The position numbers and the translations under genes were made by a program. From a virus (Duplodnaviria; Caudoviricetes), in the IMG/VR virus record IMGVR_UViG_3300035208_003503, positions 484-64,483 of that record: 64,000 nucleotides of DNA; one strand, written 5' to 3'. This document shows, piece after piece, positions 1 through 64,000 of the stretch; positions within the stretch are counted from its first letter, which is position 1, and each line of letters begins with the position of its first letter. The notes beneath the pieces are model-generated. The model ran no database searches, was not told the origin of the DNA, and saw nothing but the letters and a program-made list of their open reading frames with translations.

Positions 1-31
1 TAAACCAATCCACAGAGCTAGGAGGGACTAA

Positions 32-439
32 ATGAGAAGATCTATTTATATAGATATAAGCAAGGATTTCAGTAGTATACCAGGAGCAAGATACCCTCAT
101 GAATCTTCTTTCTGCGGCCAGGACTTTAGAGAAAAACTACTTTACCCGGCAGTACTTGAAGCCCTGGAAAAAGACATGGTAGTGGTAGTGAACATGGACG
201 GTGTTTACGGATTCTCCACTGCGTTTCTTGACGAAGCGTTTGGGGGTCTTACAAGAGTAAAAGGTATTGGGTACCACATAGTACGTCACCACGTGGTTTT
301 GATAAGCACAGAAGAGCCAAGCCTGATAGAAGAAGTTGATGATATCCTCAAAGATTCAGAATTTTCTCCGGATAATACCATGAGGACTTTTAAGAATTAT
401 GTCTTAAAGATACTTTCAAAACTTAAAAGGAGGCAATAA
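32..439 (+). CDS. STAS-like (DUF4325-type) domain protein
   Basis: Motif pattern GARY..ES..CGQDFRE..L.P...VVVNMDGVYGFSTAFLDEAFGGL matches the DUF4325 STAS-like family; GGAGG SD upstream. Confidence 0.75.
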   Translation: MRRSIYIDISKDFSSIPGARYPHESSFCGQDFREKLLYPAVLEALEKDMVVVVNMDGVYGFSTAFLDEAFGGLTRVKGIGYHIVRHHVVLISTEEPSLIEEVDDILKDSEFSPDNTMRTFKNYVLKILSKLKRRQ

Positions 440-1038
440 TGCCGGAAAATAACAGAGAGATAGTAGCTGAATGGGTCAGAATACCTAACGGTATGATCCT
501 GGAACGTTACGAGGTTGACGGAGTCCCTAAGTGCATAGTTTACGAGAAAGAAACAGAGGACTGCCGCAGAATGATGTGTCCCTACTGCAAAAAAATAAAT
601 GATATACCCGTGTGCCTCCTCCACAATCAATTCGTGTTCCCCAAAGGAAGTCCCCCTACGACTCGTTACTGCGATGTATGGTCCAAGAAGTCTTTTACTT
701 TAATAGTAAAAGAACATCTCAGTAAATGGTATGGGGCTATCTCAGTTGATACTCTTAAAAAAGGTGAATCACCTAGAACCCGTTGTATCTTCGGACCTTG
801 TGAAAAGTGCAGCGCTCCTTCTAGTTTTGTTGAAGATATATGCTTCAATGGGAGCTTCTACTACTTTGTACAAGCTAACCCCGAAACATACAGTCCTATT
901 CAGTTCAGCTTTAAAGAACTCAACGACATATTACGATGTCTTGACGTTTTAGAAGAAGTGGATGACCCGGCCTGCAAACAGGCCAAGGCTTTGTATGTGG
1001 ATAAACTTCGTCATAAAATAACTGGCGACAATGATTAG
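439..1038 (+). CDS. hypothetical protein with CxxC pairs
   Basis: 199-aa ORF abutting the upstream stop; CPYC and CEKC motifs. Confidence 0.55.
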   Translation: MPENNREIVAEWVRIPNGMILERYEVDGVPKCIVYEKETEDCRRMMCPYCKKINDIPVCLLHNQFVFPKGSPPTTRYCDVWSKKSFTLIVKEHLSKWYGAISVDTLKKGESPRTRCIFGPCEKCSAPSSFVEDICFNGSFYYFVQANPETYSPIQFSFKELNDILRCLDVLEEVDDPACKQAKALYVDKLRHKITGDND

Positions 1039-1445
1039 GAGAAGTAAGTGCTAAAACTAATGGCTATATCAGAAATGCTGGTGGACACTAGCACTCTTAC
1101 CGATAACCCGGAAGGGTTAAAGTGGTATAAGACCTTGACTTTGAACCAGCGTATAAACCTAAAAGACAGCTTTGAAATGCTTTGTGGAGTTGGATTCCAG
1201 GAACTCAACTTCATGCTCAGTCTAAGAGAGAGGATAACCCTTATGTATTCAAAGCTCATAAGGGAAGGAATAATTTAACGGAGAAAAACGATGCCGGACT
1301 TTGAACTATACAGATATGACTTTTATCCTTCTCCTAAATACCTTGCATGGACTAAAAAGATGGAGGCTAGAGAGAAACGGGCAGGAGAACTTGAAAAATA
1401 CTTTAAGAAAGTATTAAAAGAAAGAGAAGCCAAGGAGGTCCCAAA

Positions 1446-1637
1446 ATGAGTACCCTGTCCGAATTAAACCAACAAGCAGACTTGTTTGCCTATAACTTTC
1501 TGATGCCAGAAGATAAATTCAAAGAAGCGTGCAAAGAATACAAAAATGACAGTTGGCAGATTGCAGGGCACTTTGAGGTTCATAGAGAAAAAGTATTGAT
1601 ATGGATGAAATACCACGAAATAAAACCGACAGTTTAA
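1446..1637 (+). CDS. ImmA/IrrE-family C-terminal fragment (no HExxH)
   Basis: QADLFAYNFLMPE...IAGHFEVHRE resembles the conserved E.EAN.FA..LLMP...IA..F.VS segment of IrrE/ImmA; GGAGG SD. Confidence 0.55.
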   Translation: MSTLSELNQQADLFAYNFLMPEDKFKEACKEYKNDSWQIAGHFEVHREKVLIWMKYHEIKPTV

Positions 1638-2630
1638 CAGTTTAAAAGGAGTTTTATTAATGAGAGTTATTAGACTTATAAGACATTATACTGCCTGGAA
1701 ACGCGTTATATTGCACGGGTATTGCCCTGAATGTAACAGTTCTGCCCCTAAACTGTATGATTGCCCTATATGCAATTATGATACTCATTCCCCATTTAGT
1801 AGGGAGAGAAGGAAAGAGCTTTGGGAAAAATGGAAGAAACATAGGAGAAAATAAGGGCAGCTACATGCAGACATAGTTGTAAACCGTGGGAAAGCCCTCC
1901 GTTTACTTTGGAGCGTAATAAACTTGTAACCGCTACAAAGAAAGCTTATAAAAAGATCTACGACGGGAAAAAGAGATTACAACTTGACTTAGATACAGAG
2001 AAATGGGTAGCCCCTGAGGAAACTCCGACGTGTGGCTTTATATGTCCTAGGTGCAACTGTTTCTCCGATAGCTGGGACTTGTATTTAGTAGGTGATAGAA
2101 CCTTGTGCCTTAATTGTGCAGTAGAGCATTATGAAGATGAGCAGAGGAAAAAATGAGAGGATTAGTCTTTAGCAATATTAACCGTGCTACCATACACTGC
2201 AAAGTAGAGGATGCACAATTTAGTCACAAGGGCAAACCCCTATGTGAAGATTTAAAGGATACACTGTATACGTCTACTAACCCTAGACGTGTTACTTGCA
2301 AACACTGTCTAGAACTTATGAAAGCGAGTAAGGCATTTTGTGAATGTCCTAATTGCGGGTTGTTATGTAACGGGGAGTTTGTAACAGTAAACAGTAAAAA
2401 ACACTGCGTTATCTGTGATTCACAGGTGATAAAATTTAAGTAAGGAGTAGTAGAATGACTGATGATAAGAAAAAAAACGTATCTAAAATACTTAACAAAA
2501 AGGAAGGGGTTGGGAGTTGATGGACGACCCCATGATGATTCGTGGAGGCTCTTGGATCGCACCGGTGCGTTCCACATAATGATAAAGCTGCTAAAATTTA
2601 TAATATTCAAACATTTGTGAGGTAAAACCC

Positions 2631-3218
2631 ATGGCAATTAAAATCGTAGTACAATATGCCGGGTTAACCCGTGGAAAGTTTATATGGTATGTGTCCGACT
2701 ACCTTATCACATCCTTTTCTAAACGAGAATTAGAAGAGAAAGCTCTCTATATGGCTGCTGACCAATATAAGGCTGGCCCTGACGTACAAATTTATATGGA
2801 GAACCCCTACGATACTGAGGCTGGTGTCTATCTGATTAAGAATGATAGGGGATACTACATAAACCCAGCGCTGAAACACCAACCAGAAACAGGTGACCTA
2901 CGAAAAAAAGAAGGCACGGATGTACCCACTCCAAATTCTCTACCGACTCATAGTAAAGACATTAAAGAACTCTTCCAAAAAGCTAAGGAAGCTGCTATGC
3001 GGTCCGTTGCTCCGCCTAAAGTACTACACAGGGTAGTTAAGGACCACGGATGCAAAATAAAGGATAGGGAGCCTGTAAAGGAAGTAGAAGCTGCCCAGGT
3101 GCCTGATACTCCGGAACCTGGTAAGAAAGTTAAGAGAAACCTGTACCCGGTATTTATGTTTATAACTTTTTCAGCACTAGTGGTACTAACACTGCTTATG
3201 CTGATATACTCTAAATAG
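2631..3218 (+). CDS. hypothetical protein with C-terminal transmembrane anchor
   Basis: GAGGT SD; C-terminal hydrophobic stretch VFMFITFSALVVLTLLMLIY. Confidence 0.6.
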   Translation: MAIKIVVQYAGLTRGKFIWYVSDYLITSFSKRELEEKALYMAADQYKAGPDVQIYMENPYDTEAGVYLIKNDRGYYINPALKHQPETGDLRKKEGTDVPTPNSLPTHSKDIKELFQKAKEAAMRSVAPPKVLHRVVKDHGCKIKDREPVKEVEAAQVPDTPEPGKKVKRNLYPVFMFITFSALVVLTLLMLIYSK

Positions 3219-3227
3219 GAGGAGATA

Positions 3228-3899
3228 ATGGCCTTGAAAAAATTAGAAAGGATATCAAAGAAAGATCTTGAAAAATTCCTACTTGATAAAAGTAATTTTA
3301 CGCAGACTCTTCCTGTACGATACGTCGTAAAAGGTCTCAGGACCAGTAAGCAGGGTTTCAACATAAGGGTAATGGTCCACGATGCTCTGACAGGTGAGAA
3401 CTCTTTAGATCTTGTAGGGGTATCGTTCAAAGGACGTCTTACTTTGGCAGCCATGGAGTACGACGTAGGACAAGGGGATATGCGGGTATTAGCCCCTGGA
3501 TCTGAAACAGTAGATGAGGTGCAAGCCCTTATATCAATGCTTGATGAGGATTCTATAGCCAACATAAATGATGGGTACCACTCCTTTAAAGAGCTATACG
3601 ACTTCAGGTTGTTTTACAATGCAGCTCTGTTTAATGAACTTCATAAAACTGGTGTTAAAATAGAAAAATCATTTAAGCACAATGACGGTACCTACTGCTT
3701 TGGTAAAAAAAGAGAATGGTTCATAGTAATGGCTGAATTACCTTCCGGACAGATATCTAATCATTACCCCAAGGACTGTTGGGACTTATTCAAAGTACCT
3801 TTCGCAAAGATACCCACCATACAGTTTGATGGGCACACGTCTGCTGACGTACTGGAAAGACTCAGAATGTTAATAACAGATGCGCCCAATTATTTGTGA
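3228..3899 (+). CDS. WDGH-like phage domain protein
   Basis: C-terminal half DGYHSFKELYDFR...LP.GQISNHY...WDLF...FDGHT...V.ERL is a widespread phage domain; GGAGG SD. Confidence 0.65.
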   Translation: MALKKLERISKKDLEKFLLDKSNFTQTLPVRYVVKGLRTSKQGFNIRVMVHDALTGENSLDLVGVSFKGRLTLAAMEYDVGQGDMRVLAPGSETVDEVQALISMLDEDSIANINDGYHSFKELYDFRLFYNAALFNELHKTGVKIEKSFKHNDGTYCFGKKREWFIVMAELPSGQISNHYPKDCWDLFKVPFAKIPTIQFDGHTSADVLERLRMLITDAPNYL

Positions 3900-4141
3900 A
3901 ACAAACCATAGGAGAAAAAATGAAAAACTTAATAGAACTGATCCCTAAAGCTTCTTCCAACAATATTCAAACTTTAAAGGGTTTGGAAGAATGGGAGAGA
4001 AACCTTAACCTTACTTCAGATCTGATCGCTATCATAAACACTATGTCAATTAAAACGGACATGCATAAAGAAAATAGTCATAGGAAATTTGAAGTTGGGG
4101 ACCTGACACACTCCCAAACCTAAAGGGTTGGGCTTTCTTTT

Positions 4142-4522
4142 ATGAATTTTGTAAAAGATAGCTACGTAGCTGTTAGAGGGATTATAGTAGTAACCACCTT
4201 CGGATCCATACTTGTAGAATGGGATGCCCTGGAGAACTACTATAAATCTGAAAACACCGCCATTGCACTCGGAAATTTTAAAGAAGATCCTTTGACGTGC
4301 CCTTTTTGCTCCACGAATAAAAAACCAGTATCAACTTCAACCTCTACAGGAGATTTAGAACTTGAAATTTCAAAGCAAATGGAATGTCCTACTTGCAGCA
4401 AAAGCTGGATAGTTACCTATAAAATGTCTGGAGTTTCCTGGGCAGGTAATGACCACTGTCAAGGAGTCTCCCGTAAATATTTATTAGAGTACGACCCTAT
4501 GGGTAACAAGAAAGCAGATTAA
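4142..4522 (+). CDS. hypothetical zinc-ribbon protein
   Basis: CPFC...CPTC pair. Confidence 0.5.
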   Translation: MNFVKDSYVAVRGIIVVTTFGSILVEWDALENYYKSENTAIALGNFKEDPLTCPFCSTNKKPVSTSTSTGDLELEISKQMECPTCSKSWIVTYKMSGVSWAGNDHCQGVSRKYLLEYDPMGNKKAD

Positions 4523-4570
4523 AGTAATTTATAAATAACTATAGTTTACTTTACGCATGTAAAGTAACAC

Positions 4571-5275
4571 ATGGAGAAAAAAATGAAGAAAAAAAGTAAT
4601 CAAGAAAAAGTACCAGGCGTTGAACTTGGAGTAACGGCAGTGAGAGATTATAAAGGAATATACTACTCTAAGTCCTTCCACATTCACGAGTTATTCAACC
4701 CTGAAAACTTTTTGGTAGTCAACTTGACGTCAGACAAGCAAATAAAAGAAGCTTTTAACTTTATCTGCTTCTGTACAGATCTTAGAGCCCTTACCCCGGT
4801 TCTTAAAAGTACTGAAAATTCATCATACCCTACTTGCCTTACCTACACAGATCTTATAAAGGCCAAGAACAAATTCAAACTTAGAAGAGGCCTGTGCATT
4901 GATTTCCTGCACGGAGTTTATGGTGACATCGATCAGTACCATAAAAGCCATTGCACCATCCTCAAGTTCAAGGATTTAAGGTCCCCCATTAGCTTCGCAA
5001 CAACTAACGGCTTTGTAATGCCTACTAACGTTCCTAAACCTATAGAAGTCACTCAGAGTGAGCTTCCTTTCAATACTGTCTACGGTGTAACCCTTGGTAA
5101 AGAATATACCACTATAACCCTCCCCAACATCGTTTTCAAAATTGATGTGGACAAGAACGGTATGCGTTCAATTAGTGAGGTAGAAACTAAGGAAGCTGAG
5201 ATCGTTATAAAAGACGGTGAACTCAAGGACGTATACCTTACTGCTAAAGAAGCTATTAAAGCATTGAGGTGGTGA
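4571..5275 (+). CDS. hypothetical protein
   Basis: 234-aa ORF in a co-directional gene array. Confidence 0.55.
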   Translation: MEKKMKKKSNQEKVPGVELGVTAVRDYKGIYYSKSFHIHELFNPENFLVVNLTSDKQIKEAFNFICFCTDLRALTPVLKSTENSSYPTCLTYTDLIKAKNKFKLRRGLCIDFLHGVYGDIDQYHKSHCTILKFKDLRSPISFATTNGFVMPTNVPKPIEVTQSELPFNTVYGVTLGKEYTTITLPNIVFKIDVDKNGMRSISEVETKEAEIVIKDGELKDVYLTAKEAIKALRW

Positions 5276-5880
5276 TGAGTAAGAGAAACATAAATACTCA
5301 ACTTAACGGACTGCACCTCTTTAACGAGGCGGTAGGCAAAGAAGGAGACATTGTAAACACGGGTACCATACACGGTACCCGACGTGACTACACTTTATTA
5401 AAGTATACCGAGTACAACCAAGGAAGATGGTTCGAATCTAAGGATATAACTCCCTATTACCGAGAACTAACCGAAATGACCGAGAAAGAGAAACAGGAAT
5501 TTGCTAACCTATTCTTTGCTGGATGTACTATAACTAAAGTATTTCACCGTGTAACTACGGACCAACTGGAAGTAGAATTCGTGGATGCTGTGCACCTAGA
5601 CGAGACTCCTGTATGTACCCCTCTTACTCACCTTCAGTACTTGTGGTTAGTAATACACGGATTCAGAGTGGGTCAAGAACGTCTTCATCCTGGGTACAAA
5701 CAAAAACCGACGGATTATAAACCAGGGGATAGGGTGCTGTGCCCCACCTGTGGAGCTCCTGGTAGGTATGACCCTATGACATCTAACGTGAACGAATCAA
5801 CAACTGCTACGTATTCAGACGCAGTGTTCTTTAACACTCATACCAACTTGTGGGAATGCCACGACTGTTGGCTTAAATAG
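5269..5880 (+). CDS. hypothetical protein with C-terminal zinc finger
   Basis: CPTCG...CHDC; GAGGT SD. Confidence 0.55.
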   Translation: MVMSKRNINTQLNGLHLFNEAVGKEGDIVNTGTIHGTRRDYTLLKYTEYNQGRWFESKDITPYYRELTEMTEKEKQEFANLFFAGCTITKVFHRVTTDQLEVEFVDAVHLDETPVCTPLTHLQYLWLVIHGFRVGQERLHPGYKQKPTDYKPGDRVLCPTCGAPGRYDPMTSNVNESTTATYSDAVFFNTHTNLWECHDCWLK

Positions 5881-6421
5881 GAGGTTAACATGGAAATTAA
5901 CTTACAAGCAGGGAATTACAACTTCAACGAGCACTTGGTCCTTGACAACGGCAATGTTAAAATAGCTGTAGTATTTGAAGCTTCTAGAGAAGAAGCGGTT
6001 GACTTTTTCCTTAACCAGGGCAACTACGAACACGAAGTCATACTGGACTTCGCAGAAGGAGTCCCCCTACCCAAGCTTACGAAATGCTTGAACACTACGC
6101 CAATAGACCTTACAAAATTCATAAAAGAAAGCCCAACCCTTTAGGTTTGGGAGTATGTCAGCTACTTACTATCACAAATAGAAATACTGGGGTAACCATG
6201 AAGATAACATTAGAAACTTGTGATCCCAAGTACGGGATCTGTGACCGCTGTGGTCAAAAGGTGCAGCTTAATAAGTTTCTGTTTGGAAGCTTACATATCT
6301 GCAATGAGAACAGCTGGGCTGCTATGGTCCACCGAACTCGAAAGGACGCTATTAAGAAACAAGCCGCAGGGTATACCGCAGCGTCTACTGCAGAACTTAT
6401 GAGCACACTTGGAGGTGGATC

Positions 6422-7219
6422 ATGTTTGAAGACCGGAGTAATATCTTCCCAAAAAAAATAACAGAGGAAATGACCCAAGAAGTTTGGGAGCTGTACCCCT
6501 ATAACGAAGACACCCTCCAAGGAAAGGTCATGGGTAAAATAGTAGAAGACCTCCAAGATCCTCCTAATATATGCTTCTACTCTAGGTTCTCCCCCTACCA
6601 TTCCCACTCAGTGCCAACTGTGTTACCCTGTGACCTAACTGAAAAATGGAGAAACAAGGTTCATCGTCCTGGAGATGTTATCTATGAGTCCCCTATGGAG
6701 ATATACATGGTGCTTGACTTAGCTACCCCTACCAAAAAAGAGATTAATTGGAATGCTACGAACGAGGCTACCTTTATGTCAACTCTAAAAGACGAATTTT
6801 ACTACCTGTATCGTATACCTGAAAGAATACTGTCATACATCTACCAAATAGAGCCGGGTTTAAGCCTAAGGCCTGTCAACAACCCTAACAACCTACTTAG
6901 TTTTGCCAGGTATCTGGACTCTCCTTATGCTCTTGGTCATAAAAAACTCCACAGTTTTCGTACAGTAAATCAGATAGCCCACAAGGACGCTCATTACAGG
7001 AAAAATCTCATGCTTGTCACTACGCATAACAACTGTGTAGCTACCTATCTAAGACTTAAAGTATTTATGGACTTGGTAATGACCTCCCCTATCAAAGCAC
7101 AGCTTCTAGATATCCTCAAAATGAACTACGAAGGTCTACCTTTAGCAGTAGGGGACCAAATGGTCTGGGTTACTTATGATTTAATATTCAGAGAGGTTAA
7201 AAATGAAAAAAATAAATGA
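6422..7219 (+). CDS. hypothetical protein
   Basis: 265-aa ORF; GGAGGT SD. Confidence 0.55.
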   Translation: MFEDRSNIFPKKITEEMTQEVWELYPYNEDTLQGKVMGKIVEDLQDPPNICFYSRFSPYHSHSVPTVLPCDLTEKWRNKVHRPGDVIYESPMEIYMVLDLATPTKKEINWNATNEATFMSTLKDEFYYLYRIPERILSYIYQIEPGLSLRPVNNPNNLLSFARYLDSPYALGHKKLHSFRTVNQIAHKDAHYRKNLMLVTTHNNCVATYLRLKVFMDLVMTSPIKAQLLDILKMNYEGLPLAVGDQMVWVTYDLIFREVKNEKNK

Positions 7220-7805
7220 ATTCTTAATGTTTCCAGTAGTACTGGAGTGTATAGGGCCAGCCCTTTGCCACGTAATGTATAAGCATACAGCTGGAAAGCA
7301 CAAAGATGCTATGTACGCAGCCAGGAATAACCTACTGGTCAGGGCTGCTGTAGCTATGTTATGTCCCTATGAAGGGTGCGGCGCTGCTACTAGAAGGATC
7401 GAATACTTCAGAAAGCAAAGCCGTATGCACGTCCTAACGTCCTTACTGTGGCCCGCCGCTAGCTCCAGAGCTCCAAGACTAGAATCCGCCAGGACTACTC
7501 TGGCTTGGATGACAGGTGTTGAGGTGGCCTTTCACAACCTGGACCCAAGTATAAACCTTCCTGAGTTCAATAGATCTATAAAAGGACGCACAGAACTTAT
7601 GGACTATCTTTGGAACTTCTCGCAGAAAAGATTGCTAAAAGTCCACAACAAGATGCAGGAGCTTAGCCGGGAAGTCCCTGCTGAATTCCTCTCTGAGGAG
7701 CGTGTTAAAAAAGCATGTACTATCTACCTTGACTTGATAGCCAGCAACGTTAACAAACCAGATAACCGGTGCATCTACAATTTCAGGGTACCAACAATAG
7801 AATAG
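7203..7805 (+). CDS. hypothetical protein
   Basis: 200-aa ORF; GAGGT SD. Confidence 0.55.
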   Translation: MKKINEFLMFPVVLECIGPALCHVMYKHTAGKHKDAMYAARNNLLVRAAVAMLCPYEGCGAATRRIEYFRKQSRMHVLTSLLWPAASSRAPRLESARTTLAWMTGVEVAFHNLDPSINLPEFNRSIKGRTELMDYLWNFSQKRLLKVHNKMQELSREVPAEFLSEERVKKACTIYLDLIASNVNKPDNRCIYNFRVPTIE

Positions 7806-8410
7806 GAGAAGTAATGAAATACATTAAAAGAACAGAAACTGTAGACGCGTTCTGCCTAGGAACTGATCTCTACCCGTGGTGGTTCAGAATAGGGGTAGTT
7901 AATAAAACCATACGCCCACTTGAGGATATAGCCAACTCAGATCCTGAAGACGTTATGGCCACTATTGAAACCTGGTTCTTACAAAAGGGTGGGGACGGCA
8001 GTGCCTATGACATTGGGTTCACCGCCACTAATGGTGACTACCTTATCCATAGAGAGAACGAGGTAATAGAAGTAATGAACGCGAAAGAGTTCAAGGATCT
8101 TTATGTTCCTAAGACCTTTGGGGCTACCATAGACTTTACTTACATACCTTCACATATCAAAGATGATGAAGCTTGGGTCAAAGGACTTATAGGGGCGTCG
8201 TGGGTAACTAAGTTGAAACCAGGGTTGTTCAAAGTCCAATTCGGTAATGAAGAGCGTGTAAGGGAAGTCCCTTACATAGCTAAAGAAGATCTTACAGATC
8301 CCGACCCGGGGGAAGACCCAGCAGCGTCTACTCCCTTTCAAACAGGTTACGGAGAAAAGGTAAGAGAACGTGATAAGCCTGAGGCTAAAAAGAGATGGTG
8401 GTTATTTTAA
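7769..8410 (+). CDS. hypothetical phage protein (N-terminus resembles the 27544 ORF family); likely start near 7814
   Basis: YIKRTETVDAF...GDYLI...EFKDLY pattern; AGGAG SD before the internal ATG. Confidence 0.5.
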   Translation: MHLQFQGTNNRIGEVMKYIKRTETVDAFCLGTDLYPWWFRIGVVNKTIRPLEDIANSDPEDVMATIETWFLQKGGDGSAYDIGFTATNGDYLIHRENEVIEVMNAKEFKDLYVPKTFGATIDFTYIPSHIKDDEAWVKGLIGASWVTKLKPGLFKVQFGNEERVREVPYIAKEDLTDPDPGEDPAASTPFQTGYGEKVRERDKPEAKKRWWLF

Positions 8411-8464
8411 CTTAACATATCCGGGGATGGGTATCAAAAAAAAACAAACCGTTAACAAACTTAA

Positions 8465-9163
8465 ATGGAGATCCACATGGAAAAAATCAACAAGAATTTT
8501 ATTATCGGGGCACTCATCGTGCTCGCATTCCTGGCAATACTTTCGTTGCCGTACGTAGTAAGCTCCGGAGCTAAAGGAGCCATAGAAGGGGCATTCGCCA
8601 GTGATACGAAAGAGTACACTATAATGGACGAGCCGAACGAGGAAACCCCGGTGGGAATTGTAATGAAAGCTTTGAAGAGCTTAGACGAACCAAACACTTT
8701 GGCTACCTCATCCAAGTTAATACCCACTACAGAAGTAGCCAAACAATTTGCTGATAAATGCTTCTTATACTACACCAAAGAAGATAATGGCAGAATGGCA
8801 GAGAATTATAAACTGGATGGTAAAATGAGTGTTTCCGACTTTCAATTTAAAATGCAGGCTACATCCGACATGATACTAAGAAGGCTAATAGAGAGTGGGT
8901 ATACTCAACGTATCAACTGGCCTAATATAAAATTTCTAGGGTACACCTACGTAGAACCCGGTCCTTCAGTGGAATCGCATATGAGACTATATTTCGCGGA
9001 TCAAGGCCGTGTGTACAAAATTCATTTCAGAGCTATCTATATACAAAGTGGTGAAAAATTTCTAAGTGGCGCTTTCTTTGAAAGTGATGCCCACCTTGTG
9101 TCGATGGATGATGCAGGAGCAGCTAATATTAAATCATTCATCCGGCAACTGCTGGCTGATTAA
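8465..9163 (+). CDS. membrane-anchored protein with extracytoplasmic domain
   Basis: N-terminal hydrophobic helix FIIGALIVLAFLAILSLPYVV followed by a ~200-aa soluble domain. Confidence 0.6.
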   Translation: MEIHMEKINKNFIIGALIVLAFLAILSLPYVVSSGAKGAIEGAFASDTKEYTIMDEPNEETPVGIVMKALKSLDEPNTLATSSKLIPTTEVAKQFADKCFLYYTKEDNGRMAENYKLDGKMSVSDFQFKMQATSDMILRRLIESGYTQRINWPNIKFLGYTYVEPGPSVESHMRLYFADQGRVYKIHFRAIYIQSGEKFLSGAFFESDAHLVSMDDAGAANIKSFIRQLLAD

Positions 9164-9281
9164 TATATTTCCAAGTATGACAGGAGATCCTCAAAAGATC
9201 CCATCCCCGGAATCCCGGGGGTCTCCTGCCGTCAATACATCCTATAGATCTTTTTTTCTTTAAAGACTACCTTGTTTTTTT

Positions 9282-9320
9282 CGTCAAAATAAATGCGGAA
9301 TTGTGTTATAAGAATTTGAG
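9282..9320 (+). promoter_or_regulatory. conserved extended -10 promoter motif TGTGTTATAAG
   Basis: TCAAAATAAATGC-N-TGTGTTATAAGAATTTGAG; the same core recurs at 10041, 11355, 44831 and 52968, with variants at 12558, 17357, 53016 and 54593. Confidence 0.7.
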
Positions 9321-9556
9321 TATAGGGGATATTGACGGGGAGACCCAGGCCTCTATATATCTACTCTTGCCTAAATAGCTATGCCTGCTCCGAACAGGTA
9401 TGGTGGCAAGCTACCGTGTTAGCACGGAGAAGTGTTGCGTACACACATACTGAAGGGAGAGTTGTATTATCCAATAAGGGCCGGCTGGATAAGAAAACTC
9501 TTTGGGCTTTAACATTACTTATTAAGTTAAGTAGTGTAGGAAGTCAGTACGCCTTA
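9318..9556 (+). ncRNA. candidate structured ncRNA 1
   Basis: Begins right after the promoter motif; stems CCGTG/CACGG, TATCCA/TGGATA, AGAGTT/AACTCT, TACTGA/TCAGTA and ACATTACTTA/TAAGTAGTGT; the overlapping 76-aa ORF has a TTG start and no SD. Confidence 0.55.
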
Positions 9557-9568
9557 ATTTAATTTCAA

Positions 9569-9967
9569 ATGGAGGACGTTATGAAAGAAAGAATTGCAAG
9601 AATAAACAAGAAGCTGAAAAGTATTGGGCTTAGCCTTGTAACTGAGGATCTGATAATAGAAAAAGTAAAGGATAATGTCCACGACACTCTGTATATTTTA
9701 ACTCGTTTAAATCTCCCTAGTGAAATGGAAGACTGGCTTATAAGATATATGAGTGATGTATACAGAGATCTTGAATCTATCTATCACCAGTACCAGGACT
9801 TGCCCGAAGGGTGGGTGCTTAAAAACCCAAAAGAAGAAGAGAAGCTAGACAAAGAAACTTACCTGGAATTGGACCACGCTATTGAACTTTATAAATTGAG
9901 ACAGCGACAAACACCTATAGCTGAAAGCGTAGGCCTTAACCCAGAGTGGGACTTCTGGGCACCGTGA
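9569..9967 (+). CDS. hypothetical protein
   Basis: 132-aa ORF; GGAGG SD before the second ATG. Confidence 0.6.
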   Translation: MEDVMKERIARINKKLKSIGLSLVTEDLIIEKVKDNVHDTLYILTRLNLPSEMEDWLIRYMSDVYRDLESIYHQYQDLPEGWVLKNPKEEEKLDKETYLELDHAIELYKLRQRQTPIAESVGLNPEWDFWAP

Positions 9968-9971
9968 TGTA

Positions 9972-10008
9972 CACCCCCAACATCCGCATAGGCGTGAGGG
10001 GGTTTTTA
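9972..10008 (+). terminator. probable intrinsic terminator
   Basis: CCCCC...GGGGG followed by TTTTT immediately after the ORF stop. Confidence 0.45.
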
Positions 10009-10022
10009 TGTAATTTTTTTCT

Positions 10023-10060
10023 TCAAAATAAATGCAAAACTGTGTTATAAGAAATTGGAA
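10023..10060 (+). promoter_or_regulatory. second copy of the TGTGTTATAAG promoter
   Basis: TCAAAATAAATGCAAAACTGTGTTATAAG, near-identical to the copy at 9282. Confidence 0.7.
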
Positions 10061-10315
10061 TGATATTAACCTTTTAGGAGGTATAGACAGATTCCCGAGC
10101 CCCTTTCCCTAGGCACGTTAGAGTAGGTAGGGAATAGTCCAGAGCGGATGATAAGGCAGTAGCGGGTTAATGCTCTCAAAGCCTGGGAAGTATCCCTTAA
10201 TGCTGACACAATCTCACTGCACGTAAATCATACCTGTTAAGGCAAGGTGTGGAGATTCCTTGAACAGTGGAGTCTTAGTGGTGAGGGCCCCGGGGTAATG
10301 CCCGGGGTTAAGTCC
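10058..10315 (+). ncRNA. candidate structured ncRNA 2
   Basis: GC-enriched ORF-free stretch after the promoter; stems TTCCCT/AGGGAA, AGAGC/GCTCT, AATCTC/GAGATT, CCCGGG-N6-CCCGGG and ATTAACC/GGTTAAT. Confidence 0.5.
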
Positions 10316-10335
10316 TTATTATTATTAAACTTATA

Positions 10336-10770
10336 ATGGAGAATAAAATGAAAGAGAAAATTAAAAACAAAGCAGTAGCCACTCTCATCTACCTCGTAAT
10401 CTTTGCCGGTCCGATATTCCTCGTGATGTGTATTATGGCCTCAGTTTCCGGGTTTGTTCCCTCTTCCGAGGAAGCAGCTAACACTTTCGCGGGTCTCCTT
10501 CTCATAGGAGGATTCGGAACCTTCTGCACGATGAAGTACGTTCTGTACGTCGTCGGAGAGAAGGTAGGGCACATGGGATGCCTTGAATGGGTAACTGCTC
10601 AGGACCTCAAAAAAGGGAGTTTGATAGCCCTGGAAGAAGAGTACCTAGAAGTCCTTAGTATCAAAAAAAATGATACTAAGGTTACTGGGAAATATGAAGG
10701 ACTCGACGGAGTCCATGAATTTATGTTTAAAAATGAAGACAAGCTACAGGTTATAAAGGCCTGTAGTTAA
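10336..10770 (+). CDS. membrane protein (2 TM) with C-terminal KOW/SH3-like domain
   Basis: Two hydrophobic helices, then AQDLKKGSLIALEEEYLEVLSI. Confidence 0.55.
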   Translation: MENKMKEKIKNKAVATLIYLVIFAGPIFLVMCIMASVSGFVPSSEEAANTFAGLLLIGGFGTFCTMKYVLYVVGEKVGHMGCLEWVTAQDLKKGSLIALEEEYLEVLSIKKNDTKVTGKYEGLDGVHEFMFKNEDKLQVIKACS

Positions 10771-10774
10771 TAAC

Positions 10775-11125
10775 TGAAGACTAAGGACCAAGTCTATAAA
10801 CAAAGGTCAACCCCACCTCTTCCGGGACATCGGAAAGTGGGTCTGTGGTACCCTCCGGCGGGAGGATCTGCAGGGGCCAGTATGGTCCGAAGTTTAGAGC
10901 GCCCCGAGCTACGGGCGTTTGACACAGGGTGGTGGAGGGATAAACGGCGGCGTTAGCTCTTGCTTAGCAAGGATACGTCGGAACAGGTTGGTTGATCCTA
11001 TACATAGGTTTATCCTATAAAAAACAACAAATGGGAGGGTACTCTGTATGTCCACAGGGTCCCTGTCCTGGAGGTAGTGCCTTCTTCCGCATTGGAATCC
11101 GAAATTATAGTGACTAAATTTTAAA
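10775..11125 (+). ncRNA. candidate structured ncRNA 3
   Basis: GC-rich intergenic region; long-range GTACCCTCC (10848-10856)/GGAGGGTAC (11034-11042) helix extended by CTGTGG/CCACAG; local hairpins TTCCG/CGGAA, CGCCC/GGGCG and CTTG/CAAG. Confidence 0.55.
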
Positions 11126-11145
11126 AACAATTCATAGGTTGAACC

Positions 11146-11364
11146 ATGGATGTTTGGAAAAAAATAAAAAAAATCCCTGGTCGTAAAAGATATATGATGG
11201 CAGGGGATGAGGTAGTAGGAATAGTGACAATGGCAGCTACCTACGAAATAGAAGGTAGGTATGCGTCAGAAGACGAATACTGTATGCAACGGTACATAAA
11301 CAGAAGAATAAAGACGAAAGAGAAGTACCACAGTACTCAAAATAATCCCAAAAATGTGTTATAA
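11146..11364 (+). CDS. hypothetical protein
   Basis: 72-aa ORF; AGGT SD; its 3' end overlaps the next promoter motif. Confidence 0.45.
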   Translation: MDVWKKIKKIPGRKRYMMAGDEVVGIVTMAATYEIEGRYASEDEYCMQRYINRRIKTKEKYHSTQNNPKNVL

Positions 11365-11365
11365 G

Positions 11366-11795
11366 AATTTGAGGTAGAAACCGCTATACGCACTATAGTA
11401 TGGAACCTCCTTGACTATCTATGGAGTCTATACCCATAGAGGGTGCTACCCGGCATCTTTAAAAAAGGGGTGCGCTCATGGAGCGGGATCGACAAGTCTA
11501 TGAAGCTGATCACTTCAAGATGTTGTCCGGCATGCATCTTAAAAGGATGTGATGCAGATCGAATCCTAGGCTGAAGAGCGCCCCCACGTGGGGACGTGAC
11601 CTTTAGCGATCCAGTATAGCGGTGTTGCTATACCCGGTGAATCCCGGGACGAAATGTATACTGCGGGCACGTGCAGGTATATGTCTAGTCAGATTACCCA
11701 GGTTTAAATTGCTAGCTCCCCCGCTAGTAATGAGGGTTATATGGGGTGCCCCATGCGGGTAGCAGTTCCACCAGCGCCGGGTGGGACTGTGGTCC
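11366..11795 (+). ncRNA. candidate large structured ncRNA 4 (~430 nt)
   Basis: Follows TGTGTTATAAG at 11355; 10-bp long-range helix ACCGCTATAC (11380-11389)/GTATAGCGGT (11614-11623); nested GGATCG/CGATCC; many local hairpins; no ORF of 60 aa or more on either strand. Confidence 0.65.
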
Positions 11796-11901
11796 TATTA
11801 TTATCAGTATTTTATTTACATATTTTTTTGGAGATTACTATGATGAGATGAAATGTATCTGAGGTTAGGGCTAAAGCCCGTATCGTAAACAATAAAAATT
11901 T

Positions 11902-12495
11902 ATGGAGAGTTACATGGAAAAAGAAACCCCTGGGAAAGTGCCCTGGAGAGAGCATGCTATATTTGGATTTGATTCTGCTATGATATGCAAAGATCAAGAA
12001 CTGCTGCCAGCAGTGGCTGACGCAGTTGAATTGGTATATGATAAGGTTTTTGACGCATTTATCAAATGTGTAGACAAAGAAGGTGTAGCATCCAAAAACT
12101 TGAGCATAAAACCCTACGACGAAGAGGATGAAGAACTCCTAAAAAGAATTGTTGAAGGAGAAGAGGTTAAAACCCTATGGGTTATAGTGACCGCTAGCAG
12201 AGAATCAGCACTAAGGGAGCTTACAGTTGAATTGCTTGGGGGCCTGTCTAAAAAACTGTATAAAAAATATACAGTCGAGGACGCAGACCCCATGATAACA
12301 TTAAATGCAGGACTTAGGTTAAAGGGGGACCAGGTAACCTTAGACAGTTACAACCTTAACTTCTGCATCGTAATGGGTGGAGCAAAAATATTTGCTATTC
12401 TAGAGGAGGATAGCCCGCAGTATGCCAGCCTTAAAACCGTTTTAACCAACGTTAAAGAAGAGTTAGTAAAAAGGGAAAAAGAGAAGGCTGCCTAG
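11902..12495 (+). CDS. hypothetical protein
   Basis: 197-aa ORF followed by a terminator. Confidence 0.6.
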   Translation: MESYMEKETPGKVPWREHAIFGFDSAMICKDQELLPAVADAVELVYDKVFDAFIKCVDKEGVASKNLSIKPYDEEDEELLKRIVEGEEVKTLWVIVTASRESALRELTVELLGGLSKKLYKKYTVEDADPMITLNAGLRLKGDQVTLDSYNLNFCIVMGGAKIFAILEEDSPQYASLKTVLTNVKEELVKREKEKAA

Positions 12496-12509
12496 CTAAC
12501 AAAGTATAA

Positions 12510-12539
12510 AAGGGCCTTCGGGCCCTTGTTCTTTTTTTT
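12510..12539 (+). terminator. intrinsic terminator
   Basis: AAGGGCC-TTCG-GGCCCTT followed by a T-tract. Confidence 0.85.
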
Positions 12540-12568
12540 ACTTTCATACCCTTTTTCGTTATAAGTAT

Positions 12569-13219
12569 GTGGAGCTTTATTATTTTAAAAGAGGAAACAT
12601 TATGAGTCCAAGAATTTATCAAGACAACGAGGTTGAGAGTACTATGAAAGCCGGAGAACTCTTTCGTAGATTTATTACGGATCAAAAAGTAATAATAAAC
12701 CTGGAGCAGATTAACGAAGTTACCCTTGAAAGGTTTAAAAACCTTATGGAGGTGTTCTTTAATGACTCCATGGTACGCATGCGTAAAGACAGAGACACCG
12801 GTTTAGTAGAAGATCTTAAACCTGACGAGATCTTTGTATTCGGAAGTAACTTGTCAGGTCGCCATGGAAAAGGTGCAGCTAAGATGGCTATGAGGTGGGG
12901 AGCTAAATACGGGAAGGGTTCAGGCCCTCAGAATAGAACCTACGCTATACCCACAAAAACAGCTAACATCAAGAAGACCCTTGGACTCAATGAAATACGA
13001 AAGTATGTAGATGAGTTCATAGACTACGCTGAAAAACACCCGGAACAGACATTTCTGGTCACTGAGATAGGGTGCGGACTTGCAGGTCTTAGGCCTGATG
13101 ACGTAGGGCCTATGTTCTTACCTGCTGTTAGACATAAAAATATTAAACTCCCAAAACGCTTCTGGAAGGCTATCGAAAAAGACTGCCGCAAGCGCTTTGA
13201 TAAAATTCTTAAGAAGTAG
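12569..13219 (+). CDS. macrodomain-like phage protein (A1S_2505 family)
   Basis: IFVFGSNLSGRHGKGAA...YAIPTK...FLVTEIGCGLAG signature. Confidence 0.75.
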   Translation: MELYYFKRGNIMSPRIYQDNEVESTMKAGELFRRFITDQKVIINLEQINEVTLERFKNLMEVFFNDSMVRMRKDRDTGLVEDLKPDEIFVFGSNLSGRHGKGAAKMAMRWGAKYGKGSGPQNRTYAIPTKTANIKKTLGLNEIRKYVDEFIDYAEKHPEQTFLVTEIGCGLAGLRPDDVGPMFLPAVRHKNIKLPKRFWKAIEKDCRKRFDKILKK

Positions 13220-13227
13220 GAGGTATA

Positions 13228-13563
13228 ATGAGCATAGCTTACTTAAATCTTATAGGACTACTAGTCGCTCACTACGTGGGTGACTTTATATTCCAACCAC
13301 GCTTTATCGGCGATAACAAGTCGAAAAAACCTGAGATAATGGCTCTACACTGTTTGCTATACGCCTTACCATTCTGGTTATTATTTGGACCTGAAGTGGC
13401 CTTGGCAACTGGAGCTCTCCACTTCCCAGTGGACATGCTGTCGAGCCAGATTACTAGGATGCTTTACAAAGAAAAACAGTACTATGGGTTCTTCAGTATA
13501 ATAGGACTGGATCAATTGATGCACTACGTAGTGCTGATCTATACCCTGCACTTTATGCTGTAA
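13228..13563 (+). CDS. DUF3307-family membrane protein
   Basis: LVAHYVGDFIFQP...H..LY...HFPVD...GLDQLMH pattern. Confidence 0.75.
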   Translation: MSIAYLNLIGLLVAHYVGDFIFQPRFIGDNKSKKPEIMALHCLLYALPFWLLFGPEVALATGALHFPVDMLSSQITRMLYKEKQYYGFFSIIGLDQLMHYVVLIYTLHFML

Positions 13564-13638
13564 AGAATCATACCAGGTCTGGGAGAGCATAAAACCTCTG
13601 TACCAAAGAAATGGCAACCCTATAATAGGAGACGTGTA

Positions 13639-13980
13639 ATGAAAATAGTAACCTGGAAAGAATTCATGAAGTTGCCTATGGGAACGGTGTTCTCTTTTTA
13701 TGAACCTATGGCCTTTAATAACCTAATGATAAAAACTAGTGACTTGCAGCGAAGTGACTTCGATTTTTACTACTGCTCACTAGTCGGTGCTGTAGACAAT
13801 GATGATACGGGTGACTTCCTCGATAAATGCACGGCAATGGAAGAAGAAGGCGCATCCTTTCCTGCTAACTTCGAGATGGAGAACAGGGACGGTATGTTCG
13901 ATACAGATAGACTATTCGCTATCTATGAAATACTTGATGTAGAGGAGCTGATACGGGTACTTAAGGAAACTATTTATTAA
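13639..13980 (+). CDS. hypothetical phage protein
   Basis: AGGAG SD; 113 aa. Confidence 0.55.
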   Translation: MKIVTWKEFMKLPMGTVFSFYEPMAFNNLMIKTSDLQRSDFDFYYCSLVGAVDNDDTGDFLDKCTAMEEEGASFPANFEMENRDGMFDTDRLFAIYEILDVEELIRVLKETIY

Positions 13981-13990
13981 GGAGGACATA

Positions 13991-14320
13991 GTGGGAAAAA
14001 GCCTAGGAGAAGTTAGAAGAGAAAGACTTGCTAAGTACTACCCTAATGGGCTTCCTACCTATGATGATTTCAAGGTAGGGGACCCGGTTAAGATAATAAC
14101 CCCTATGCAGGACTTCAGGTTTTTCAATTACCAAACTGGTACTGTTACTAAGAACACAAAGGAGTACCTGGGTATCAACGTTAAATTTGATGAGCCAATG
14201 AAGTACGAGAACGGGTACATACTTGAAGAGTATAATTTTGAAGCCAGTGATCTGGTAAAACTTAGAGCCACTAGGCCACAACACAAAAAAAGGAGAAGAA
14301 AAAATGACCCAGAAAAGTAA
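13991..14320 (+). CDS. KOW/SH3-like hypothetical protein
   Basis: FKVGDPVKI...GTV...INVKFD; GGAGG SD with GTG start. Confidence 0.5.
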   Translation: MGKSLGEVRRERLAKYYPNGLPTYDDFKVGDPVKIITPMQDFRFFNYQTGTVTKNTKEYLGINVKFDEPMKYENGYILEEYNFEASDLVKLRATRPQHKKRRRKNDPEK

Positions 14321-15215
14321 AAAATTTGTAGAAGGCGATATAGTATACAGCATAGCTACAGGAGATAGATTTAAATTCTTCTCCTATATTACAGTAGAAT
14401 TCAAAGGGGTAGGTCCCAAAGAGATAGCCCTTGTAGCACAAGAAAAGCAACATATTGGAAGATGGGTGACGAATACTAGCCTGGACAGAATAGACCCCAG
14501 CCTGCTGACAAAGGAAGCACCCCTAACTGCTTCCGAGAAAAAAGCAGAGGAACTTAAGAAGACTATAGCTGAGCTGGAGCTTAAAGTTTCGACTATCAAA
14601 CAACAAAATGTTAGTTTGAACAGATTTGTAAAGACCATAGAACAAGGACTTAAGCCTGCTGAGATGGGAAAGCTTGAGGACTTCTTCAAACCCGGTAGCG
14701 CTAGATACGTAGTTAGGCCTACAGGGAGAATCTTTGAAATAGCCAAGAGCACCAGGGAGCTTTCCCCTTGTTTTGAACTGAAGGTGTCGCTATCTGATTA
14801 TTCTAAGCAGCTAACCTACAGACACACTATGAACGGTAATACCGTAGAAGTAGCTAAAACTCTTAAGGAAGCTAAAGAAATACGTGCTAAGAAGCTTATC
14901 TCTAAGTTAGGTTTAGACACCTACAGCTTACAAAATGCATTCGGACCCAACGAAGATATAGAGGAGGACCTTATGAAGAGGGTAATTAAAAACTCTATCA
15001 CTAAGCTTGAAAGGATGGTAGGAACAGCCATAAAAAACTTAGAAGCTAACTTATACGATATCGAAATACTGGAAAGAATGCTAGGAGAGGGTCTGCCTAC
15101 CACTATTTCGGAATACCAAGAAAGGCGTTCAAAATCACTGGACAAAGATACCGAAACATTCGATGAAAAGTTCCCTAAACTTGCGATACTTAAAAAGGAG
15201 TACACAAATGAATAA
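14304..15215 (+). CDS. coiled-coil hypothetical protein
   Basis: 303 aa; AGGAG SD. Confidence 0.6.
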   Translation: MTQKSKKFVEGDIVYSIATGDRFKFFSYITVEFKGVGPKEIALVAQEKQHIGRWVTNTSLDRIDPSLLTKEAPLTASEKKAEELKKTIAELELKVSTIKQQNVSLNRFVKTIEQGLKPAEMGKLEDFFKPGSARYVVRPTGRIFEIAKSTRELSPCFELKVSLSDYSKQLTYRHTMNGNTVEVAKTLKEAKEIRAKKLISKLGLDTYSLQNAFGPNEDIEEDLMKRVIKNSITKLERMVGTAIKNLEANLYDIEILERMLGEGLPTTISEYQERRSKSLDKDTETFDEKFPKLAILKKEYTNE

Positions 15216-16077
15216 TGAAGAAGTAAAACGAAGGATAAGGGAGCTCAACCCTTTCAAAATGCCATGGGAAGTAGCTGGGGTTTGCAACCTTGAAGCTGAA
15301 TTCGCCACCTGCCTAGCAGAGGGACCTGTAGACCTCGAGCCTATAGACTTTAAGGACTTCCCTAGAGTAGTCGAGTTCCTTGCTACGGAAGAATACGATA
15401 TCATGGATCGCTATCGCCATGCTGTAAAAGAATCAGTAGGTGAAGCAGCTTACTCAAATAGATGGGTACAAGACTATGCCAATGATCAATTTAAACCGGA
15501 CTACAACGTAAAAGGGTTCAGAGACGCTTGCCACAGCCTCAAAGCTGTGTGTACTGCATTCCTTACCTTTAAAGTTCCGGACGTCCCTAACTACAGCGGT
15601 GATAAGATCCCGCATCAGTACGTTGACTTTCACCTTAGGAAATTCTTCAGTCAGTTTGAAAAAGCGATACCCGGGCCTAACTTCAAAAATTTAATAGAGC
15701 TGTACAACGACTGCAGGGGTAATGAGCACATGTACCTTGCCTTCGGGGTTCCTGACTTTCCAATAGCTAAGTTCATTGATATGATGAGTAACCAGGAGGA
15801 TTACGAAGAGCTTGTCATTGTTGCGAACACCTCTGTGTGGTTCGTAAGGAACTATGATGGTGAAGTTTCCAGCTCAGAGCTTTCCAATAAGACATTTAGC
15901 GACGTAACTATAAATCTTAAGAACCTTGATTGGAAACTCTACGTTGACCGTCAGGGCCCAGTGGATATCTATGAAATGTGCTGGCTTAAAGGTGTGGACC
16001 AAGATTACTTTGAAGAGCGACTTCTCCCCAATCCCAAGATAAGGGAAAAGATGGAGAAAGGGCTGGTGCCGAGATGA
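15208..16077 (+). CDS. hypothetical protein
   Basis: AAGGAG SD before ATG 15208 (track ORF 15163..16077). Confidence 0.6.
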   Translation: MNNEEVKRRIRELNPFKMPWEVAGVCNLEAEFATCLAEGPVDLEPIDFKDFPRVVEFLATEEYDIMDRYRHAVKESVGEAAYSNRWVQDYANDQFKPDYNVKGFRDACHSLKAVCTAFLTFKVPDVPNYSGDKIPHQYVDFHLRKFFSQFEKAIPGPNFKNLIELYNDCRGNEHMYLAFGVPDFPIAKFIDMMSNQEDYEELVIVANTSVWFVRNYDGEVSSSELSNKTFSDVTINLKNLDWKLYVDRQGPVDIYEMCWLKGVDQDYFEERLLPNPKIREKMEKGLVPR

Positions 16078-16204
16078 GAAAAATTGCATTCATAGTCCAC
16101 AATGCTATATATTTCATCCGAAAGGAATGGGACTTGGTAAAGAAATCAAAAACATTTTGTAGATCTTTGGGCTTGAATTTAAACCTAACAAAAGGAGATT
16201 ATAC

Positions 16205-16657
16205 ATGTCAACAGAACATGAAGAACTATACCTAATTGAGAGGTTAAGAGCAGCTTGCCTGGTCAAACTCAGATCTAACTCTCACAAAAAGCATTGGAAG
16301 ACCTTAAGCAACCAGCAGCTCTTAAGGCTCCTTAAAAAGGAAGTTTCGGAGCTGGAAACTTGCATTAATAAAGGTACTGAGTCCGGAGCTTGGTATGAAG
16401 CAGGAAATGTAGCCAACTTTGCAGCTATGATAGCTGACAACCTCAATAATCCAACTCAAAAACCTGAAGTGGACGAAGAAGTTGCCTGTATGTCCGACAT
16501 AGACTTTGGTGAAGAGATAGATCCTGAAGCATTCCTGTCTAAGTATGGACATCATGGATGCTATGAGATGGCTCGGCTCCTAAAGAAAGCTGCCAACGAC
16601 GACTATGAAGCCGCATTGAAGGTTAAGTATACCAACTTGAACAAAAGGAGTAAATAA
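16205..16657 (+). CDS. MazG-like / all-alpha NTP pyrophosphohydrolase-like protein
   Basis: LLRLLKKEVSELE...WYEAGNVANFAAMIAD resembles the ExxE...ExxD helices, with N in place of the Asp. Confidence 0.45.
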   Translation: MSTEHEELYLIERLRAACLVKLRSNSHKKHWKTLSNQQLLRLLKKEVSELETCINKGTESGAWYEAGNVANFAAMIADNLNNPTQKPEVDEEVACMSDIDFGEEIDPEAFLSKYGHHGCYEMARLLKKAANDDYEAALKVKYTNLNKRSK

Positions 16658-16661
16658 GATT

Positions 16662-17153
16662 ATGCCAAAATCTAAAGTACAAACAAGGATCATAAGTGCC
16701 TTCCCTGGTATGGGTAAAACTTATTTCGCAAACAACAACAAAGATACCTGTACAGACAGTGACTCAAGTAACTTCTCGTGGATCAAAGACGAGAAAGGTG
16801 AGAACACAGACGTTCGTAATCCTGACTTCCCGGAGAACTATATCCAGCACATCAAGGATAACATAGGTAAGTACGAGTATATACTGGTGTCTTCACACGA
16901 CGTAGTGCGTGCGGCTCTTCGTGATAATTGCCTGTTCTTCTACCTTGTGTACCCGGAAATGGAGGACAAAAAAGAGTTCCTTAAACGTTATAAAGAACGC
17001 GGTAGTCCTCAGTACTTCCTGGATATTCTGGAAAACAACTTTGAGAAATGGCTGGCCGATTGTAGAGAGCAGAGTGCTTGCGCTCATTATACTGGCTCTT
17101 CAACTTATCTGTCAGATATCCTCCCTAAAATAAAAGACTTCGAGGGTGACTAA
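16662..17153 (+). CDS. P-loop kinase-like phage protein
   Basis: IISAFPGMGKTY Walker A; DSDSS; RYKERG lid-like motif. Confidence 0.65.
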   Translation: MPKSKVQTRIISAFPGMGKTYFANNNKDTCTDSDSSNFSWIKDEKGENTDVRNPDFPENYIQHIKDNIGKYEYILVSSHDVVRAALRDNCLFFYLVYPEMEDKKEFLKRYKERGSPQYFLDILENNFEKWLADCREQSACAHYTGSSTYLSDILPKIKDFEGD

Positions 17154-17391
17154 CATGCAGACCAATATAATAGGACTGATACTGAGTTTAATTTTCCTCA
17201 TAGGATGGATAATATTCTTCATAACATCCAGGAAGAAAAGTTTCTTCCCTTCTATAAAAGCACCCTTGATAGGGCTAATAATTGTTAACACTCTACTCGT
17301 CTTATTCTCGGTGTTAATGCTCTACTTACGCTTAACTGGAAAAATTCAATAACGAATGTTATAAGTAGTTGTACTACCAACGGAGGAGATA

Positions 17392-18861
17392 ATGAAATTG
17401 ACTGACGAACAGAGAGTTATAGTTGACAGACTTTCTGATCCAAACTTTAATGGCAATATGAAAATAATTGCCTATGCCGGAACCGGTAAAACGACTACTT
17501 TAATGGCGATCTGCAAAGCACTGCCCAATAAGAAGATACTCAACCTATCTTTTAACAGGAGTGTAGCCGACGAAGCTAAAACTAAGTTTCCAGGCAATGT
17601 TACCAGTGAGACTTTCCACGGAATAGCGCATATCAAGATGGGCAAGCCTGACCTGGTACAGAATCCTAAAGACTTTGTTAATCAGTACCTTAAAGCCTAC
17701 CCGGAAGATTCTTTCTGGTCTGTGTGGGGAGGGTACCGTACTCTTGTTAAGTTCTGTGAGACCGATGCTACTGAGATAACTTTAGCCCATGCTCTTAATG
17801 AGAAGAATATGGACTCCTACAGAAATCTTAGTAAGAACAAAGGGTACACTGACATGTTCGTTGCAGTGGCTAAGAGAATGTGGGATCACTGGGAGGCTAA
17901 TCCAGACAGTAAAGTTCTCCACCCTATGTATCTGAAGAGATTCACTCTATCAACCGCCTGTGAGCTCAACGAGTTTGATATGCTACTAGTAGATGAAGCC
18001 CAGGATGCCAACCCAAGTATGTTAGCCATACTTAAAAAGGTAAAGTGCCAGATAGTAGTTGTTGGGGATCCACATCAACAGATCTACGAGTTTAACGGGG
18101 CTATAAACGCTCTTGACCAGTGCGACTACGAGACCTATTACTTGACCCAATCCTTTAGATTCGGGGAAGATATAGCTGAGTGGAGTAATGACATTTTGCT
18201 GCATACCAGGGCCTTTGATGGGACTCACCTTATACGAGGAAAGAAAAAAGGTAGAAGTATTATCCGTGAAGAATCGGACATGGGTACTGAAGACCTATGG
18301 AACTTGGATGCTGTTATATGCAGGACTAATAAGGATTGTTATGATTCAAGTAAAATACTTGTAAACAATTCCATACCTTATAACTTCTCAAACAGTAAGG
18401 AAGCAGCCAAAGAGCTTGATACTATACTTGAGCTACGTAGAAACTGGCCTGACAAGAAGAGATACATGGGTTGTAAAAGCTGGCTGGAGCTAGTAAGATA
18501 CTCTGGAGAGAACAGCTCGGATGTTCCGCATGCCTGGATGGTACAACATGTTGAGAAAGGCATGGGAAATGCTATAAAAGACTTCGTAGATGGATCGGTA
18601 GCCAGTGGTGTATACCTTACCACAGCGCACAGAGCTAAGGGTCTTGAGTGGGACCACGTTCTGATCACAGGTAGCTACTTCGCTGATCGTAAGAAGATCT
18701 CAGAAGAAGAGCTGCGACTGTTTTATGTAGCGTGTACTAGAGCTATAAAAACTCTGTTCATAGCTAACTCCCCTGATAATTACATGGAAATAATGGGTGA
18801 TTTTGTTAAGAAACTGAAGGAGCAGAATATTAAAGTCGTAAAGGTTTCAGACATACTTTGA
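17392..18861 (+). CDS. UvrD/Rep-like superfamily 1 helicase
   Basis: AYAGTGKTT, LLVDEAQD, VGDPHQQIY, LTQSFRFG, TAHRAKGLEW and LFYVACTRA motifs. Confidence 0.92.
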   Translation: MKLTDEQRVIVDRLSDPNFNGNMKIIAYAGTGKTTTLMAICKALPNKKILNLSFNRSVADEAKTKFPGNVTSETFHGIAHIKMGKPDLVQNPKDFVNQYLKAYPEDSFWSVWGGYRTLVKFCETDATEITLAHALNEKNMDSYRNLSKNKGYTDMFVAVAKRMWDHWEANPDSKVLHPMYLKRFTLSTACELNEFDMLLVDEAQDANPSMLAILKKVKCQIVVVGDPHQQIYEFNGAINALDQCDYETYYLTQSFRFGEDIAEWSNDILLHTRAFDGTHLIRGKKKGRSIIREESDMGTEDLWNLDAVICRTNKDCYDSSKILVNNSIPYNFSNSKEAAKELDTILELRRNWPDKKRYMGCKSWLELVRYSGENSSDVPHAWMVQHVEKGMGNAIKDFVDGSVASGVYLTTAHRAKGLEWDHVLITGSYFADRKKISEEELRLFYVACTRAIKTLFIANSPDNYMEIMGDFVKKLKEQNIKVVKVSDIL

Positions 18862-18891
18862 TTTTTAGCAAATGTATTGCTATAATACTTT

Positions 18892-19827
18892 ATGGTGTCG
18901 GTGGTAGAGGGTAAGCCTCATGGTTCTTTAACAGATAAAATGCAACTTGCGATCGACACCATAATCTTTATGAACGGAGGAGAAATGTGTATTACCGAAT
19001 GTAAAAGTCTTGTAGAAACCCTAAAAAAATTACCCAGTACTCTGGAACTAAGTTCGTACGTAGCGGGTCTTGAAATGCTCGTTAATTACCGTGGACTAGT
19101 AACCAGCAGCATACTCGGTGCTGACAAAGAACTAATGGGCTACCTAACAGGTTCTCTAAATAGCTCAAAAGCTATCCAAAAAGATCCTGTAAGGCATCTT
19201 AAAGGTAAACCCAAGAAAGTACTTGAATTAATGAAAAAACTTGATGTTGAAATATCAAAACTTATCCTTGACCCAAAGGCAAAGCTACCCCTTCTTGATG
19301 CGGCATCCAATACCTACGAAGCAGTACTGCCCCCAAGCAACCAAGAGGGTACGTACCTAGAAATCCCATCTGATAATTATGAGCTAACCAAGCCCGCTAA
19401 AGACATCAAAGGTAAGTTAAGATACGAGCTAATGGACCCTGGTATAATAGCGGAGGTAACTCAATGGCTTGAAATGGTTGATGATATTGACTGCGATGAC
19501 TACTTTGATGAAGAGTTTATCGACATGTGTAAATCAATGCTGGCACAACAGTCATGGATGATCTTATGCATAGTCGTTATGAAAGCGAAAGGAGTTACCC
19601 TCGATCATATAGTAGAGTGCTTCATGCTTGGTGCTAGGAAGTATTCAGACTATGGGTGGAAAGACCGTAGCCCTGATGACTACCTGGGGGCTGCCTACAG
19701 ACATGTAAAGGAAGGGCCTAATAAATCAGATGGTCACCTTTCTCATTGGGCACACCTATGTTGGAACCTGTGTGCGCTGCGTTGGTTCGAAAAACGCGGT
19801 ATGATACCAACAAATTTTCAAAAATAA
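18892..19827 (+). CDS. dATP/dGTP diphosphohydrolase (DUF5664-like) C-terminal domain with an N-terminal extension
   Basis: KDIKGKLRYELMDP...LGARKYSDYGWK...YLGAAYRH...SHWAHLCWN pattern. Confidence 0.65.
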   Translation: MVSVVEGKPHGSLTDKMQLAIDTIIFMNGGEMCITECKSLVETLKKLPSTLELSSYVAGLEMLVNYRGLVTSSILGADKELMGYLTGSLNSSKAIQKDPVRHLKGKPKKVLELMKKLDVEISKLILDPKAKLPLLDAASNTYEAVLPPSNQEGTYLEIPSDNYELTKPAKDIKGKLRYELMDPGIIAEVTQWLEMVDDIDCDDYFDEEFIDMCKSMLAQQSWMILCIVVMKAKGVTLDHIVECFMLGARKYSDYGWKDRSPDDYLGAAYRHVKEGPNKSDGHLSHWAHLCWNLCALRWFEKRGMIPTNFQK

Positions 19828-19860
19828 ACTATCCCTCACAACATTTTATAGGAGAAAGAA

Positions 19861-20637
19861 ATGAAGAAATTTACAATTATGTTTGATCCAGAAAAGAACA
19901 CCATCGACGTTGAAAACGAAGGTTGCAACTCTCTTGAAATTATGGGCATGCTGCATGCAGCGTCCAAAAAACAGAGCAAGTTCCTTATCGAGGAATGTGT
20001 CGTACAGGACAACGAAATAGCAGAAAACACGACACAGACTACCCTGTTCGGGGCTACTACTGGGGAAGAAAAGGCGGATGCCTTTCCTCCTGATATAGCT
20101 CCAGAAGTTGAGGGCACTGAGGATCTTAATGCAGGGGGCGTTAGCGTAATGTCCGCTGAAAAACGTGAAGAAAGAAAAAGTGTACCTGAAGAAGGTGTGA
20201 CTATGAAAGAAAACTATGTAGTTGGAAACTCAGGAAGTATGAGTGCCTTGGTTACTCCGGAACCTGCTAAGGAAGAAGAGAGGGAAGTTGAGGAAGATCT
20301 TAATGCGGGGGACCCTGTTGAGGCAACACCTGTTGAAGATGACCTTAACGCATCCGACCTCAACGAAGCAGCCGAGGAATTAAAGGACGCTCCGGAACCT
20401 GCTCCTGAAACTCTCAATGAAACTAGCCCTGATCCTTTGGGACCTGCTAAGGAGGAAGAGAGGGAAGTTGAGGAAGATCTTAATGCGGGGGACCCTGTTG
20501 AAGCTGCCCCTGCTGAAGAGGATCTCAATTCTATGGACCTCAATTCAGGAGACCCTGTGGTTGAACCTGCTGAAAAAGGTACAGGGGATGCTGTTGGTCC
20601 AGTACCAGAAGGCTCCGTAGACGACCTTAACGGATAA
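19861..20637 (+). CDS. highly acidic repeat protein
   Basis: E/D/P-rich; recurring (E/D)DLN motif. Confidence 0.7.
   Translation: MKKFTIMFDPEKNTIDVENEGCNSLEIMGMLHAASKKQSKFLIEECVVQDNEIAENTTQTTLFGATTGEEKADAFPPDIAPEVEGTEDLNAGGVSVMSAEKREERKSVPEEGVTMKENYVVGNSGSMSALVTPEPAKEEEREVEEDLNAGDPVEATPVEDDLNASDLNEAAEELKDAPEPAPETLNETSPDPLGPAKEEEREVEEDLNAGDPVEAAPAEEDLNSMDLNSGDPVVEPAEKGTGDAVGPVPEGSVDDLNG
20262..20501 (+). repeat. 60-bp intragenic direct repeat (20262-20321 and 20442-20501)
   Basis: Encodes PAKEEEREVEEDLNAGDPVE twice; one nucleotide mismatch. Confidence 0.9.
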
Positions 20638-20643
20638 AAACAC

Positions 20644-20670
20644 TTAGGGGCTGCTACGGCGGCCCCATAT
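20644..20670 (+). terminator. hairpin after the acidic protein gene
   Basis: GGGGCTGC-TACG-GCGGCCCC; weak T-tract. Confidence 0.5.
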
Positions 20671-20685
20671 TCAAAGGAGGGTCCG

Positions 20686-21030
20686 ATGAACTACTGGGGG
20701 ACTGAACCTACTAAGGTAGAACCCATGAAGGGTAAATGCGAGTACCGTGGCAATGCCTTTGTTACTACGAACGTAGATTTCTGGTGTTGTAAGTATAGAA
20801 AAAATGTATATAGAGAAGAGTGCTATAAATGCCTTGGTCTAAACCCGAATGAGTACCACACGTTGCCCTTATCATTTGTTGATGAAAGTCATACTTTTAA
20901 GGGGGGTGTGGATCTTAGTTGGTGGGCTGAGGAAGGCAATACTGTTGCTAAAAGAAAAGTAGATCCTAAAAAAGTTGCCAAGAGAAGGCAGCGTAACCGT
21001 GCAGCTAGTAAATCGAGGAAAAGGAGATGA
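20686..21030 (+). CDS. Cys-containing protein with basic tail
   Basis: DFWCCKYRKNVYREECYKCL; K/R-rich C-terminus. Confidence 0.6.
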   Translation: MNYWGTEPTKVEPMKGKCEYRGNAFVTTNVDFWCCKYRKNVYREECYKCLGLNPNEYHTLPLSFVDESHTFKGGVDLSWWAEEGNTVAKRKVDPKKVAKRRQRNRAASKSRKRR

Positions 21031-21239
21031 CCCAGAAATATAAAAAACTTAGAAGCAGAAGTGGTAAAAAATCAAAACTATATAAAGACCGTAGCTGGAA
21101 TTCCAAGACTAAAATTAGGAAGCGCAGAAGGAAAGCAAATAAAAAGACATCCTATCTTTCTGGCGCTTTAAAAGATCTTACCTATCTTGATATCCTATTT
21201 AGGCAACCTTTGGGGCAACCTTATTCCAGAACTTACTAA
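21027..21239 (+). CDS. small highly basic protein
   Basis: K/R-rich 70 aa; AGGAG SD. Confidence 0.45.
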   Translation: MTQKYKKLRSRSGKKSKLYKDRSWNSKTKIRKRRRKANKKTSYLSGALKDLTYLDILFRQPLGQPYSRTY

Positions 21240-21540
21240 CAACATAATGGAGGAAGGTATGTACCATGGAATAGCAGATTTTATACCTAACCGATACAAA
21301 GTCCTACATCCCTGTCCTGATCGTATGGTCCCAGGGACCCACGTAGCTGACTTTTACTGTTGGAGAAAAAGAGAATGGATATACAAACAAGACTGCTGGG
21401 TATGTCTCCACAACAACAACAATAGCAGCGGGTATCATAGAAAGAAATTTAGTAAAAAAATGAAGCGCATAGAAAAAACTTTTAAGACCAAAAACTATAT
21501 AAAAGAAAAAGAAAAAGAAAAAGTAAACTATAGGAGATAA
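21187..21540 (+). CDS. Cys-containing protein with basic tail (probable paralog of 20686); likely start 21259
   Basis: DFYCWRKREWIYKQDCWVCL; GGAGG SD before ATG 21259. Confidence 0.55.
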   Translation: MISYLGNLWGNLIPELTNNIMEEGMYHGIADFIPNRYKVLHPCPDRMVPGTHVADFYCWRKREWIYKQDCWVCLHNNNNSSGYHRKKFSKKMKRIEKTFKTKNYIKEKEKEKVNYRR

Positions 21541-21541
21541 C

Positions 21542-21946
21542 ATGAATAGGGCAATAAGAATTAAAAAGACCAGGAAGGAGATGTCAGACCTGGCTAGAAA
21601 AAATGGGTGTATGATAGTTGGCGTAGTTAAACATGGCGGTAATTATTATAATAGGTACACCCCGGATGAATTCGACAAAGTTACAGAAACTGCACCGTTT
21701 TTATTTGGAAAGGAGTACTACTTCCTTGAAGACCCTGAGGTATACTACCAAAAGCTTAGGCAAATACTAAAGAAGGCCAAGAAGGAAATGGAAGAAGCTC
21801 CTACTGCTAAAATACGTGGTAAACGTTGGGATGCAGTAAGACATGCTGAAGTCGAAATATCCAGGTACCTAAGACGTATTAGGAAAGCCGGACTTAAAAG
21901 AAAATCAACTCTAAAAAAGAAAGGGGATAAAAATGACGGAAAATAA
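21542..21946 (+). CDS. basic hypothetical protein
   Basis: AGGAG SD; K/R-rich. Confidence 0.55.
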   Translation: MNRAIRIKKTRKEMSDLARKNGCMIVGVVKHGGNYYNRYTPDEFDKVTETAPFLFGKEYYFLEDPEVYYQKLRQILKKAKKEMEEAPTAKIRGKRWDAVRHAEVEISRYLRRIRKAGLKRKSTLKKKGDKNDGK

Positions 21947-22371
21947 ACCTCTGGTAGGTTACGAAAAGGAACTTGTTGAACTTATAGGTAAAGATACTCT
22001 CTATAGCGTTGCCTATATAGAGGACTTCAAAGATCGTAAAGACAATGTCTTTACAAATGCACCTGTAGCCTTATCTGCTATGGGGGTACACGGATTTCTT
22101 GACTGCATAAAATGCATCGCTAAAAAGGAACTTATCTTACTTAATAAAGAGGATATACATAACGTAAAAGACTTGGGAATGTTTATCCACGGCTTTTTAA
22201 CTAAAGCAATGACCCTACATAAAGAACCTGCAGACTGTGAGATCAGCTATAAAAACTGGAAGGTAACTATAAAAGTTACTAAACCAAAATCAGACCCGAG
22301 GGAAAAGGACCAGATGAAGCTTACTGAGAATTCATGATACCTACTCGGCACGAAGTATAAGGAGAATACTA

Positions 22372-22983
22372 ATGAAAAAACTTAATAACATGATGATTCC
22401 AATCCTAACTCAATCTGATTTCATGGATTTCAGTAAAATAGTACTGGATTCTGAAACTTGCCTGCACTTTGGGTCTTCTGTCTACTTCTTCTTCCCAGGT
22501 TTCGCAATGTTAAAAGTAACCAGCGATAACTGCAAATGGCCTTTAATACTAAGTATCCAGGAGTTTGCAGACAAGCCTGGGGATAATGATCTGGGGGACT
22601 GGAGTTTTAAAACTTTCGAGCAGATAGCCAACTTTGTGCACCAACGAATGATATACCTGGGTCTTAATAAAAGGCTTTTACCCATCCTGAATGACGAAGA
22701 TAAACCTGACTTTGCGGCTGCTAATAGTCTCATAGAGAGGAATGAAGATACTGCCTGGAAACTTGTTGGGTATAACAGAAAGTTCGATGTGGAAGAAATC
22801 CTGGATTATAAAAGCGCCCTAAATTCTCTAAGTGATGCCACTATTGCGATACAAAATCTTATAATAAGCCAGGCTAGCTCCCTGTATCTAGCAGAAGCAA
22901 AGGACGTACCATTCGAAAGTGTTAACTATGGTAAAGCCCCCCACTTAATGGATAAGAAATCATATGTAGAAGAAGAGGAGTAA
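22372..22983 (+). CDS. hypothetical protein
   Basis: AAGGAG SD; 203 aa. Confidence 0.6.
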   Translation: MKKLNNMMIPILTQSDFMDFSKIVLDSETCLHFGSSVYFFFPGFAMLKVTSDNCKWPLILSIQEFADKPGDNDLGDWSFKTFEQIANFVHQRMIYLGLNKRLLPILNDEDKPDFAAANSLIERNEDTAWKLVGYNRKFDVEEILDYKSALNSLSDATIAIQNLIISQASSLYLAEAKDVPFESVNYGKAPHLMDKKSYVEEEE

Positions 22984-22984
22984 T

Positions 22985-24076
22985 ATGGATAAGAAGAAAA
23001 TCGTTAAATCATATCAAGGACTTATACACTACCTTCCAAAGCTTGGAAGAAAAGACAATGCCAAGTGGGTAGCTAAAGTACTAGATGCTGCGGTACCTAT
23101 AATGCGCACTAAGGTTATGGGTTTCATTAATCTATTCCCTGAGATAGCCCGATATCCTGAAATGAAGGATGAATCTTACCTGCCTCCTGCTGGTTACACT
23201 ATGCTGTTTATGATGGCTGCTATTGACCCTGATACCTACATGAAAGTATTCGGAGACATCGTTAAAAAATCTGGTGTAAAAGATCCTCGTATAACAGCGT
23301 TGGCTCTTGGGCACCATGCGTTACCTATAATGCTTAGCAGGTATCTTAAGCACCATCAGGCTGTTAAGTTTGCAGTATCTGAAGATGTTATGGAAAAGTC
23401 TAAGCTACTGGGAGATCCTTTAGATTTTCCTATAGACGAACTTATTGATGCAATTCAACATCCTCATCTGTTCGTGTGCGAAGACGGTAACATATTCATG
23501 TTGTACAAAACTCTGTATTACAGAGCAGAGGAGCAACAAACGGTTGAAGTACTCAGAATCGAAAAGGTTGGAGGCTTACTTGGCACTTCGTTCTTCGATG
23601 TGTACAAAGTTAAACCGGAAATGGATACCCTTCGTACCTTGTATGACTACTACAGAAATGATCGGTTGGAGATGATCGACGATGGTACCCCAACTGAAGC
23701 AATGGACGAAGCATCCGAGATCTTGCCTCTATTGATGCTTACCTTGTCAAACAATATAACCCTGCCAAAGCCTGTGGAACTTAACGAGCTGCGTGAAGCT
23801 TACCTGTTAACAGGTCATCACGATAAAGCTAAACGCCACGAGAGCTATCGTTTTATAGACTTGGAGCAGACAACCTTTCAGAGCAGGAAACCGACTAGTG
23901 AGGGATCAGCCGAGCCCTCGTCTTCTAAAGCACCCCACGCCAGAAGCGGCCATTTTAGAAGACAGAGGATCGGAAGTCGGGATGACTGGAAATACAAGAC
24001 TATCTGGATAGCGCCTACCGTCGTGCATGGGGGTGCAGACGTTCAGAATAAAGTCTTTCGAGTCATTCAACTCTGA
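22985..24076 (+). CDS. hypothetical protein with C-terminal PHxRxGHFR motif
   Basis: KAPHARSGHFRRQRIG...KTIWIAPTVVHG. Confidence 0.7.
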   Translation: MDKKKIVKSYQGLIHYLPKLGRKDNAKWVAKVLDAAVPIMRTKVMGFINLFPEIARYPEMKDESYLPPAGYTMLFMMAAIDPDTYMKVFGDIVKKSGVKDPRITALALGHHALPIMLSRYLKHHQAVKFAVSEDVMEKSKLLGDPLDFPIDELIDAIQHPHLFVCEDGNIFMLYKTLYYRAEEQQTVEVLRIEKVGGLLGTSFFDVYKVKPEMDTLRTLYDYYRNDRLEMIDDGTPTEAMDEASEILPLLMLTLSNNITLPKPVELNELREAYLLTGHHDKAKRHESYRFIDLEQTTFQSRKPTSEGSAEPSSSKAPHARSGHFRRQRIGSRDDWKYKTIWIAPTVVHGGADVQNKVFRVIQL

Positions 24077-24079
24077 CTC

Positions 24080-24110
24080 AGGGCCCTCCGTTCGGGGGGC
24101 CTGTTTATTT
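24080..24110 (+). terminator. probable terminator hairpin
   Basis: GGCCCTCC-GTTC-GGGGGGCC followed by TGTTTATTT. Confidence 0.6.
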
Positions 24111-24131
24111 AACTATAACAGGGAGAACAGT

Positions 24132-25385
24132 ATGGAAGTTGATAAAAACTTAATTGTAAAACTTTATGAGACTGCAACTAGCAAGGAGGTCTACGACCTT
24201 GAACATTCCCCTGAAGCGCGAGCTAGCTTCAAAACCATTAATAAGTACCTGTGCAAAAGCATAAGTGTACTAACTACCTACCATTTTGATCGTATAAAAG
24301 GTATGGTGGACGACTCTGGGAACCTTAAAATAGAAGAATTAAGATACTTTATTGAAGACGCTGCCCGCTTCCAACATTATCCCCTCGAATCTATGTCTAG
24401 GGTCCTCAAACATTTTCAGTTTATAACAGAAAACCACTCTCTTGAAACTTATATCAGTTTGGTACTATCTTTATCTAGCGTTCTTTTTAAGGATATTAAC
24501 ACGGCTGTGCTACAAAGATTCATCTCTATAAATACTGACAACGGGTCTAACGGATCTTTTGTTTCCGAAATACTTGCCAAAAATTATGTAAGCTACTATT
24601 TTGATTACATAGAACAGAATATTCTGGTAATCCCAAACAAAATACATTCCAATCTTTTAGATACTGACCTGCTAAAAAATATTACCCTTAGCAACCTTAT
24701 TTCCGCATTAAGAGATAGCAGAACTTGGGTGCTCCTTACAGAAAGGGAGGACTACCACATTATTCGACTTATCAAGGGTGACTCCAGTGTTGAAGTTCCT
24801 TACTCCCTTGATATAATAGCGGGGTTCAGAGATCCTAATACCCATAAACTAACAAGAGGTTTAATGACAATAGACCTTAAAAAAGAGCTCTTTGATATGC
24901 CTCTACTTCCTTGGTTAGAAAAGGAATCCAAAGCTACCAAAGCTACAACGGATGAGCAACATTCTGATAAGGAAAGATACGGTAAAATGGGTAGTACTAT
25001 ATACAAATCTATACTTATGTTCTTAAATAGCTCCCTATTCCTATCCTGCCCAAATATATCCTACAAAGAAGAGGAGTATAGCTATAGACCCCACAATAAG
25101 ACCAAACTACGTAAGCTAAAGAAAGCCAACGGGGGCAGGCTCCCTATGTATAAATTCATAAATATAGGGAACATACGGTTCACCCACGCAGAGGCAAAGG
25201 ACGAAGATGATCCTAACAAGCCTAAAGGATCTCCGAAAAGTCCTCATATGAGATCCGGGCACTTCAGGGCTCAGAGGTATAAGGAGGACGGTGATTGGAA
25301 GACCAAGATCATATTCATAGCACCTATGGCTATACGTGGTGGATCTTCTGAAGAAACATTAGTATTTAAGGTGCTTAACATTTGA
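24132..25385 (+). CDS. hypothetical protein with C-terminal PHxRxGHFR motif
   Basis: KSPHMRSGHFRAQRY...KIIFIAPMAIRG; GGGAG SD before ATG 24132. Confidence 0.7.
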   Translation: MEVDKNLIVKLYETATSKEVYDLEHSPEARASFKTINKYLCKSISVLTTYHFDRIKGMVDDSGNLKIEELRYFIEDAARFQHYPLESMSRVLKHFQFITENHSLETYISLVLSLSSVLFKDINTAVLQRFISINTDNGSNGSFVSEILAKNYVSYYFDYIEQNILVIPNKIHSNLLDTDLLKNITLSNLISALRDSRTWVLLTEREDYHIIRLIKGDSSVEVPYSLDIIAGFRDPNTHKLTRGLMTIDLKKELFDMPLLPWLEKESKATKATTDEQHSDKERYGKMGSTIYKSILMFLNSSLFLSCPNISYKEEEYSYRPHNKTKLRKLKKANGGRLPMYKFINIGNIRFTHAEAKDEDDPNKPKGSPKSPHMRSGHFRAQRYKEDGDWKTKIIFIAPMAIRGGSSEETLVFKVLNI

Positions 25386-25390
25386 TAATA

Positions 25391-25514
25391 GGGCAGAGTA
25401 GCAGAAATGGTATATGCACGTCTAAGGACGGTTTATTTTGGTTCGAGTCCAAAGTAGTTATTCCTGGAATGCTACCAGGTGATAATGCGGGTTCAAGGCC
25501 CGCCTCTGCCCTCA
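25391..25514 (+). ncRNA. tRNA-like RNA with a non-canonical three-hairpin central domain
   Basis: Acceptor stem GGGCAGAG/CTCTGCCC, D-arm GCA-GAAATGGTATA-TGC, T-arm GCGGG-TTCAAGG-CCCGC; no canonical anticodon arm. Confidence 0.7.
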
Positions 25515-25563
25515 ATAGTTTATGGATAAAGATTAATAAGAATAATAACAAAGGAGAGGTACC

Positions 25564-26049
25564 ATGACCGGTAAACAAAAGAATAAAATTATTAAACTCA
25601 AGGCCAATATTAATACGTTAACTGGGGAAGGCATCAGTAGAGGAAAGGAATATGATGTAATTCTACTAGATAGTGTTATGGCTAGGTATAAATCAAACAG
25701 TGGTTTCTGGGTGAACACCACTATTGATGATCTGTACCTTATGTTTGAAAGAAGAAAAATAGTAAAAGCCGGGGCGTTACCTCTAACAGACGAGGAGCTT
25801 AAGCTATTCAGTTTAGAGTTTTATGGGTTTCTTAAGCACCCCATAACAAAGATAGAATTTATATCCGTACCTGAGTTCAATCATAACAACCAACTACAGT
25901 GCAAAACCATGCAGGAAGACGGGAATGAGATATGGTTCAGGATAAAAGATTGCAGAGCGATGGAGTGGATCTTTAAGAGAATAGACTTAAGTGAGGCGTA
26001 TAGTTGCAGATATAATAATAATAATAATAATGGAGGACAGGGTGCCTAA
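25564..26049 (+). CDS. hypothetical protein
   Basis: GGAGAGGT SD; 161 aa. Confidence 0.55.
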   Translation: MTGKQKNKIIKLKANINTLTGEGISRGKEYDVILLDSVMARYKSNSGFWVNTTIDDLYLMFERRKIVKAGALPLTDEELKLFSLEFYGFLKHPITKIEFISVPEFNHNNQLQCKTMQEDGNEIWFRIKDCRAMEWIFKRIDLSEAYSCRYNNNNNNGGQGA

Positions 26050-26099
26050 AATTAAGCGTAAAGTAAAGGAACGGTGGACCCACTTTATGGGAGGATATT

Positions 26100-27197
26100 A
26101 TGACAGATGATAAAGAAGTTTGGAAAGATATCCCCGGGTATGATGGTAGGTATCAGGTGAGTAGCCTGGGGCGAGTAAGGAGTAACGCTAAATGTTCCCA
26201 AAACCCAGATGGGGCATGGGTATATAGAACAGTACAGGTAAAAAAGGTTTCAGGAAGAAGCTTTATAAACCTTAGGAAGCCTCATACCCGTGCTATAACT
26301 AGTTACCGAATAAATAATTTGGTAGCTGAAGCCTTTATACCTAATCCAACAGGAAGCTTAGAGATCAGACACATAGATGGTGATCTTTCAAATAATAAAG
26401 CCGCTAACCTTGAATGGGTTATTTTTGAAAGCCTTGAAGGTGAACTGTGGAAAGCCATTAAAGGCTTCGCTGGTAAGTATGAAGTAAGCACAAGGGGAAG
26501 AGTACGACTAAATAAGGGTAACCGATATAAGCTTGTTACCTGTAGAGACAACTCTTCATGTGTCACAGTAAATATTGGCAGAAGAGAGGATAGGTACGTA
26601 GTGAGTAGACTGGTAGCTAACGCATTCCTACCCCGGGTTAAAGGCAAACCCCTAGTAATCCATATAGATGGTAATCTCAAGAATAATAAAGTAAGTAACC
26701 TAAAATGGGACACCCCCAAATGTGAGATTATAACTCGTAAAAGTATGAAAACAAGGACTAAAAATAAAAGGCCTACAAGAGAAAGGCCAGTGTATCAGTA
26801 CACTCTTTCCTGGAATATAATAGCCACACATCCGTCAGTACAAGCCGCTGCCAGATCTCTTAAAATACATGCAAGTACTATAAGCGCTTGTTGTAGGGGT
26901 AAGTACGCGTCCTCAGGGGGCTATAGGTGGAAATACGTTACTGAATCATACCCAGGAGAGAAAACTGGGTATGTACCATTGCCGGTAGTAAGCATGGATA
27001 TTGATACAGGGGAGGCCTGTATGATATATAAGTCAATAGCACAAGCTTCTTATGATATTGGAAGAGAAGACAGTAGCAAGATCAGTGCTACGCTTACTAG
27101 AAATAAAGGGTGTGTATCTTACGGGTTAAGATGGAGGTATGCTACAGAAGAGGAGATAGAGCTGCTGGGAGAAAATAATCAGGTGTCTCTTAGTTAA
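26100..27197 (+). CDS. NUMOD4/HNH homing-endonuclease-like protein (2 modules plus NUMOD1-like C-terminus)
   Basis: WKDIPGYDGRYQVSSLGRVRS; HIDGDLSNNKAANLEW; HIDGNLKNNKVSNLKW; GGYRWKY. Confidence 0.9.
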   Translation: MTDDKEVWKDIPGYDGRYQVSSLGRVRSNAKCSQNPDGAWVYRTVQVKKVSGRSFINLRKPHTRAITSYRINNLVAEAFIPNPTGSLEIRHIDGDLSNNKAANLEWVIFESLEGELWKAIKGFAGKYEVSTRGRVRLNKGNRYKLVTCRDNSSCVTVNIGRREDRYVVSRLVANAFLPRVKGKPLVIHIDGNLKNNKVSNLKWDTPKCEIITRKSMKTRTKNKRPTRERPVYQYTLSWNIIATHPSVQAAARSLKIHASTISACCRGKYASSGGYRWKYVTESYPGEKTGYVPLPVVSMDIDTGEACMIYKSIAQASYDIGREDSSKISATLTRNKGCVSYGLRWRYATEEEIELLGENNQVSLS

Positions 27198-27212
27198 ATT
27201 TAAGGAGGTAAC

Positions 27213-27533
27213 ATGAAATTCATAGGAAGTGACGTAGGTATACCTACAGATAACAAACTGGAAGAGATCGACTTTGATGCTGCCATGGAATACGTAGTGG
27301 ATAACAGAGTACTCAGAGTAGGATCCGGATGTATTAAAGTAAAGGCAAAGATAAGGAAACGAGATGGTTACTCCGAATTATGTGAGTTAAATGGCGCTCT
27401 TATACTTTACTTGTACAAGGAAAAAATCCATACTGTCTACAAAGAGATTGTTCCGGATATTAAGTCAATAACGTTGCACCTCTTATTTAGGAATAGATCT
27501 GAGTTGGCAATTACAGTTAAAGATAGTAAATAA
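27213..27533 (+). CDS. hypothetical protein
   Basis: AGGAGGT SD. Confidence 0.55.
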   Translation: MKFIGSDVGIPTDNKLEEIDFDAAMEYVVDNRVLRVGSGCIKVKAKIRKRDGYSELCELNGALILYLYKEKIHTVYKEIVPDIKSITLHLLFRNRSELAITVKDSK

Positions 27534-27543
27534 GGAGGTTACG

Positions 27544-27843
27544 ATGGAAGCTAGAAGTTACAGAAAACGACCAATGGTCGTTAAAGCTGTGCAGTGGCGT
27601 GGCTGGAGTAAGGATATGGAGGACTTTGTAGGTAAAAACCTTGTAAGGCTACCTATACACCATAAACATGATTCAGTGCGTTACTGTATCAATACATTGG
27701 AAGGCCATTCTTATGCCTTATCAGATGGTGATTGGGTGATCAAAGGTGTAAAGGGTGAATTCTATCCATGTAAACCGGATGTGTTTGCCGAATTGTATGA
27801 TATTCTGAATGAAAAAGAAGTAACATTAGATAACGACTGCTAA
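27544..27843 (+). CDS. conserved phage protein (YRKRP.VV.AVQW / TLEG / GDWVIKGVKGEFYPCKPDVF family)
   Basis: Widespread phage motif set; AGGAGGT SD. Confidence 0.75.
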   Translation: MEARSYRKRPMVVKAVQWRGWSKDMEDFVGKNLVRLPIHHKHDSVRYCINTLEGHSYALSDGDWVIKGVKGEFYPCKPDVFAELYDILNEKEVTLDNDC

Positions 27844-28173
27844 AAAGGGGATATAAATGTCAAAAAAAGATTTTCAGTCCCTTGCGAGTTGTTTCATAAT
27901 ATACTTGCTACACGGAGACAATAGCATAGTCACCCTTAAAAAGACTCTCGATATTATTGAAGAAACCTGTAACTTCAAGAAGCTGGAGAAAGATGTTGAA
28001 AGAGAGCACTTGACAAAGCTAGGGCTTGACCCAGATGATGAAGAGCTAGCTTTGATAGACGCGGTTGAGGCTGCTTTCAAGTCCCATAGAGGTACGTACC
28101 AGAAAGAAGAGTATGCTATACAGCAAGAGCTTGAGTTCTGGTTGGAATATAAAGACAAATTACGGAGGTAATT

Positions 28174-28776
28174 ATGAGCGTAGATCTAAAATTTGAGCAA
28201 TGTGGCCTTGGGACTATGGAATCCCAGGAGTTTCCGTTTGGTAAATTCAGGGTTGTTAGGGTTATTGGAAAAGGATGGGAACTTCAACTAGTTTTACGAG
28301 ATGGGTCAGTTATTGAGCTTAGTAAGTGGGAAGCATATGAGGACGCTGTTGGTGATGCTAACTTCTTCTATGTATTAGTAAATAGTGTGTATGAAGCAAG
28401 TAAAAACATTAATTCAGTAGTTACGGAAATAGAGTGGTACAAATCACACGAGAGTCCCGAGTCTAAACCTGCACCTGCTAATCGTAGCTATAACTGTGTC
28501 TTTGACGGTCCACCAAGACCGTTTATATCCCGGTATCACTTGGGTGAGATTGTCGGTTTTAAGCAGAACCCGGCTAAAGACGATTTCGTACCGGCCGTTA
28601 TACTCGGTGTTATTATTAAAGGATGTAAAGTAGCGCACCACGCTCTCCTTGCCAATAATGTTGAGGTGAGAGCCTATAGTGAGTGTTTCATTGACTACCC
28701 GGATAATTACACTTTACCGTCGGATCTCGAAAGGGAAGGTAGAGAGTACATTGAAAGAGGAACGCCTGGATTGTAG
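28174..28776 (+). CDS. hypothetical protein
   Basis: GGAGGT SD; 200 aa. Confidence 0.55.
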   Translation: MSVDLKFEQCGLGTMESQEFPFGKFRVVRVIGKGWELQLVLRDGSVIELSKWEAYEDAVGDANFFYVLVNSVYEASKNINSVVTEIEWYKSHESPESKPAPANRSYNCVFDGPPRPFISRYHLGEIVGFKQNPAKDDFVPAVILGVIIKGCKVAHHALLANNVEVRAYSECFIDYPDNYTLPSDLEREGREYIERGTPGL

Positions 28777-28787
28777 TTTAGTAGTAT

Positions 28788-28970
28788 GGGGGAGTGGCGC
28801 AATTGGCAGACGCACATTAACTGGCACTATGACCAAAGTGGGAAACCGGGTTTATGAACAGACTGGCAGCTGGCGGAGCGAGGAGTAATTACCCAATACC
28901 TTCGATGATTGTCGTGCACAACCCGTCCCGGCGGGTGGCAATGCGGGTTCGAGTCCCGCCTCCCCCCACA
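28788..28970 (+). ncRNA. tRNA-like RNA with a ~125-nt insert replacing the anticodon/variable arms
   Basis: Acceptor GGGGGAG/CTCCCCC, class II-type D-arm GCG-CAATTGGCAGA-CGC, perfect T-arm GCGGG-TTCGAGT-CCCGC. Confidence 0.75.
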
Positions 28971-28993
28971 GTTTCTTTAGTAATATCAATAAC

Positions 28994-29413
28994 ATGGAGA
29001 TAGTAATGCACAAAGTAAACATAGATATGATAGCAGACCAGGAAATTACCTTTAAGGGTATTCCTATAAATATCCACGATATAAAAAGTATTATTGTGGG
29101 TAGCAACTGCGAGATAAAAGAGATTGCCAGGCTGAGTGATTCTGAAAAGAAAGAGGAAAGAAAGCAAGCCTTTGATGACTGTATAGCACGGGCGCATAAG
29201 ATGAATAAAGAACTGAAATGGGGTATCCAGTCGGCTATGCTGGGGGTGTGCCTGTATGAGGCAAATAAACGAGAACTGTTTAATCCCATTAAGCTCAAAG
29301 AGTTTGATAACTGTGATTTTATACATGACGTTATTGGTCTTGTACAACATTGGAACCATAGGGGCGGTGGTGAGTTTAGTGATGATTTCCTACCAAGATC
29401 ATCAGGAGAGTAA
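28994..29413 (+). CDS. DUF6874-like phage protein
   Basis: C-terminal LKEFDNCDFIHDVIGLVQHWNH.GG...DDFLPRS. Confidence 0.5.
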   Translation: MEIVMHKVNIDMIADQEITFKGIPINIHDIKSIIVGSNCEIKEIARLSDSEKKEERKQAFDDCIARAHKMNKELKWGIQSAMLGVCLYEANKRELFNPIKLKEFDNCDFIHDVIGLVQHWNHRGGGEFSDDFLPRSSGE

Positions 29414-29466
29414 TATAAGGTTCTTCTTATGTTACTTTATTGGATTAAACTAACAAGGGGGACCAT

Positions 29467-30732
29467 ATGTCTGATAATAAGAAAGAGATTTGGAAAGATA
29501 TAGCTGGTTATGATGGTAGGTATCAGGTTAGTAGTTTTGGGAGGGTTAGGAGTTGTAGATCGAATGAGTACCAAGTACTAAAGATAGCTACATTCAGCTA
29601 TGGTTCTAGTATATACTTGTATAATGGAGCCCTACAAGAGTTTCATATGATAGACCGCCTTGTTGCAGCTACTTTCCTGACCAAATCAAAAGAGTCTTGC
29701 AACTTAGTGCATGTTGACGGTAATATACACAACAACTGCGTAGATAACTTAAAATGGAATTTATTTAAGTCCCTACCAGGGGAGGTATGGGTTGACATAA
29801 AAGGTTATGGTGGCAAATACCAGGTTAGTAATTTTGGAAATGTTAGAAGTACCAGCCCTAAAGGCGACACACTTCTTATGAAAATTCCAGTTAGAAAAGG
29901 CAACCAGACCCAAATGATATCTCTTTTTAAGGAGGGTACGCATAAGAATCATGCTGTTACTGGTTTAGTTTCTGAAGCCTTTATGCCCCGACCTAAAGAC
30001 ATGTGCACCCTGCTCCATATTGATGGGGATAAGCATAATAACAGGGTAGATAACCTACACTGGGAGGATACTGAGATATACCCTGAAGAAGTATGGGTAG
30101 ACATAGTGGGGTATGAGAAGAGATACCAGGTGAGCGATAAAGGGAGGGTCAGATCTACTACGTCTAAGTATAGTAAAGGTTATAAAGTACTAGCCCAAAT
30201 GGCTGACAGCAGGGGTTATTTACAAGTAAGTTTTAAAAGGGAGGGTAAGCAGAAATCTTTTTCCGTGCATAGGTTTGTAGCGGAGGCTTTTCTTTTAAGA
30301 GAGAAGGGTAGAGACCAGGTGAATCATATAGATGAAGACCGTAGAAATAACTTTTTAAGTAATCTGGAATGGGTTACCTGTGCCGAGAACATGAATTATG
30401 GTAGCGGTAAAGATAGAACTAGGCTGGCTAAAGTTGTGTCAGGTGCTGCCCACCCAGTAGTTAAACTTAATTTAATAACTGAGGATTCCATTTTTTACTA
30501 TTGCTCAGCAGGGTTAGCTGCTAGTAGCGTTGATGATCATGTAGGCCATATAATTAAGTGCTGTAAAGGTAAGCGTAGTGATTGTAAAGGCTTCAAATGG
30601 CGCTATGCAACAGAAGAAGAAGTCAAAGCACTCATAGAGATATATGAGGCAGGTACCTACACAGATGAAGCCATACCGGCTGATCAGGTAATAGTCAATA
30701 AGGAGGACACTAATGCTAAAGAAGAACGTTGA
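29467..30732 (+). CDS. NUMOD4/HNH homing-endonuclease-like protein (3 modules plus NUMOD1-like C-terminus)
   Basis: Three W.DI.GY...YQVS..G.VRS motifs, each followed by an H.D....NN...NL.W motif; KGFKWRY. Confidence 0.9.
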   Translation: MSDNKKEIWKDIAGYDGRYQVSSFGRVRSCRSNEYQVLKIATFSYGSSIYLYNGALQEFHMIDRLVAATFLTKSKESCNLVHVDGNIHNNCVDNLKWNLFKSLPGEVWVDIKGYGGKYQVSNFGNVRSTSPKGDTLLMKIPVRKGNQTQMISLFKEGTHKNHAVTGLVSEAFMPRPKDMCTLLHIDGDKHNNRVDNLHWEDTEIYPEEVWVDIVGYEKRYQVSDKGRVRSTTSKYSKGYKVLAQMADSRGYLQVSFKREGKQKSFSVHRFVAEAFLLREKGRDQVNHIDEDRRNNFLSNLEWVTCAENMNYGSGKDRTRLAKVVSGAAHPVVKLNLITEDSIFYYCSAGLAASSVDDHVGHIIKCCKGKRSDCKGFKWRYATEEEVKALIEIYEAGTYTDEAIPADQVIVNKEDTNAKEER

Positions 30733-30975
30733 TCATATAATAAAGGCCACCAAGGATCGCTTGGTCTATCACTCTGTTACTATATCAGAGAGTAGTGAGA
30801 AAGGATTCAGAGAACTTCTTGACAAGTTTGAAGATGCTGACTTTAATACTGCTTCTGACAGTTTGACTGACGCTATATATAAGTTGCTGCTGTCCTTCGG
30901 AGTACCGGACTTAGCTGCTTACAGATGTTCATGGAAATGGAGTGATTAATACTTAAAGTAAAAGGAGAATAAGAT

Positions 30976-32094
30976 ATGGCAAGAAAGTTAGCAAGTATAC
31001 AGATCATAAATGCTATAGACCCTATTGAAGGGTATGACAGAGTAGAGCTGGCAACAGTTTTGGGTTGGAGTTGTATTGTAAAAAAGGATGAGTTCAAAGT
31101 GGGTGATACAGTAGTCTATATAGAACCTGATACTCAGCTACCGCCGCACAAGGCATGGGAATTTCTCGATAAAAGACGTTGGAGGGTTATGACCTTGAAG
31201 ATGTGTAAGACAGTGTCCCAAGGACTTATCCTCCCCTTGGAGATAATTAAAGAGGTTAACGCTAAGGCTAACTACAAAGTAGAAGAAGGTGAAGATCTTA
31301 CTGAGATACTCGAAGCTGAGCATTATGAAAAAGGCTCAACTGGGAAGGACAAGGATGAAACGTACCGGAAAAGAAATTTTGTTATGAAATGGCTGATGCA
31401 GTTCAGACTGTTTCGGGTAATATACCGTAGTATCTTTGGCAAAAAGGAAGCGGGTGGTTTCCCTACTCATTTAATGCCGAAGTCTGATGAAATAAACATC
31501 CAGGCTATGCCCAGTATTCTTACAAAAAACCTTGGGGAAGTGTTCTACATAACAGAGAAGCTTGAGGGTCAATGTGGTAACTACTTCTTAGATCCGTCTA
31601 AGAAAAAAAACAACTTCATAGTATGTTCCCATAACGTCAGAAAAGGTAAAAAACCAGATCATTCAAACTGGTGGGACATTGCGTTGAAAATGAACATTGA
31701 AAAGAAACTACGTAAGTATCTTAAGGATCATGGTATCCATCTCGGAGTTCAGGGTGAGATTATCGGGGGACGCATTCAAGGGAATATCTATAAGATAAAC
31801 GGCCTTGATTTTTATGTATTTAACATAAGAAATCTGAGTACTGGGGAAGACTATCCTCTCTGTGAAAAGCTTAAGGTGTGTGAAGAACTTGGTTTAAAGC
31901 ATGTCCCGGTACTGAATGATAACTTCATCATTACAGACGAGGTGACCCCCCAAAAGCTTCTGGCAATGTCCAATGGTAAGAGTGCGCTTAACAAGCACAC
32001 CTCTAGGGAAGGGTATGTCCTTAGAAGAGTAGACGCCGACAGGGTCTCTTTTAAAGTTAAGTCCCCACACTATTCTTTGAAAAATGCTAAATAG
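30976..32094 (+). CDS. RNA ligase (DRB0094/Rnl2-like, with N-terminal OB/tRNA-binding-like domain)
   Basis: N-terminal RKLASIQII..I.PI.GYDRVE; nucleotidyltransferase motifs TEKLEG, QGEIIG, FYVFNI, EGYVL and SFKVKS. Confidence 0.9.
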   Translation: MARKLASIQIINAIDPIEGYDRVELATVLGWSCIVKKDEFKVGDTVVYIEPDTQLPPHKAWEFLDKRRWRVMTLKMCKTVSQGLILPLEIIKEVNAKANYKVEEGEDLTEILEAEHYEKGSTGKDKDETYRKRNFVMKWLMQFRLFRVIYRSIFGKKEAGGFPTHLMPKSDEINIQAMPSILTKNLGEVFYITEKLEGQCGNYFLDPSKKKNNFIVCSHNVRKGKKPDHSNWWDIALKMNIEKKLRKYLKDHGIHLGVQGEIIGGRIQGNIYKINGLDFYVFNIRNLSTGEDYPLCEKLKVCEELGLKHVPVLNDNFIITDEVTPQKLLAMSNGKSALNKHTSREGYVLRRVDADRVSFKVKSPHYSLKNAK

Positions 32095-32297
32095 AAAAAA
32101 CGCCATTATGGGTCCATAAAAAGGCTAAAAACACAGGTCTAATATACCACGGGGTTGCAGGCCTGTGTATAATTTTATTTTAAAAATGAGTGGGTGTCAT
32201 GCTGCGATCGTTGTATTTTTCACCCCGTGGCCTGCCCCGTACCTACGGTACGGCCTGGGGCTGCGCCACGATGTTATGATAACAATAGGAGAATCCA

Positions 32298-32624
32298 ATG
32301 GTAGACTATTATTTTGATAATGAAGAGGACGAGAAAGCCTACTTGAAGGAACGTCATACGTTCAAAACATCACGCCTAGAAGATCTGAGGTATTGTCGTG
32401 GATGCCATCTCATTGATGTTGAAAATATAAGGGAGGACATCCAAGAGCTTGCCTGCACTAGATTTAACGAAAGGCTACGTGCTTTTAGCGGTGCTTTTCG
32501 TATGGATTACAAGAACACCAGGAGTATCCCTAGACTTGCTAAATGCCTAGCCGGTCCGAACACTGAACCGGTTAAACGCGTACCCGCAAAGGCTATGTAT
32601 ATTACTTTGCGATTTTGGCCATGA
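32298..32624 (+). CDS. hypothetical protein
   Basis: AGGAG SD. Confidence 0.5.
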   Translation: MVDYYFDNEEDEKAYLKERHTFKTSRLEDLRYCRGCHLIDVENIREDIQELACTRFNERLRAFSGAFRMDYKNTRSIPRLAKCLAGPNTEPVKRVPAKAMYITLRFWP

Positions 32625-32672
32625 CCCCTACAATGACTAGTAGGGGCTCTCCGACTTATATCTATTTTTTTG
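32625..32672 (+). terminator. hairpin/terminator candidate
   Basis: CCCCTAC-N7-GTAGGGG with a T-run downstream. Confidence 0.4.
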
Positions 32673-32682
32673 TAATAAGTAC

Positions 32683-33318
32683 TTGAAGACACAAACGTTA
32701 ACATTGGAGGATATTATGGAAGACAACAAAAAGGTAGTGATACCCGATCGTATTAAGAATCAACTCATACAGATCGAGGTAGAGTTTGCTACTGTAATAG
32801 GTAAATACTACACTGAAATAGATAAGAAGAAGATCGACAAAAAGAAGTCAGACAAAGCATGGGCCGCATGCGAGGTAGTAGTAGAAAAGGCCCAGAAGTT
32901 GATGGACCCGTATGAAGATGGGCACTACATACGTGAGTTCTTTTACGACGATTCAATCCATTTCAATAATGGGGAGGATATTGATACCCTCCATAAGTAC
33001 TTTGAGTATATAGAAAAGTGGGTGACTTATTTTGGGAGACTCGATCATCAAATAAGAGACGGGTCAGAACTTGCTAGACTTTACACCGAATACGCGGACC
33101 TTGTTAACTCAATACCTGGGTATGATCTAGCCTACGCAATTCTGAAATCAAAGTACTTCTTCCAGAGGGTTGAGGAGCTGTGCTACATGGGTACTATAGA
33201 AGGGGATAGTAGTGCAGAAAGACTTAACAACTACTTCGATAGACTGTACTACAAGGTGGAGGCTATTAAGCATAACATGCTGAGTCGTCGAAAATTTGAA
33301 ACATTTCCAACTGAGTAG
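32683..33318 (+). CDS. hypothetical helical protein; likely start near 32716
   Basis: GGAGG SD before the internal ATG. Confidence 0.55.
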   Translation: MKTQTLTLEDIMEDNKKVVIPDRIKNQLIQIEVEFATVIGKYYTEIDKKKIDKKKSDKAWAACEVVVEKAQKLMDPYEDGHYIREFFYDDSIHFNNGEDIDTLHKYFEYIEKWVTYFGRLDHQIRDGSELARLYTEYADLVNSIPGYDLAYAILKSKYFFQRVEELCYMGTIEGDSSAERLNNYFDRLYYKVEAIKHNMLSRRKFETFPTE

Positions 33319-33850
33319 GAGACACCATGCTGAAAAAGTTATTAGGAAAGTGGTTAGACATTCCAACCTGCCCCCATTGTGGATCCTGGAATGTACGCCG
33401 AGGTTACTTCACCAGGGGTTGGAACCACCTATGCGAACAAACAGCGGGTGACCGGGGGGTTCAGTGTCCGGAGTGCCTTACCATAACCTTCGATAAAACA
33501 CGAAAGGAATCCCTAAAGATTACCCCATGCTGGTGTACATTCAATGGGGATCCCGGTGAACTCTACCGGGATAGCAATAAACAATTTATGATTGATACTT
33601 ATGGAGGTACACATGTCTAATTCAAAAGTAATAGACCATAGCAAACGCCTACGAAGAAAGGAATGGCTAGAAAAGAATAAGGAAACGCTTAAGGTTGCGT
33701 CCCCGGAAGAGCGTGAGGCTCTCCTGTCTATATTTGATGTATACGACAATAGAGATAACGCAGTTATAACCGTAACAGGTGAAGGAGGTGAGAAATGGAT
33801 CTCAGCGCAGAACGTAAGATGACAACTAGTAATAATAATTTTTAAAAAAA

Positions 33851-34297
33851 ATGGAGGGCAAAATGCCTAAAGAAAGAACAGATGTAGAGATACTTGCTAA
33901 GATCAAAGAAATAGAGGCTCAAGAACACTTGTTTGAATTCGTAACAGCGGATTTGAAGGAGTACCTTTCATATGAAGCTGTTAAGCCTTTTCTAAAAGAA
34001 GGAGTTACTGAAAAAGACTGGACACATAAACCTAAGGATCGAGACTCTATTCTTAAGCAAATGAAAGACTATATGACCTTTGCTTGGGATAAAGCAAACA
34101 ACGAAAGAGGTTTGAGTGCTTCAAGAACGATGGACCACTACACTGCCTGGATCTGGATGCTGGGAGACGAAGAAGTAGATATCTTCGGTAATATCCAAGA
34201 ATATGAATTTTATGGTAAACCACAACTGAAAGCTATATGTGATCATTACGGATGGGACGACGTAAATGATGACGATGGCGTCAGATCAAACGGATAG
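33851..34297 (+). CDS. conserved hypothetical phage protein
   Basis: YM.FAWDKANNERGLSA.R.MDHY.AWIW...YGKPQL pattern. Confidence 0.6.
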   Translation: MEGKMPKERTDVEILAKIKEIEAQEHLFEFVTADLKEYLSYEAVKPFLKEGVTEKDWTHKPKDRDSILKQMKDYMTFAWDKANNERGLSASRTMDHYTAWIWMLGDEEVDIFGNIQEYEFYGKPQLKAICDHYGWDDVNDDDGVRSNG

Positions 34298-34306
34298 GAG
34301 GATAAA

Positions 34307-34510
34307 ATGCCTAAAATAATTGATAAAAGACTTAACCTTTATGAGGTAACCAGATCAGGTACTCTTCATGTTAACAGAATAGCCGCAGAAAACATCCAAC
34401 AATGCCTACTGTGTGCTAAGAAAATATGTAATATGGAAGAAGAAGACATAGGCCGGGTGGTTCTGATAACCAAGGATTTGATGGTGAGATTTGAACAGGG
34501 AGAAGAGTAA
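34307..34510 (+). CDS. small protein, paralog of 34804
   Basis: IDKRLNLYEV...AAENIQQC. Confidence 0.6.
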   Translation: MPKIIDKRLNLYEVTRSGTLHVNRIAAENIQQCLLCAKKICNMEEEDIGRVVLITKDLMVRFEQGEE

Positions 34511-34527
34511 AAAGCCGGGAGATAGTT

Positions 34528-34770
34528 ATGAGATCAATAGAATATAACGGAACGTACCGGGAAGTCATGGACACTTGTAAGTACTGCGGAGGGGATGTCA
34601 TAAACAACTATGACGAGAATCCTAACAGGCCTTACAAGTGTACGTGCTGTGACAGAGATATCTGCCCTGATTGTGGTACGGAAACGGAACGAGGGGACTC
34701 TGACGATACGTGGGTAATAAAAGAAATTTGCCCGGATTGTGGGTGGGTCGATGAGTACGAAAATGAATAG
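34528..34770 (+). CDS. small multi-CxxC zinc-ribbon protein
   Basis: CKYC, CTCC, CPDC, CPDC. Confidence 0.55.
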   Translation: MRSIEYNGTYREVMDTCKYCGGDVINNYDENPNRPYKCTCCDRDICPDCGTETERGDSDDTWVIKEICPDCGWVDEYENE

Positions 34771-34803
34771 CCTGTATATGCTAAAAAATAGTAGGAGGAC
34801 ATA

Positions 34804-35010
34804 ATGTCAGCAAAAAGAATAGACAAGGAGCTTAACCTTTATGAAGTGCAGATTTCCCACACCACTGAACGGGCCATCTATGCAGCAGAGAATATCCAGG
34901 AATGCGTAGAAGCCATTAAAAGGAAAGAGGACATAGAAGAGTCTAAAATAATAAGTGTTAAAGTGTTGTACTTCGATATAAATGTTACCTTTTGCCATCT
35001 ATCTAAGTAG
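34804..35010 (+). CDS. small protein, paralog of 34307
   Basis: IDKELNLYEV...AAENIQEC. Confidence 0.6.
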   Translation: MSAKRIDKELNLYEVQISHTTERAIYAAENIQECVEAIKRKEDIEESKIISVKVLYFDINVTFCHLSK

Positions 35011-35629
35011 GGGGACCCATGATTATAACCATAGAAAACTTAGCCCTGCTTACCGTGCTAATAATATTAGTAGGGTCTATAGCTCTGTACCTGTCGGTGT
35101 GTGCTGCCAGGGTAATATATAGCATTACCAGACCCAAATACATCTACGGGTTTGACGTACTGAAAGTAGACAAAACTCTTCGTAAGAACCGTAGAAGTGG
35201 AGCAGTAGAGTTCATCATACTAGCCAAAGATAAAAGAGGCCATCCAATGTGGTGTAAGATGGATAGTTCCCACTGGGGAAGGTTCAGAGCTTACACAGAT
35301 AGATCTATTTAACAAAAGAGAAACCAATGGAGTATAACGCATTTAACCTGGTTTGCATGCTTATTATTCTTGCAATATCCTATGTGCTCATAAACTGGGC
35401 TATTAGGGCATTAATAGAAGTTATAAAGAAAGCCCTAAAGCCAATCATAGACGAAGAGTACATATTCGCACAGCTTAACAAGTACATGTACATCCGTAAT
35501 GGTGTAGGATTCGGATTTATATCTGACGGGACTATATTCCGTCATCTGAAAATATAGGGGACGCAATGCAAGTTCTTACAATGATCAAGAAATACAAACC
35601 AAGAAGATAGAACACTTAAGGAGAAAGCG

Positions 35630-36064
35630 ATGAAAAAATATATTGTAGTATACTGGAAAGTAGTGCCGTGGCCTACCCACTTGATAGTGTTCTCATGGGC
35701 ATCTGCACTGATAACGTCAACTATTACTGCAGCTCTAGGGTACCCTATACTGTTCGATACTGTTGATGGGGCAGGGAACAAGATAGCTGTACTTTACTTA
35801 ATCTATAGTGTTTCTATAGCCCTCCTGGTGTACGTCTTCAAATCTGGTATAGAAATGTTCCTAAAGGGTATGGCTTATAGGAACACCGATATAGAAAAGA
35901 CTTACGGGCTTAAAAAAGAATGTGTTGAGTGCCGGGACCTAACCTGCAAAGGCTATATAAGTATAGTTGCCTACTATGGTAAGAACACTACCTTGGATCA
36001 AAATGTTGGGTACGCCTATAACGCTTTAAAGATGGTGGTTAAATACAGACCACACTGGGGGTGA
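35630..36064 (+). CDS. membrane protein (2 TM)
   Basis: Two hydrophobic segments; AGGAG SD. Confidence 0.55.
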   Translation: MKKYIVVYWKVVPWPTHLIVFSWASALITSTITAALGYPILFDTVDGAGNKIAVLYLIYSVSIALLVYVFKSGIEMFLKGMAYRNTDIEKTYGLKKECVECRDLTCKGYISIVAYYGKNTTLDQNVGYAYNALKMVVKYRPHWG

Positions 36065-36065
36065 C

Positions 36066-36785
36066 ATGCTATTATCAACTGTAATGCTAAGTGTAGAAAC
36101 AACACGTAGATGTAATCTTACTTGTGCGCACTGTATGAGAGGAGACGCCCAGGAAGTTGACCTGGATCCGACGAAAACTATATCTTTTATGAAGGATCTT
36201 ACCTTTGTTAATAAATTACTAATAACAGGTGGTGAGCCTTTTATGATGCCTCACATCATTACCCAGCTAGTTATGTTCATGAAAAGCCTTAAAGTACACC
36301 TGGGCCACTTTGGGATAGTAACTAACGGCTGGCACTATAGTCCGGAAGTTCTGAGAGCTGTAACCGATCTATACGACTTGTGTAAAGACAAGGGGTTCTG
36401 CTATGTCATTATGTCCAATGACAACTATCACTTCACTCCTAATCCTGCAGTACACTTAGAGATGCTTAAGATTCTACCTGGGTTCAGCAAAGAGATATAT
36501 GATCGTGACCCCGAGATAATTGCTGAAGGAAGAGCCCTTAATATTGGGAACACTACTGTGGAAGAGATGTTAGGACCGCCAAAAATGGCTGAACTTACGG
36601 ACGGGTACTACATAGAGAACAAAGGGCTGACACTAAACGCTAAAGGTGAATTGGTGTGGGGTGGTGATCACAGCTATGAAAACCAGAGTAAACATGTTAT
36701 CTGTAATGTCACCGATGGAGTAGATATCCTGATTGAAAGACTTCTTGAAATGGAGAGGAAGCAGACTACCAGCTTGGTAGTATAA
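36066..36785 (+). CDS. radical SAM protein
   Basis: ETTRRCNLTCAHC (CxxxCxxC), ITGGEP, VTNG and S.D.YH motifs. Confidence 0.9.
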   Translation: MLLSTVMLSVETTRRCNLTCAHCMRGDAQEVDLDPTKTISFMKDLTFVNKLLITGGEPFMMPHIITQLVMFMKSLKVHLGHFGIVTNGWHYSPEVLRAVTDLYDLCKDKGFCYVIMSNDNYHFTPNPAVHLEMLKILPGFSKEIYDRDPEIIAEGRALNIGNTTVEEMLGPPKMAELTDGYYIENKGLTLNAKGELVWGGDHSYENQSKHVICNVTDGVDILIERLLEMERKQTTSLVV

Positions 36786-37048
36786 TAAAGACACTATTTT
36801 TGGTGTCTTTAATGGTAACACTAAATTCAGTAGGAGAATCAAATGGTGGATAAGGAAGAAAGGAGACAAGTTTATAGGGCGTTGATGGTCCCTGCGTACC
36901 TTGAAGGTGTTCAGAAAACTATCAAACATTGGGAACGTTGGAGAATGCAGCCTAAAGATGTTCTTATAGCCCATGTCAAGAAGTTAGCCGAGGAATGTGC
37001 TGACAGGAGAATGGAAGAGGTGGATAGTAAAGAAGATCCGGATAAACC

Positions 37049-37369
37049 GTGATGTCAAAATCTAAGAGGAATAAACGTATTGAGAAAAGCTACGAATTAC
37101 TGGAACCGTTGACCAGTATGGAACCTTTAGTAGCAGACCTTTTAAATTCACAGATAAAGCATTGCCCTAAGTGCAATAGCGTTTGTTTTACACTTGAAAA
37201 TGCATGCCTATCATCTAGTGTCCCCTGTCCAGAATGTGGCATATCATTTTGTCCTACCTGCAATAGCGAAATAAGCTACAAAGAACCAGAAGGACCGAAG
37301 CCAAGAATGCGAGAAGGTTATTGCAACTGCCCTGGTTTTGGATGGCTAGGAGTGGAATATGACAAATAA
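37049..37369 (+). CDS. zinc-finger hypothetical protein
   Basis: CPKC, CPEC, CPTC. Confidence 0.5.
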   Translation: MMSKSKRNKRIEKSYELLEPLTSMEPLVADLLNSQIKHCPKCNSVCFTLENACLSSSVPCPECGISFCPTCNSEISYKEPEGPKPRMREGYCNCPGFGWLGVEYDK

Positions 37370-37387
37370 TTAAAAGGAGAAAACGAT

Positions 37388-38923
37388 ATGGTTAAGAAGT
37401 ATATAATGATAGTCCTGACTTTTGCTAAAAAAATCTTGTTGACTCCTATTCAAATACCAAGAATAGGTAAAAGTACAAATAAACACCCCTCCAAACCTAA
37501 AAAAAGGAAACGTATTACCGACGAAGACTTCGTTCTAAACGTTATGTACGGGGAGGTAGATCGTAAAGGGATACAAGAAGGAAAGTTGTCCATTGCCCAC
37601 AACAAACCGGAAGCCATAGCCTGGTATTTCCGGACCCAGTTATCTTTATTACCCCTAACAACTAAAAATATCAAAAGAATCAAAAGATTCCTAAAGGTAA
37701 GCACCGAAGAGGAGGCTAGGGATTCCATAATGGATGAAAGAGCTTTAGTTCTAGGTAGCCCCGAAACTTATTTCAAGAACGCAGAAGAACACGTAGCATA
37801 CGTAAGTAAAATAGTAGAGAACGAAAATCTGGAGGCTAGAGACCTAGGTAAATTATATGTAGAAGAGCATGAAGCTGCTAACATAGATACTAAGATGTCG
37901 GACTTAAAATTTCTTAAAAATTTCGACAAGGTAGTGCCTAGGACAGAAGTGGTTAGTAGGGATAGGCAAGGATCGGTTCTTACTGATACCCATGCTTGGG
38001 CCCACCTTAGGCCTAGTAAAATAAAAAGGTTAATAGTAATCGATCTAAACCTTAATTCAACGGGCTTTTATTCCGCATCATCGTCCCTAGCCCACAAACT
38101 TAGAGGTCTTCTCTGCTCTAAGTTTGCAGTTGGCTTCTCTAGCCACAGTATGTTTAAGTACCTATACATAAAACCTTTAGACAAGAGACCTAGGGGATTC
38201 TACCTTCCAGGTCCTATAAAACAAGTGTACAGTGTTCAGTACAAAACTATGGGTAAAAATAAATCCAAACCAGACTACGTACCAGGAGTAGTAGCGGAGT
38301 ATAACGACGGCACTTTTAATTCTGCAACAGATATAAAAGAGTGCCTTACCACTAGTAAGCTATACCACTCCAATAACTCCGAAATTAAAAGAAGTATCCT
38401 CTTGTACTTGAACGCATTTTTAGTTTTCAAGGATCTTTGGTCCATAGAAATAACCGAGGCTGACGAAACCCTTATATTTGCAGCCGATTCAAAAGTGATA
38501 AAGAAGCTATGCGACATGAGGGATAACCCAACTACGGATTCAGGTAACAGAAAAGCGGTGCTACATACTGTGTCCTCCCACAAACGAACGCTTAAAACAG
38601 GAGGGTCAACCACTATAAAGAGGTACTTAAGGGGTATCTACACTTTCGAACTAAGAGGTTACGTTGTAAAAGTAGCTCCTCCGGCTTTTGAATTCAAAGA
38701 TCACTCAGAAAAGCGTATAGCTGAATTTAAAGGTACTATGGCTGAATGTATCTATAGAAACATACCTGAGGATATCCTGGTAAATCCAAATGCTAAGTAC
38801 CTACAGGCTTCTATAGCACTTAAACCTGAAGAGTACAAAGGCTACGATTTCACAGTAGAAAAAGTACTCGATAATCTGCCAGAGCACGCAGAGGAAACAG
38901 CTGCTGAAGAGTCCCTTATTTAA
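37388..38923 (+). CDS. hypothetical protein with degenerate H..R..H.R motif
   Basis: 511 aa; KAVLHTVSSHKRTLKTG. Confidence 0.65.
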   Translation: MVKKYIMIVLTFAKKILLTPIQIPRIGKSTNKHPSKPKKRKRITDEDFVLNVMYGEVDRKGIQEGKLSIAHNKPEAIAWYFRTQLSLLPLTTKNIKRIKRFLKVSTEEEARDSIMDERALVLGSPETYFKNAEEHVAYVSKIVENENLEARDLGKLYVEEHEAANIDTKMSDLKFLKNFDKVVPRTEVVSRDRQGSVLTDTHAWAHLRPSKIKRLIVIDLNLNSTGFYSASSSLAHKLRGLLCSKFAVGFSSHSMFKYLYIKPLDKRPRGFYLPGPIKQVYSVQYKTMGKNKSKPDYVPGVVAEYNDGTFNSATDIKECLTTSKLYHSNNSEIKRSILLYLNAFLVFKDLWSIEITEADETLIFAADSKVIKKLCDMRDNPTTDSGNRKAVLHTVSSHKRTLKTGGSTTIKRYLRGIYTFELRGYVVKVAPPAFEFKDHSEKRIAEFKGTMAECIYRNIPEDILVNPNAKYLQASIALKPEEYKGYDFTVEKVLDNLPEHAEETAAEESLI

Positions 38924-40593
38924 AGAACAATATCTGATAGAAAGCTGCGGTCAGCGCAAAAGCTGACCCAGCCGGCTATCATAGCCATTGCTATATCATT
39001 AGACTTATTTTTTTTGAGAAGCCACATAACTTTACCTGGATCTTTTTTTGGGGTTACATTCTTCATACTCATGAGACTATCACAAACCTCATCGAAATTG
39101 TGTTGTACTCCGGAGATCTCTAAGCACCTATCTATTACCTTCTTCTTTAAGAACTTAGATATTACAAAATTCCTATCCACGTCTACTCTGAACTGTTCTG
39201 GTTTAACCGATATAAGGTCATTCATCATTGCAAACCTTACTGGAAGACACTTTAGTCCTCCGCCTTTGCTTTTTATTATATCGAATATGGTTGAGTTTGC
39301 GTATGCACCACCCATAGCATCTGGACCTATTAGGGTATTAGGAGGCAGTAACTTAACCATCCTAATTACGTCGTCTATACTAAATCTTACCTTAGGTAAT
39401 GGGTATATTCTATGGTACAGAACTTTTATCTTTAGTCTGCTTCCATCCATATAGAAATCCATAAGAGCTACGGCAGTGTGACTCTTTCCGTCTGTGTCTC
39501 CACCACTCTGATCATTAGCTCCACCACCCCAGTCAATCCCAAACACGGTATGATGTCCGTGTAATTTTTTATAATTACGTATTACCCTGTCAAAGTCGTC
39601 AACACTGTATTTTATCCTACTGTCAGCACAGGCCTCTACCTCTGATAATTGAAGCATAGAAGATATGTTACCTTTAGGTATCCCAAGACGTTCATGGTAG
39701 ATCTTATTATCATCTCTGTTCTTAGCGTATACAGCGTCTACAACTTCCTGATATCTAAAGGGATTATAAACAACACCAGGCATCATTAGCTGGTTAAAAT
39801 GAAATCCTAAGATCTTTGATCTTGGATTCATAGGTATCATCTTTCCTGTTCTTACGTCAACCGGTTTCATGCAATGAAAACATAACACACCTTTTCTAGA
39901 TATCTGCTTGATATGATTCAAAGTAGTATACTTACCACAGTGATGACATTTGACTACCATAGTATGCTGAGTTGTCTCTTCAAAAAGTTTACACAGATCG
40001 TCGTCCGGATCCAAGGGGGTTCCGGTATCTATCTTTATCTTATAATTAGAACTACTCATCATAGGATCCAGAATAGGGTCAACACTTGCATGTATCATAC
40101 TCTGGGACTCATCCTTTATAAGCATATCTGCTGAACCACCTCTTATCTTTTCAACACCAGCTTCATCAGCTGCGTAACCTATTTTTAGAGTAGATCCAGT
40201 AACGAATGACTTTACATATACATCATTAAGTATTGAAGTAGACTTCATATCTCTTACTTCAGCAAGCATACTGGTCTTATTGGTCAAAAGACTTCTAAGC
40301 TCCGGATTGAAAGTAAGGATCTTTCCTAGCTTAAGCTTGGAAAACTCTTCAGCCTGTTTCTGAGATGGGCACATGTATATGGTACGAAACATCGGTACAT
40401 GTGCATATTTCAAAGTAAATAGACCATTGAATATTGACTTACCGACCTGCCTTCCAGTCCTAAGAACCATCTGTCGTGGTGCTACTATATCCATAAGATC
40501 ACGGTAGTGATAGTCGTCCCAATTAATTTTAGAACCATCATCAAGTCTGACTGATTTTTCGAAATAGGCTGAAGCAGGAATATCTAGAAACAT
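38920..40593 (-). CDS. terL: phage terminase large subunit
   Basis: Walker A region LRTGRQVGKS, RGGSADMLIKDESQ (Walker B), GTP coupling motif, CxxC...CxxC, nuclease FGIDWGG and C-terminal NDIAMA. Confidence 0.85.
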   Translation of the reverse strand: MFLDIPASAYFEKSVRLDDGSKINWDDYHYRDLMDIVAPRQMVLRTGRQVGKSIFNGLFTLKYAHVPMFRTIYMCPSQKQAEEFSKLKLGKILTFNPELRSLLTNKTSMLAEVRDMKSTSILNDVYVKSFVTGSTLKIGYAADEAGVEKIRGGSADMLIKDESQSMIHASVDPILDPMMSSSNYKIKIDTGTPLDPDDDLCKLFEETTQHTMVVKCHHCGKYTTLNHIKQISRKGVLCFHCMKPVDVRTGKMIPMNPRSKILGFHFNQLMMPGVVYNPFRYQEVVDAVYAKNRDDNKIYHERLGIPKGNISSMLQLSEVEACADSRIKYSVDDFDRVIRNYKKLHGHHTVFGIDWGGGANDQSGGDTDGKSHTAVALMDFYMDGSRLKIKVLYHRIYPLPKVRFSIDDVIRMVKLLPPNTLIGPDAMGGAYANSTIFDIIKSKGGGLKCLPVRFAMMNDLISVKPEQFRVDVDRNFVISKFLKKKVIDRCLEISGVQHNFDEVCDSLMSMKNVTPKKDPGKVMWLLKKNKSNDIAMAMIAGWVSFCADRSFLSDIVL

Positions 40594-40602
40594 GTCATCT
40601 CC

Positions 40603-43600
40603 TTAGAAGAGAGGATCTTTCCTTGGGACTCTAACCATCCTTGAGTAATCTAGGTTGCCTAGATAGTTATATGCATTGGCTCCAAGTCCACCAGCAGCTG
40701 CTCCCATGAGACCTGTTCCAAGGTGCTTAAGAGACGGGCTTTTACCGCTTATCATATAATCTCCCAACATCTGACCACCACCTGCAAGTAGTCCACCTGC
40801 CGCGGCTCCAAGATAAGGATTTATAGCTCCGGGGTACATACTTGCGGGAAGTACTGTAGTACTGTCCTGCCCAAAGAAGTCTCTAAGCCATGAGTTTTTT
40901 CTGGTTGCTTCATCTGCTACTATACCTGCTCCGCCTACACCCATAAGACCTAGTGGAAGTTCTGCTAGGTTAGGTATATTTGGTACAGGACCAAGTTTAG
41001 GTACATTAGGATTAGCAATTTTGAAAGCGTCTCCACCCATTCCGTTTTTCTTGAACATAGAAGCTCCGAGTGCTCCTCCAAATAGACCGGCTTTTACAGG
41101 ATTATGAAGTATAGAGTTAACTATAGCTGAATCATAATCTCCTATTCCTAAAACACCAGTACCAAGAGCAGTGGCTCCACCAGCCTTCAATGCGCTTCTT
41201 ACCATACCTTGATCAAATCTTACTCTAGGGAGAGATCCACCATGTGAAAGAAGTGAGTTAGCTTTTGATCCTAAGCTACGAACTCCCTTACCAAGGCTGC
41301 CAGGTATGTGTTTCATTAAGGAACTACCTCTTCCGCCCATAGCAAGGCCGGTAGCCAATGCTGCTCCACCAAGTGTTATACCTGGAAGCTGTCTTTGAAC
41401 TCTGTCCCACCATCCATCACCTTCTTCGATGTTGGCAGCTATTTTATCCATGTATGGATTATACTCGTAATAGGAATTATTCTTATCTCTACCACCGAAA
41501 GCAGCGTTCATAGCCCCCACACCAAACAGTCCTGACCCAATTCTAGTAGCGTTTCTAAGAACCCTCTCTTTTTCAAATAGGTCCTTAGCAAATTTTAGCT
41601 GCGTTGGATCACCAGGGAACGCCTTTCTCATGTTCAAAAGATTTTTATAAGCATTGCTGGCTTCTGTTCCATAAACACGTTTTCCAAAAGTCTTTACCGC
41701 ATTCGGTGTTCCTTTAATAATAGGTGCTCCAACTTTAATTGCGTCATCCCACAGTCCTTTAGTAGCACCGAGTGCTCTTCCACCAAACTTTGCTATCTGT
41801 CCCCAGAAAGCAGTCTTGTCGTTATAGTAAGGATACTCGTGCTCAAGGATCATATTTCGGTCCATATAAGGATTGTAACCATTGTAGCTTGAAAACTTAT
41901 CTTTAAAATCCTGAGCGTAGTCAATGATCTGGTCATTATATTTATAACCAAGATGTCCGCCGCCTACTGCACCTAGTCCAGCACCAAGAAGTGCTCCTTG
42001 ATCACCATACACCATTCTGCCAAGTCCAGCACCCACTCCGGCTCCTAATAGAGCTCCTATACCTGCTGTCCCTTTTTTCCGGGCATACCAAGGTCTTTTC
42101 ATTTTATCGTATATGTATTTACCACCTAAAGCAGTGGCGCCAACACCGGCAGCTCCAATAGCAGCTTTACCAGCGGTGGATCCCCATACTTTTCCACCCA
42201 TCTTTGCAAGTTGTCCCCACAATGCAGTCTTGTCATTGTAGTAGTTGTAACCGCTGTAGCTGGAGAACTTATCTTTAAAATCCCCTGCATAACCTGCAAT
42301 GTCGTCACTGTAGTTATATCCCAAACCACCTCCGCCTACTGCACCTAGTCCAGCACCAAGAAGTGCTCCTTGATTTCCATACAGTCCTTTTCCAACACCG
42401 GCTCCAATACCTGCACCAAGAAGAGCTGATATACCCGCTATACCTTCTTTCTGAAGATACCAAGGTTTATTATATTTATCCCAAAGGTATTTACCTCCTA
42501 AACCAGCAGCAGTCAACGCAGCCAGTCCTATACCGGCCTTACCTGTTCTTGACCCAAGCATTTTCCTAAACATACTGGAACTACCCGGGGATGTATTAAT
42601 AGGAGGTATAAATTTAGGAGTTCCACGGGCAGCATCTAAAGTTCTACCGGCAGGTGCTTCACCGAGTCTTCCTGCTGCTCTTTTATCAAAATAAGGGTAG
42701 TAACCCCTATAGTTAGAAAGCGAATCAACAGTTCCAACAGTAGCTGCTGTACCAAGTGCTCCAGCACCAACTCCAACAGCAGTAGCTTGTCTTGTCATAC
42801 CCTGTAGTTTGATTGCTTCAGCCAACTTTTTATAGGCTTTCTCAACCGCGTTATATCTGGAATATGGGTTCTCAAGACCGGGAATGTTTTTAGGTAATTT
42901 GAGTATTTCAAGAGCATCCCTTCTACTCTTTACACCAGCACCACTGATAGCCTTAATGTAGTTCTTAACTCCGGCGGTCTTATCATCTTCACCAAACCAA
43001 TGAGCAAGTGTTTCTGAAACATTATTCGATGCTGCCAGTTTCTCCATGGCTCCTGGAAGTACTCCACGATCCTGGAGTGTCTGGATGTAATCGAGCTTTG
43101 CATTCTTATCTTCGATCTCATCTGTAAGACGCATAGCTTCTTTTAAAGCATTGTAGGTGACCGCAGATGAAGCAGCTTTATCGCTATCACCCGCCTCGAG
43201 TGCTGAAGAACCTTCGAATCTTACGACCTCAAGAAGTTCTTTCATGTTTTCAATACTAGCTAGACGGTCCATATAAACGCCTCCCATTTTCTTTTTATTT
43301 TGATTATTATTTGAACCTGATGCATATGTTTTCTCGACCTTTTCGAAATCCGTCTCATTGTGCTGTAGCTCTTTTGGTATACTACCAGCGCCTGCGCCTG
43401 TATCTATACTGGTTGATGGAGCAGGGGTTAGAAAATCTTTTGGTTGCGGATTTTTTGAGATAGACGCCGAGTCTTTAGGAGCTTTAATAGTACCAGAGTT
43501 TGCTGATACAGGGTCTTTCATACCTATAGGACTTAAATCTTGAGTAGTAGAAGGGTTACGATTGTTACTTGCTTCAGACGAGTACGATCTCCAGTATTCA

Positions 43601-43692
43601 TAAGGATTTCTATAGGGTGTAGAGCTCATCCCGTAGGCTTCCCCTTCCGCTAACTTGTCGTGGAAACGTTTCAACAGCATACCTTCCTCCAA
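40603..43692 (-). CDS. 1029-aa glycine-rich modular protein with repeated DKxA motifs (probable virion/internal protein)
   Basis: Glycine-zipper segments separated by YPYFDKRAA, YYNDKTA (x2) and YNPYMDKIAA; GGAGG SD. Confidence 0.75.
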   Translation of the reverse strand: MEEGMLLKRFHDKLAEGEAYGMSSTPYRNPYEYWRSYSSEASNNRNPSTTQDLSPIGMKDPVSANSGTIKAPKDSASISKNPQPKDFLTPAPSTSIDTGAGAGSIPKELQHNETDFEKVEKTYASGSNNNQNKKKMGGVYMDRLASIENMKELLEVVRFEGSSALEAGDSDKAASSAVTYNALKEAMRLTDEIEDKNAKLDYIQTLQDRGVLPGAMEKLAASNNVSETLAHWFGEDDKTAGVKNYIKAISGAGVKSRRDALEILKLPKNIPGLENPYSRYNAVEKAYKKLAEAIKLQGMTRQATAVGVGAGALGTAATVGTVDSLSNYRGYYPYFDKRAAGRLGEAPAGRTLDAARGTPKFIPPINTSPGSSSMFRKMLGSRTGKAGIGLAALTAAGLGGKYLWDKYNKPWYLQKEGIAGISALLGAGIGAGVGKGLYGNQGALLGAGLGAVGGGGLGYNYSDDIAGYAGDFKDKFSSYSGYNYYNDKTALWGQLAKMGGKVWGSTAGKAAIGAAGVGATALGGKYIYDKMKRPWYARKKGTAGIGALLGAGVGAGLGRMVYGDQGALLGAGLGAVGGGHLGYKYNDQIIDYAQDFKDKFSSYNGYNPYMDRNMILEHEYPYYNDKTAFWGQIAKFGGRALGATKGLWDDAIKVGAPIIKGTPNAVKTFGKRVYGTEASNAYKNLLNMRKAFPGDPTQLKFAKDLFEKERVLRNATRIGSGLFGVGAMNAAFGGRDKNNSYYEYNPYMDKIAANIEEGDGWWDRVQRQLPGITLGGAALATGLAMGGRGSSLMKHIPGSLGKGVRSLGSKANSLLSHGGSLPRVRFDQGMVRSALKAGGATALGTGVLGIGDYDSAIVNSILHNPVKAGLFGGALGASMFKKNGMGGDAFKIANPNVPKLGPVPNIPNLAELPLGLMGVGGAGIVADEATRKNSWLRDFFGQDSTTVLPASMYPGAINPYLGAAAGGLLAGGGQMLGDYMISGKSPSLKHLGTGLMGAAAGGLGANAYNYLGNLDYSRMVRVPRKDPLF
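41960..42374 (-). repeat. 43-bp identical repeat within a 124-codon internal duplication
   Basis: 41960-42002 equals 42332-42374 (encodes QGALLGAGLGAVGG). Confidence 0.85.
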
Positions 43693-43798
43693 AACTTAAA
43701 CTACGTCATTATATATTATAATGTATAGGGGGGCAAGTTATTTGTAAATAGAGAAGGTAAAGAAATTAGGTATTCTAGGATTTTTCTTTAGGACCGCT

Positions 43799-44731
43799 TT
43801 AAATCTTAAAAGTTATGTCACAAAAATCACAATGAAATATTTTGGCGCCATCATCATCGTCTTTTAACACTTGGACTATTGGGTGCCCGCAGGACCCACA
43901 CAAAAACGACGAACATTCTTCACAAGTATGGGGTTCTGTAGTTCTTTCAAACCTACAGCCACAGTCACTACACTCTAAAATGTTGTCATCTTTATCATTA
44001 GTAACCTCCGGAGTTGTTATTATAGGTAGCAATCTACCAACCGGATCAAAGAACCTGAAGGAGTCGTCCTTAGGTACATACCAAATCCTAGTGCAACCAC
44101 CATCAGGTCTAGTATTAGACATAATAGCAGAGAGGGCCCTTCTTCTAGGAAAAAACAGTATTTCATCCTGAACCTCACCGATGTACCCCTGTCTCTTTCT
44201 ACGAAATGCAGAACCTCCTAGCTTGTAAGCGTGTATGTCACTATAATTAATTTGTCCTTCTATTACCATACTACTTGTGAAAGAATCAGAAGTTATTTCA
44301 GATTCCATCCTCATAATACCCTCGGTCTCAGACATAAATATTTCTGCAGTAGAGCTGGAAACAGCCAGCACATTCATCTTTGTGTAAGTTAACTTACTAG
44401 GTTCATTAGGATTACCGCCACCTTCACCTCCAGTATGTACCCAGACAGATCTCCCTACCCAATCAGCACAAGGCTCTCCAGTTAGTTCCCCTATAGTAAA
44501 TCCTGATAGATATGATAAGGTTAGGAGGAACCCAACGTCAGGGGTAACCTCACCAGATTCCATTAGAGATATCTGTGCTTGGGTCTTACCGGTAGATCGG
44601 GCTAACTCTGACTGAGACATTTTAACAGTTTCTCTTGCTCTCTTAACAGCAGCGCCTAGATTCTTAACAAGCAATCTTTCATACATCTCGTAGGGTAATA
44701 CCCTCTTTTCGTCTTGCATCTTCTCTTTCAT
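43799..44731 (-). CDS. XRE/Cro-C1 HTH transcriptional regulator with C-terminal zinc ribbons
   Basis: VKRARETVKMSQSELARSTGKTQAQISLMESGEVTP; C-terminal CSDC, CEEC, CGSC, CDFC. Confidence 0.85.
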   Translation of the reverse strand: MKEKMQDEKRVLPYEMYERLLVKNLGAAVKRARETVKMSQSELARSTGKTQAQISLMESGEVTPDVGFLLTLSYLSGFTIGELTGEPCADWVGRSVWVHTGGEGGGNPNEPSKLTYTKMNVLAVSSSTAEIFMSETEGIMRMESEITSDSFTSSMVIEGQINYSDIHAYKLGGSAFRRKRQGYIGEVQDEILFFPRRRALSAIMSNTRPDGGCTRIWYVPKDDSFRFFDPVGRLLPIITTPEVTNDKDDNILECSDCGCRFERTTEPHTCEECSSFLCGSCGHPIVQVLKDDDDGAKIFHCDFCDITFKI

Positions 44732-44767
44732 AATGCCATCTCCATATAAAATTATAAATAACGCATA

Positions 44768-44800
44768 TAACTATATACAGATAGTAATATAAATGTCAAC
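44768..44800 (-). promoter_or_regulatory. sigma70-like promoter for the XRE gene, divergent from the TGTTATAAG promoter at 44831
   Basis: Minus strand TTGACA-N18-TATAGT. Confidence 0.55.
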
Positions 44801-44878
44801 AAAAATATTAATCAAATTAATAAAGAAAACGTGTTATAAGAGTTTGTAGGATATTTAAACAACAATAAGGAGGATATT

Positions 44879-45220
44879 ATGCGTAGAACTACAAAAGAAC
44901 TCGAGACTGGTTTTCTTAACTTTATAAGGGGATTGAGTAATAACCTCAACCACCTTCATAAAGATATAAAAATCAGCTTCTCGTTCCTGGGAGATTTTAT
45001 TGAGCTGGAATCACCTGACCATAAGGTGAGTCTTAGCCCGGAAGATCTGGCCAGGCTCCTCGAACTTGATAGTGATTCATTTCTCACTAGGGCTATACAT
45101 ATAGCCTTCCGTGAGAAAGGGACCATAAGTTTCAAGGAAACGGAAGAGGGTTATAGTGACGTTTTCATAACTTGTGAAAAGTGTGAGAAGGTAACTGTAG
45201 CTCTTGATAGATTTGACTAA
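44879..45220 (+). CDS. hypothetical protein
   Basis: AAGGAGG SD; downstream of GTGTTATAAG. Confidence 0.6.
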   Translation: MRRTTKELETGFLNFIRGLSNNLNHLHKDIKISFSFLGDFIELESPDHKVSLSPEDLARLLELDSDSFLTRAIHIAFREKGTISFKETEEGYSDVFITCEKCEKVTVALDRFD

Positions 45221-45226
45221 CCTAAA

Positions 45227-45262
45227 ACGGGGGCTTCGGCCCCCTTTAAGTCCTTTTTTTTA
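45227..45262 (+). terminator. intrinsic terminator
   Basis: GGGGC-TTCG-GCCCC followed by T-runs. Confidence 0.8.
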
Positions 45263-45279
45263 TCAAAAACACGTCAAAA

Positions 45280-46080
45280 CGAATGACACAAATACCTAAT
45301 AGGAATCAAGACTCTTTAATCCTAATATTTTAGTGATTTTTTTTAGTAATACAAATTGTACCGATATTTGGTGTAACAAAATGTTACAGTAACAAAATGT
45401 TACAGTAGGTATACTGGAAAATAGGCGCGTAATGACACAAAACACTCCGAAATGTCATTTTCGTGTCATTCTAACCGGAAGTTAATAATTCAGTAAAACC
45501 AAATACTTAACTCTCTAATCTTAATTTATTAAATATTAAAAGTCACTATTCTTTAGTAATAATGTCATAATAAAAACATAATAAAAACAGTATCTTCCAG
45601 TCCCTAATGACGGTAGCGACATAAAAAGTTATAAAAGTTCACATACGAGAGAAACCTAATAAAATAGGTCTGCCTCGCACACGCACATATGTACATGTGA
45701 GTTTATAAGCGGTGTACATTCCGTCATTTTTTAGACGTTAGACAGGTTAACCTTTTAATTTAATTAGGATATCCCAATGACATGAAATGTCATTCTAATG
45801 ACGACTAAAACTTAACCTATTAAAATAGTTAAATAAAAACAATGACAAGGTGTTTGTCACCATTTTTCAGCTACTCCAGGATACTTACTTAATATATTTC
45901 TTATCTCTCACGCACCTGTACACACATAGGGTTTTTGAGGTGACAAATAGCATATTTTGAAACGTTAGACTAGATAACCTTTTGTATTATATGGGGATAT
46001 CTGGTGACACGATTCGTCATGTCTAATGTCAGATAAAACTTAAGTGCATAAAATTACTGAATAAGACTACATGTCATGAT
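45280..46080. repeat. AT-rich non-coding array of TGAC/GTCA palindromes with degenerate ~227-bp periodicity (origin/operator-like)
   Basis: AATGACA-N5-TGTCATT (45776-45794) and many TGACA/TGTCA half-sites; ACGTTAGAC at 45735 and 45962; TAAAACTTAA at 45806 and 46034; tandem GTAACAAAATGTTACA x2 (45373-45404). Confidence 0.75.
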
Positions 46081-46128
46081 CTTTTTATTTAAGCTGTATT
46101 TTACTTCAAATTTTTTTTATAAGTAAAC

Positions 46129-46157
46129 TTGACAAGGCCTTACACCTATAATATGAT
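46129..46157 (+). promoter_or_regulatory. near-consensus sigma70 promoter upstream of the tnpA-like gene
   Basis: TTGACA-N17-TATGAT. Confidence 0.75.
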
Positions 46158-46191
46158 AACTACGGTTTAGCTATTTATCTTGTGAAGAAAT

Positions 46192-46611
46192 ATGGAAGGA
46201 GGCCTGATGAACAATTCATTAATAGACTCGAAGGGTACGGTATCAAACTGTATCTACAACGTGGTGTTCTGCACTAAGTATTGCCGAAAGCTGTTTGATA
46301 CTGATGAGGCTAAAGCAGAAGTGGAAGACGCTATCCGGAATCATTGCAGAGACAATGGGATGTTTCTCCTGGACATAAGTGTTATGGATAACGTAGTTGA
46401 GCTTAACATTAAGGTCGATCCTACTACTGGGATCTACAAAGCTATTAGGGGTATCAAGCGTGAGACTCACAAAGTTCTCATACATAAGATACCCAACGTG
46501 GGTACACGAGTACCTACCATATGGACAAGAAAAGAGTTAGTGCGCACCAAAGAGGGTAGCATATCTAACACTGAAGTTTTAAGTTTTATTGAAAAACAGC
46601 GTAAAGGTTAG
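46192..46611 (+). CDS. IS200/IS605 TnpA (Y1 HUH) homologue lacking catalytic residues
   Basis: YNVVFCTKYCRK, VDP, PTIWT and FIEKQ align with the TnpA motifs YHIVWCPKYRRK, DHVH..PP, LWT and YIENQ; HUH reads VVE and the catalytic Tyr reads Phe; no tnpB nearby. Confidence 0.8.
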   Translation: MEGGLMNNSLIDSKGTVSNCIYNVVFCTKYCRKLFDTDEAKAEVEDAIRNHCRDNGMFLLDISVMDNVVELNIKVDPTTGIYKAIRGIKRETHKVLIHKIPNVGTRVPTIWTRKELVRTKEGSISNTEVLSFIEKQRKG

Positions 46612-46620
46612 GGGGTAGTT

Positions 46621-47601
46621 ATGCATGAAAAAGTAGAAGGAACTAGGAAAGGGGATGACAGAATAACTCCATCAGGTGAAGGTGTTAGGATGGATATTCC
46701 TACGTTTGGTACTTTCATAGATATGCCTGACTTGGCTACCAGCGTCGGTATGGCTATCAGGTTTGATGTGATAGTCGGGTCTATGATGTCACTATCCTGG
46801 AATTCTGAGTTTGTTAAGAGATTCATAAAGTCTGTGAACATAGTAGGTGGTAAGTCCGGTACTTACACAGTATTGGATATACCTTTTGGGGACGCTTTGG
46901 ATCCAATAGCTGCGATGTTCCCTTTGCTGTGTGACTTTCTAGGCAATCTTCTGGAGCATATAGACGGTGATGGGTCTACTGGAATTTACAAATTTGGAGA
47001 TGTAGGAAATAAGGTCCTTGAACACGAAGTAAGAGAACATAAGCAGCGTATGAGGGAACTACAGCAACCAACATTCAATCATTTTGACCTATCGGATGAG
47101 ATAGATAACACTTACGTAGCTATAAAGAGATTTCTTGCCTATTCAAATAGGTACCAGGATTTGTGGGAAATGACTGAGGACGTGTTCCAAGGTAACATGG
47201 GAGGTGCATCCAAAGTACCGCTCGACAGCACTGCTTTTTCTAGGGATGAGTTAGTGGACCATGTCTATACTCTTCCTGGTAAGGAAGACGAGGATGCTTA
47301 CAATTATGATCCAGGAAAAGGATTTAATTACCTTAGTGAGGTACCAAAGGCAACGCTAATAGTTGCAGGTATAATACAGGGAATTTTCGATAAGTACATA
47401 CAGGGTTCCGACTTAACTATTTTAGGTCTACTATCAAATATATACTCACCATGTCAGGATCCAAGCAGGGCACCAAACTCTGTATCAGCATCTCCTGTAT
47501 GCTTACATCTCCTTGAGACAGAGGGAATTCCATGCTATGAAGATGGTGGGTGTTGTGTGTTTAGAAGACGTATGTATTGCGGTACTTGCTTTAAGTTATA
47601 G
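46621..47601 (+). CDS. hypothetical protein with Cys-rich C-terminus
   Basis: 326 aa; C-terminal cluster of Cys residues. Confidence 0.6.
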   Translation: MHEKVEGTRKGDDRITPSGEGVRMDIPTFGTFIDMPDLATSVGMAIRFDVIVGSMMSLSWNSEFVKRFIKSVNIVGGKSGTYTVLDIPFGDALDPIAAMFPLLCDFLGNLLEHIDGDGSTGIYKFGDVGNKVLEHEVREHKQRMRELQQPTFNHFDLSDEIDNTYVAIKRFLAYSNRYQDLWEMTEDVFQGNMGGASKVPLDSTAFSRDELVDHVYTLPGKEDEDAYNYDPGKGFNYLSEVPKATLIVAGIIQGIFDKYIQGSDLTILGLLSNIYSPCQDPSRAPNSVSASPVCLHLLETEGIPCYEDGGCCVFRRRMYCGTCFKL

Positions 47602-47671
47602 CCCTGGTTATTATTTTTGTTTGCAAAACAATGACCGATTGCTATAATTACTTGTTATTGAGGAGGATTAC

Positions 47672-48661
47672 ATGTCGGATAAAAATGAAGGAAACAGCGC
47701 ATCTGAGGCTTATAGACTGCTGGTAACAGGAGTCAACAAGGATAAAAGCCGGGTTACCCCAGACGCTAGAGAGAGTCTAAATCAAGCTCGTGAGGTCTAC
47801 AAGCGGCTACTATCAAGGTTCATAGGTAGCTACTCGATAAGAAATGTTGCTCTTATTAAGATGAGTGACGCGTCAACTACTAGTAAAGATTATAGTGACT
47901 TAGTCAACGATCCTTCCGTAAGAATTATTAAAGAGGAGACTCATTTTTCTATTGAAGAGACTAGAGATGAAAGAGAGGGGGTCACTAATAAGACTCCTTG
48001 CTACACTATAGCTATAACTTACCATAAGGTTGAAATAAGCAAGGCTTTCGATCGTATGGATAAGTTCCTAGATGAACTCGTAGAAACTGTACCGCCTATA
48101 ACAAAGTCTAGTGTTTTAGATGAGTTAATAAACTCTTGGGCCTATTTCGTATCAGAGGTTCCTCCAGCAGAAATGAAGGAGTACTATCGTATAGAAGACA
48201 AACTTAAGAGTGTTAAGAACATAATAGCTGCCAGAGATGAAACACTTGCTCCGGCAGAGACCACAGAAGATATAATAGGGCTTCCACCACTTTCAACATC
48301 TGATGATATACCAAGTGATAATAGTGAGATAAAAGTAAAAAGTAAGCCTGATACTATTCTTAAAAAGAAGGATGACCCAGTAGCTGAAAAAGCTTTTGTT
48401 ATGGATCCTATGGCTCCTATTGATCCTATGGCTCCTATGGAAACGCCTGAAGGTATAGCGGACGATCTAGACGAGGTAATGGAAGGGACCAAGTACCAGA
48501 CTGATCCTGATGACCCTATTATTGGTACAACAGAGCCACGACCAACTAAACCTTTGGTAGAACCTAAACCGGCTGTTCCTAAACCTAAACCAGGTCAGAA
48601 GAAAGCTCCTAGTAACACTGCTAGATCTAGAGTAAAATCAAAAAAAGAGGTTAAGAAATGA
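47672..48661 (+). CDS. hypothetical protein with P/K-rich disordered tail
   Basis: GAGGAGG SD; TTGCAA-N16-TATAAT promoter upstream. Confidence 0.65.
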   Translation: MSDKNEGNSASEAYRLLVTGVNKDKSRVTPDARESLNQAREVYKRLLSRFIGSYSIRNVALIKMSDASTTSKDYSDLVNDPSVRIIKEETHFSIEETRDEREGVTNKTPCYTIAITYHKVEISKAFDRMDKFLDELVETVPPITKSSVLDELINSWAYFVSEVPPAEMKEYYRIEDKLKSVKNIIAARDETLAPAETTEDIIGLPPLSTSDDIPSDNSEIKVKSKPDTILKKKDDPVAEKAFVMDPMAPIDPMAPMETPEGIADDLDEVMEGTKYQTDPDDPIIGTTEPRPTKPLVEPKPAVPKPKPGQKKAPSNTARSRVKSKKEVKK

Positions 48662-49830
48662 GTGTAGGTAAGGTTACTATAAATACGTCCATAAAGGATG
48701 TATCAGAGGGTAGGAAGTACAAACATCTTTTAAGATTTGACATAGCTAATCCTCTGTACTTCACAGAGTCAATAATGTCTAGTAACCCGGCAGCTTGTTT
48801 AAAGTTCCGTAGAAAATCTTTAACCGAACCTCTTAAGAACGACTTCTTAGGAGTTTGTAGCATAGACGACTTCATGACCCTTAGTGAATCTGGGGGAGGA
48901 ACAGGTGCCATAGATGAGATATTCAGATCCAGTAGTTTTTACGCTGAGTATTCAGATTACAATACTTCGTTAGCTGACCAGAAGAAAATGGAGTTGCAGG
49001 TATGGGATTTTTATAATAATCTCAATGCCTATACAGTTGCTGAGGACGGTGCTGAAGCCAATCGTAAGTACACATTCCCGGACTATACAGAGGAACTTCT
49101 TAATAGTTTGATAAGTCGCAGGAGACTTCTTATATTCCAGAATGCAACCGCTTCCGACACTATCAAGATAATTGAAAATGTCATTATACCGATGCTTTCA
49201 TCCAACTACACGTTATACGAGTCTTTAGATGAGGCTGTAGAGCTTCTCCTTAGCAACGCAGAAAGTCATAAAAATAACCTTGTTGATATGGTACAGTTGA
49301 AGGACGGGATAGTATCCGTACAAAGTAATCTTCAACGATTCAGTCAACTTATGCAGTTCGATTCTGAAAAGATGGCTAGGATACAGGGTAAAACCGCAAC
49401 TTTAAATACGTATCTTGAATCTGTTATGACCGATACTGACGATCTTGTAATAGCAAAGAACAGGGTAGCTGAAATATACGCAGAATCGAAGGTATCTGAC
49501 CCCGTTGCGTCTCCGGACGTTGATACTTTTCCTACAATAGCTTCCAAGGTTATGCCGGGAATAAGCTTTATAACAAGTGTTGAGACTGACTATTTCACTG
49601 ACCTTACAACTATAGATACTCTCGTAGATCTTATAGAGAAGTTCGGACAGAATCTTACTTCTGAAATAAAGACCAAAGAAGGTGAAGTTACTAGCCTTAA
49701 GGACGATATAGAAACCAGAAAAGCTGAGATACAGGGTATCGAGGCCAGACTTAGGAGCATAAGACCTTCAATAGATCTTGTTAATCCTGAGACTGCATGG
49801 TATTTAACAGTTAACGTAGATAATGGGTGA
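48658..49830 (+). CDS. coiled-coil hypothetical protein
   Basis: 390 aa with heptad-rich segments. Confidence 0.65.
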   Translation: MSVGKVTINTSIKDVSEGRKYKHLLRFDIANPLYFTESIMSSNPAACLKFRRKSLTEPLKNDFLGVCSIDDFMTLSESGGGTGAIDEIFRSSSFYAEYSDYNTSLADQKKMELQVWDFYNNLNAYTVAEDGAEANRKYTFPDYTEELLNSLISRRRLLIFQNATASDTIKIIENVIIPMLSSNYTLYESLDEAVELLLSNAESHKNNLVDMVQLKDGIVSVQSNLQRFSQLMQFDSEKMARIQGKTATLNTYLESVMTDTDDLVIAKNRVAEIYAESKVSDPVASPDVDTFPTIASKVMPGISFITSVETDYFTDLTTIDTLVDLIEKFGQNLTSEIKTKEGEVTSLKDDIETRKAEIQGIEARLRSIRPSIDLVNPETAWYLTVNVDNG

Positions 49831-51674
49831 TAAATATGACTGATACAGCTTACAATAGCCCGACGTATACAGTAGAAAATTATAAACGCATCTGCCAGTC
49901 CTATATGGTCCAGGCAGAGATGATACCCCATAACGATTTTGGGGAATACATAGATTTTATTACTAGGACTGTTGCATTCCATAGCGGACTTGCTGGGCCT
50001 ATATCAAAGGCTGCGGTATTCTTTTCGGACCCTATGCGTATTACTACTGGTGACAAACTTCTTGAAAAGAATGTCAATGCTATCTTCCGTGATCTTAAAG
50101 TTTTTTGGAACCAGTACAAGGCCTGGATGGGAGTATTTATGTATGACCAGGTAGGTATAATATACTTGCCAAAGCAGAACTTGTTCATGGAGTGCCCTGA
50201 ATGTAAGGAAACATTTCATATCAATGGAAACTCATACGACTATCCGTTTAAGATACAGTCGCTAGACTACGACAGGGACTCAGTTAGAAAACTTAAAAAT
50301 GATGCCAAGTTGCACAGTTACGAAAAGCGCAAGCACGCTACTAACTACGGGATAGGATGCGTATGCCCTGAGTGTAACACAAGTTTTATAGACACCCCTA
50401 GACAGGAATGGGATTTCAATTCTTCAGGAAGAATGATGGTTCTGAACCCTAAGATGTTCAAAGTTGAGACAAATGACGCTGGTGAAGATAGAATGATCAT
50501 AGACCCAAAATACTACGAAGGACCTTTGGCACTCGATAAAGAGATAGAAAGCTTTCATCTTAAAGGAGTACCTTGGAACTTGGCGGTTACATACGCGGCT
50601 AAGGACCGAGTTTATATCCCTGATGATAAATGGTATATGACTTTCAGCATGAGGGAGTACATTGGGGTAGGTAATGCAGGTGCAGGTATAGCACCCATAA
50701 TGTCCAGCGTATCAGATACAATATCCATGGATATCTTCAAGATGGGTAACGAAGGTCTTGCACTTTCCAAGATAGATCCACTTTATGTAGTATCACCTCA
50801 CAGTGTTAATAACCCAGCCTACGAGGGCATATCTCATCAGGATATGCGTGATTTTATGGTCGGTGGTATAAAAGCGCACCAGGAAGGGGACATAAACAGA
50901 ATACTTTATTCGCCTATTCCAGTGACAACTGATGCGCTATTCGGAGACGGAAAGAGATTTATGCATGTCCAGGAGTTCATAACTTTCCAGAACTTTGTTC
51001 TTGGAGGTCTTGGACTATCCGCGGATGCCCTCAATGGATCCTCTGGTTTTACGGCGGATCCGGTTATGTTCGAGGGTTGGAATAAACTGAGGCAGGAATT
51101 TAACTTCCAGTATACTGAGCTGGTAGAGAATGTTCTAAAGCTGGTATCACCAAAGTACTACGAGAACAGTAAGACTAGGGGTGAGAACGAAGTTAAAGCT
51201 ACGGTATGGATTCCGAATTTATCACAGCTTAGAGGCGGAATGGACCTGGCTAAGAAGTGGGAACTTATCGATCAGGAAAAACTTCCTTTTGATGAGTTTA
51301 CTTACGATCTTGGTATTCCTAAACCAGAGCTTTGGGAAGAATCCATTATAAATTCCATGAGGCAGCAGATGAAACTAGACCTTAAGAAAGGTAGGGTTGC
51401 TAAAAGACTTCATGAGACTGAAATGGAAAAAGATAATGCCGGTGGATCTGAGTCAGGACCAAACATGGCATTGGCCAGGAAGAACATACTAGATGAAGCA
51501 GAGTACTATGCTCAGGAACTTATGAATATGGACGACGGTCAAAGACGGACCTATCTTGCTCAGATTAGAGCTGAGGATTTTGTACTACATGCAGTTGTAA
51601 TGGAAAAGTTAAAGCAGTTTAGAAAGATGGACGAGACCCAATCTAAAGGTGAAGGGCAAGGACAACCACAGTAA
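49827..51674 (+). CDS. probable portal protein with a zinc-ribbon insertion
   Basis: 615 aa, portal-like size; positioned before neck and protease genes; CPEC...CPEC insertion; function inferred mainly from context. Confidence 0.45.
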   Translation: MINMTDTAYNSPTYTVENYKRICQSYMVQAEMIPHNDFGEYIDFITRTVAFHSGLAGPISKAAVFFSDPMRITTGDKLLEKNVNAIFRDLKVFWNQYKAWMGVFMYDQVGIIYLPKQNLFMECPECKETFHINGNSYDYPFKIQSLDYDRDSVRKLKNDAKLHSYEKRKHATNYGIGCVCPECNTSFIDTPRQEWDFNSSGRMMVLNPKMFKVETNDAGEDRMIIDPKYYEGPLALDKEIESFHLKGVPWNLAVTYAAKDRVYIPDDKWYMTFSMREYIGVGNAGAGIAPIMSSVSDTISMDIFKMGNEGLALSKIDPLYVVSPHSVNNPAYEGISHQDMRDFMVGGIKAHQEGDINRILYSPIPVTTDALFGDGKRFMHVQEFITFQNFVLGGLGLSADALNGSSGFTADPVMFEGWNKLRQEFNFQYTELVENVLKLVSPKYYENSKTRGENEVKATVWIPNLSQLRGGMDLAKKWELIDQEKLPFDEFTYDLGIPKPELWEESIINSMRQQMKLDLKKGRVAKRLHETEMEKDNAGGSESGPNMALARKNILDEAEYYAQELMNMDDGQRRTYLAQIRAEDFVLHAVVMEKLKQFRKMDETQSKGEGQGQPQ

Positions 51675-51705
51675 CGGGAATAGTAACTTATATTAGGAGA
51701 TTTTT

Positions 51706-52929
51706 ATGTTTGTAGTTAACACAACGGGAAGAACAGTAACTCTGTATGGGATAAATTTTTTAGCCGGTCAGAGCGCATTTTTTAGACAGTATGCTTTCGC
51801 AGCATCAAAAAAAGAGCTTAGAAAGCTTTTTGCAGAAGGTGGATTGGTAGCTTTCAAGAATAAGTCAAACGCACATCGCTACAATGCATTAGTGCTTTCC
51901 TTGCGGAATGTACAGGGAGATAGGAATTTAGGGAGAGCAGCCGCAGTTCTTAAAGGGCTTAGAAACTTTGATTACACACCTGTTATCGATGAAGTTAAAA
52001 GTGGTAAGATCAATTCCATTGACACTATAAAGTGGGTAGCTGCTATAATGCTCAGCTGCGATCTTCAGATAGTTGATACTCACAGAAATGAGTACATAAA
52101 GGCTGCAAAGATGGTGCACGCTGTAAAGAATCTTAAGCTTGAAGTTTATGGTAAAGACGCAGTAGATGACATGACTCCTGCAGTTGAGGCTCTTGTCCCA
52201 GGTGCAAAAGGAGAAGCAAAGGAGGTAGGTGATGTCAGTGAAAGCAAAGAGAAGAAGGAAGAAGAACTCGTTCAGGACGGAGCTGACTCAGAATCTGGAC
52301 TGGGAACTGTGCAGGAGGATGGCGTCATCGATGAGGTTGAGGTCGGAAGTGATCCTGAACCCCAAGGAGAGGACGGTAACGTTGTCACTGACTTCGACTC
52401 CGATGGCAAGGAACCAGAATCAGTGGAGGGACATGATGACTCGGGGGACGGTGGAACAGCACCCGATACCGGACCTACAGATGCTGAGGGGGGTGGCATC
52501 GGAGATACCAGTGATGGACCAGATGAACATGCTGGGGACGAAGTACATCTGGCAGGAACCGAAGATGATGGAGACTCCGAAACCGACTCAGAGGATACCA
52601 ATAGCGTTTCCACAGAGCCTGTTGAGCTGGTAGACGAAGACCCAGCAGGGCTTGATGATCCTGAGGAGGAAGTTAAAGAAACTCCCGCAGAGGATATATC
52701 AGACGAAGACCCAGCGGGTCTCGGTGATGACGTAGTAGAAGACTCAACAGAAGATGACGAGGATATTGAGGATATGACACCTACAGATCTTAAGAGCGAT
52801 CTTGAGCTAATGGTTAAGAAAGATATCGTAAAGTATGCTAATGCTAATTTTCCTGATTTCACGGTTGTAAAATCTTGGAACAAGGAAACTCTTATTGCCA
52901 AGGTTATGGAACATGCGGTAGGAAACTAA
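51706..52929 (+). CDS. protein with a long acidic low-complexity region and a small C-terminal helical (Rho-N/HeH-like) domain
   Basis: D/E/G-rich middle with EDPAGL repeats; C-terminal LELMVKKDIVKYAN...NKETLIAKV. Confidence 0.65.
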   Translation: MFVVNTTGRTVTLYGINFLAGQSAFFRQYAFAASKKELRKLFAEGGLVAFKNKSNAHRYNALVLSLRNVQGDRNLGRAAAVLKGLRNFDYTPVIDEVKSGKINSIDTIKWVAAIMLSCDLQIVDTHRNEYIKAAKMVHAVKNLKLEVYGKDAVDDMTPAVEALVPGAKGEAKEVGDVSESKEKKEEELVQDGADSESGLGTVQEDGVIDEVEVGSDPEPQGEDGNVVTDFDSDGKEPESVEGHDDSGDGGTAPDTGPTDAEGGGIGDTSDGPDEHAGDEVHLAGTEDDGDSETDSEDTNSVSTEPVELVDEDPAGLDDPEEEVKETPAEDISDEDPAGLGDDVVEDSTEDDEDIEDMTPTDLKSDLELMVKKDIVKYANANFPDFTVVKSWNKETLIAKVMEHAVGN

Positions 52930-52967
52930 TATGAATGGTGAGGGGTGTTACAAAAATAGCACAGATA

Positions 52968-53057
52968 TGTGTTATAAGAATTTGAGGATACCCCTCACAT
53001 TTTTTTCTCGATATTTGTTATAAGTATTCGAGGGGCATACCCCTCACATTTTTTTTC
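52968..53057 (+). promoter_or_regulatory. tandem duplicated promoter unit
   Basis: TGTTATAAG(A/T)ATT(T/C)GAGG...ATACCCCTCACATTTTTTTC twice in tandem. Confidence 0.65.
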
Positions 53058-53067
53058 GGAGGCAAGC

Positions 53068-53511
53068 ATGGCTGTAACGGAAGCAATGGTTAGAAAGTAC
53101 TTCAGAGACTATGATAATGAAAATATGAAGCACCTTGCAGAATTTTTCAAAAAAGAAGAGATAGAAATGGCCATAGATTTTGCTAACGAGCAGGTCGATT
53201 ACTTACCTCCGCTAGTTAGGAATGTGTCCAGCAAGAACATGCCGAATTATATTATGATAATTGGTACGGCAGCGCAGCTGATGCAGATAAAGATCAACAA
53301 TCTAACTATAAACTATACCAGCGGTGTTACTGAGCATGGAGTTCAGTTGAGTATAGGTGAAGAGCTGGGGGTATTTAAGTCTCTTATGAGTGACTTTCAA
53401 GGTATGTTTAAAGAGGCCGTGTACACGTACAAAAAAGCCCAGGACTTTAAAGGTGCTACAGGAAACATAGCGTCTCCGTTCAATAAGTATAAAAACTGTA
53501 GAAGGGGTTAG
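53068..53511 (+). CDS. putative head-tail adaptor/neck protein
   Basis: 147-aa helical protein downstream of the portal candidate; assignment from context. Confidence 0.4.
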   Translation: MAVTEAMVRKYFRDYDNENMKHLAEFFKKEEIEMAIDFANEQVDYLPPLVRNVSSKNMPNYIMIIGTAAQLMQIKINNLTINYTSGVTEHGVQLSIGEELGVFKSLMSDFQGMFKEAVYTYKKAQDFKGATGNIASPFNKYKNCRRG

Positions 53512-53513
53512 TC

Positions 53514-54572
53514 ATGAAGTTGATGGAATGTGTACCGGATGCTTCGGCTAAGAGCGTTTACCTATCGTGGGCTGATTTTCCAGAAAATGTTGCAGGATTT
53601 TATGTCTATGTGTTTGATCGAAAAGCCCCAGGGGATCCGTCAGCGGATGTTCCCGAGTCTTCTGAGTTGATAGCAACTACTCAGGATCCATTCTACACAG
53701 ACTATAGATTTTTCCAGGGAACTATATTAGACAGAGACATGTTGTACCTGATACGAGCTATGGACGGTTCAGGTAAGGTAGTGGATTCATTAAACATTAC
53801 TCCAATGAAGTCCCGGTCAGTATTAATTCAGCAGAAGATTAACGGTGCCAACTACGCCGCCCAGCAGTTGTTTAGAAATTACAATTGGGCTGACCATTTG
53901 TATATCCTCAGGTATAAAAAAACGGGTAAGAAGTGTAACTGCTATATACAAGATTTCGGATCTTCAGGTAATCCTGACTGTCCTATCTGTTTTGGGGGTG
54001 GTTACGAAGGTGGATTTTATACTCCGATACCAACCAGGATACTTCCTATAAATCAGAGACGTACAAATAAGGCTTCGTACGCAGCAGAGCCTTTGGCGTC
54101 TGATCAGAGGAATTTGACTGTTCCAAGATTTCCAGCTGTGTATGAGAAAGATCTTCTTTACTCAGATCGACTTGGTCTTATGGAAGTAATAGATAGTGAT
54201 TTCAAGAATATACAGGCTAGTCCTACTCCTACTTTAATGTTAACTACTGCAGCTTTAGGAAGAGAACATCCTGCTCATAAGTTTGATTTTGATAAACTTA
54301 AGGTCACAGTGTCAAAGATAACTTGCGGTAATCCAGCCGGTACAGTAACGGTTACTGGTACAGCTCTTATACCAATGCTGGGATCTTTGAGTTTAAGATT
54401 AATAGGGGATTCAGAGACTACCAATGAGGAGATAATACTGGGCGTAAAGAACATAAAGAGTAATTCGGATGATCACATTACTTTTACCAGTGACAAAGTA
54501 GAAGGCTATGGTACCCGATTCAGGTACAAATTAGCTATCAATAACGAGCTTATAGACGGGTTCGTTTTCTAG
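53514..54572 (+). CDS. putative head-closure/neck protein with C-x-C...CPIC motif
   Basis: GKKCNCY...NPDCPICFGGGYEGGFY; context. Confidence 0.4.
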   Translation: MKLMECVPDASAKSVYLSWADFPENVAGFYVYVFDRKAPGDPSADVPESSELIATTQDPFYTDYRFFQGTILDRDMLYLIRAMDGSGKVVDSLNITPMKSRSVLIQQKINGANYAAQQLFRNYNWADHLYILRYKKTGKKCNCYIQDFGSSGNPDCPICFGGGYEGGFYTPIPTRILPINQRRTNKASYAAEPLASDQRNLTVPRFPAVYEKDLLYSDRLGLMEVIDSDFKNIQASPTPTLMLTTAALGREHPAHKFDFDKLKVTVSKITCGNPAGTVTVTGTALIPMLGSLSLRLIGDSETTNEEIILGVKNIKSNSDDHITFTSDKVEGYGTRFRYKLAINNELIDGFVF

Positions 54573-54935
54573 CCAAAATCAGGAATTTTTTTTGTCATAA
54601 GTATTTGAGGTAGGAATACCTCGTTTATTAACCTTTGTCACTTGGAGGGTGCGGTGGCTTATTTTAGAAGAGGTAATGATGATGAAAGCGGGTCTTGTTG
54701 AGCCCCGGAAAATTCAACTACATCGTGCTGACCTTTTGGTAGAAAAGGATCAGGAGTTTTTTAACCTTGGCGCATTGGAGAAAAGGATGTACAAAGTAAC
54801 ATTAGGTCACAACCAGACCAAAGACGAGTCTTCAAAAGACTATCGGTATGAAAGCTTCACAGCTCTTAAAAAAGTTTCGCAGCTCCCACAACTCCGTCAC
54901 AACTCAAACTCTTAAGTGCAGCTTGAGTAATGCTA

Positions 54936-54970
54936 CGGGGGGCAACCCCCTCTTTTTTCTTTTTTTTTCA
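54936..54970 (+). terminator. intrinsic terminator
   Basis: GGGGG-CAA-CCCCC followed by a long T-tract. Confidence 0.75.
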
Positions 54971-55014
54971 AAGGCATTAGGTTATACTTCTAAGAAGCTA
55001 CTAAGGAGGTAGAA

Positions 55015-55644
55015 ATGGCAAAGTGTAAGGCATCAGGTTTTAAATGGTTTTTAGTAAAGTTAGGGGCACTACTGAGAAAGGTGTACAGTCCGATGGTCTA
55101 TTGGTTTCTTTATTTTGTCTACCTTCATCACTTGGTAGACGGGGCTGAGAATGACATGTTACACAGGTATGGTGGAAGGTTTCCAGAGGATCTTGGTTTA
55201 GACGAACTAAGGGCAGAGATGCACATGTTCGATTGGAGACCGGAGCCTAGGAATGGGGCACTTGATTTCACATACAGGGACTCTTCTTTTTTTGTTTCGG
55301 ATGCTATAACTAAAACATTTGGAAGAGATTGCGATGACTTTGCCTATCAGTGGTTTACTTATTTTAAAAGCAAAGGGTATGACGAAGTTTATAACATAAT
55401 CTTAACAACGGATTCTTATAAATATCTGGTTAAGAAGTCTCATGTCATTACCATAGTCAGGTTTGATCATACCAAGGATGGTTCCTATATCTTTTTAGAC
55501 AATAATAGGTTCTACGGTAAGATACCTAACTGTAATTCTGTTGAAGAGGTAATGCAGTGGTACGCTAACCTGCGTGCTAAAAGTGGAGAGGGATACGAGA
55601 GTACTGTATGGTGTTTTTACAGAAAAGTAAGAAATTACAAATAA
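55015..55644 (+). CDS. transglutaminase-like cysteine protease fold protein
   Basis: GRDCDDFA...SHVITIV...FLDN, a Cys-His-Asp triad pattern; N-terminal hydrophobic segment. Confidence 0.65.
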   Translation: MAKCKASGFKWFLVKLGALLRKVYSPMVYWFLYFVYLHHLVDGAENDMLHRYGGRFPEDLGLDELRAEMHMFDWRPEPRNGALDFTYRDSSFFVSDAITKTFGRDCDDFAYQWFTYFKSKGYDEVYNIILTTDSYKYLVKKSHVITIVRFDHTKDGSYIFLDNNRFYGKIPNCNSVEEVMQWYANLRAKSGEGYESTVWCFYRKVRNYK

Positions 55645-55705
55645 CTTGCGAAAAGGTGCTTAACGTAGTATCCTTAATTTAGTTTTTTTTGTAAAGGAGG
55701 TTTTC

Positions 55706-56257
55706 ATGCCATTGACAATGCCAGTAGAAACACTGCTGAAAAGAGGTCTTATTGGGGCGGGTGCGTTAGCCGTCGCTCTTCCAGTAATGGATATGGGCCT
55801 GGATATTATGAAAGAGAGATTCAAAACTATTCGTAAGCCTTCATGGGAAGCTATGGGTCAGGCAAGAATGTATGGGCAGCATATTGGCGACGTTAGATAT
55901 GCTAGAGGTCAGGAACAGCTCCTAAAGGGAATGTTCGATCTTCCTTACGATATCTTCGCTGAAAGAGCCCAGTCATTGGGAGGGGGTCTTATGGACACTC
56001 CTGGAAATCTTTACAAGAAGTACCAAAGAGAAGGAAAGTTCGATGAACTTGTTAACGACCCCAATGTTCAGGCAATAGGAGTTGACAATGCCCGTAGAAT
56101 TTATCGTGAGGTAGCAGAGCTGGCTCCGGATGTAATTCGTAAGGCGCCTCATGCAGCTCTTCCCGCTATACAGAATGCCTTGGTTACTCAGTCAGAAGCG
56201 CTTGATCCTATGTATGTTAAAAACTTGGTGGATGCTCAGTTCCGTCTACAAAACTAG
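55706..56257 (+). CDS. virion-region hypothetical protein
   Basis: AAGGAGG SD; TTGCGA-N17-TATCCT promoter upstream. Confidence 0.65.
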   Translation: MPLTMPVETLLKRGLIGAGALAVALPVMDMGLDIMKERFKTIRKPSWEAMGQARMYGQHIGDVRYARGQEQLLKGMFDLPYDIFAERAQSLGGGLMDTPGNLYKKYQREGKFDELVNDPNVQAIGVDNARRIYREVAELAPDVIRKAPHAALPAIQNALVTQSEALDPMYVKNLVDAQFRLQN

Positions 56258-56266
56258 GGGGTTAGT

Positions 56267-57151
56267 ATGAACATACCAGGTGGTCTTAAAGGGCTAGCCT
56301 TAGGCGCCGCACCCCTTTTGGGTTTAGGAGCCTATGGAGGCTATCGTTATTATGACGCAGTAAATAACCCAAGTCTAATGGAAAGTGCCTGGACAGGTTT
56401 AAAAAATAATTACCCAGCAGCAATAGGAGCAGGAGCACTTGGAGCATTAGGTGGTTATGGACTGGGAAGGTACTATAACGGACTTGGTTCTAGAATATCA
56501 GGAACACCTATGGAACGACTCCGTGGGTTCACAGCGCCACATCTTTTTCGTGGTATGGAGCAGGAGGTAGAGAATCTTCGTAATGAGTATGCTCAGAAGA
56601 TGGAACTACTTGGAGGGTCAGGATTAGGGGATATCCCATCAGAAGCCCTCAAATTTGATATACCGGATCTTCATAACACAGATAATATCGATCCGCTTAA
56701 TTTAGTCATTAAAGAAAAAACAGCGTCGCTAAGTATTAGCTTGGTAAGAAGAGCTGTACTTAACGAGATTTTTGATAAGAAGGCAGCTATAAACCCTAAT
56801 GTTTATAAGGGTTTAGCAGCAGGTCTTGGTCTGACTGCTCTTGGAACAGGAGCTTATAGTTTGGCAAGTCCTGCGTTAGCAGATATGCAGGCTAAAGCGG
56901 ATAGGAATGCTAAGATAAGAAAATATTTAGCGTACTCAGCACCTATTGGTCTTGCTCTTGGAGTAGGAGCTGGTGCTGGTTATTTAGGTGGAAGGTCTGC
57001 AGGAAGAAGTCAATTGGATGACTCCATGCAGTTAATGAGAGATCAGATGACTTACTCTGCTCAGAATGATTATTTTGATAGGGATCTTGCAAATACAGTC
57101 AGTGCATTAAAACAGAACGGGGCTTTAGGAGGTCAGTATGTCGGGCAATAA
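56267..57151 (+). CDS. glycine-zipper protein with KxA motifs
   Basis: GLALGAAPLLGLGAYGGY, AAIGAGALGALGGYGLG; KEKTAS and FDKKAA. Confidence 0.65.
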   Translation: MNIPGGLKGLALGAAPLLGLGAYGGYRYYDAVNNPSLMESAWTGLKNNYPAAIGAGALGALGGYGLGRYYNGLGSRISGTPMERLRGFTAPHLFRGMEQEVENLRNEYAQKMELLGGSGLGDIPSEALKFDIPDLHNTDNIDPLNLVIKEKTASLSISLVRRAVLNEIFDKKAAINPNVYKGLAAGLGLTALGTGAYSLASPALADMQAKADRNAKIRKYLAYSAPIGLALGVGAGAGYLGGRSAGRSQLDDSMQLMRDQMTYSAQNDYFDRDLANTVSALKQNGALGGQYVGQ

Positions 57152-57893
57152 GTTTAATAAAGATAGGAACGTTAAATTCATAAACAGCCCTCTGTATCGT
57201 CTCCTTGATGACTCTACGAGAGACAAGCTCGCTTCAACAATGGATGAAGAAGATAAAAAGGTTATAGCTGAATATGAAAGGATAGGTAAAGAAGCAAAAC
57301 AGCATCCGAGAGATGAAGTAGTTCTAATACTAGCAGCTACTCCCTGGGAACAGTTTGGTCCTAACGATAATGGGGACGCTCTTTACTCAAAACCTTTTTT
57401 TAAGATAAAACAGGACGCAACACTCCCTGTAACTCATCGGTCTTTCGAGACCAAAGCGATGATATCTAAAAATCATCAATACCAGACTCCGGATAAAGCT
57501 ATAGGAGGAATCCTTAAAGCTATATGGAACGAAAAGTACAAACGAGTCGAAGTACTCGCTATATATTACTGGAATAAGGCATTAAGTGAATGTAACAGGA
57601 TTCGTAAGAACAAGGCACTAATGTGTAGCATGGGTTACAGAATATGTTCTCCGGAACTTCCACCTGAATCAGGTGAGTACTGCTCTTATTGTGGTAAACA
57701 TGCCCGTAGAACCGAAGAAAGATGTTCGCACCTTTCCGGACTTGTAGGTTCTATAGTAGATGGCATCCCAGTTTTTATGATGAATGGGAAAGGGTTCTTC
57801 GTGGACTTGAGTTCTATAGTAATACCTGGAGACTTTAACTCCAGGACTATATGGAGATTGGACCCTAATAGTGGAGACGACTCTGAGAAATAA
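57138..57893 (+). CDS. putative prohead (capsid maturation) protease
   Basis: GPNDNGD, KNH, RVEV, CSMG, CSYCG..CSHL and DLSSIVIPGD fit a His/Ser maturation-protease layout with a zinc-finger insertion; located in the head module. Confidence 0.55.
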   Translation: MSGNKFNKDRNVKFINSPLYRLLDDSTRDKLASTMDEEDKKVIAEYERIGKEAKQHPRDEVVLILAATPWEQFGPNDNGDALYSKPFFKIKQDATLPVTHRSFETKAMISKNHQYQTPDKAIGGILKAIWNEKYKRVEVLAIYYWNKALSECNRIRKNKALMCSMGYRICSPELPPESGEYCSYCGKHARRTEERCSHLSGLVGSIVDGIPVFMMNGKGFFVDLSSIVIPGDFNSRTIWRLDPNSGDDSEK

Positions 57894-57983
57894 AAATTTG
57901 CAAAAAGATTATATAGAGTGTATCCTGTTACCGTATATTGTTTGTTAATTGTTTTTTTTAAGATAACCTAGGAGGTAATTCAC

Positions 57984-59876
57984 ATGAGCGTTTTAGATTA
58001 CAAGAGAAGAAAGGAACTTGAGAGACAGGGGGTCGATCCATCTCAGGTAGACAAAAGAGCGGCTGAAGGAGATCCTTGGTATCTTTCACAGGCTGGAACA
58101 ACAGGACTCGGTGCAGGTATTGGCGCACTAGGCGGCGGACTTGCTGGGGGCCTTATGGGCGGTGATTGGGGGAGTGCTGGAATGGGAGCCCTTGGTGGCG
58201 GACTTGCCGGCGGACTTGCCGGGTACTACGGTAATGAAATGCTTCAGGACCCCATAGCAGCAGCAGCTGCAAAGATCGAAGAGATCGAGGAAATCCTCAA
58301 GCAGAATATTCCTGGTGTAAATAGAATGGAACTTGAGTCTGTTAAGGCTCAGTTGCAGGCTTTTCTGGGAGAAAATGGCTATGTTGTAAAACAGAGCGCA
58401 TACAATGGAGCAAATGGTATGAATTGGCTTTACGATAAAATGGCGGCTGCAGATCAGATCGCTAAAGAACAGGGTGGAATGCCTCCTCAGGGCGGAATGC
58501 CTCAGGGCCAGCCTTCACCTGAAGAAATGGCAATGATGGAACAGCAGATGGCTATGCAGGGTGGACAACCTGGAATGGATCCGGGAATGGACCAGAAGAT
58601 TCAGGAAGACCTTATGATAACTGAGCAGGTGCTCGGATCAGATCTTCCCCCAGAACAGAAAGTCCAAGTCCTTGAACAGGAAGGTATTGAACCAGAAATA
58701 ATTCAGGCAGCTGTAGGAGCTATCGTTGAAGAAGCTCAGGCAGTTGAAGCTGCTATGGGTGGACAGATGGGCGTAATGCCTCAGGGACAGCCTTCACCGG
58801 AAGAAATGGCTATGATTGAACAGCAGATGGCTATGCAGGGTGGACAGCCTCAAGGACAGCCTTCACCTGAAGAAATGGCTATGATTGAACAGAACGCTGC
58901 TAACCAGGAAGTAGATGCAATAGCTGCATACTACGGTATTAATCCAGCTTGGTTGCATAACGAAGTTGATAAAGTAGCTGCTTATAATGCAGGGTACAAT
59001 CCGTATTTTGATAAAGTAGCTGCTTACAACAATATGTACAATCCTTATGGATACCCGGTGTACGACAAAAGAGCAGCTGACTGGATGGACAACTTTAGCA
59101 ATGCAGCAAGCAGTGCAAGAGAAGGTTTTGGCCAGATTGGCGACTCAATAGGTAACTACTGGGGAAATAAAGTTAACCAGGTTGGCAGCGCAGTAGCAGA
59201 TACTGCTAATACCGTAGGTAACTACTGGGGAAATAAAGCTAGTCAGGTTGGAAATGCTGTAAGTAGAGGTGCACAGGCTGCAAACGAATGGGGCGGACAG
59301 CAGGCTATAAATGCAGAGAATGCTTGGAATAGAGGAACTGCTGCAGTAGGTAGAGGTGCACAGGCTGCAAACGAATGGGGCGGACAGCAGGCTATAAATG
59401 CAGAGAATGCAGTCCGTAGCGGTGCTAGGGCTGTAGGTAAGTTTGGTAACGATACTATGAATGACCTTGCACGAGGTAAAGAAGAAATGATGAAAATGCC
59501 GGGAAGAGCTTGGGCCGCAGCTGACAATATTCCTGGAGTACCTCAGTTTAAAGAAGCTGGTAGACAGGCTTATCAGGGTGGACAGAATGTTGCTCAGTCA
59601 GTAGGAAACTACTGGGGTAATGCAGCTGATCAGGGGATGGCAGCAGTAGGAAGAGGTGTTGATGCAGTAGGTCAGTACGCTGATAACTTCGGTAATCAGA
59701 TGGGACAGGCTGGACAGAGTTTCGGCAACGCGTATGACGAAGTAGGAAAGGGGTTTGATAGGATAGGTTATGGCTTATCTGGAAACCAAGGACCTAAACC
59801 AGCCAACAGAACAGCTGACAAGAAACAGGCTTTCAGAGGATACTACCCTCCTTACTACTACAGAAATTTCAGATAA
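57984..59876 (+). CDS. low-complexity (Q/M/G/P, N/G/W) virion-region protein with DKxA motifs
   Basis: VDKRAA, YDKMAA, VDKVAA, FDKVAA and YDKRAA; QPSPEEMAM repeats; TTGCAA-N17-TATCCT promoter upstream. Confidence 0.75.
   Translation: MSVLDYKRRKELERQGVDPSQVDKRAAEGDPWYLSQAGTTGLGAGIGALGGGLAGGLMGGDWGSAGMGALGGGLAGGLAGYYGNEMLQDPIAAAAAKIEEIEEILKQNIPGVNRMELESVKAQLQAFLGENGYVVKQSAYNGANGMNWLYDKMAAADQIAKEQGGMPPQGGMPQGQPSPEEMAMMEQQMAMQGGQPGMDPGMDQKIQEDLMITEQVLGSDLPPEQKVQVLEQEGIEPEIIQAAVGAIVEEAQAVEAAMGGQMGVMPQGQPSPEEMAMIEQQMAMQGGQPQGQPSPEEMAMIEQNAANQEVDAIAAYYGINPAWLHNEVDKVAAYNAGYNPYFDKVAAYNNMYNPYGYPVYDKRAADWMDNFSNAASSAREGFGQIGDSIGNYWGNKVNQVGSAVADTANTVGNYWGNKASQVGNAVSRGAQAANEWGGQQAINAENAWNRGTAAVGRGAQAANEWGGQQAINAENAVRSGARAVGKFGNDTMNDLARGKEEMMKMPGRAWAAADNIPGVPQFKEAGRQAYQGGQNVAQSVGNYWGNAADQGMAAVGRGVDAVGQYADNFGNQMGQAGQSFGNAYDEVGKGFDRIGYGLSGNQGPKPANRTADKKQAFRGYYPPYYYRNFR
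59263..59410 (+). repeat. 61-bp perfect direct repeat (59263-59323 and 59350-59410)
   Basis: Encodes RGAQAANEWGGQQAINAENA twice. Confidence 0.9.
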
Positions 59877-59887
59877 GGGAGGCTCTA

Positions 59888-61063
59888 ATGTACCCCTATT
59901 ACACAGATAAAATAGCGGCCTCTAAAGTAGAGGCTGCTAGAAATATAGCTAAGGCGGTTGCAAATGCCGCAGGAAGACTTCCCGGCCAGGCTAAAAACTT
60001 AGCTAAAGGAGTTGGGGAAGGTTTTAAGGCTTTTGATGGAACAATGGGCCAGGGTGCTACTGACTTGATGAGAGGTTCTCTAGTAGATCCTTTAAGAAGA
60101 GTAGGAGCAGGCATCGGCTACGCAGCTAAGCCTGTAGCAGGATTAGGGGGCTTAGGCGCCGTAACCGGTGGCGGATTCGGCGGTGTTGGATCTATCTACG
60201 ATTATATCAGAGCCTCAGAAGCAGAAAGAGAAGTACTGGGTGGATTTCCGGGAATGATCGGTAGAGGAATAGGCGGCGGAGCTTTAAGAGGTGGCGCTAT
60301 AGGAGCCTTAGGTGGATTAGGAGCTGGTATAGGTCTCAGAGGTGCACTACTTAATCCGGGGTCTAATCGTGCGGCACTAGGAGCATTGGCTGGTACTGGT
60401 GGACTTATTGGAGCACCAATAGCAGGTCTTACTGGTGATTACACCGGTCTTGACCAGGTAAGAGATATAACGTCTTCTTACTACGGTTACAATCCTTACA
60501 TGGATAAAATAGCTGCCGGAGAAGTTGTTCCTACCAATAACGTTGCAGTAGCAAGAGAGGCAGCAATGCCTTTCACACGCACCTTAGGAGTTTTGGGAGG
60601 CCTTGGGCTAGGAGCTCAGATAGGTGCAGGACTTTCAGACCCTTGGGACAGAGACGCCTTAAAAAGGAATGCAATTATAGGGGCCTTGGGTGGTGGAGCA
60701 GCTGGGTATTTCGGTATGCCTTGGCTTATGGATGCTTACCATACTTATAGAAGAGCTTACCCAACACCAATGGTAATAGGTGATATGGGAGGTATTAAAA
60801 ATGCTTCTTACAACAGCTACAATCCTTACATGGATAAAATAGCCGCTTCTCAACCTTGGTACATGGATCCTCATAATCAACAGCTTATGGGCGGAGGCGT
60901 AGGCCTTACTGCTGGTAATATGCTTGGTCAGAGACTATTCGGTGATGCAGGCGGACTTATAGGTGCCGGTCTCGGTGCTTATGGGGGCTATGCAGCAACT
61001 CCTTGGGCTAGAGAAACAGCTTTACCGTATCTCCAAGAACAGTGGAAAAAATATTTAGGATAA
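59888..61063 (+). CDS. three-module glycine-zipper protein with DKIAA motifs
   Basis: YPYYTDKIAA, YNPYMDKIAA (x2). Confidence 0.75.
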   Translation: MYPYYTDKIAASKVEAARNIAKAVANAAGRLPGQAKNLAKGVGEGFKAFDGTMGQGATDLMRGSLVDPLRRVGAGIGYAAKPVAGLGGLGAVTGGGFGGVGSIYDYIRASEAEREVLGGFPGMIGRGIGGGALRGGAIGALGGLGAGIGLRGALLNPGSNRAALGALAGTGGLIGAPIAGLTGDYTGLDQVRDITSSYYGYNPYMDKIAAGEVVPTNNVAVAREAAMPFTRTLGVLGGLGLGAQIGAGLSDPWDRDALKRNAIIGALGGGAAGYFGMPWLMDAYHTYRRAYPTPMVIGDMGGIKNASYNSYNPYMDKIAASQPWYMDPHNQQLMGGGVGLTAGNMLGQRLFGDAGGLIGAGLGAYGGYAATPWARETALPYLQEQWKKYLG

Positions 61064-61082
61064 GGGCGTGTTGGTGTGTGTT

Positions 61083-61104
61083 GGGGGCTTCGGCCCCCTT
61101 TTAG
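61083..61104 (+). terminator. intrinsic terminator
   Basis: GGGGGC-TTCG-GCCCCC-TTTT. Confidence 0.85.
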
Positions 61105-61116
61105 TAGGAGGACGAT

Positions 61117-61944
61117 ATGAACTATCGTGATAAAATAGCGATGAACATGAACTTCAGAAATATGGCCCTTGCAAGTCTATTGGGTGCCGGAGGCGCCGGT
61201 GGACTTATGTATGGGGTAGATAATTTGTATAATAAATTCAAACCGGAACCTAGACTGCCTTGGTATTTGACACCTGGCGGGTCACTTGCTTTGGGTGCAG
61301 GACTGGGAGCTGGAATGGGAGCTGGAGCAGGTATGCTTTACGGGCCAGCTGTGGGCGCGGGTCTTGGAGGTATTACAGGTGGTGTTGCTGGTTATTACGG
61401 AAATAAGCTTCTAAATCAAGCGCTTCTTGCAGAAGAACAACGTCTTGTGAATCCTTATTTCGCTGCCGGGGGTTCAGCCCTAGGTGGAATAGCTGGCGCT
61501 GCTCTAGGAGCGCTCGGCAAAAAAGGGGGCATGGCAAGGATGGCTATTGGTGCAGGTTTGGGTGGCCTCACTGGTGGTACTGCTGCCGGCCTCGCCGGGG
61601 GCGATGTTTTAGGATCTTCAAGAGGATATAATCCTTATGTTGATAAAGTAGCCATAAGTAATATGTTAATAGGTGCTGTATTAGAGCGTAAGGGTTTAGG
61701 TAAATTTCATCCTCCAATGCATAGATTCAGAGAAAATTTAGCGCTAGATCTTAAAGGGATTATAGACAAATATCCTAAAATAGGGTCTAGGATAATGGAT
61801 AGTATGCCGAGATTTAAGTCTCATGGAGAGCTTGGCCCGTTACATTATGTAATGGATACTATGCCAGTTGGTACTAAGGTAGACACATATTATGCTCTCC
61901 AACGCGCTTTACGAGATGTTATTTCCCCACCTTTTAAATGGTAG
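61117..61944 (+). CDS. glycine-zipper protein with DKxA motifs
   Basis: YRDKIA, PWY, GAGLGAGMGAGAG and YNPYVDKVA. Confidence 0.75.
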   Translation: MNYRDKIAMNMNFRNMALASLLGAGGAGGLMYGVDNLYNKFKPEPRLPWYLTPGGSLALGAGLGAGMGAGAGMLYGPAVGAGLGGITGGVAGYYGNKLLNQALLAEEQRLVNPYFAAGGSALGGIAGAALGALGKKGGMARMAIGAGLGGLTGGTAAGLAGGDVLGSSRGYNPYVDKVAISNMLIGAVLERKGLGKFHPPMHRFRENLALDLKGIIDKYPKIGSRIMDSMPRFKSHGELGPLHYVMDTMPVGTKVDTYYALQRALRDVISPPFKW

Positions 61945-61970
61945 TAGATACTCCCTCTAACTTTTATTTC

Positions 61971-61999
61971 TTGACCTCCTAAACATTTTTATCTATACT
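61971..61999 (+). promoter_or_regulatory. sigma70-like promoter
   Basis: TTGACC-N17-TATACT. Confidence 0.6.
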
Positions 62000-62041
62000 T
62001 TTCAAGTATAAGTTTTTTTATTTTTACAATAGGGGGTTATT

Positions 62042-64000
62042 ATGTCTTTATTTCTACAGTACAAAATGAAGAAGTTGATGGATAAGAGGGCTGCGGACTA
62101 TTCTTCTAAAGGAGTCCTGGGGAAAGATGGGGTTATAGATGAAGAGGTCGATGAGAATGGTAATAATGCGCGTCAAAGGAAGCTTCTTAAGGATGCAGAA
62201 GCTAGGCTTAATGCATCCAAAAAACCAGCTTACCCTACCCCGGATGCAGATGCTAAGCATAGTAAAGATAAACCTGTTACTTTAGATAAGTTTCCTAAGG
62301 ATCGTAAACTAGAGTTTTTTTCTGATAAGACCCAAAACTGGAATGGTGGAATGCCTTTTCTTCAGTACAAAATGCAGAAGTTGATGGATAAGCGGGCAGC
62401 ATTTGATTATGCTGCTATTGCGGCTAGAGCTAGCGGGTCTCATAAAAAAACAGATGAGGAGGTTGATAAGATAGATAAGAAAAAGCAGGCTAGAGAGACA
62501 AAGGTAACTAATACGTTGGTCCAAGGATTAACCGGAGGATCAGCAGGTAAGAAACCAGGAGCAACTTCCGAAGGTATTGATAAGAAAAAAGACACCTCTA
62601 TCGGGGGAGAAGGAAGTGTGAACGCCAATCTTACGAGATCTAAGAAGAAATTCTTAGACACTACTACCAAAACCCAAAATTGGAACGGTGGAATGCCGTT
62701 TCTTCAGTATAAAGCACAGCAGGCAGAAGCACTTAATAGAGACAAAACAGCGGAAATGGACCCTCAAAGAGTTCAAATATCGTTGGATCCAAGCGTGTAT
62801 CTAACTCCATCCCCCGATCAGGAAGCTCTTAGACAGGCTATGATCGATAAGACCCGTTATTTTGGTGCCGGAATGGGCGGACTAATGGGAGCTACCGTGG
62901 GTGGAATGGCAGGAATGATGCATGGAAGAGGTTCAATGACTAATCTTTTCAGTGCTTTTGGCGCTAAAGATAGGATGAAACGTGAAGCTCTCATTGGTGC
63001 ATTAGTTGGCGGAGTAGGCGGAGCAGGTCTTGGGTACTATGGAGCACCTGCTATGTCTGAGTTTGCATCAGATTTCAGTCAAGCTTACCCTCAGGGTGTT
63101 GCATCAGTAGCACCAAGTAAGATGGCAGCTTATAATGGTTACAATCCTTACCTCGACAAACTTGCAGCTGATGCAATGAGATACGAGTTGGATCCTGCTA
63201 CGGATTCAATGTATAGAAATTCAGTACCTTTACCGGCGGAGTACCAGAGTCTGGTACCAGAAGGACAGCAGTATATGGTAGTAGGGCAGACAATGACTGG
63301 TGATTTTATAGTAGAAGACGCTCAGGGTAACGCCTATATATTCGACCATGCGGCCAGTAACCCGTTTGAAGACGGGGAACTTATACCGTTGGAACGTAAT
63401 GCTAGACAGCTTAGGGAAGATATGCAGGCAATGTATGCCCAGAACCAGGGAAAATCAGGGTACCACATGGGTTTCCTAGACGATGCACAGCCTCAGTTCT
63501 CAAGTCAGTTTCAGAGCAACCCAGTAGGAGGAGCTCTTATGGGATTGCCTAGAAATGTTAATATGGGATCAGCCTTAGTTCCTGCACTTGAAAATTACCC
63601 AGGAGGCCAGGACTTTATAAATAATCAAATGGGTATCAGCAATACTCCTTCAACAGGGGGTAGAGTAGCAGGTGGATTATTCGGTGGAGCACTTGGTTTA
63701 GCAGCTGGAGGTTTACTAGGTGGACTTTCCGGAGCTATAGGGTCAAGAGTGGCCGGAGCATCAAGGGATGACCTAAATCGCAATGCTCTTATCGGAGCAG
63801 GAATAGGCGGACTGGCTGGAGCTCTTGGGGGTGGATACCTCGGTGCAGCACCCGGAGCTGACTGGTTAGCTCAGAATGAATACAACAGGGCTATCCAAAG
63901 ATATCCCGAGGATATGCTGTCTGAAAGTATGAACCCGTATGGATCTGAAGATCCCGCAGAACTCGAAAGAATAAGAGAAATAGGTAATAGAGCTATGTCT
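62042..64000 (+). CDS. DKxA-family modular protein, open to the window end (not in the supplied ORF track)
   Basis: Manual translation from ATG 62042 shows no stop to 64000; MDKRAA x2, RDKTA, YNPYLDKLAA and glycine zippers. Confidence 0.8.
   Translation, partial: MSLFLQYKMKKLMDKRAADYSSKGVLGKDGVIDEEVDENGNNARQRKLLKDAEARLNASKKPAYPTPDADAKHSKDKPVTLDKFPKDRKLEFFSDKTQNWNGGMPFLQYKMQKLMDKRAAFDYAAIAARASGSHKKTDEEVDKIDKKKQARETKVTNTLVQGLTGGSAGKKPGATSEGIDKKKDTSIGGEGSVNANLTRSKKKFLDTTTKTQNWNGGMPFLQYKAQQAEALNRDKTAEMDPQRVQISLDPSVYLTPSPDQEALRQAMIDKTRYFGAGMGGLMGATVGGMAGMMHGRGSMTNLFSAFGAKDRMKREALIGALVGGVGGAGLGYYGAPAMSEFASDFSQAYPQGVASVAPSKMAAYNGYNPYLDKLAADAMRYELDPATDSMYRNSVPLPAEYQSLVPEGQQYMVVGQTMTGDFIVEDAQGNAYIFDHAASNPFEDGELIPLERNARQLREDMQAMYAQNQGKSGYHMGFLDDAQPQFSSQFQSNPVGGALMGLPRNVNMGSALVPALENYPGGQDFINNQMGISNTPSTGGRVAGGLFGGALGLAAGGLLGGLSGAIGSRVAGASRDDLNRNALIGAGIGGLAGALGGGYLGAAPGADWLAQNEYNRAIQRYPEDMLSESMNPYGSEDPAELERIREIGNRAMS

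Follow-up and report, generated by a model that had tools for sequence, protein, structure and literature searches.

Candidate long structured 5′ leaders in a promoter-driven, largely untranslated locus of an uncultivated phage

Phage genomes are tightly packed, and a locus that is about 60% untranslated, promoter-driven, and partly well folded stands out in them. Because of this tight packing, such a locus is a likely site of new RNA genes or of control, at the RNA level, over genes in host takeover. What, then, are the untranslated RNAs of the locus studied here, which belongs to an uncultivated phage from a groundwater/landfill source? Within the window, i.e., the whole 64,000-nt stretch of DNA that was analyzed, the non-coding share reached about 62% between positions 9164 and 11901, compared with about 13% overall. 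Intergenic gaps of 405, 368, 375, and 537 nt separate the called genes of this segment and hold four non-coding stretches on the + strand, namely, R1 (9319-9568), R2 (10058-10335), R3 (10771-11145), and R4 (11372 to 11815 or 11901). All ORFs inside these stretches had negative codon-usage scores (-0.11 to -0.32), while genes A to F scored 0.25 to 0.36, similar to the training genes. The four ORF-poor stretches reported in a preliminary description of the locus were thus borne out as four gaps within 2.7 kb that are non-coding by codon statistics, and the small genes interleaved with them look like genuine genes by the same measure. The GC enrichment that it also reported held only in part: the cores of R1 to R4 (0.43-0.50) exceed the ordinary short spacers of the phage (0.22-0.38), but coding DNA already stands at 0.418, and R3 alone peaks at 0.60.

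R1, R2, and R4 each begin directly after a conserved 44-nt block that corresponds to a sigma-70-type extended -10 promoter (TGnTATAAG), in agreement with the earlier observation that three of the stretches start behind the same promoter motif. The first block, P1 (9275-9318, +), carries a -35-like TCAAAA, a 17-nt spacer, and the extended -10 element TGtTATAAG at 9304-9312. P2 (10014-10057, +) is 89% identical to P1, and P3 (11328-11371, +) contains the stop codon of gene D; identity between copies is 89% and 68%. The core motif TGTGTTATAAG has exact + strand matches at 9302, 10041, and 11355, and allowing at most one mismatch gave seven matches where 1.8 were expected, a count reached by none of 100 shuffles. 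Other copies, at 44830 and 52968/53014, precede ordinary genes with short leaders (about 30 nt at 44830), suggesting that the block behaves as a promoter. Downstream of the promoter copies, folding of the + strand was strong, with a mean minimum window z of -2.87 versus -1.20 at random positions (P=0.0004).

Folding was next compared with shuffled sequences and with background windows of the same phage, which had a mean z of -0.84 and a standard deviation of 1.29 (260 nt) or 1.04 (444 nt). Windows with z<-2 made up 23% of the locus versus 3.4% elsewhere. Only R1 and R4 folded clearly and significantly better than both shuffles and phage background. R1 reached z -3.4 and -4.3 on the + strand (-0.9 on the - strand) and R4 reached -3.7 and -4.2 (-3.1 on the - strand), a value beyond all 22 size-matched 444-nt control windows; the ensemble diversity z was -2.1 for R1 and -2.05 for R4. 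In contrast, R2 (-2.0/-2.2) and R3 (-1.4/-1.6) are no more structured than ordinary coding sequence of the phage. The claim of many perfect stems therefore stands above chance for R1 and R4 and fails for R2 and R3, and the picture of four large structured non-coding RNAs is not supported. The long-range helices of that description (9-10 bp, perfect) are each near chance expectation, estimated at about 0.1 to 0.3 per element. R1 to R3 were more stable on the + than on the - strand, a preference that needs G-U pairs and thus points to RNA rather than DNA, while R4 was nearly equal on both strands.

A same-strand gene follows each of the four stretches. Genes B, C, and E carry strong Shine-Dalgarno sequences (SDs) 15 to 110 nt past the folded parts of their leaders, and the untranslated leaders measure about 262, 290, and 540 nt, respectively. 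R1 is a putative 250-nt untranslated leader of gene B (9581-9967, +; 128 aa, orphan, SD GGAGGA) with five high-probability hairpins, and neither the sequence nor a terminator scan revealed a canonical terminator between the two. A weak local hairpin (9552-9560/9567-9575) lies over the SD of gene B, with a predicted SD-occluding pairing P of 0.89; this pairing is short and may have arisen by chance. Gene B itself had a shuffle z of -2.2 and is followed by an intrinsic terminator (9973-10012, +), composed of CCCCC...GGGGG and a U-run, which gave a weak terminator-type Rfam alignment.

R2, a putative untranslated RNA of about 270 nt behind P2, has a 3′ domain (10147-10323) closed by a 10-bp helix. 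Its 3′ end consists of an all-GC hairpin of 7 to 9 bp (10286-10309) and UUAAGUCCUUAUUAUUAUU, located about 15 nt upstream of the SD of gene C (10348-10770, +; 140 aa, orphan, hydrophobic in its N-terminal half). R2 and R4 have a common 3′ module, a GC hairpin then GUCCU(U)AUUAUUAU, which R2 also has in common with the terminator at 45229-45263; on the + strand, the exact 10-mer TTAAGTCCTT follows no hairpins other than that of R2 and that of a bona fide terminator (45229-45244), and it occurs nowhere else. These modules resemble the phage's own terminators, which makes a discrete RNA possible for R2 and R4; their U-run is interrupted by an A, a consensus terminator scan made no call on them, and no antiterminator alternative was found for either stretch. 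Three strong hairpins occupy the last 130 nt of gene C (10644-10689, 10699-10714, and 10742-10768). R3 then follows as a G+C-rich spacer of 375 nt that separates genes C and D, has no promoter of its own, and contains four GGAGG motifs versus 0.6 expected. Gene D (11146-11364, +; 72 aa) is a called orphan with a weak SD.

R4 is a putative untranslated RNA of about 440 nt with nested domains at 11445-11763 and 11486-11612, ending in a 9-bp hairpin (11764-11788) followed by GGUCCUAUUAUUAU and a U-rich tail. About 100 further untranslated nt separate this end from gene E (11914-12495, +; 193 aa, orphan, SD GGAGAG), downstream of which lies a canonical terminator (12510-12527). A 5′ ACCUCC of R4 can pair with the SD of gene E, with a predicted SD-occluding pairing P of 0.98, although the pairing spans 500 nt and a complement of 4 to 7 nt is expected by chance. 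R4 also contains an anti-SD-like 8-mer, ACCUCCUU, at 11405-11412, which matches the complement of AAGGAGGT exactly; AAGGAGGT itself is present eight times in the window. Gene E may have a separate sigma-70-like promoter at 11815-11844; if it does, R4 would be an RNA in its own right and not a leader.

The reading that best accommodates these features, to which we give about an even chance, takes R1 as a plain leader, R2 and R4 as attenuator-type leaders, and R3 as an intercistronic spacer. Promoter blocks starting at 9275, 10014, and 11328 lie upstream and genes B, C, and E, with their SDs, lie downstream on the same strand. Since such genes with strong SDs follow the stretches, R1 lacks a terminator, and R3 lacks a promoter, leaders and a spacer are the parsimonious interpretation. 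By the same token, the proposal of a dedicated non-coding RNA locus is not supported, as every stretch runs into a same-strand gene. The locus would then comprise three small transcription units in a hypervariable region of orphan genes, each unit opening with a copy of the sigma-70-type extended -10 promoter, which the host RNA polymerase probably uses, presumably early in infection, and each producing an unusually long untranslated RNA before its small gene. R1 would be the 5′ leader of gene B, R3 the C-D spacer on the P2 transcript, and R2 and R4 would place a folded domain and a weakened copy of a phage terminator before the ribosome binding sites of genes C and E. These RNAs would act in cis, their folded 5′ domains stabilizing the transcripts and setting the access of RNA polymerase and ribosomes to the gene. 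Partial termination may occur at the R2 and R4 hairpins, with the remaining polymerases reading through, and ribosome binding sites may be occluded by the local hairpin over the SD of gene B in R1 and by ACCUCC against the SD of gene E in R4. We infer the transcription start sites of the three units and any regulatory input they receive, as well as early timing, termination, and read-through.

Searches for known families and relatives set the locus apart. Covariance models of Rfam 15, including GOLLD, ROOL, OLE, HEARO, raiA, RNase P, 6S, SRP, tmRNA, riboswitches, T-box, and group I/II introns, gave no match at gathering score over the whole window and so no known family for any of the four stretches. 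At E<=10, positions 9000-12100 yielded only chance-level alignments to NsiR1 (terminator-like, E 8.9) and snR30 (E 0.8), with 13 to 16 bits against thresholds of 39 to 80. ARAGORN found no tRNA or tmRNA at default settings and, when relaxed, only noise-level calls with 100- to 400-nt "introns" across the locus. The earlier statement that none of the stretches was recognized as a tRNA, tmRNA, RNase P, SRP, or standard riboswitch is consistent with these empty Rfam and ARAGORN results. Collection of homologues for R1, R3, and R4 returned only identical copies; the three other assemblies match this sequence at 100% identity across 8401-13300. Two sequencing runs are listed as containing the sequence, both recorded as DNA ("DNA?"), and no RNA run is listed. 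Comparison with phages and plasmids by blastn found no relatives of the locus, and a promoter-motif scan of viral contigs gave 36 single hits, none of which proved related in blastn or tblastx comparisons. The proteins of A, B, C, and E retrieved nothing but themselves in searches, PHROGs, Pfam, and NCBIfam were blank for genes A to E, and the ESM Atlas yielded nothing for gene B or E, for which single-sequence AlphaFold2 models were poor (pLDDT 55 and 36, respectively). The helicase of the phage, about 30% identical to that of any cultured phage, led to no related locus when used as a synteny anchor, and relatives of the neighboring gene at 12569-13219 exist but show no synteny. When the open frames of R1, R3, and R4 were treated as pseudo-proteins and scanned with six degenerate patterns per scan that tolerated third-base changes, viral, metagenome, and genome contigs yielded no relatives.

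Several specific identities were also considered and set aside. Paralogy among R1 to R4 rested on a single match of 23 nt at 74%, estimated to be at chance level. No GGA-loop signature of a CsrA-type sponge was present in the stretches, loops complementary to many phage mRNAs were not enriched, with only the anti-SD 8-mer of R4 standing out, and the locus contains no repeats of the kind expected for a tandem-repeat antitoxin RNA, a CRISPR-like array, or a diversity-generating retroelement (DGR). Likewise, ARAGORN made no credible call of tRNA-like elements in the locus.

A possible, though rather unlikely, alternative is that R2, R4, and perhaps R1 are free-standing, trans-acting non-coding RNA genes, serving as decoys, sponges, or scaffolds for host or phage factors, with the small genes as separate or co-expressed partners. 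R2 and R4 do each have a promoter in front, a body that folds, and a 3′ module resembling a terminator; R4, more stable than any other 444-nt stretch tested in the window, may be separated from gene E by a promoter and bears the 8-nt complement to AAGGAGGT; and the phage is RNA-oriented in other respects too, carrying an RNA ligase and tRNA-like genes with introns. However, no 3′ end separates R1 from gene B, R3 lacks a promoter, and the 3′ modules of R2 and R4 are weaker than true terminators. The absence of conservation in our searches, of an Rfam match, and of a GGA-loop signature, together with complementarity to phage mRNAs that is not enriched beyond the anti-SD-like 8-mer of R4, further argues against this alternative. 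A bolder version is slightly less probable still. It would make R4, and perhaps R1 and R2 as well, the founding members of new classes of structured phage RNAs that are stable, act in trans on host machinery or defenses, and are strongly expressed from an early promoter dedicated to them. In that case, R4 could titrate or mask SDs through an exposed 16S-like anti-SD ACCUCCUU, while another route would be to serve as decoys or scaffolds; the orphan proteins encoded next to them would be their partners. As a new RNA class, the locus is a candidate, not a demonstrated case.

We judge it similarly unlikely that the stretches are largely functionless spacer, either debris of cassette exchange at promoter/terminator repeats, resembling promoter-early stem-loop (PeSL) cassettes, or decayed genes, with folding incidental to G-rich composition. 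The orphan genes that make up the whole region are indeed bracketed by repeated terminator-promoter blocks, as in the PeSL shuffling of T4-type phages (PMC4122927, PMC2839356), the structure of R2 and R3 does not exceed background, and 3 of 40 ordinary 260-nt windows reached z<=-3.4. Yet the phage is 87% coding elsewhere, which makes 1.7 kb of junk within 2.7 kb unusual, and no residual coding signal was detected in any frame of the stretches. Their GC content at or above coding level, against 0.22-0.38 in ordinary spacers, the low-diversity ensembles of R1 and R4, the strand-specific stability, and the fact that structure follows the promoter copies all speak against mere spacer as well.

Elements acting at the DNA level, for example operators bound by a phage regulator, an origin of replication, or sites for recombination, are very improbable. 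Inverted repeats flank promoters, one of 18 nt around P1 (9229-9246/9321-9338) and one near the 52968/53014 copies (52943-52950/52990-52997), and the stability of R4 on the - strand comes close to that on the + strand, but the clear + preference of R1 to R3 and the lack of iterons or tandem repeats point away from such elements, and an origin would more plausibly lie in the AT-rich palindrome array of 971 nt at 45221-46191. Finally, unrecognized coding sequence in the form of small ORFs, recoded stops, or frameshifted genes can practically be dismissed despite a 76-codon open frame inside R1 (9332-9562) and a 9-codon ORF with a good SD in R3 (11048), given that codon scores are negative in all frames, no Pfam match was found at E<=0.01, reading TGA, TAG, or TAA as sense leaves the stretches closed while all three stops end confident genes in the window, and the gene caller of the ENA record left the stretches empty.

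What the locus means depends on which of these readings applies to R2 and R4. As attenuators, they would imply that the phage responds to as yet unknown signals early in infection; as free-standing RNAs, they would enlarge the short list of large phage non-coding RNAs. Practical value is limited for now, the phage being uncultivated and the locus without relatives.

Among known systems, HK022 put and lambda nut are cis-acting antiterminator RNAs found just downstream of early promoters, put being about 70 nt long with two defined stem-loops and nut a short boxA/boxB site. The likeness is one of position only, directly after early-type promoters and with terminator-like signals further along the transcript, and nothing comparable to the two stem-loops or to boxA/boxB was recognized in the locus. 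GOLLD (RF01998) and ROOL (RF03087) are large ornate phage-associated non-coding RNAs (PMC12286853) that similarly are phage-borne, hundreds of nt long, and predicted to fold into multiple domains. Unlike these, the present stretches are smaller (250-440 nt), lie away from tRNA-like genes, and have no homologue family, and neither covariance model matched the locus even at E<=10. PeSLs of T4-type phages place an SD and start codon directly after the promoter (PMC2839356, PMC4122927). The locus resembles them in its repeated terminator stem-loops and sigma-70-like early promoters around single orphan genes of a plastic region, with such composites formed by the terminator of gene B and P2 and by hairpins, a T-run, and P1; it differs in the 250 to 540 nt of folded RNA between promoter and gene, and the phage is not detectably T4-like. 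The attenuator leaders of Gram-positive-style operons, namely, riboswitch, T-box, and protein-dependent antitermination leaders, differ from R2 and R4 in that here the U-tract is broken by an A, no antiterminator was found, the controlled genes are orphans, no Rfam leader or riboswitch matches, and only identical copies are known. Nevertheless, R2 and R4 follow the same order of promoter, 200 to 450 nt of folded RNA, GC hairpin with a U-rich tail, and SD with gene, and the extended -10 promoters and strong GGAGG-type SDs of the locus fit Gram-positive-style expression.

The locus comprises small orphan genes alternating with four non-coding stretches. Five plus-strand genes (A, 8477-9163; B, 9581-9967; C, 10348-10770; D, 11146-11364; E, 11914-12495) were indicated concurrently by the ENA record gene calls and by a codon-usage test trained on 25 long genes, where their log-likelihoods (0.25-0.36) fell in the same range as those of the training genes. 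The gaps between them (405, 368, 375 and 537 nt) gave negative codon-usage scores for all ORFs and no Pfam matches, bearing out the preliminary description of four ORF-poor stretches. Recoded stop codons were rejected, as the gaps stay closed under every stop reassignment. Non-coding sequence accounts for about 62% of 9164-11901 versus about 13% of the window. At least nine genes (4571, 8465, 9569, 10336, 11902, 21247, 28994, 33601 and 33851) have in common the translation-initiation layout AUGGAG(R)-N5-6-AUG, which may represent a shared translational operator or just the phage's favoured ribosome-binding site (SD) context; an MKE(R/K)I protein start is common to genes B and C.

The exact motif TGTGTTATAAG occurs in three of the four gaps, as had been noted from the sequence, and can be read as an extended -10 element, TG-n-TATAAG, with TCAAAA 17 nt upstream of it. 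The motif forms part of 44-nt blocks (P1, 9275-9318; P2, 10014-10057; P3, 11328-11371), the first two of which are 89% identical. The motif also precedes ordinary genes with short leaders at 44830 and 52968/53014; it therefore acts like a promoter, and long leaders are a feature of this locus alone. The motif is absent from the 10 kb that precede the window. That region encodes a 369-aa protein (7968-9077 of the ENA contig L044, about 1-2 kb before the window start) that has sigma-70 region 4 and is possibly a phage sigma factor. At 52940-53060, one of the window's most stable spots (z -4.3), the motif occurs twice in tandem (52968, 53014); within about 10 nt, each copy leads into a hairpin made from the conserved initial transcribed GAGG (GAGGGG-CATA-CCCCTC after the second) and a U7-8 run. 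Upstream GTGAGGGG is also able to pair with CCCCTCAC across the first promoter. The arrangement is a promoter-into-terminator or a promoter within a terminator loop.

From P1, the stretch R1 (9319-9568) extends to the gene B SD without a terminator; gene B ends in a clear terminator, with P2 immediately after. R2 (10058-10335) closes with an all-GC hairpin and then UUAAGUCCUUAUUAUUAUU, some 15 nt ahead of the gene C SD. The exact 10-mer TTAAGTCCTT of this end has just one other plus-strand site, directly 3' of the hairpin in the terminator of ORF 44879-45220, the gene under the 44830 promoter (GGGGGC-UUCG-GCCCCC, then UUUAAGUCCUUUUUUUU). R4 (11372-11815) ends in a 9-bp hairpin and GGUCCUAUUAUUAU, and the gene E terminator carries the related GUUCUUUUUU. 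The phage's terminator module is thus present in R2 and R4 as copies with an A-interrupted U-run, a feature that would be expected of a leaky terminator. R3 (10771-11145) has no promoter and, on the transcript from P2, separates genes C and D. Local pairing is predicted to cover the SD of gene B, and ACCUCC at the R4 5' end is predicted to pair with the SD of gene E; both are suggestive only. We give an even chance to what best explains this layout, namely long structured 5' leaders, in which R1 would be a plain leader, R2 and R4 would be attenuator-type leaders and R3 would be a spacer. Free-standing non-coding RNA genes, more plausible for R4 than for R2, are an unlikely reading of these two stretches, which have their own promoters and terminator-like modules.

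Folding z-scores were computed against dinucleotide shuffles on both strands. Plus-strand values were -3.4 and -4.3 for R1, -2.0 and -2.2 for R2, -1.4 and -1.6 for R3, and -3.7 and -4.2 for R4, versus -0.9, -0.6, 0.0 and -3.1, respectively, on the minus strand. Evenly spaced 260-nt background windows (n = 40) averaged -0.84 (sd 1.29; 3 of 40 at or below -3.4), 444-nt windows (n = 22) averaged -0.84 (sd 1.04; minimum -3.16) and gene B itself scored -2.2, so that, for this genome, shuffle z-scores make folding look more significant than it is. Against these distributions, R4 lies beyond all size-matched controls and R1 in about the top 5%, both with unusually well-defined ensembles (z about -2.1). 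Folding of R2 and R3 is unremarkable, and the claim of four structured stretches therefore held for R1 and R4 only. A second, independent scan of the whole window (composition-regressed, 200-nt windows) placed 3 of the 14 most structured plus-strand clusters in the locus (9051-9550, 10151-10350 and 10501-10900, the last mostly within the 3' end of gene C), with z < -2 in 23% of its windows versus 3.4% elsewhere. RNA structure goes along with promoter copies: mean minimum z just 3' of five promoter sites was -2.87 versus -1.20 at random sites (P = 0.0004). Within its final 130 nt, gene C holds three strong hairpins (10644-10768: a perfect 11-bp one at 10653-10681, another at 10699-10714 and a further 11-bp one, at 10742-10768, up to the stop codon), which with the start of R3 form the window's second most stable region. 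The most stable plus-strand region (44851-45300, z -4.8) covers the 113-aa ORF 44879-45220, whose codon statistics are normal (0.31).

R1-R4 matched no Rfam family at gathering score or even at E ≤ 10, and no tRNA or tmRNA was found in these stretches, in line with the initial failure to recognise any tRNA, tmRNA, RNase P, SRP or standard riboswitch. The four stretches are not paralogous. Proteins A, B, C and E returned only self-matches among 5.8-15 billion proteins, and neither DNA searches nor degenerate-pattern scans using open frames of R1, R3 and R4 gave any match in viral, metagenome or genome collections; every other copy of the sequence is 100% identical. The locus is thus unmatched in the databases searched. 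The first gene beyond it with relatives (12569-13219; phrog_2072/NCBIfam A1S_2505 family phage non-structural protein) has homologues of 45-62% identity on two unrelated viral contigs, without synteny.

The source is a 64.5-kb IMG/VR viral contig (estimated completeness 42%), found identically in the 80.7-kb ENA contig, in a Logan assembly and in a JGI metagenome; DNA runs containing the sequence came from groundwater and landfill. Among cultured phages, this phage has no close relative: its UvrD-type helicase shares about 30% identity with the best phage matches. Other recognisable window genes encode a dGTP pyrophosphohydrolase-like protein, two HNH homing endonucleases (26100-27197, 29467-30732), an Rnl1-type RNA ligase (30976-32094), a large terminase and a tape-measure protein. 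Relaxed ARAGORN thresholds that permit introns yielded two calls: a tRNA-Leu(AAG) containing a 48-nt insert (25391-25513) and a tRNA-like gene whose insert is 89 nt (28788-28967). Neither is called at default settings, and each is 600-700 nt upstream of an HNH gene. An IS605-type TnpA/TnpB pair (Y1_Tnp and Cas12f1-like_TNB; L044 3278-4688) lies upstream of the window; a 43-52-nt sequence forms an inverted pair 2 kb apart (window 4103-4154 and 6110-6161), with a third copy (L044 3147-3189) just upstream of this IS200/IS605 pair.

Taken together, these results describe a real and unusual non-coding locus, in which R1 and R4 are good structured-RNA candidates and R2 and R3 weak ones. The main null reading, that the stretches are functionless remains of cassette shuffling at repeated terminator-promoter blocks, fits R2 and R3 better but R1 and R4 more poorly, and we consider it improbable for the locus. 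Such shuffling is described for the promoter-early stem-loops (PeSLs) of T4-type phages (PMC4122927).

Follow-up and report, generated by a model that had tools for sequence, protein, structure and literature searches.

A structured non-coding stretch of no recognised family behind a repeated promoter-like motif in a metagenomic tailed phage

The lambda N leader, with its RNase III hairpin, and the early RNase III sites of T7 are structured leaders or intercistronic processing sites of early transcripts; each of them is a single hairpin or a leader of about 60-220 nt with defined protein partners. Phage K (Kayvirus) was found by RNA-seq to make the lncRNAs lnc001 and lnc002, which are large and early, have their own promoters, adjoin tRNA genes and are of unknown function (PMC9241854), and GOLLD, ROOL and OLE are large ornate RNAs, the first two often lying in phage or prophage contexts (PMC12286853; PMC5737381). 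In the hyperplastic regions of T4-type phages, the PeSL (promoter/stem-loop) cassettes have been described as composite terminator/promoter sequences of small size (PMC2839356; PMC4122927).

Here we describe a hairpin-rich, gene-free stretch of about 540 bases, termed candidate 4, that lies immediately 3' of a repeated promoter-like motif in a tailed phage. The source is a 64.5-kb IMG/VR virus record with a CheckV completeness estimate of 42%, and the full size of the phage is estimated at about 150 kb; the 64-kb stretch of this record that was analysed is called the window throughout. It encodes a large terminase (38920-40593, - strand), a tape-measure-like protein, a UvrD-type helicase (17392-18861) and an HNH endonuclease, its + strand is densely filled with genes, and the same phage has been assembled from landfill and groundwater metagenomes. 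The features of the locus are as follows.

9313-9568, 10052-10335 and 10771-11145: candidates 1, 2 and 3, with fold z of -3.5, -2.0 and -1.8, respectively
about 10930-11705, no strand assigned: variable segment of about 770 bp, running from the 3' part of candidate 3 through ORF72 and the promoter motif into candidate 4, of which it takes in the 5' 340 nt
11146-11364, + strand: ORF72, upstream ORFan gene of 72 aa, sharing the variable cassette with the 5' portion of candidate 4
11337-11365, + strand: promoter-like motif TCAAAATAA-N9-TGTGTTATAAG, with an extended -10 reading TGnTATAAG, overlapping the ORF72 stop codon
11791-11913, + strand: A+T-rich tail, 30% G+C, including a small hairpin
11815-11844, + strand: sigma70-like site TTTACA-18-TATGAT within the A+T-rich tail
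11904-09, + strand: ribosome-binding site GGAGAG serving the ATG at 11914
11914-12495, + strand: downstream ORFan gene of 193 aa, the ATG at 11914 being the gene callers' start
12510-12527 plus T-run (to 12537), + strand: canonical intrinsic terminator, the first found downstream of the 11355 motif

Candidate 4 is non-coding: between 11365 and 11901, each of the six frames carries 9-14 stops. A hidden gene read through a recoded stop codon was rejected because all three stop types occur in every frame of this interval, and no single reassigned stop codon opens any of them. The core (11371-11790) has a G+C content of 51.7%, compared with 41.6% for the phage window and 30% for the 123-nt tail that follows, and it is G-rich (G 0.286, C 0.231). 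Among gaps of at least 150 nt in the window, the candidate-4 gap is the highest in G+C. Enriched k-mers in candidate 4, considered as protein sites, gave nothing compelling. Among public runs, none listed as carrying the stretch is an RNA run; the matched runs are DNA contigs.

The + strand of candidate 4 folds with a minimum free energy of -162.9 kcal/mol (z -3.74), with 0/100 shuffles as good, and the - strand reaches -143.8 kcal/mol (z -2.70), making the + strand 19 kcal/mol more stable. The 118 other non-overlapping 430-nt windows of the phage have a mean z of -0.83 (sd 1.49), so that candidate 4 lies only about 2 sd beyond the phage's own level, and it was picked by eye out of 64 kb; the excess over chance is smaller than its raw z would imply. 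A perfect stem of at least 10 bp is present in 6% of dinucleotide shuffles, and the six perfect stems of at least 7 bp in candidate 4 compare with 4.3 +/- 2.1 in shuffles (p 0.25, not enriched). Overall, the folding of candidate 4 exceeds chance moderately.

Strong structure extends beyond candidate 4. The 430-nt windows at 9031, 10321, 10751 and 11181 are all within the ten most structured of 118, and in the region 10600-10800, the 144-aa gene that precedes candidate 4 folds over its final 170 nt with a z of -6.4. The 3' end of this gene carries a perfect 11-bp hairpin (CCUUAGUAUCA, an A-rich loop, UGAUACUAAGG) and an 11-bp hairpin over the stop codon, and thus strong RNA structure within a coding frame. 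As both the neighbouring windows and this gene end are highly structured, strong structure is a trait of the whole 9.1-11.9 kb early block. The most structured 430-nt window in the phage starts at 44721 (z -7.3), and the adjoining one, at 45151, has a z of -3.7; windows 44721-45580 lead into a 971-nt gap (45221-46191) of 31% G+C.

An earlier sequence-only reading had recognised no family in candidate 4, and our searches agree: Rfam 15, including the models for GOLLD, ROOL, OLE, HEARO, raiA, group I/II introns, riboswitches, T-box, ribozymes, 6S, tmRNA and RNase P, gave no match in the 64-kb window at gathering thresholds. At E <= 10 on 10700-12000, three Rfam hits were returned, none of them inside 11366-11795 and all far below threshold. 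A group I intron was rejected for lack of a model match; the flanking ORFs are unrelated ORFans with their own start and stop, and the promoter motif occupies the would-be 5' splice site.

The homologue search that the sequence-only reading had proposed returned no diverged homologue of candidate 4 in any collection searched. Five public contigs carry the locus, and they are 100% identical over the covered parts, up to 4.3 kb. No match to 10700-12000 was found among deposited phages by blastn, exact-pattern scans with the promoter motif were empty, and in JGI metagenomes, a 26-mer taken from the 3' module hit only contig L015, a sister-strain contig discussed below. In IMG/VR, scans with the downstream protein, its 216-aa neighbour, the helicase and the terminase turned up distant relatives only, none of them with synteny, and those reached through the helicase, the terminase and the 216-aa neighbour had no similar non-coding stretch; the nearest-relative contigs by helicase (52%, 49% and 40% identity) are short and rearranged and have no long gaps. 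When the window, the loci retrieved for comparison and five IMG/VR records were searched with a single-sequence covariance model of the 127-nt junction (R1), its own source sequence was the sole hit. One distant fragment (L003) encodes a homologue of the 216-aa protein at 62% identity and likewise contains, between small genes, several gaps of 200-600 nt that are poor in ORFs; among its gaps (1834-2273, 5406-6003) one folds with a z of -4.6, and some have a G+C content above the fragment's 33% average.

The search for relatives of the downstream 193/197-aa protein found only itself, both by phmmer with the 197-aa ORF against 1.84 billion representatives and by a word-indexed search, and the protein has no family in Pfam, PHROG or NCBIfam and nothing from the ESM Atlas. 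A word-indexed search with the 72-aa ORF72 likewise returned only itself. The structure model of ORF72 has five strands plus a helix at a pLDDT of 72; an RNA-binding fold was rejected at this pLDDT, with no Foldseek match at E <= 0.001.

Every helix listed in the sequence-only reading was found at its position by sequence check and ensemble folding. The predicted elements of candidate 4 are as follows.

11380-11389 with 11614-11623, + strand: perfect 10-bp long-range helix, ACCGCTATAC with GTATAGCGGT, spanning 244 nt (inverted repeat I2)
11380-11623, + strand: 244-nt multi-branched domain, closed by the 10-bp ACCGCUAUAC/GUAUAGCGGU helix in one of two competing folds
11486 with 11607, + strand: GGATCG/CGATCC helix, pair probability 0.74-0.89
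11486-11612, + strand: 127-nt three-way-junction subdomain with GGAUC/GAUCC closing, three arms and a 14-nt unpaired junction strand
11614-11633, + strand: local hairpin GUAUAGCG-GUGU-UGCUAUAC, with GCTATAC at 11627-11633, competing with the 10-bp long-range helix
11634-11690, + strand: two further hairpins, CCGG/CCGG and a GAC-closed imperfect one (AUGUAUAC/GUAUAUGU), p 0.74-0.99
11445-52 with 11756-63, + strand: alternative long-range helix, GCUACCCG with CGGGUAGC, p 0.82 (perfect 9-bp inverted repeat I8)
11696-11790, + strand: 3' three-hairpin module, hairpin probabilities 0.81-0.99, the ensemble pair probabilities for the three hairpins listed next being 0.87-0.99
11709 with 11723, + strand: first hairpin of the 3' module, TTGCTAGC with GCTAGTAA
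11741 with 11750, + strand: second hairpin of the 3' module, ATGGG with CCCAT
11765 with 11780, + strand: last hairpin of the 3' module, GTTCCACC with GGTGGGAC, p 0.98-0.99

The model pairs 67% of the bases of the core, including 17 G-U pairs that are not formable on the opposite strand. Helix probabilities within the 127-nt three-way junction are 0.57-0.99, and the 244-nt domain, folded alone, reaches -92.4 kcal/mol (z -4.2) with its 10-bp closing helix formed. In the full-context ensemble, the local hairpin at 11614-11633 has a probability of 0.85 and the long-range 10-bp helix one of 0.15; with each enforced, the best energies are -162.9 and -161.9 kcal/mol, 1 kcal/mol apart. The competing helices proposed as a built-in switch are therefore real and nearly equal in energy. 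The regulatory half of that proposal is not supported: as the helices at 11380, 11614 and 11627 touch no terminator, ribosome-binding site or recognisable sensor or aptamer, they constitute a bistable helix and not a demonstrated regulatory switch. A riboswitch or attenuator leader was rejected on the same ground, the helices touching neither a terminator nor the ribosome-binding site and no terminator-like hairpin being found in 11366-11913. Anti-Shine-Dalgarno control was likewise rejected, as the pairing of 11404-10 with the ribosome-binding site is lost once the 3' context is extended.

The minimum-energy fold contains a 319-nt domain closed by the 11445-52/11756-63 helix, which was absent from the helices listed earlier. 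The fold model makes no choice between the two incompatible global architectures of candidate 4; as modelled, individual hairpins are mostly well defined (p 0.7-0.99) and the global arrangement is not.

A sister strain, represented in two other metagenomes (ENA ERZ27250894 and JGI 3300028602) by two independent assembly pipelines, shows 2 differences from the window in 4.7 kb. Its left contigs, which carry the 144-aa gene, end at 10938 (L027) and 10928 (L028), and its right contigs, which carry the downstream gene, start at 11712 (L014) and 11705 (L015); all four match the window at 100% identity as far as the break. Because the sister-strain contigs stop and resume at these positions, the interval of about 10930-11705 is variable in close kin. 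ORF72 was not found on record in the two sister-strain samples. In a third sample, short low-coverage pieces match only 11696-12356, with no real match to 9000-11695, and a 151-nt piece starts at 11696 and is 100% identical from there on. The interval, absent, replaced or polymorphic in the near-identical sister strain, looks like a variable cassette. When the two flanks are joined as in a simple deletion, the fold is unremarkable (z -2.3). Separately, the sister strain has a 730-bp deletion (12746-13475) in which the start of the 216-aa gene is fused to give an 86-aa product and a DUF3307 gene is lost; the joining contig for this deletion also occurs in one sample holding the full form.

In other strains, the downstream gene and the 3' three-hairpin block remain together. 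A strain break at 11696-11712, within candidate 4, is most simply explained by two juxtaposed modules, and candidate 4 is probably two joined modules (the 5' 330-340 nt and 11696-11790) rather than one RNA. The original description of one RNA of about 430 nt is not sustained, as the break parts the 5' 340 nt from the 3' hairpins and the global fold is left undecided by the model; the 11445/11756 helix spans this boundary and would join modules that are not found together in every strain. The polymorphism could reveal whether the 5' domain is dispensable.

Exact copies of TGTGTTATAAG occur at 9302, 10041, 11355 and 52968, with near-copies at 44830 and 53014, and 0/100 shuffles reached 7 matches. 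A TCAAAATAA box nine bases upstream is common to the copies at 9302, 10041 and 11355, and AATTTGAG after the motif is common to those at 9302, 11355 and 52968. The motif has the look of an extended -10 element and is a putative promoter. Gene-free sequence between motif and start codon amounts to about 255 nt at 9302, 285 nt at 10041 and 540 nt at 11355. At 9302 and 10041, the motif precedes structured gene-free leaders that end at a ribosome-binding site, and candidates 1 and 2 each directly adjoin the ribosome-binding site of an ORFan gene; at 44830 and 52968/53014, a start codon follows within roughly 40-90 nt. In 52920-53070, the tandem copies at 52968 and 53014 each have, within about 10 nt downstream, a G+C hairpin and a run of 7-8 T, an arrangement reminiscent of the composite PeSL motifs known from T4-type phages. 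In both samples that contain the phage, a separate contig of about 2.1 kb, at a depth close to the phage's own, carries a sequence that differs from the candidate-2 promoter region (10023-10057) in 2 places; it is probably a further motif copy in a part of the genome outside the window.

Paralogy among the four candidates was rejected: local alignment scores are at background, and the promoter motif is all that blastn finds shared. The R1 three-way-junction model has no paralogue in the other three, and a 3' motif shared by candidates 2 and 4 (GTCCTNATTATTAT) is at chance level.

Downstream of the promoter-like motif, a consensus scan of the + strand found no intrinsic terminator in 11366-11913. 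The 3' end of candidate 4 has a strong hairpin (11764-11788) followed by an interrupted U-rich tract, with the promoter-like motif upstream and no intrinsic terminator; other terminators of the phage are canonical. Within 11830-11851 of the A+T-rich tail, GGAGA stands at a suitable distance ahead of a three-codon mini-ORF (Met-Met-Arg-stop, 11840-11851) that overlaps the sigma70-like site at its -10.

Our leading, though still tentative, reading is that candidate 4 belongs to an early transcript, as a structured untranslated leader or an intercistronic segment that acts in cis and is built of two modules, and that it is not a free-standing RNA gene. Transcription would start about 6-8 nt past TGTGTTATAAG, near 11371, and would also read through from the identical motif at 10041; the transcript would run from the structured core through the A+T-rich tail into the 193-aa ORFan gene and stop at the terminator at 12510-12537. 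Its 5' 330-340 nt would comprise the closed 244-nt multi-branch domain and three hairpins, carried with ORF72 and the motif on the cassette of about 770 bp, and the 3' three-hairpin block (11696-11790) would be part of the downstream gene's own upstream region. Acting in cis, densely paired G-rich RNA could shield a long untranslated segment from Rho and ribonucleases, and it may supply processing or stability determinants between early cistrons.

The layout backs such a leader, and the mechanism is offered as a proposal only. A non-coding, G-rich and G+C-enriched core with a + strand folding advantage follows a motif that is repeated four times and that also precedes structured gene-free leaders after 9302 and 10041; no terminator was found in 11366-11913, and a canonical one (12510-12527) lies just past the gene. 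Structure is common to the whole early block, and the strain boundary at 11696-11712 together with the sigma70-like site at 11815-11844 accounts for how the downstream gene can exist without the 5' part. The fit is incomplete in that 420 nt of structure far exceeds the needs of stability or processing, and no specific cis-regulatory contact was found, the ribosome-binding-site pairing of 11404-10 not being robust. Conservation and covariation lend no support, with no homologues and five identical public copies, and the folding lies only about 2 sd past the phage background in a region picked by eye. A discrete RNA ending near 11790 would also be in keeping with the abrupt fall in G+C there and with the presence of another promoter-like site downstream.

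It is possible, if rather doubtful, that candidate 4 is instead a functionless spacer that illegitimate recombination or the insertion of a cassette left behind in a hyperplastic early region, with hairpins that reflect composition and chance and with selection acting on the promoter motif and gene signals only. A spacer would suit a stretch that is surrounded by a block of ORFan genes, holds a strain-level indel or replacement boundary and has a stop-codon count like that of random sequence; by the shuffles above, its helices are individually not significant (10 bp in 6% of shuffles; 7-bp stem count, p 0.25). The dissimilarity of the four candidates, with no junction paralogue in the other three, points the same way, and repeated promoter/stem-loop motifs are known to mediate module shuffling in T4-type phages (PMC4122927). 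However, the other intergenic DNA of the phage is A+T-rich, with a G+C content of 0.30-0.44 compared with 0.517 in the core, and an MFE z of -3.7 with 0/100 shuffles as good, together with a + strand advantage through G-U pairs, speaks against a spacer. Phages rarely retain 400 useless nucleotides, and three consecutive motif copies (9302, 10041, 11355), each followed by a structured gene-free leader, look organised.

We consider it unlikely that candidate 4 represents a new class of large structured ncRNA that stands alone and acts in trans, with transcription from the 11355 motif and an end, or processing, near 11790; such an RNA might be a decoy, a scaffold or self-assembling, perhaps with the 72-aa protein. 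The strain boundary would split the proposed RNA at about 11700, and there is no intrinsic terminator at its 3' end though the phage's others are canonical. In favour of such an RNA, the last hairpin is strong (p 0.98-0.99) and the G+C-rich core is discrete, with a sharp drop in composition at 11790. Its own promoter-like motif lies directly upstream, a separate sigma70-like site (11815-11844) is available to the downstream gene, the 244-nt domain is self-contained (z -4.2), and the large early lncRNAs of phage K, with their own promoters, offer a precedent (PMC9241854). Neither a family match nor homologues were found; complementarity of candidate 4 to the rest of the window is not beyond chance, and by our reading none of the hairpin loops in the predicted fold is a GNRA or UNCG tetraloop.

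More speculative still, and rather improbable, is the idea that the 244-nt domain, the motif and ORF72 form an accessory cassette for a new class of phage structured RNA, possibly an early RNA-protein decoy or scaffold against a host function, with the other three stretches (9.3-11.1 kb) being unrelated orphan RNAs of the same functional kind.

Least likely of the readings, and very improbable, is a DNA-level element whose inverted repeats would act as DNA, for instance a site at which a small mobile cassette recombines or inserts, a signal for replication or packaging, or palindromes bound by protein. In its favour, some of the hairpins (CCCCACGUGGGG and AUGGGGUGCCCCAU among them) are perfectly palindromic and thus fold alike on either strand, the - strand also beats shuffles (z -2.7), the segment varies between strains and a 12-nt motif, TACCCAGGTTTA, lies at the right strain boundary (11695-11706) and recurs at 11001 and 11131. 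Against it, 10930/11705 shows neither terminal inverted repeats nor a target-site duplication, the cassette of about 770 bp carries no gene for a recombinase, transposase or endonuclease, and no iteron-like tandem array is present, the repeat families being short, few and weak. The G-U-dependent + strand advantage suggests RNA, and an origin would more readily be sought in the 971-nt A+T-rich gap at 45221-46191, which the sequence-only reading had called an array of palindromes.

In summary, candidate 4 is a real structured non-coding stretch of no recognised family, in which neither a single RNA nor a switch is demonstrated; the present case rests on one sequence, and the limits of its evidence are now measured. 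If the core is a functional RNA, the early region would contain a set of structured RNAs, 240-430 nt in size and unrelated to one another, all of them behind a copy of one promoter-like motif, which would hint that large phages use orphan structured RNAs much as they do ORFan proteins.

Among the described systems, GOLLD, ROOL and OLE share with candidate 4 a size range and a multi-domain, many-hairpin appearance, but candidate 4 has no covariance-model match at E <= 10, no adjacent tRNAs and no conserved family. A GOLLD/ROOL-type RNA was rejected on location as well, as ARAGORN found no tRNA or tmRNA gene anywhere in the 64-kb window, the 'tRNA shell' sites at 25391-25514 and 28788-28970 included. 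Of the proposed resemblance to large phage ncRNAs, size survives; a model match, nearby tRNA genes, a terminator of its own and homologues do not. Unlike the phage K lncRNAs, candidate 4 is known from sequence alone, adjoins no tRNA gene and has no similarity to deposited phages. PeSL cassettes do not explain 420 nt of structure, and the strain boundaries (about 10930 and 11700) lie off the motif copies (10041, 11355); the likeness to them lies in the recurrence of a short promoter motif among small early ORFan genes, in the variability of the region among strains that are otherwise near-identical, and in the motif copies at 52968 and 53014 with their G+C hairpin and T-run. Compared with the lambda and T7 leaders, the candidate-4 core is larger (about 420 nt, more than 14 helices), with no conspicuous long duplex of the RNase III type, no link to a ribosome-binding site found and no homology. 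Like them, it would be untranslated, hairpin-rich RNA that separates an early promoter from small early genes of the same strand, with no terminator ahead of the gene.

What the first reader, a model, noticed from the sequence alone, without database searches (positions are those of the whole stretch)
40603..64000. Family of polyprotein-like virion proteins: glycine-zipper modules separated by a (YNPY)xDKxA motif
Seen: more than 20 DKxA/EKxA sites across at least six genes (40603, 56267, 57984, 59888, 61117, 62042), and one at the N-terminus of the protease candidate itself (RDKLAS). Many are preceded by Y-rich YNPY(M/F/V/L). The intervening modules are amphipathic or hydrophobic GxxxG-rich helices, often introduced by a PWY motif. 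Known: prohead proteases of large phages cleave many internal head proteins at short motifs (T4 gp21, phiKZ gp175), and glycine zippers mediate helix oligomerisation in membranes. Inference: precursors are targeted into the prohead by the YNPY-DKxA signal and cut into many small membrane-active peptides that are ejected to build a trans-envelope channel or act on the host membrane.
Basis: partly seen in the sequence, partly recalled or inferred. Interest (0 to 1): 0.85.

Follow-up and report, generated by a model that had tools for sequence, protein, structure and literature searches.

The report
Head-protease cut motif in glycine-zipper phage proteins
In this uncultured large phage, the short tag Asp-Lys-x-Ala marks the head-maturation protease itself and six glycine-rich neighbouring proteins, most likely as the sites where the protease cuts them into 70-280-residue pieces inside the capsid; no cut has been measured.

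Summary
D-K-x-A occurs 24 times in seven genes (expected 1.3) and never in the other 87 ORFs (expected 5.1). The extended form is G-Y-N-P-Y-x-D-K-x-A-A. GxxxG periodicity, PWY and NPY are also strongly enriched.

Gene 57138 is a prohead protease. Its high-confidence model matches T4 gp21 (Z 9.6) and herpesvirus proteases, and invariant His113 and Ser164 align with gp21 His85 and Ser140.

Its N-terminal D-K-x-A is invariant in 16 close homologues. K and A are kept in 118 and 120 of 123 diverse homologues. In 107 remote homologues, K-x-A-[SAG] is enriched 4.4-fold and flanks the catalytic domain.

Metagenomic relatives repeat D-K-x-A (49 observed, 4 expected), often at aligned positions or after short N-terminal leaders.

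Best reading: this is a T4-like "load and clip" system with a different motif, probably cut after Ala. Cleavage, packaging and ejection are all inferred.

The products would be mostly 70-280 residues, not many small peptides. Membrane action is plausible but untested.

This scan already noted the K-x-A and glycine-zipper theme on other DNA (at least 64 genomes). This D-specific, YNPY-extended clade had no look-alike there. I found no paper describing the motif.

The parts
57138..57893 (+). Prohead (head-maturation) serine protease, 251 aa, stand-alone form
   Evidence: AF2 model built on 123 sequences, pLDDT 90.8. VIA-align gives T4 gp21 5jbl Z 9.6 and VZV protease Z 8.4. BFVD gives 128 hits at E<=1e-3, many named prohead protease, including phage G gp19. 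Homologues hit phrog_18299 with E down to 5e-14. Invariant H113 and S164 align with gp21 H85 and S140.
57222..57233 (+). D-K-L-A site in the protease's own N-terminal tail (residues 29-32); proposed self-cleavage site
   Evidence: D29, K30 and A32 are invariant in 16 homologues of 48-78% identity while the flanks vary. K is kept in 118 of 123 and A in 120 of 123 diverse homologues. The site lies in the low-confidence tail, residues 1-35.
40603..43692 (-). 1029-aa polyprotein-like glycine-zipper protein next to the large terminase gene; 8 D-K-x-A sites and 1 E-K-x-A site; contains a tandem module duplication
   Evidence: Sequence and sites. Pfam Gly-zipper_Omp 28.4 bits against a cut-off of 25. 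Residues 340-490 and 491-628 are 60% identical, and both units end in D-K-T-A.
56267..57151 (+). 294-aa glycine-zipper protein just upstream of the protease; 1 D-K-x-A site and 1 E-K-x-A site; no N-terminal leader
   Evidence: It is absent from the closest relative (L003). Unrelated Gly-rich ORFs stand at the same position in L006, L007, L008 and L009.
57984..59876 (+). 630-aa protein directly after the protease. Order of parts: leader, D-K-R-A, PWY glycine zipper, D-K-M-A, acidic repeat-rich (scaffold-like) middle, three close D-K-x-A sites, Gly/Asn/Trp-rich repeats
   Evidence: the middle module has net charge -25. The sites are positionally conserved in orthologues from L003, L004, L006, L008 and L010 while the flanks diverge. 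Internal repeats.
59888..61063 (+). 391-aa glycine-zipper protein: a 10-aa leader (MYPYYTDKIA) followed by three modules of 199, 110 and 72 aa, joined by YNPYMDKIAA
   Evidence: No homologue was found beyond itself.
61117..61944 (+). 275-aa protein: an 8-aa leader (MNYRDKIA), a 171-aa module with four glycine-zipper helices, YNPYVDKVA, then a 96-aa module that is not Gly-rich
   Evidence: The Atlas neighbours are viral hypothetical proteins and Gly-zipper clusters, which are leads only.
62042..64000 (+). Protein of more than 653 aa, cut by the contig end. A repeated leader unit (FLQYKMxKLMDKRAA) heads two basic modules, followed by glycine-zipper modules.
   Evidence: The repeat units are 41% identical over 122 aa.
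49827..51674 (+). Probable portal protein (context: start of the head module)
   Evidence: ESM Atlas features and structure point to Portal_Mu and Phage_portal clusters, with TM up to 0.67. This is a lead, not a proof. It contains no D-K-x-A.
38920..40593 (-). Large terminase subunit (context)
   Evidence: phrog_675 at 3.8e-28 and Pfam GpA_ATPase.

Best explanation
The window is part of an uncultured phage of roughly 150 kb. Gene 57138 encodes its prohead protease, with the T4 gp21 / herpesvirus assemblin fold and a His113/Ser164 active site.

The tetrapeptide D-K-x-A is this protease's recognition motif. It is a clade-specific sharpening of a K-x-A-(S/A/G) rule shared by a very large, mostly uncultured protease family that includes phage G gp19, Salmonella phage Arash gp222 and Vibrio phage D69.

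Proposed sequence of events:
1. Six glycine-rich proteins (40603, 56267, 57984, 59888, 61117, 62042) are co-assembled into the prohead core.
2. The protease removes its own N-terminal tail and their short N-terminal leaders.
3. It then cuts them at internal YNPY-x-D-K-x-A joints into about 20 pieces of 70-280 residues. Most pieces carry one to four glycine-zipper helices.

I propose the scissile bond follows Ala (P3 = Lys, P1 = Ala). This keeps the P3-x-P1 architecture of T4 (L/I-x-E), phiKZ/SPN3US (A/S/G-x-E) and assemblin ((V/L/I)-x-A|S).

The pieces are too large to leak out of the shell. Most probably they stay in the head as internal proteins and leave with the DNA. Part of 57984 probably acts as scaffold.

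Shown here: the motif statistics, the protease fold, and the link between motif and protease by conservation. Inferred: cleavage, the exact bond, packaging and ejection. Membrane insertion of the zipper modules after ejection is a further inference that I put at about 0.3.
For: Motif enrichment and exclusivity:
- 24 D-K-x-A sites against 1.3 expected in seven genes, and 0 against 5.1 expected elsewhere.
- Diverse codons at the sites.

Protease identity:
- pLDDT 90.8 model.
- T4 gp21 Z 9.6 and VZV protease Z 8.4.
- The top Foldseek PDB hits are all herpesvirus proteases.
- 128 BFVD hits, many named prohead protease.
- phrog_18299.
- H113 and S164 are invariant and align with gp21 H85 and S140.

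Link between motif and protease:
- Its own N-terminal D-K-x-A is invariant in 16 homologues within a variable, disordered tail.
- K is kept in 118 of 123 and A in 120 of 123 homologues of 23-37% identity.
- In 107 remote homologues, K-x-A-[SAG] occurs 376 times against 85 expected. The reversed control motifs are not enriched. Sites peak in the first 40 residues and just after the catalytic domain, and are nearly absent inside it.
- D before the Lys (P4 if the cut follows Ala) at the protease's own site is confined to this clade (16 of the 18 D's in the alignment). It is the same clade whose neighbouring proteins use D-K-x-A.

Relatives:
- 49 D-K-x-A against 4.0 expected in loci L003-L010.
- Sites concentrate in Gly-rich ORFs beside the protease and often follow 5-25-residue leaders.
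- Sites are positionally conserved in orthologues of 57984.

Module logic:
- Tandem duplications have unit ends that are the motif.
- A leader unit is repeated inside 62042.

Cultured distant relatives:
- The head-module proteins of Arash and D69 are full of (L/M/V)-(E/D/V)-K-x-A-(S/A). Both major capsid proteins carry G-L-(V/T)-K-E-A-G-A-A at residue 27.
- Arash gp220-gp225 were detected in purified virions (PMC10585845).

Gene context: terminase, probable portal and protease lie in a head module. Phage G gp19 lies between the portal and the major capsid gene.
Against: - No cleavage, packaging or ejection has been measured for this phage or, as far as I could find, for any member of the protease family.
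- The residue after Ala is variable here (A, S, G, E, K, L, F, I, M). This is looser than the strict Ser of herpesvirus sites, so the bond could instead follow Lys.
- The Arash virion table lists 100% sequence coverage for several motif-rich proteins. If that figure is taken at face value, cutting after Ala is incomplete there. The preparation also contained many non-structural enzymes.
- In cluster C mycobacteriophages, which are remote family members, the motif is only weakly enriched.
- The major capsid gene lies beyond the contig end, so its expected site could not be checked.
- The substrates are low-complexity and have no detectable homologues, so their function rests on composition alone.
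Confidence: 0.65

Rival explanations
1. The glycine-zipper proteins are only assembly-core (scaffold) components. The zippers drive self-association of the core inside the prohead. The protease cuts at D-K-x-A to dismantle the core, and the fragments have no role after assembly, so there is no membrane or ejection function.
For: - 57984 lies directly after the protease, where scaffold genes usually are. It has an acidic, repeat-rich middle with net charge -25.
- Most remote homologues are protease fused to a long C-terminal extension rich in K-x-A sites, which is the classical protease-scaffold arrangement.
- Multiple internal cuts are what T4 gp22 undergoes (established knowledge).
- The zipper helices are only weakly hydrophobic, with KD19 1.0-1.58.
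Against: - The predicted fragments are mostly 70-280 aa. They are far larger than the peptides that escape through capsid pores in T4 or HK97, so they would remain inside.
- Six different zipper proteins totalling more than 3,200 aa are far more than a scaffold needs.
- They evolve and swap rapidly: 56267 is absent from the closest relative, and there is no BLAST similarity between positional analogues. That is more typical of cargo or host-interaction proteins than of scaffolds.
Confidence: 0.2
2. D-K-x-A (with YNPY) is an uncleaved docking motif. It is a short linear peptide that binds the protease, portal or shell interior to recruit proteins into the prohead, and no cutting happens at that position.
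For: - The motif is shared by the protease tail and its neighbours.
- The aromatic YNPY extension looks more like a binding epitope than a typical protease subsite.
- The Arash table lists full coverage for motif-rich proteins.
Against: - In remote homologues the sites bracket the catalytic domain exactly where self-release sites lie in T4 gp21, phiKZ gp175 and herpesvirus assemblin precursors (plus established knowledge).
- Sites occur after very short N-terminal leaders and at the joints of duplicated modules, which is the pattern of processing sites.
- A fixed P3-x-P1-like spacing with a small residue matches the specificity architecture of this protease superfamily.
Confidence: 0.1
3. The motif is only a conserved linker inherited by repeated duplication of one ancestral glycine-zipper module, with no relation to the protease. 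Alternatively, the 40603 product is simply a tape measure or tail protein.
For: - Tandem duplications exist.
- 40603 has a weak hit to a tape-measure PHROG (1.4e-07), and Atlas structure neighbours include tape measure clusters.
Against: - The motif is invariant in the protease itself, which is not a zipper protein.
- It occurs in non-homologous contexts: basic non-zipper modules of 62042, the acidic module of 57984, and short leaders.
- The tape-measure hit covers only the zipper region. The gene lies next to the terminase, not among tail genes.
Confidence: 0.05

Closest known systems
Phage T4 prohead protease gp21 with the capsid-targeting-sequence proteins (IPI, IPII, IPIII, Alt) and core proteins gp22, gp67 and gp68
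   Same: - Same protease fold (Z 9.6 to 5jbl), and the catalytic His and Ser align.
- The protease gene lies in the head module.
- Substrates carry short N-terminal leaders that end in the motif.
- Several substrates have multiple internal sites.
- The protease itself carries the motif.
   Different: - The motif is (D)-K-x-A instead of (L/I)-x-E.
- The substrates are multi-module, polyprotein-like glycine-zipper proteins, not single small basic internal proteins.
- The leaders share no sequence beyond the motif.
- The protease has an invariant CxxC...CxH cluster that I do not know from gp21.
- None of the processing has been measured.
phiKZ gp175 and SPN3US gp245 prohead proteases and their ejection or inner-body proteins (PMC10052503, PMC7411985)
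   Same: Large phage heads contain many proteins cut at a three-residue motif, with multiple sites within propeptides. The products stay in the head and are ejected.
   Different: - The motif there is (A/S/G)-x-E, with cleavage after Glu.
- Cleavage there mostly removes N-terminal propeptides rather than cutting a chain into several retained modules.
- The substrates there are not glycine-zipper proteins.
Herpesvirus assemblin (maturational protease), which cuts (V/L/I)-x-A|S at the release and maturation sites
   Same: - Related fold: VZV protease Z 8.4, and all top Foldseek PDB hits are herpesvirus proteases.
- Ala followed by a small residue (Ser in 75 of 123 family members).
- Sites flank the catalytic domain and recur in the attached scaffold part.
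   Different: - The residue two before Ala is Lys rather than a hydrophobic residue.
- The residue after Ala is variable in this phage.
- Cutting after Ala is my inference, not a measurement.
Pfam glycine-zipper membrane domains (PF13488 Gly-zipper_Omp, PF13441 YMGG, PF05433 Rick_17kDa/2TM) and the zipper segments of phage tape measure proteins
   Same: GxxxGxxxG periodicity. One module passes the PF13488 cut-off. Atlas neighbours include these families.
   Different: - Most modules fall below the Pfam cut-offs.
- There are no lipoprotein signals.
- The modules sit in head-module genes and are bounded by a protease motif.
- Membrane insertion is untested.

Membership tests
Prohead (capsid maturation) serine protease, T4 gp21 / assemblin fold | The characteristic fold | tested here: met
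   A pLDDT 90.8 model matches 5jbl at Z 9.6 (rmsd 2.7 over 126 residues) and 1vzv at Z 8.4. It has 128 BFVD matches at E<=1e-3, many named prohead protease.
Prohead (capsid maturation) serine protease, T4 gp21 / assemblin fold | Catalytic His and Ser conserved, in that order | tested here: met
   H113 and S164 are invariant in 123 homologues. hhalign places them on T4 gp21 H85 and S140 (the score itself is weak, E 0.08). That these two gp21 residues are catalytic is from my memory of the literature.
Prohead (capsid maturation) serine protease, T4 gp21 / assemblin fold | The gene lies in the head module, between the portal and major capsid genes | tested here: inconclusive
   A probable portal lies 5.5 kb upstream, but the major capsid gene is beyond the contig end. 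In phage G the homologue gp19 lies between portal gp14 and capsid gp27. In Arash it lies 2.5 kb before the capsid gene.
Prohead (capsid maturation) serine protease, T4 gp21 / assemblin fold | Proteolytic activity on head proteins and on itself | not testable with these tools
   This needs expression or virion proteomics.
T4-type capsid-targeting-sequence / internal protein system | A short N-terminal leader that ends in the protease motif | tested here: met
   Five of the six proteins and the protease have D-K-x-A at residues 5-29. The same holds in relatives, for example the shared MFYDLRDKLA leaders in L006.
T4-type capsid-targeting-sequence / internal protein system | Packaging into the prohead, removal of the leader, and ejection with the DNA | not testable with these tools
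   The only indirect support is that motif-rich head-module proteins of the distant relative Arash were detected in virion preparations (PMC10585845).
Pfam glycine zipper (PF13488 / PF13441 / PF05433) | Score above the curated cut-off | tested here: inconclusive
   The 40603 product scores 28.4 against a cut-off of 25 for PF13488, so it passes. The 59888 and 62042 products score 16-19 against 28.9 for PF13441, so they are below. The others have no hit. The GxxxG periodicity is strong in all of them.
Tail tape measure protein | Full-length similarity and a position among tail genes | tested here: not met
   The phrog_167 match (1.4e-07) covers only residues 504-690, which is the zipper region. 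The gene abuts the terminase on the minus strand.

The most novel reading that the evidence does not exclude
A very large, mostly uncultured clade of tailed phages uses an unrecorded head-protease code, K-x-A cut after Ala as in herpesviruses. The code is used to load and cut apart swappable polyprotein cargo. In this phage the cargo is a set of about 20 glycine-zipper modules. After ejection they insert into the host envelope, either to build the DNA conduit or to permeabilise the membrane. On this reading the capsid works as a delivery vehicle for protease-matured pore-forming modules.
Probability: 0.25. Interest if true: 0.8.

Novelty: new variant of a known kind. Interest (0 to 1): 0.6.

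Why it matters
If the rule holds, it has three uses.
- It gives a simple sequence key, K-x-A (here D-K-x-A), for reading which proteins are loaded into and processed inside the heads of a large, almost unstudied group of phages. The protease family has 1,680 representative proteins at E<=0.001.
- It links the specificity of a phage protease clade to that of herpesvirus assemblin.
- It offers a natural leader-plus-cut-site system for packaging foreign proteins into capsids.

The glycine-zipper modules would be candidates for the proteins that open the host envelope for large phages. That step is poorly understood. All of this is directly testable by co-expressing two genes.

Tried and rejected
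An 80.8-kb contig carrying the same protease, and so probably the major capsid gene, could not be fetched.
- **Scans for relatives:** Viral-contig scans with the protease or its alignment found no relatives, and neither did genome contigs. megablast against cultured phages found nothing.
- **First structure model:** the model built on 16 sequences was poor (pLDDT 52) and was replaced.
- **PDB by sequence:** the protease profile found nothing meaningful, and the Arash capsid protein found nothing.
- **Complex prediction** of the protease with a 40-residue substrate stretch gave no verdict (score 0.04). This counts neither way.
- **Homology search with 59888** returned only itself, because Gly-rich words saturate the candidate list.
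- **PHROG and Pfam scans** of the other head-module ORFs and of L004's downstream ORFs gave nothing useful.
- **Arash supplement:** it holds annotation only, with no peptide lists, so cleavage could not be read from it.
- **Literature searches** for the motif in a prohead context found nothing.
- **Covariation test:** across remote homologues, the residue before the Lys at the protease's own site showed only weak covariation with the same position at its other sites.
- **Rejected reading, DNA-level repeat:** the codons at the sites are diverse.
- **Rejected reading, signal-peptidase-like A-x-A site:** Lys at position -3 does not fit.
- **Rejected reading, 40603 as a tape measure protein:** see the membership test.

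Full report
**What the DNA is.** The window is almost the whole of a 64.5-kb IMG/VR virus record that CheckV rates as 42% complete, so it is a fragment of an uncultured phage of roughly 150 kb. The first 37 kb hold small, mostly orphan plus-strand genes. The finding's region holds these features:
- a large terminase subunit at 38920-40593, minus strand (phrog_675, 3.8e-28);
- a 1029-aa gene beside it at 40603-43692, minus strand;
- a regulator and an IS200-like gene;
- a plus-strand head module starting with a probable portal at 49827-51674 (Atlas leads to portal clusters) and running to the contig end.

**Check of the observation.** I translated the seven named genes and a greedy set of 94 ORFs.
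- D-K-x-A occurs 24 times, all in the seven genes. Per-protein shuffles give 1.33 expected, with a maximum of 8 in 1,000 shuffles.
- The other 87 ORFs (16,276 aa) have none, against 5.06 expected. Only 0.2% of shuffles were that low.
- Extended forms are even more extreme: Y-x-D-K-x-A 11 against 0.06 expected, and P-Y-x-D-K-x-A 7 against about 0.
- The logo is G-Y-N-P-Y-x-D-K-x-A-A.
- The 24 sites use 21 different 12-mers and mixed codons, so selection acts on the peptide, not on a DNA repeat.
- The glycine-zipper description holds. G-x3-G is the most enriched spacing (150 against 79 expected, z 9.6). GxxxGxxxG occurs 71 times against 12.3 expected. The 40603 product passes Pfam's threshold for Gly-zipper_Omp.
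- PWY (5 against 0.1 expected) precedes a zipper each time. NPY occurs 13 times against 0.5 expected.

**The protease.**
- The 57138 product alone hits phrog_18299 (head maturation protease) only weakly. By tblastn it hits Bacillus phage G gp19, Vibrio phage D69 and Salmonella phage Arash gp222.
- Sixteen homologues of 48-78% identity exist in metagenomes. A profile search found 1,680 representative proteins at E<=0.001.
- Most of these are 450-650 aa: an N-terminal protease domain plus a long extension. They hit phrog_18299 with E down to 5e-14.
- With a 123-sequence alignment, AlphaFold gave a pLDDT 90.8 model whose first 35 residues are disordered.
- VIA-align ranks T4 gp21 first (5jbl, Z 9.6), followed by varicella-zoster (Z 8.4) and cytomegalovirus proteases. 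The top Foldseek PDB hits are all herpesvirus proteases. BFVD returns 128 matches, many named prohead protease.
- N76, D80, H113, S164, C182, C185 and C196 are invariant, and H198 nearly so.
- hhalign puts H113 and S164 on T4 gp21 H85 and S140. From memory of the literature, these are the catalytic pair.
- I regard the identification as a prohead protease as secure.

**Link between motif and protease.**
- In the 16 close homologues, D29, K30 and A32 are invariant within an otherwise variable N-terminal tail.
- Across 123 homologues of 23-37% identity, K is kept in 118, A in 120, and the next residue is Ser in 75. The residue before K varies (E, V, D, I, T). 16 of the 18 D's belong to this clade.
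- In 107 remote homologues, K-x-A-[SAG] occurs 376 times against 85 expected. The reversed controls are not enriched. The sites pile up in the first 40 residues and at residues 200-280, just past the catalytic domain, and are almost absent inside it.
- That is the layout of self-release sites in T4 gp21, phiKZ gp175 and herpesvirus assemblin precursors (established knowledge).

**Relatives.** Eight metagenomic loci carry related proteases.
- Their ORFs hold 49 D-K-x-A against 4.0 expected. The sites concentrate in Gly-rich genes flanking the protease and often sit 5-25 residues from the start. For example, two adjacent L006 genes both begin MFYDLRDKLA.
- Orthologues of 57984 keep the sites at aligned positions while the surrounding sequence diverges.
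- Conserved neighbours such as 53514 and 55706 are 40-70% identical between loci. The zipper proteins show no BLAST similarity, and 56267 has no counterpart in the closest relative. 59888 has no homologue in 5.8 billion proteins.
- In cultured distant relatives, the Arash gp220-225 and D69 0268-0273 proteins are dense with (L/M/V)-(E/D/V)-K-x-A-(S/A). Both major capsid proteins have G-L-(V/T)-K-E-A-G-A-A at residue 27.
- Arash gp220-225 were detected in virion preparations (PMC10585845). That preparation also contained many enzymes, and no peptide-level data are available.
- Cluster C mycobacteriophages carry the domain at the start of a 1,511-aa protein, with only weak motif enrichment.

**Anatomy of the substrates.** Cutting at every D-K-x-A gives 31 pieces. 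Ten are 8-42 aa (N-terminal leaders and short linkers) and 21 are 72-278 aa.
- Most long pieces carry one to four zipper helices of modest hydrophobicity (best 19-residue Kyte-Doolittle mean 1.0-1.58).
- Net charges range from +10 to -25.
- Module duplication respects the motif. In the 40603 product, residues 340-490 and 491-628 are 60% identical and both end in D-K-T-A. In 62042, two basic modules are each headed by FLQYKMxKLMDKRAA.
- The 57984 product, directly after the protease, has an acidic, repeat-rich middle that looks like a scaffold.

**Mechanism.** I conclude with confidence about 0.65 that D-K-x-A is the recognition site of the 57138 protease. On this reading the six proteins are prohead-core or internal proteins that lose their leaders and are cut into modules during maturation.
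- I propose cutting after Ala. The superfamily's known specificities all have a P3-x-P1 form: L/I-x-E in T4, A/S/G-x-E in phiKZ and SPN3US (PMC10052503), and (V/L/I)-x-A|S in herpesviruses (from memory). K-x-A followed by a small residue fits that form.
- The variable residue after Ala in this phage leaves a cut after Lys possible.
- The fragments are too large to escape the shell, so they probably remain inside and leave with the DNA.
- Whether the zippers then enter host membranes (about 0.3) or only hold the core together is open.

**Comparison and novelty.**
- Functionally this is the T4 capsid-targeting and internal-protein logic, and the phiKZ/SPN3US ejection-protein logic. It has a different motif and multi-module glycine-zipper precursors.
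- I found no paper describing a K-x-A rule for prohead proteases, within the limits of the held library.
- Earlier agents of this scan reported the K-x-A and glycine-zipper theme on other DNA: 67 notes in at least 64 genomes. Those notes are unchecked AI notes and are not independent evidence.
- This protease had no look-alike among them.
- The invariant D and the YNPY extension are particular to this clade.
- I class the finding as a new variant of a known kind.

**Limits.**
- Complex prediction gave no verdict.
- No experiment exists for any step after the sequence statistics.

Noticed in passing
window 57681-57731 (57138 protease residues 182-198): The protease has a CxxC-x10-CxH cluster (C182, C185, C196, H198). 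It is invariant or nearly so in 123 homologues and looks like a zinc knuckle inside the protease fold. I do not know this feature from T4 gp21 or the herpesvirus proteases. H198 could alternatively be a third catalytic residue.
   Followed up: partly
window 1-40593 and 43799-56257 (the 87 ORFs outside the family): D-K-x-A is absent from all the other ORFs (0 against 5.06 expected; 0.2% of shuffles were that low). [DE]-K-x-A is also low (4 against 11.1 expected). This may be avoidance of the protease motif across the whole proteome.
   Followed up: partly
window 56267-57151; L003:2708-4046: The glycine-zipper gene just upstream of the protease has no counterpart in the closest relative, where the 55706 homologue abuts the protease. 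Other relatives hold unrelated Gly-rich ORFs at that slot. The slot seems to be a swap site for cargo genes.
   Followed up: partly
window 58539-58884 (57984 product, residues about 186-300): The acidic middle of the protein after the protease contains three copies of a unit of about 30 residues, PSPEEMAM(I/M)EQQMAMQGGQP. The C-terminal half has further Trp/Gly/Asn-rich repeats (GNYWGNK...).
   Followed up: partly
L002:15765-16688 (Arash gp226) and L012:15588-16571 (D69 0275): The major capsid proteins of two cultured distant relatives share G-L-(V/T)-K-E-A-G-A-A at residue 27. This predicts a propeptide of about 29 residues that could be checked by proteomics.
   Followed up: no
L013:8950-13485 (Mycobacterium phage Alice gp90): In cluster C mycobacteriophages and some Gordonia and Rhodococcus phages, this protease domain is the N-terminus of a protein of about 1,500 aa annotated as hypothetical. 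209 Mycobacterium phage records hold it.
   Followed up: partly
window 43799-44731 (-): A 310-aa protein has an N-terminal HTH_3 domain and a weak FYVE-like zinc-finger match at its C-terminus. It lies between the 40603 gene and the long non-coding stretch.
   Followed up: no
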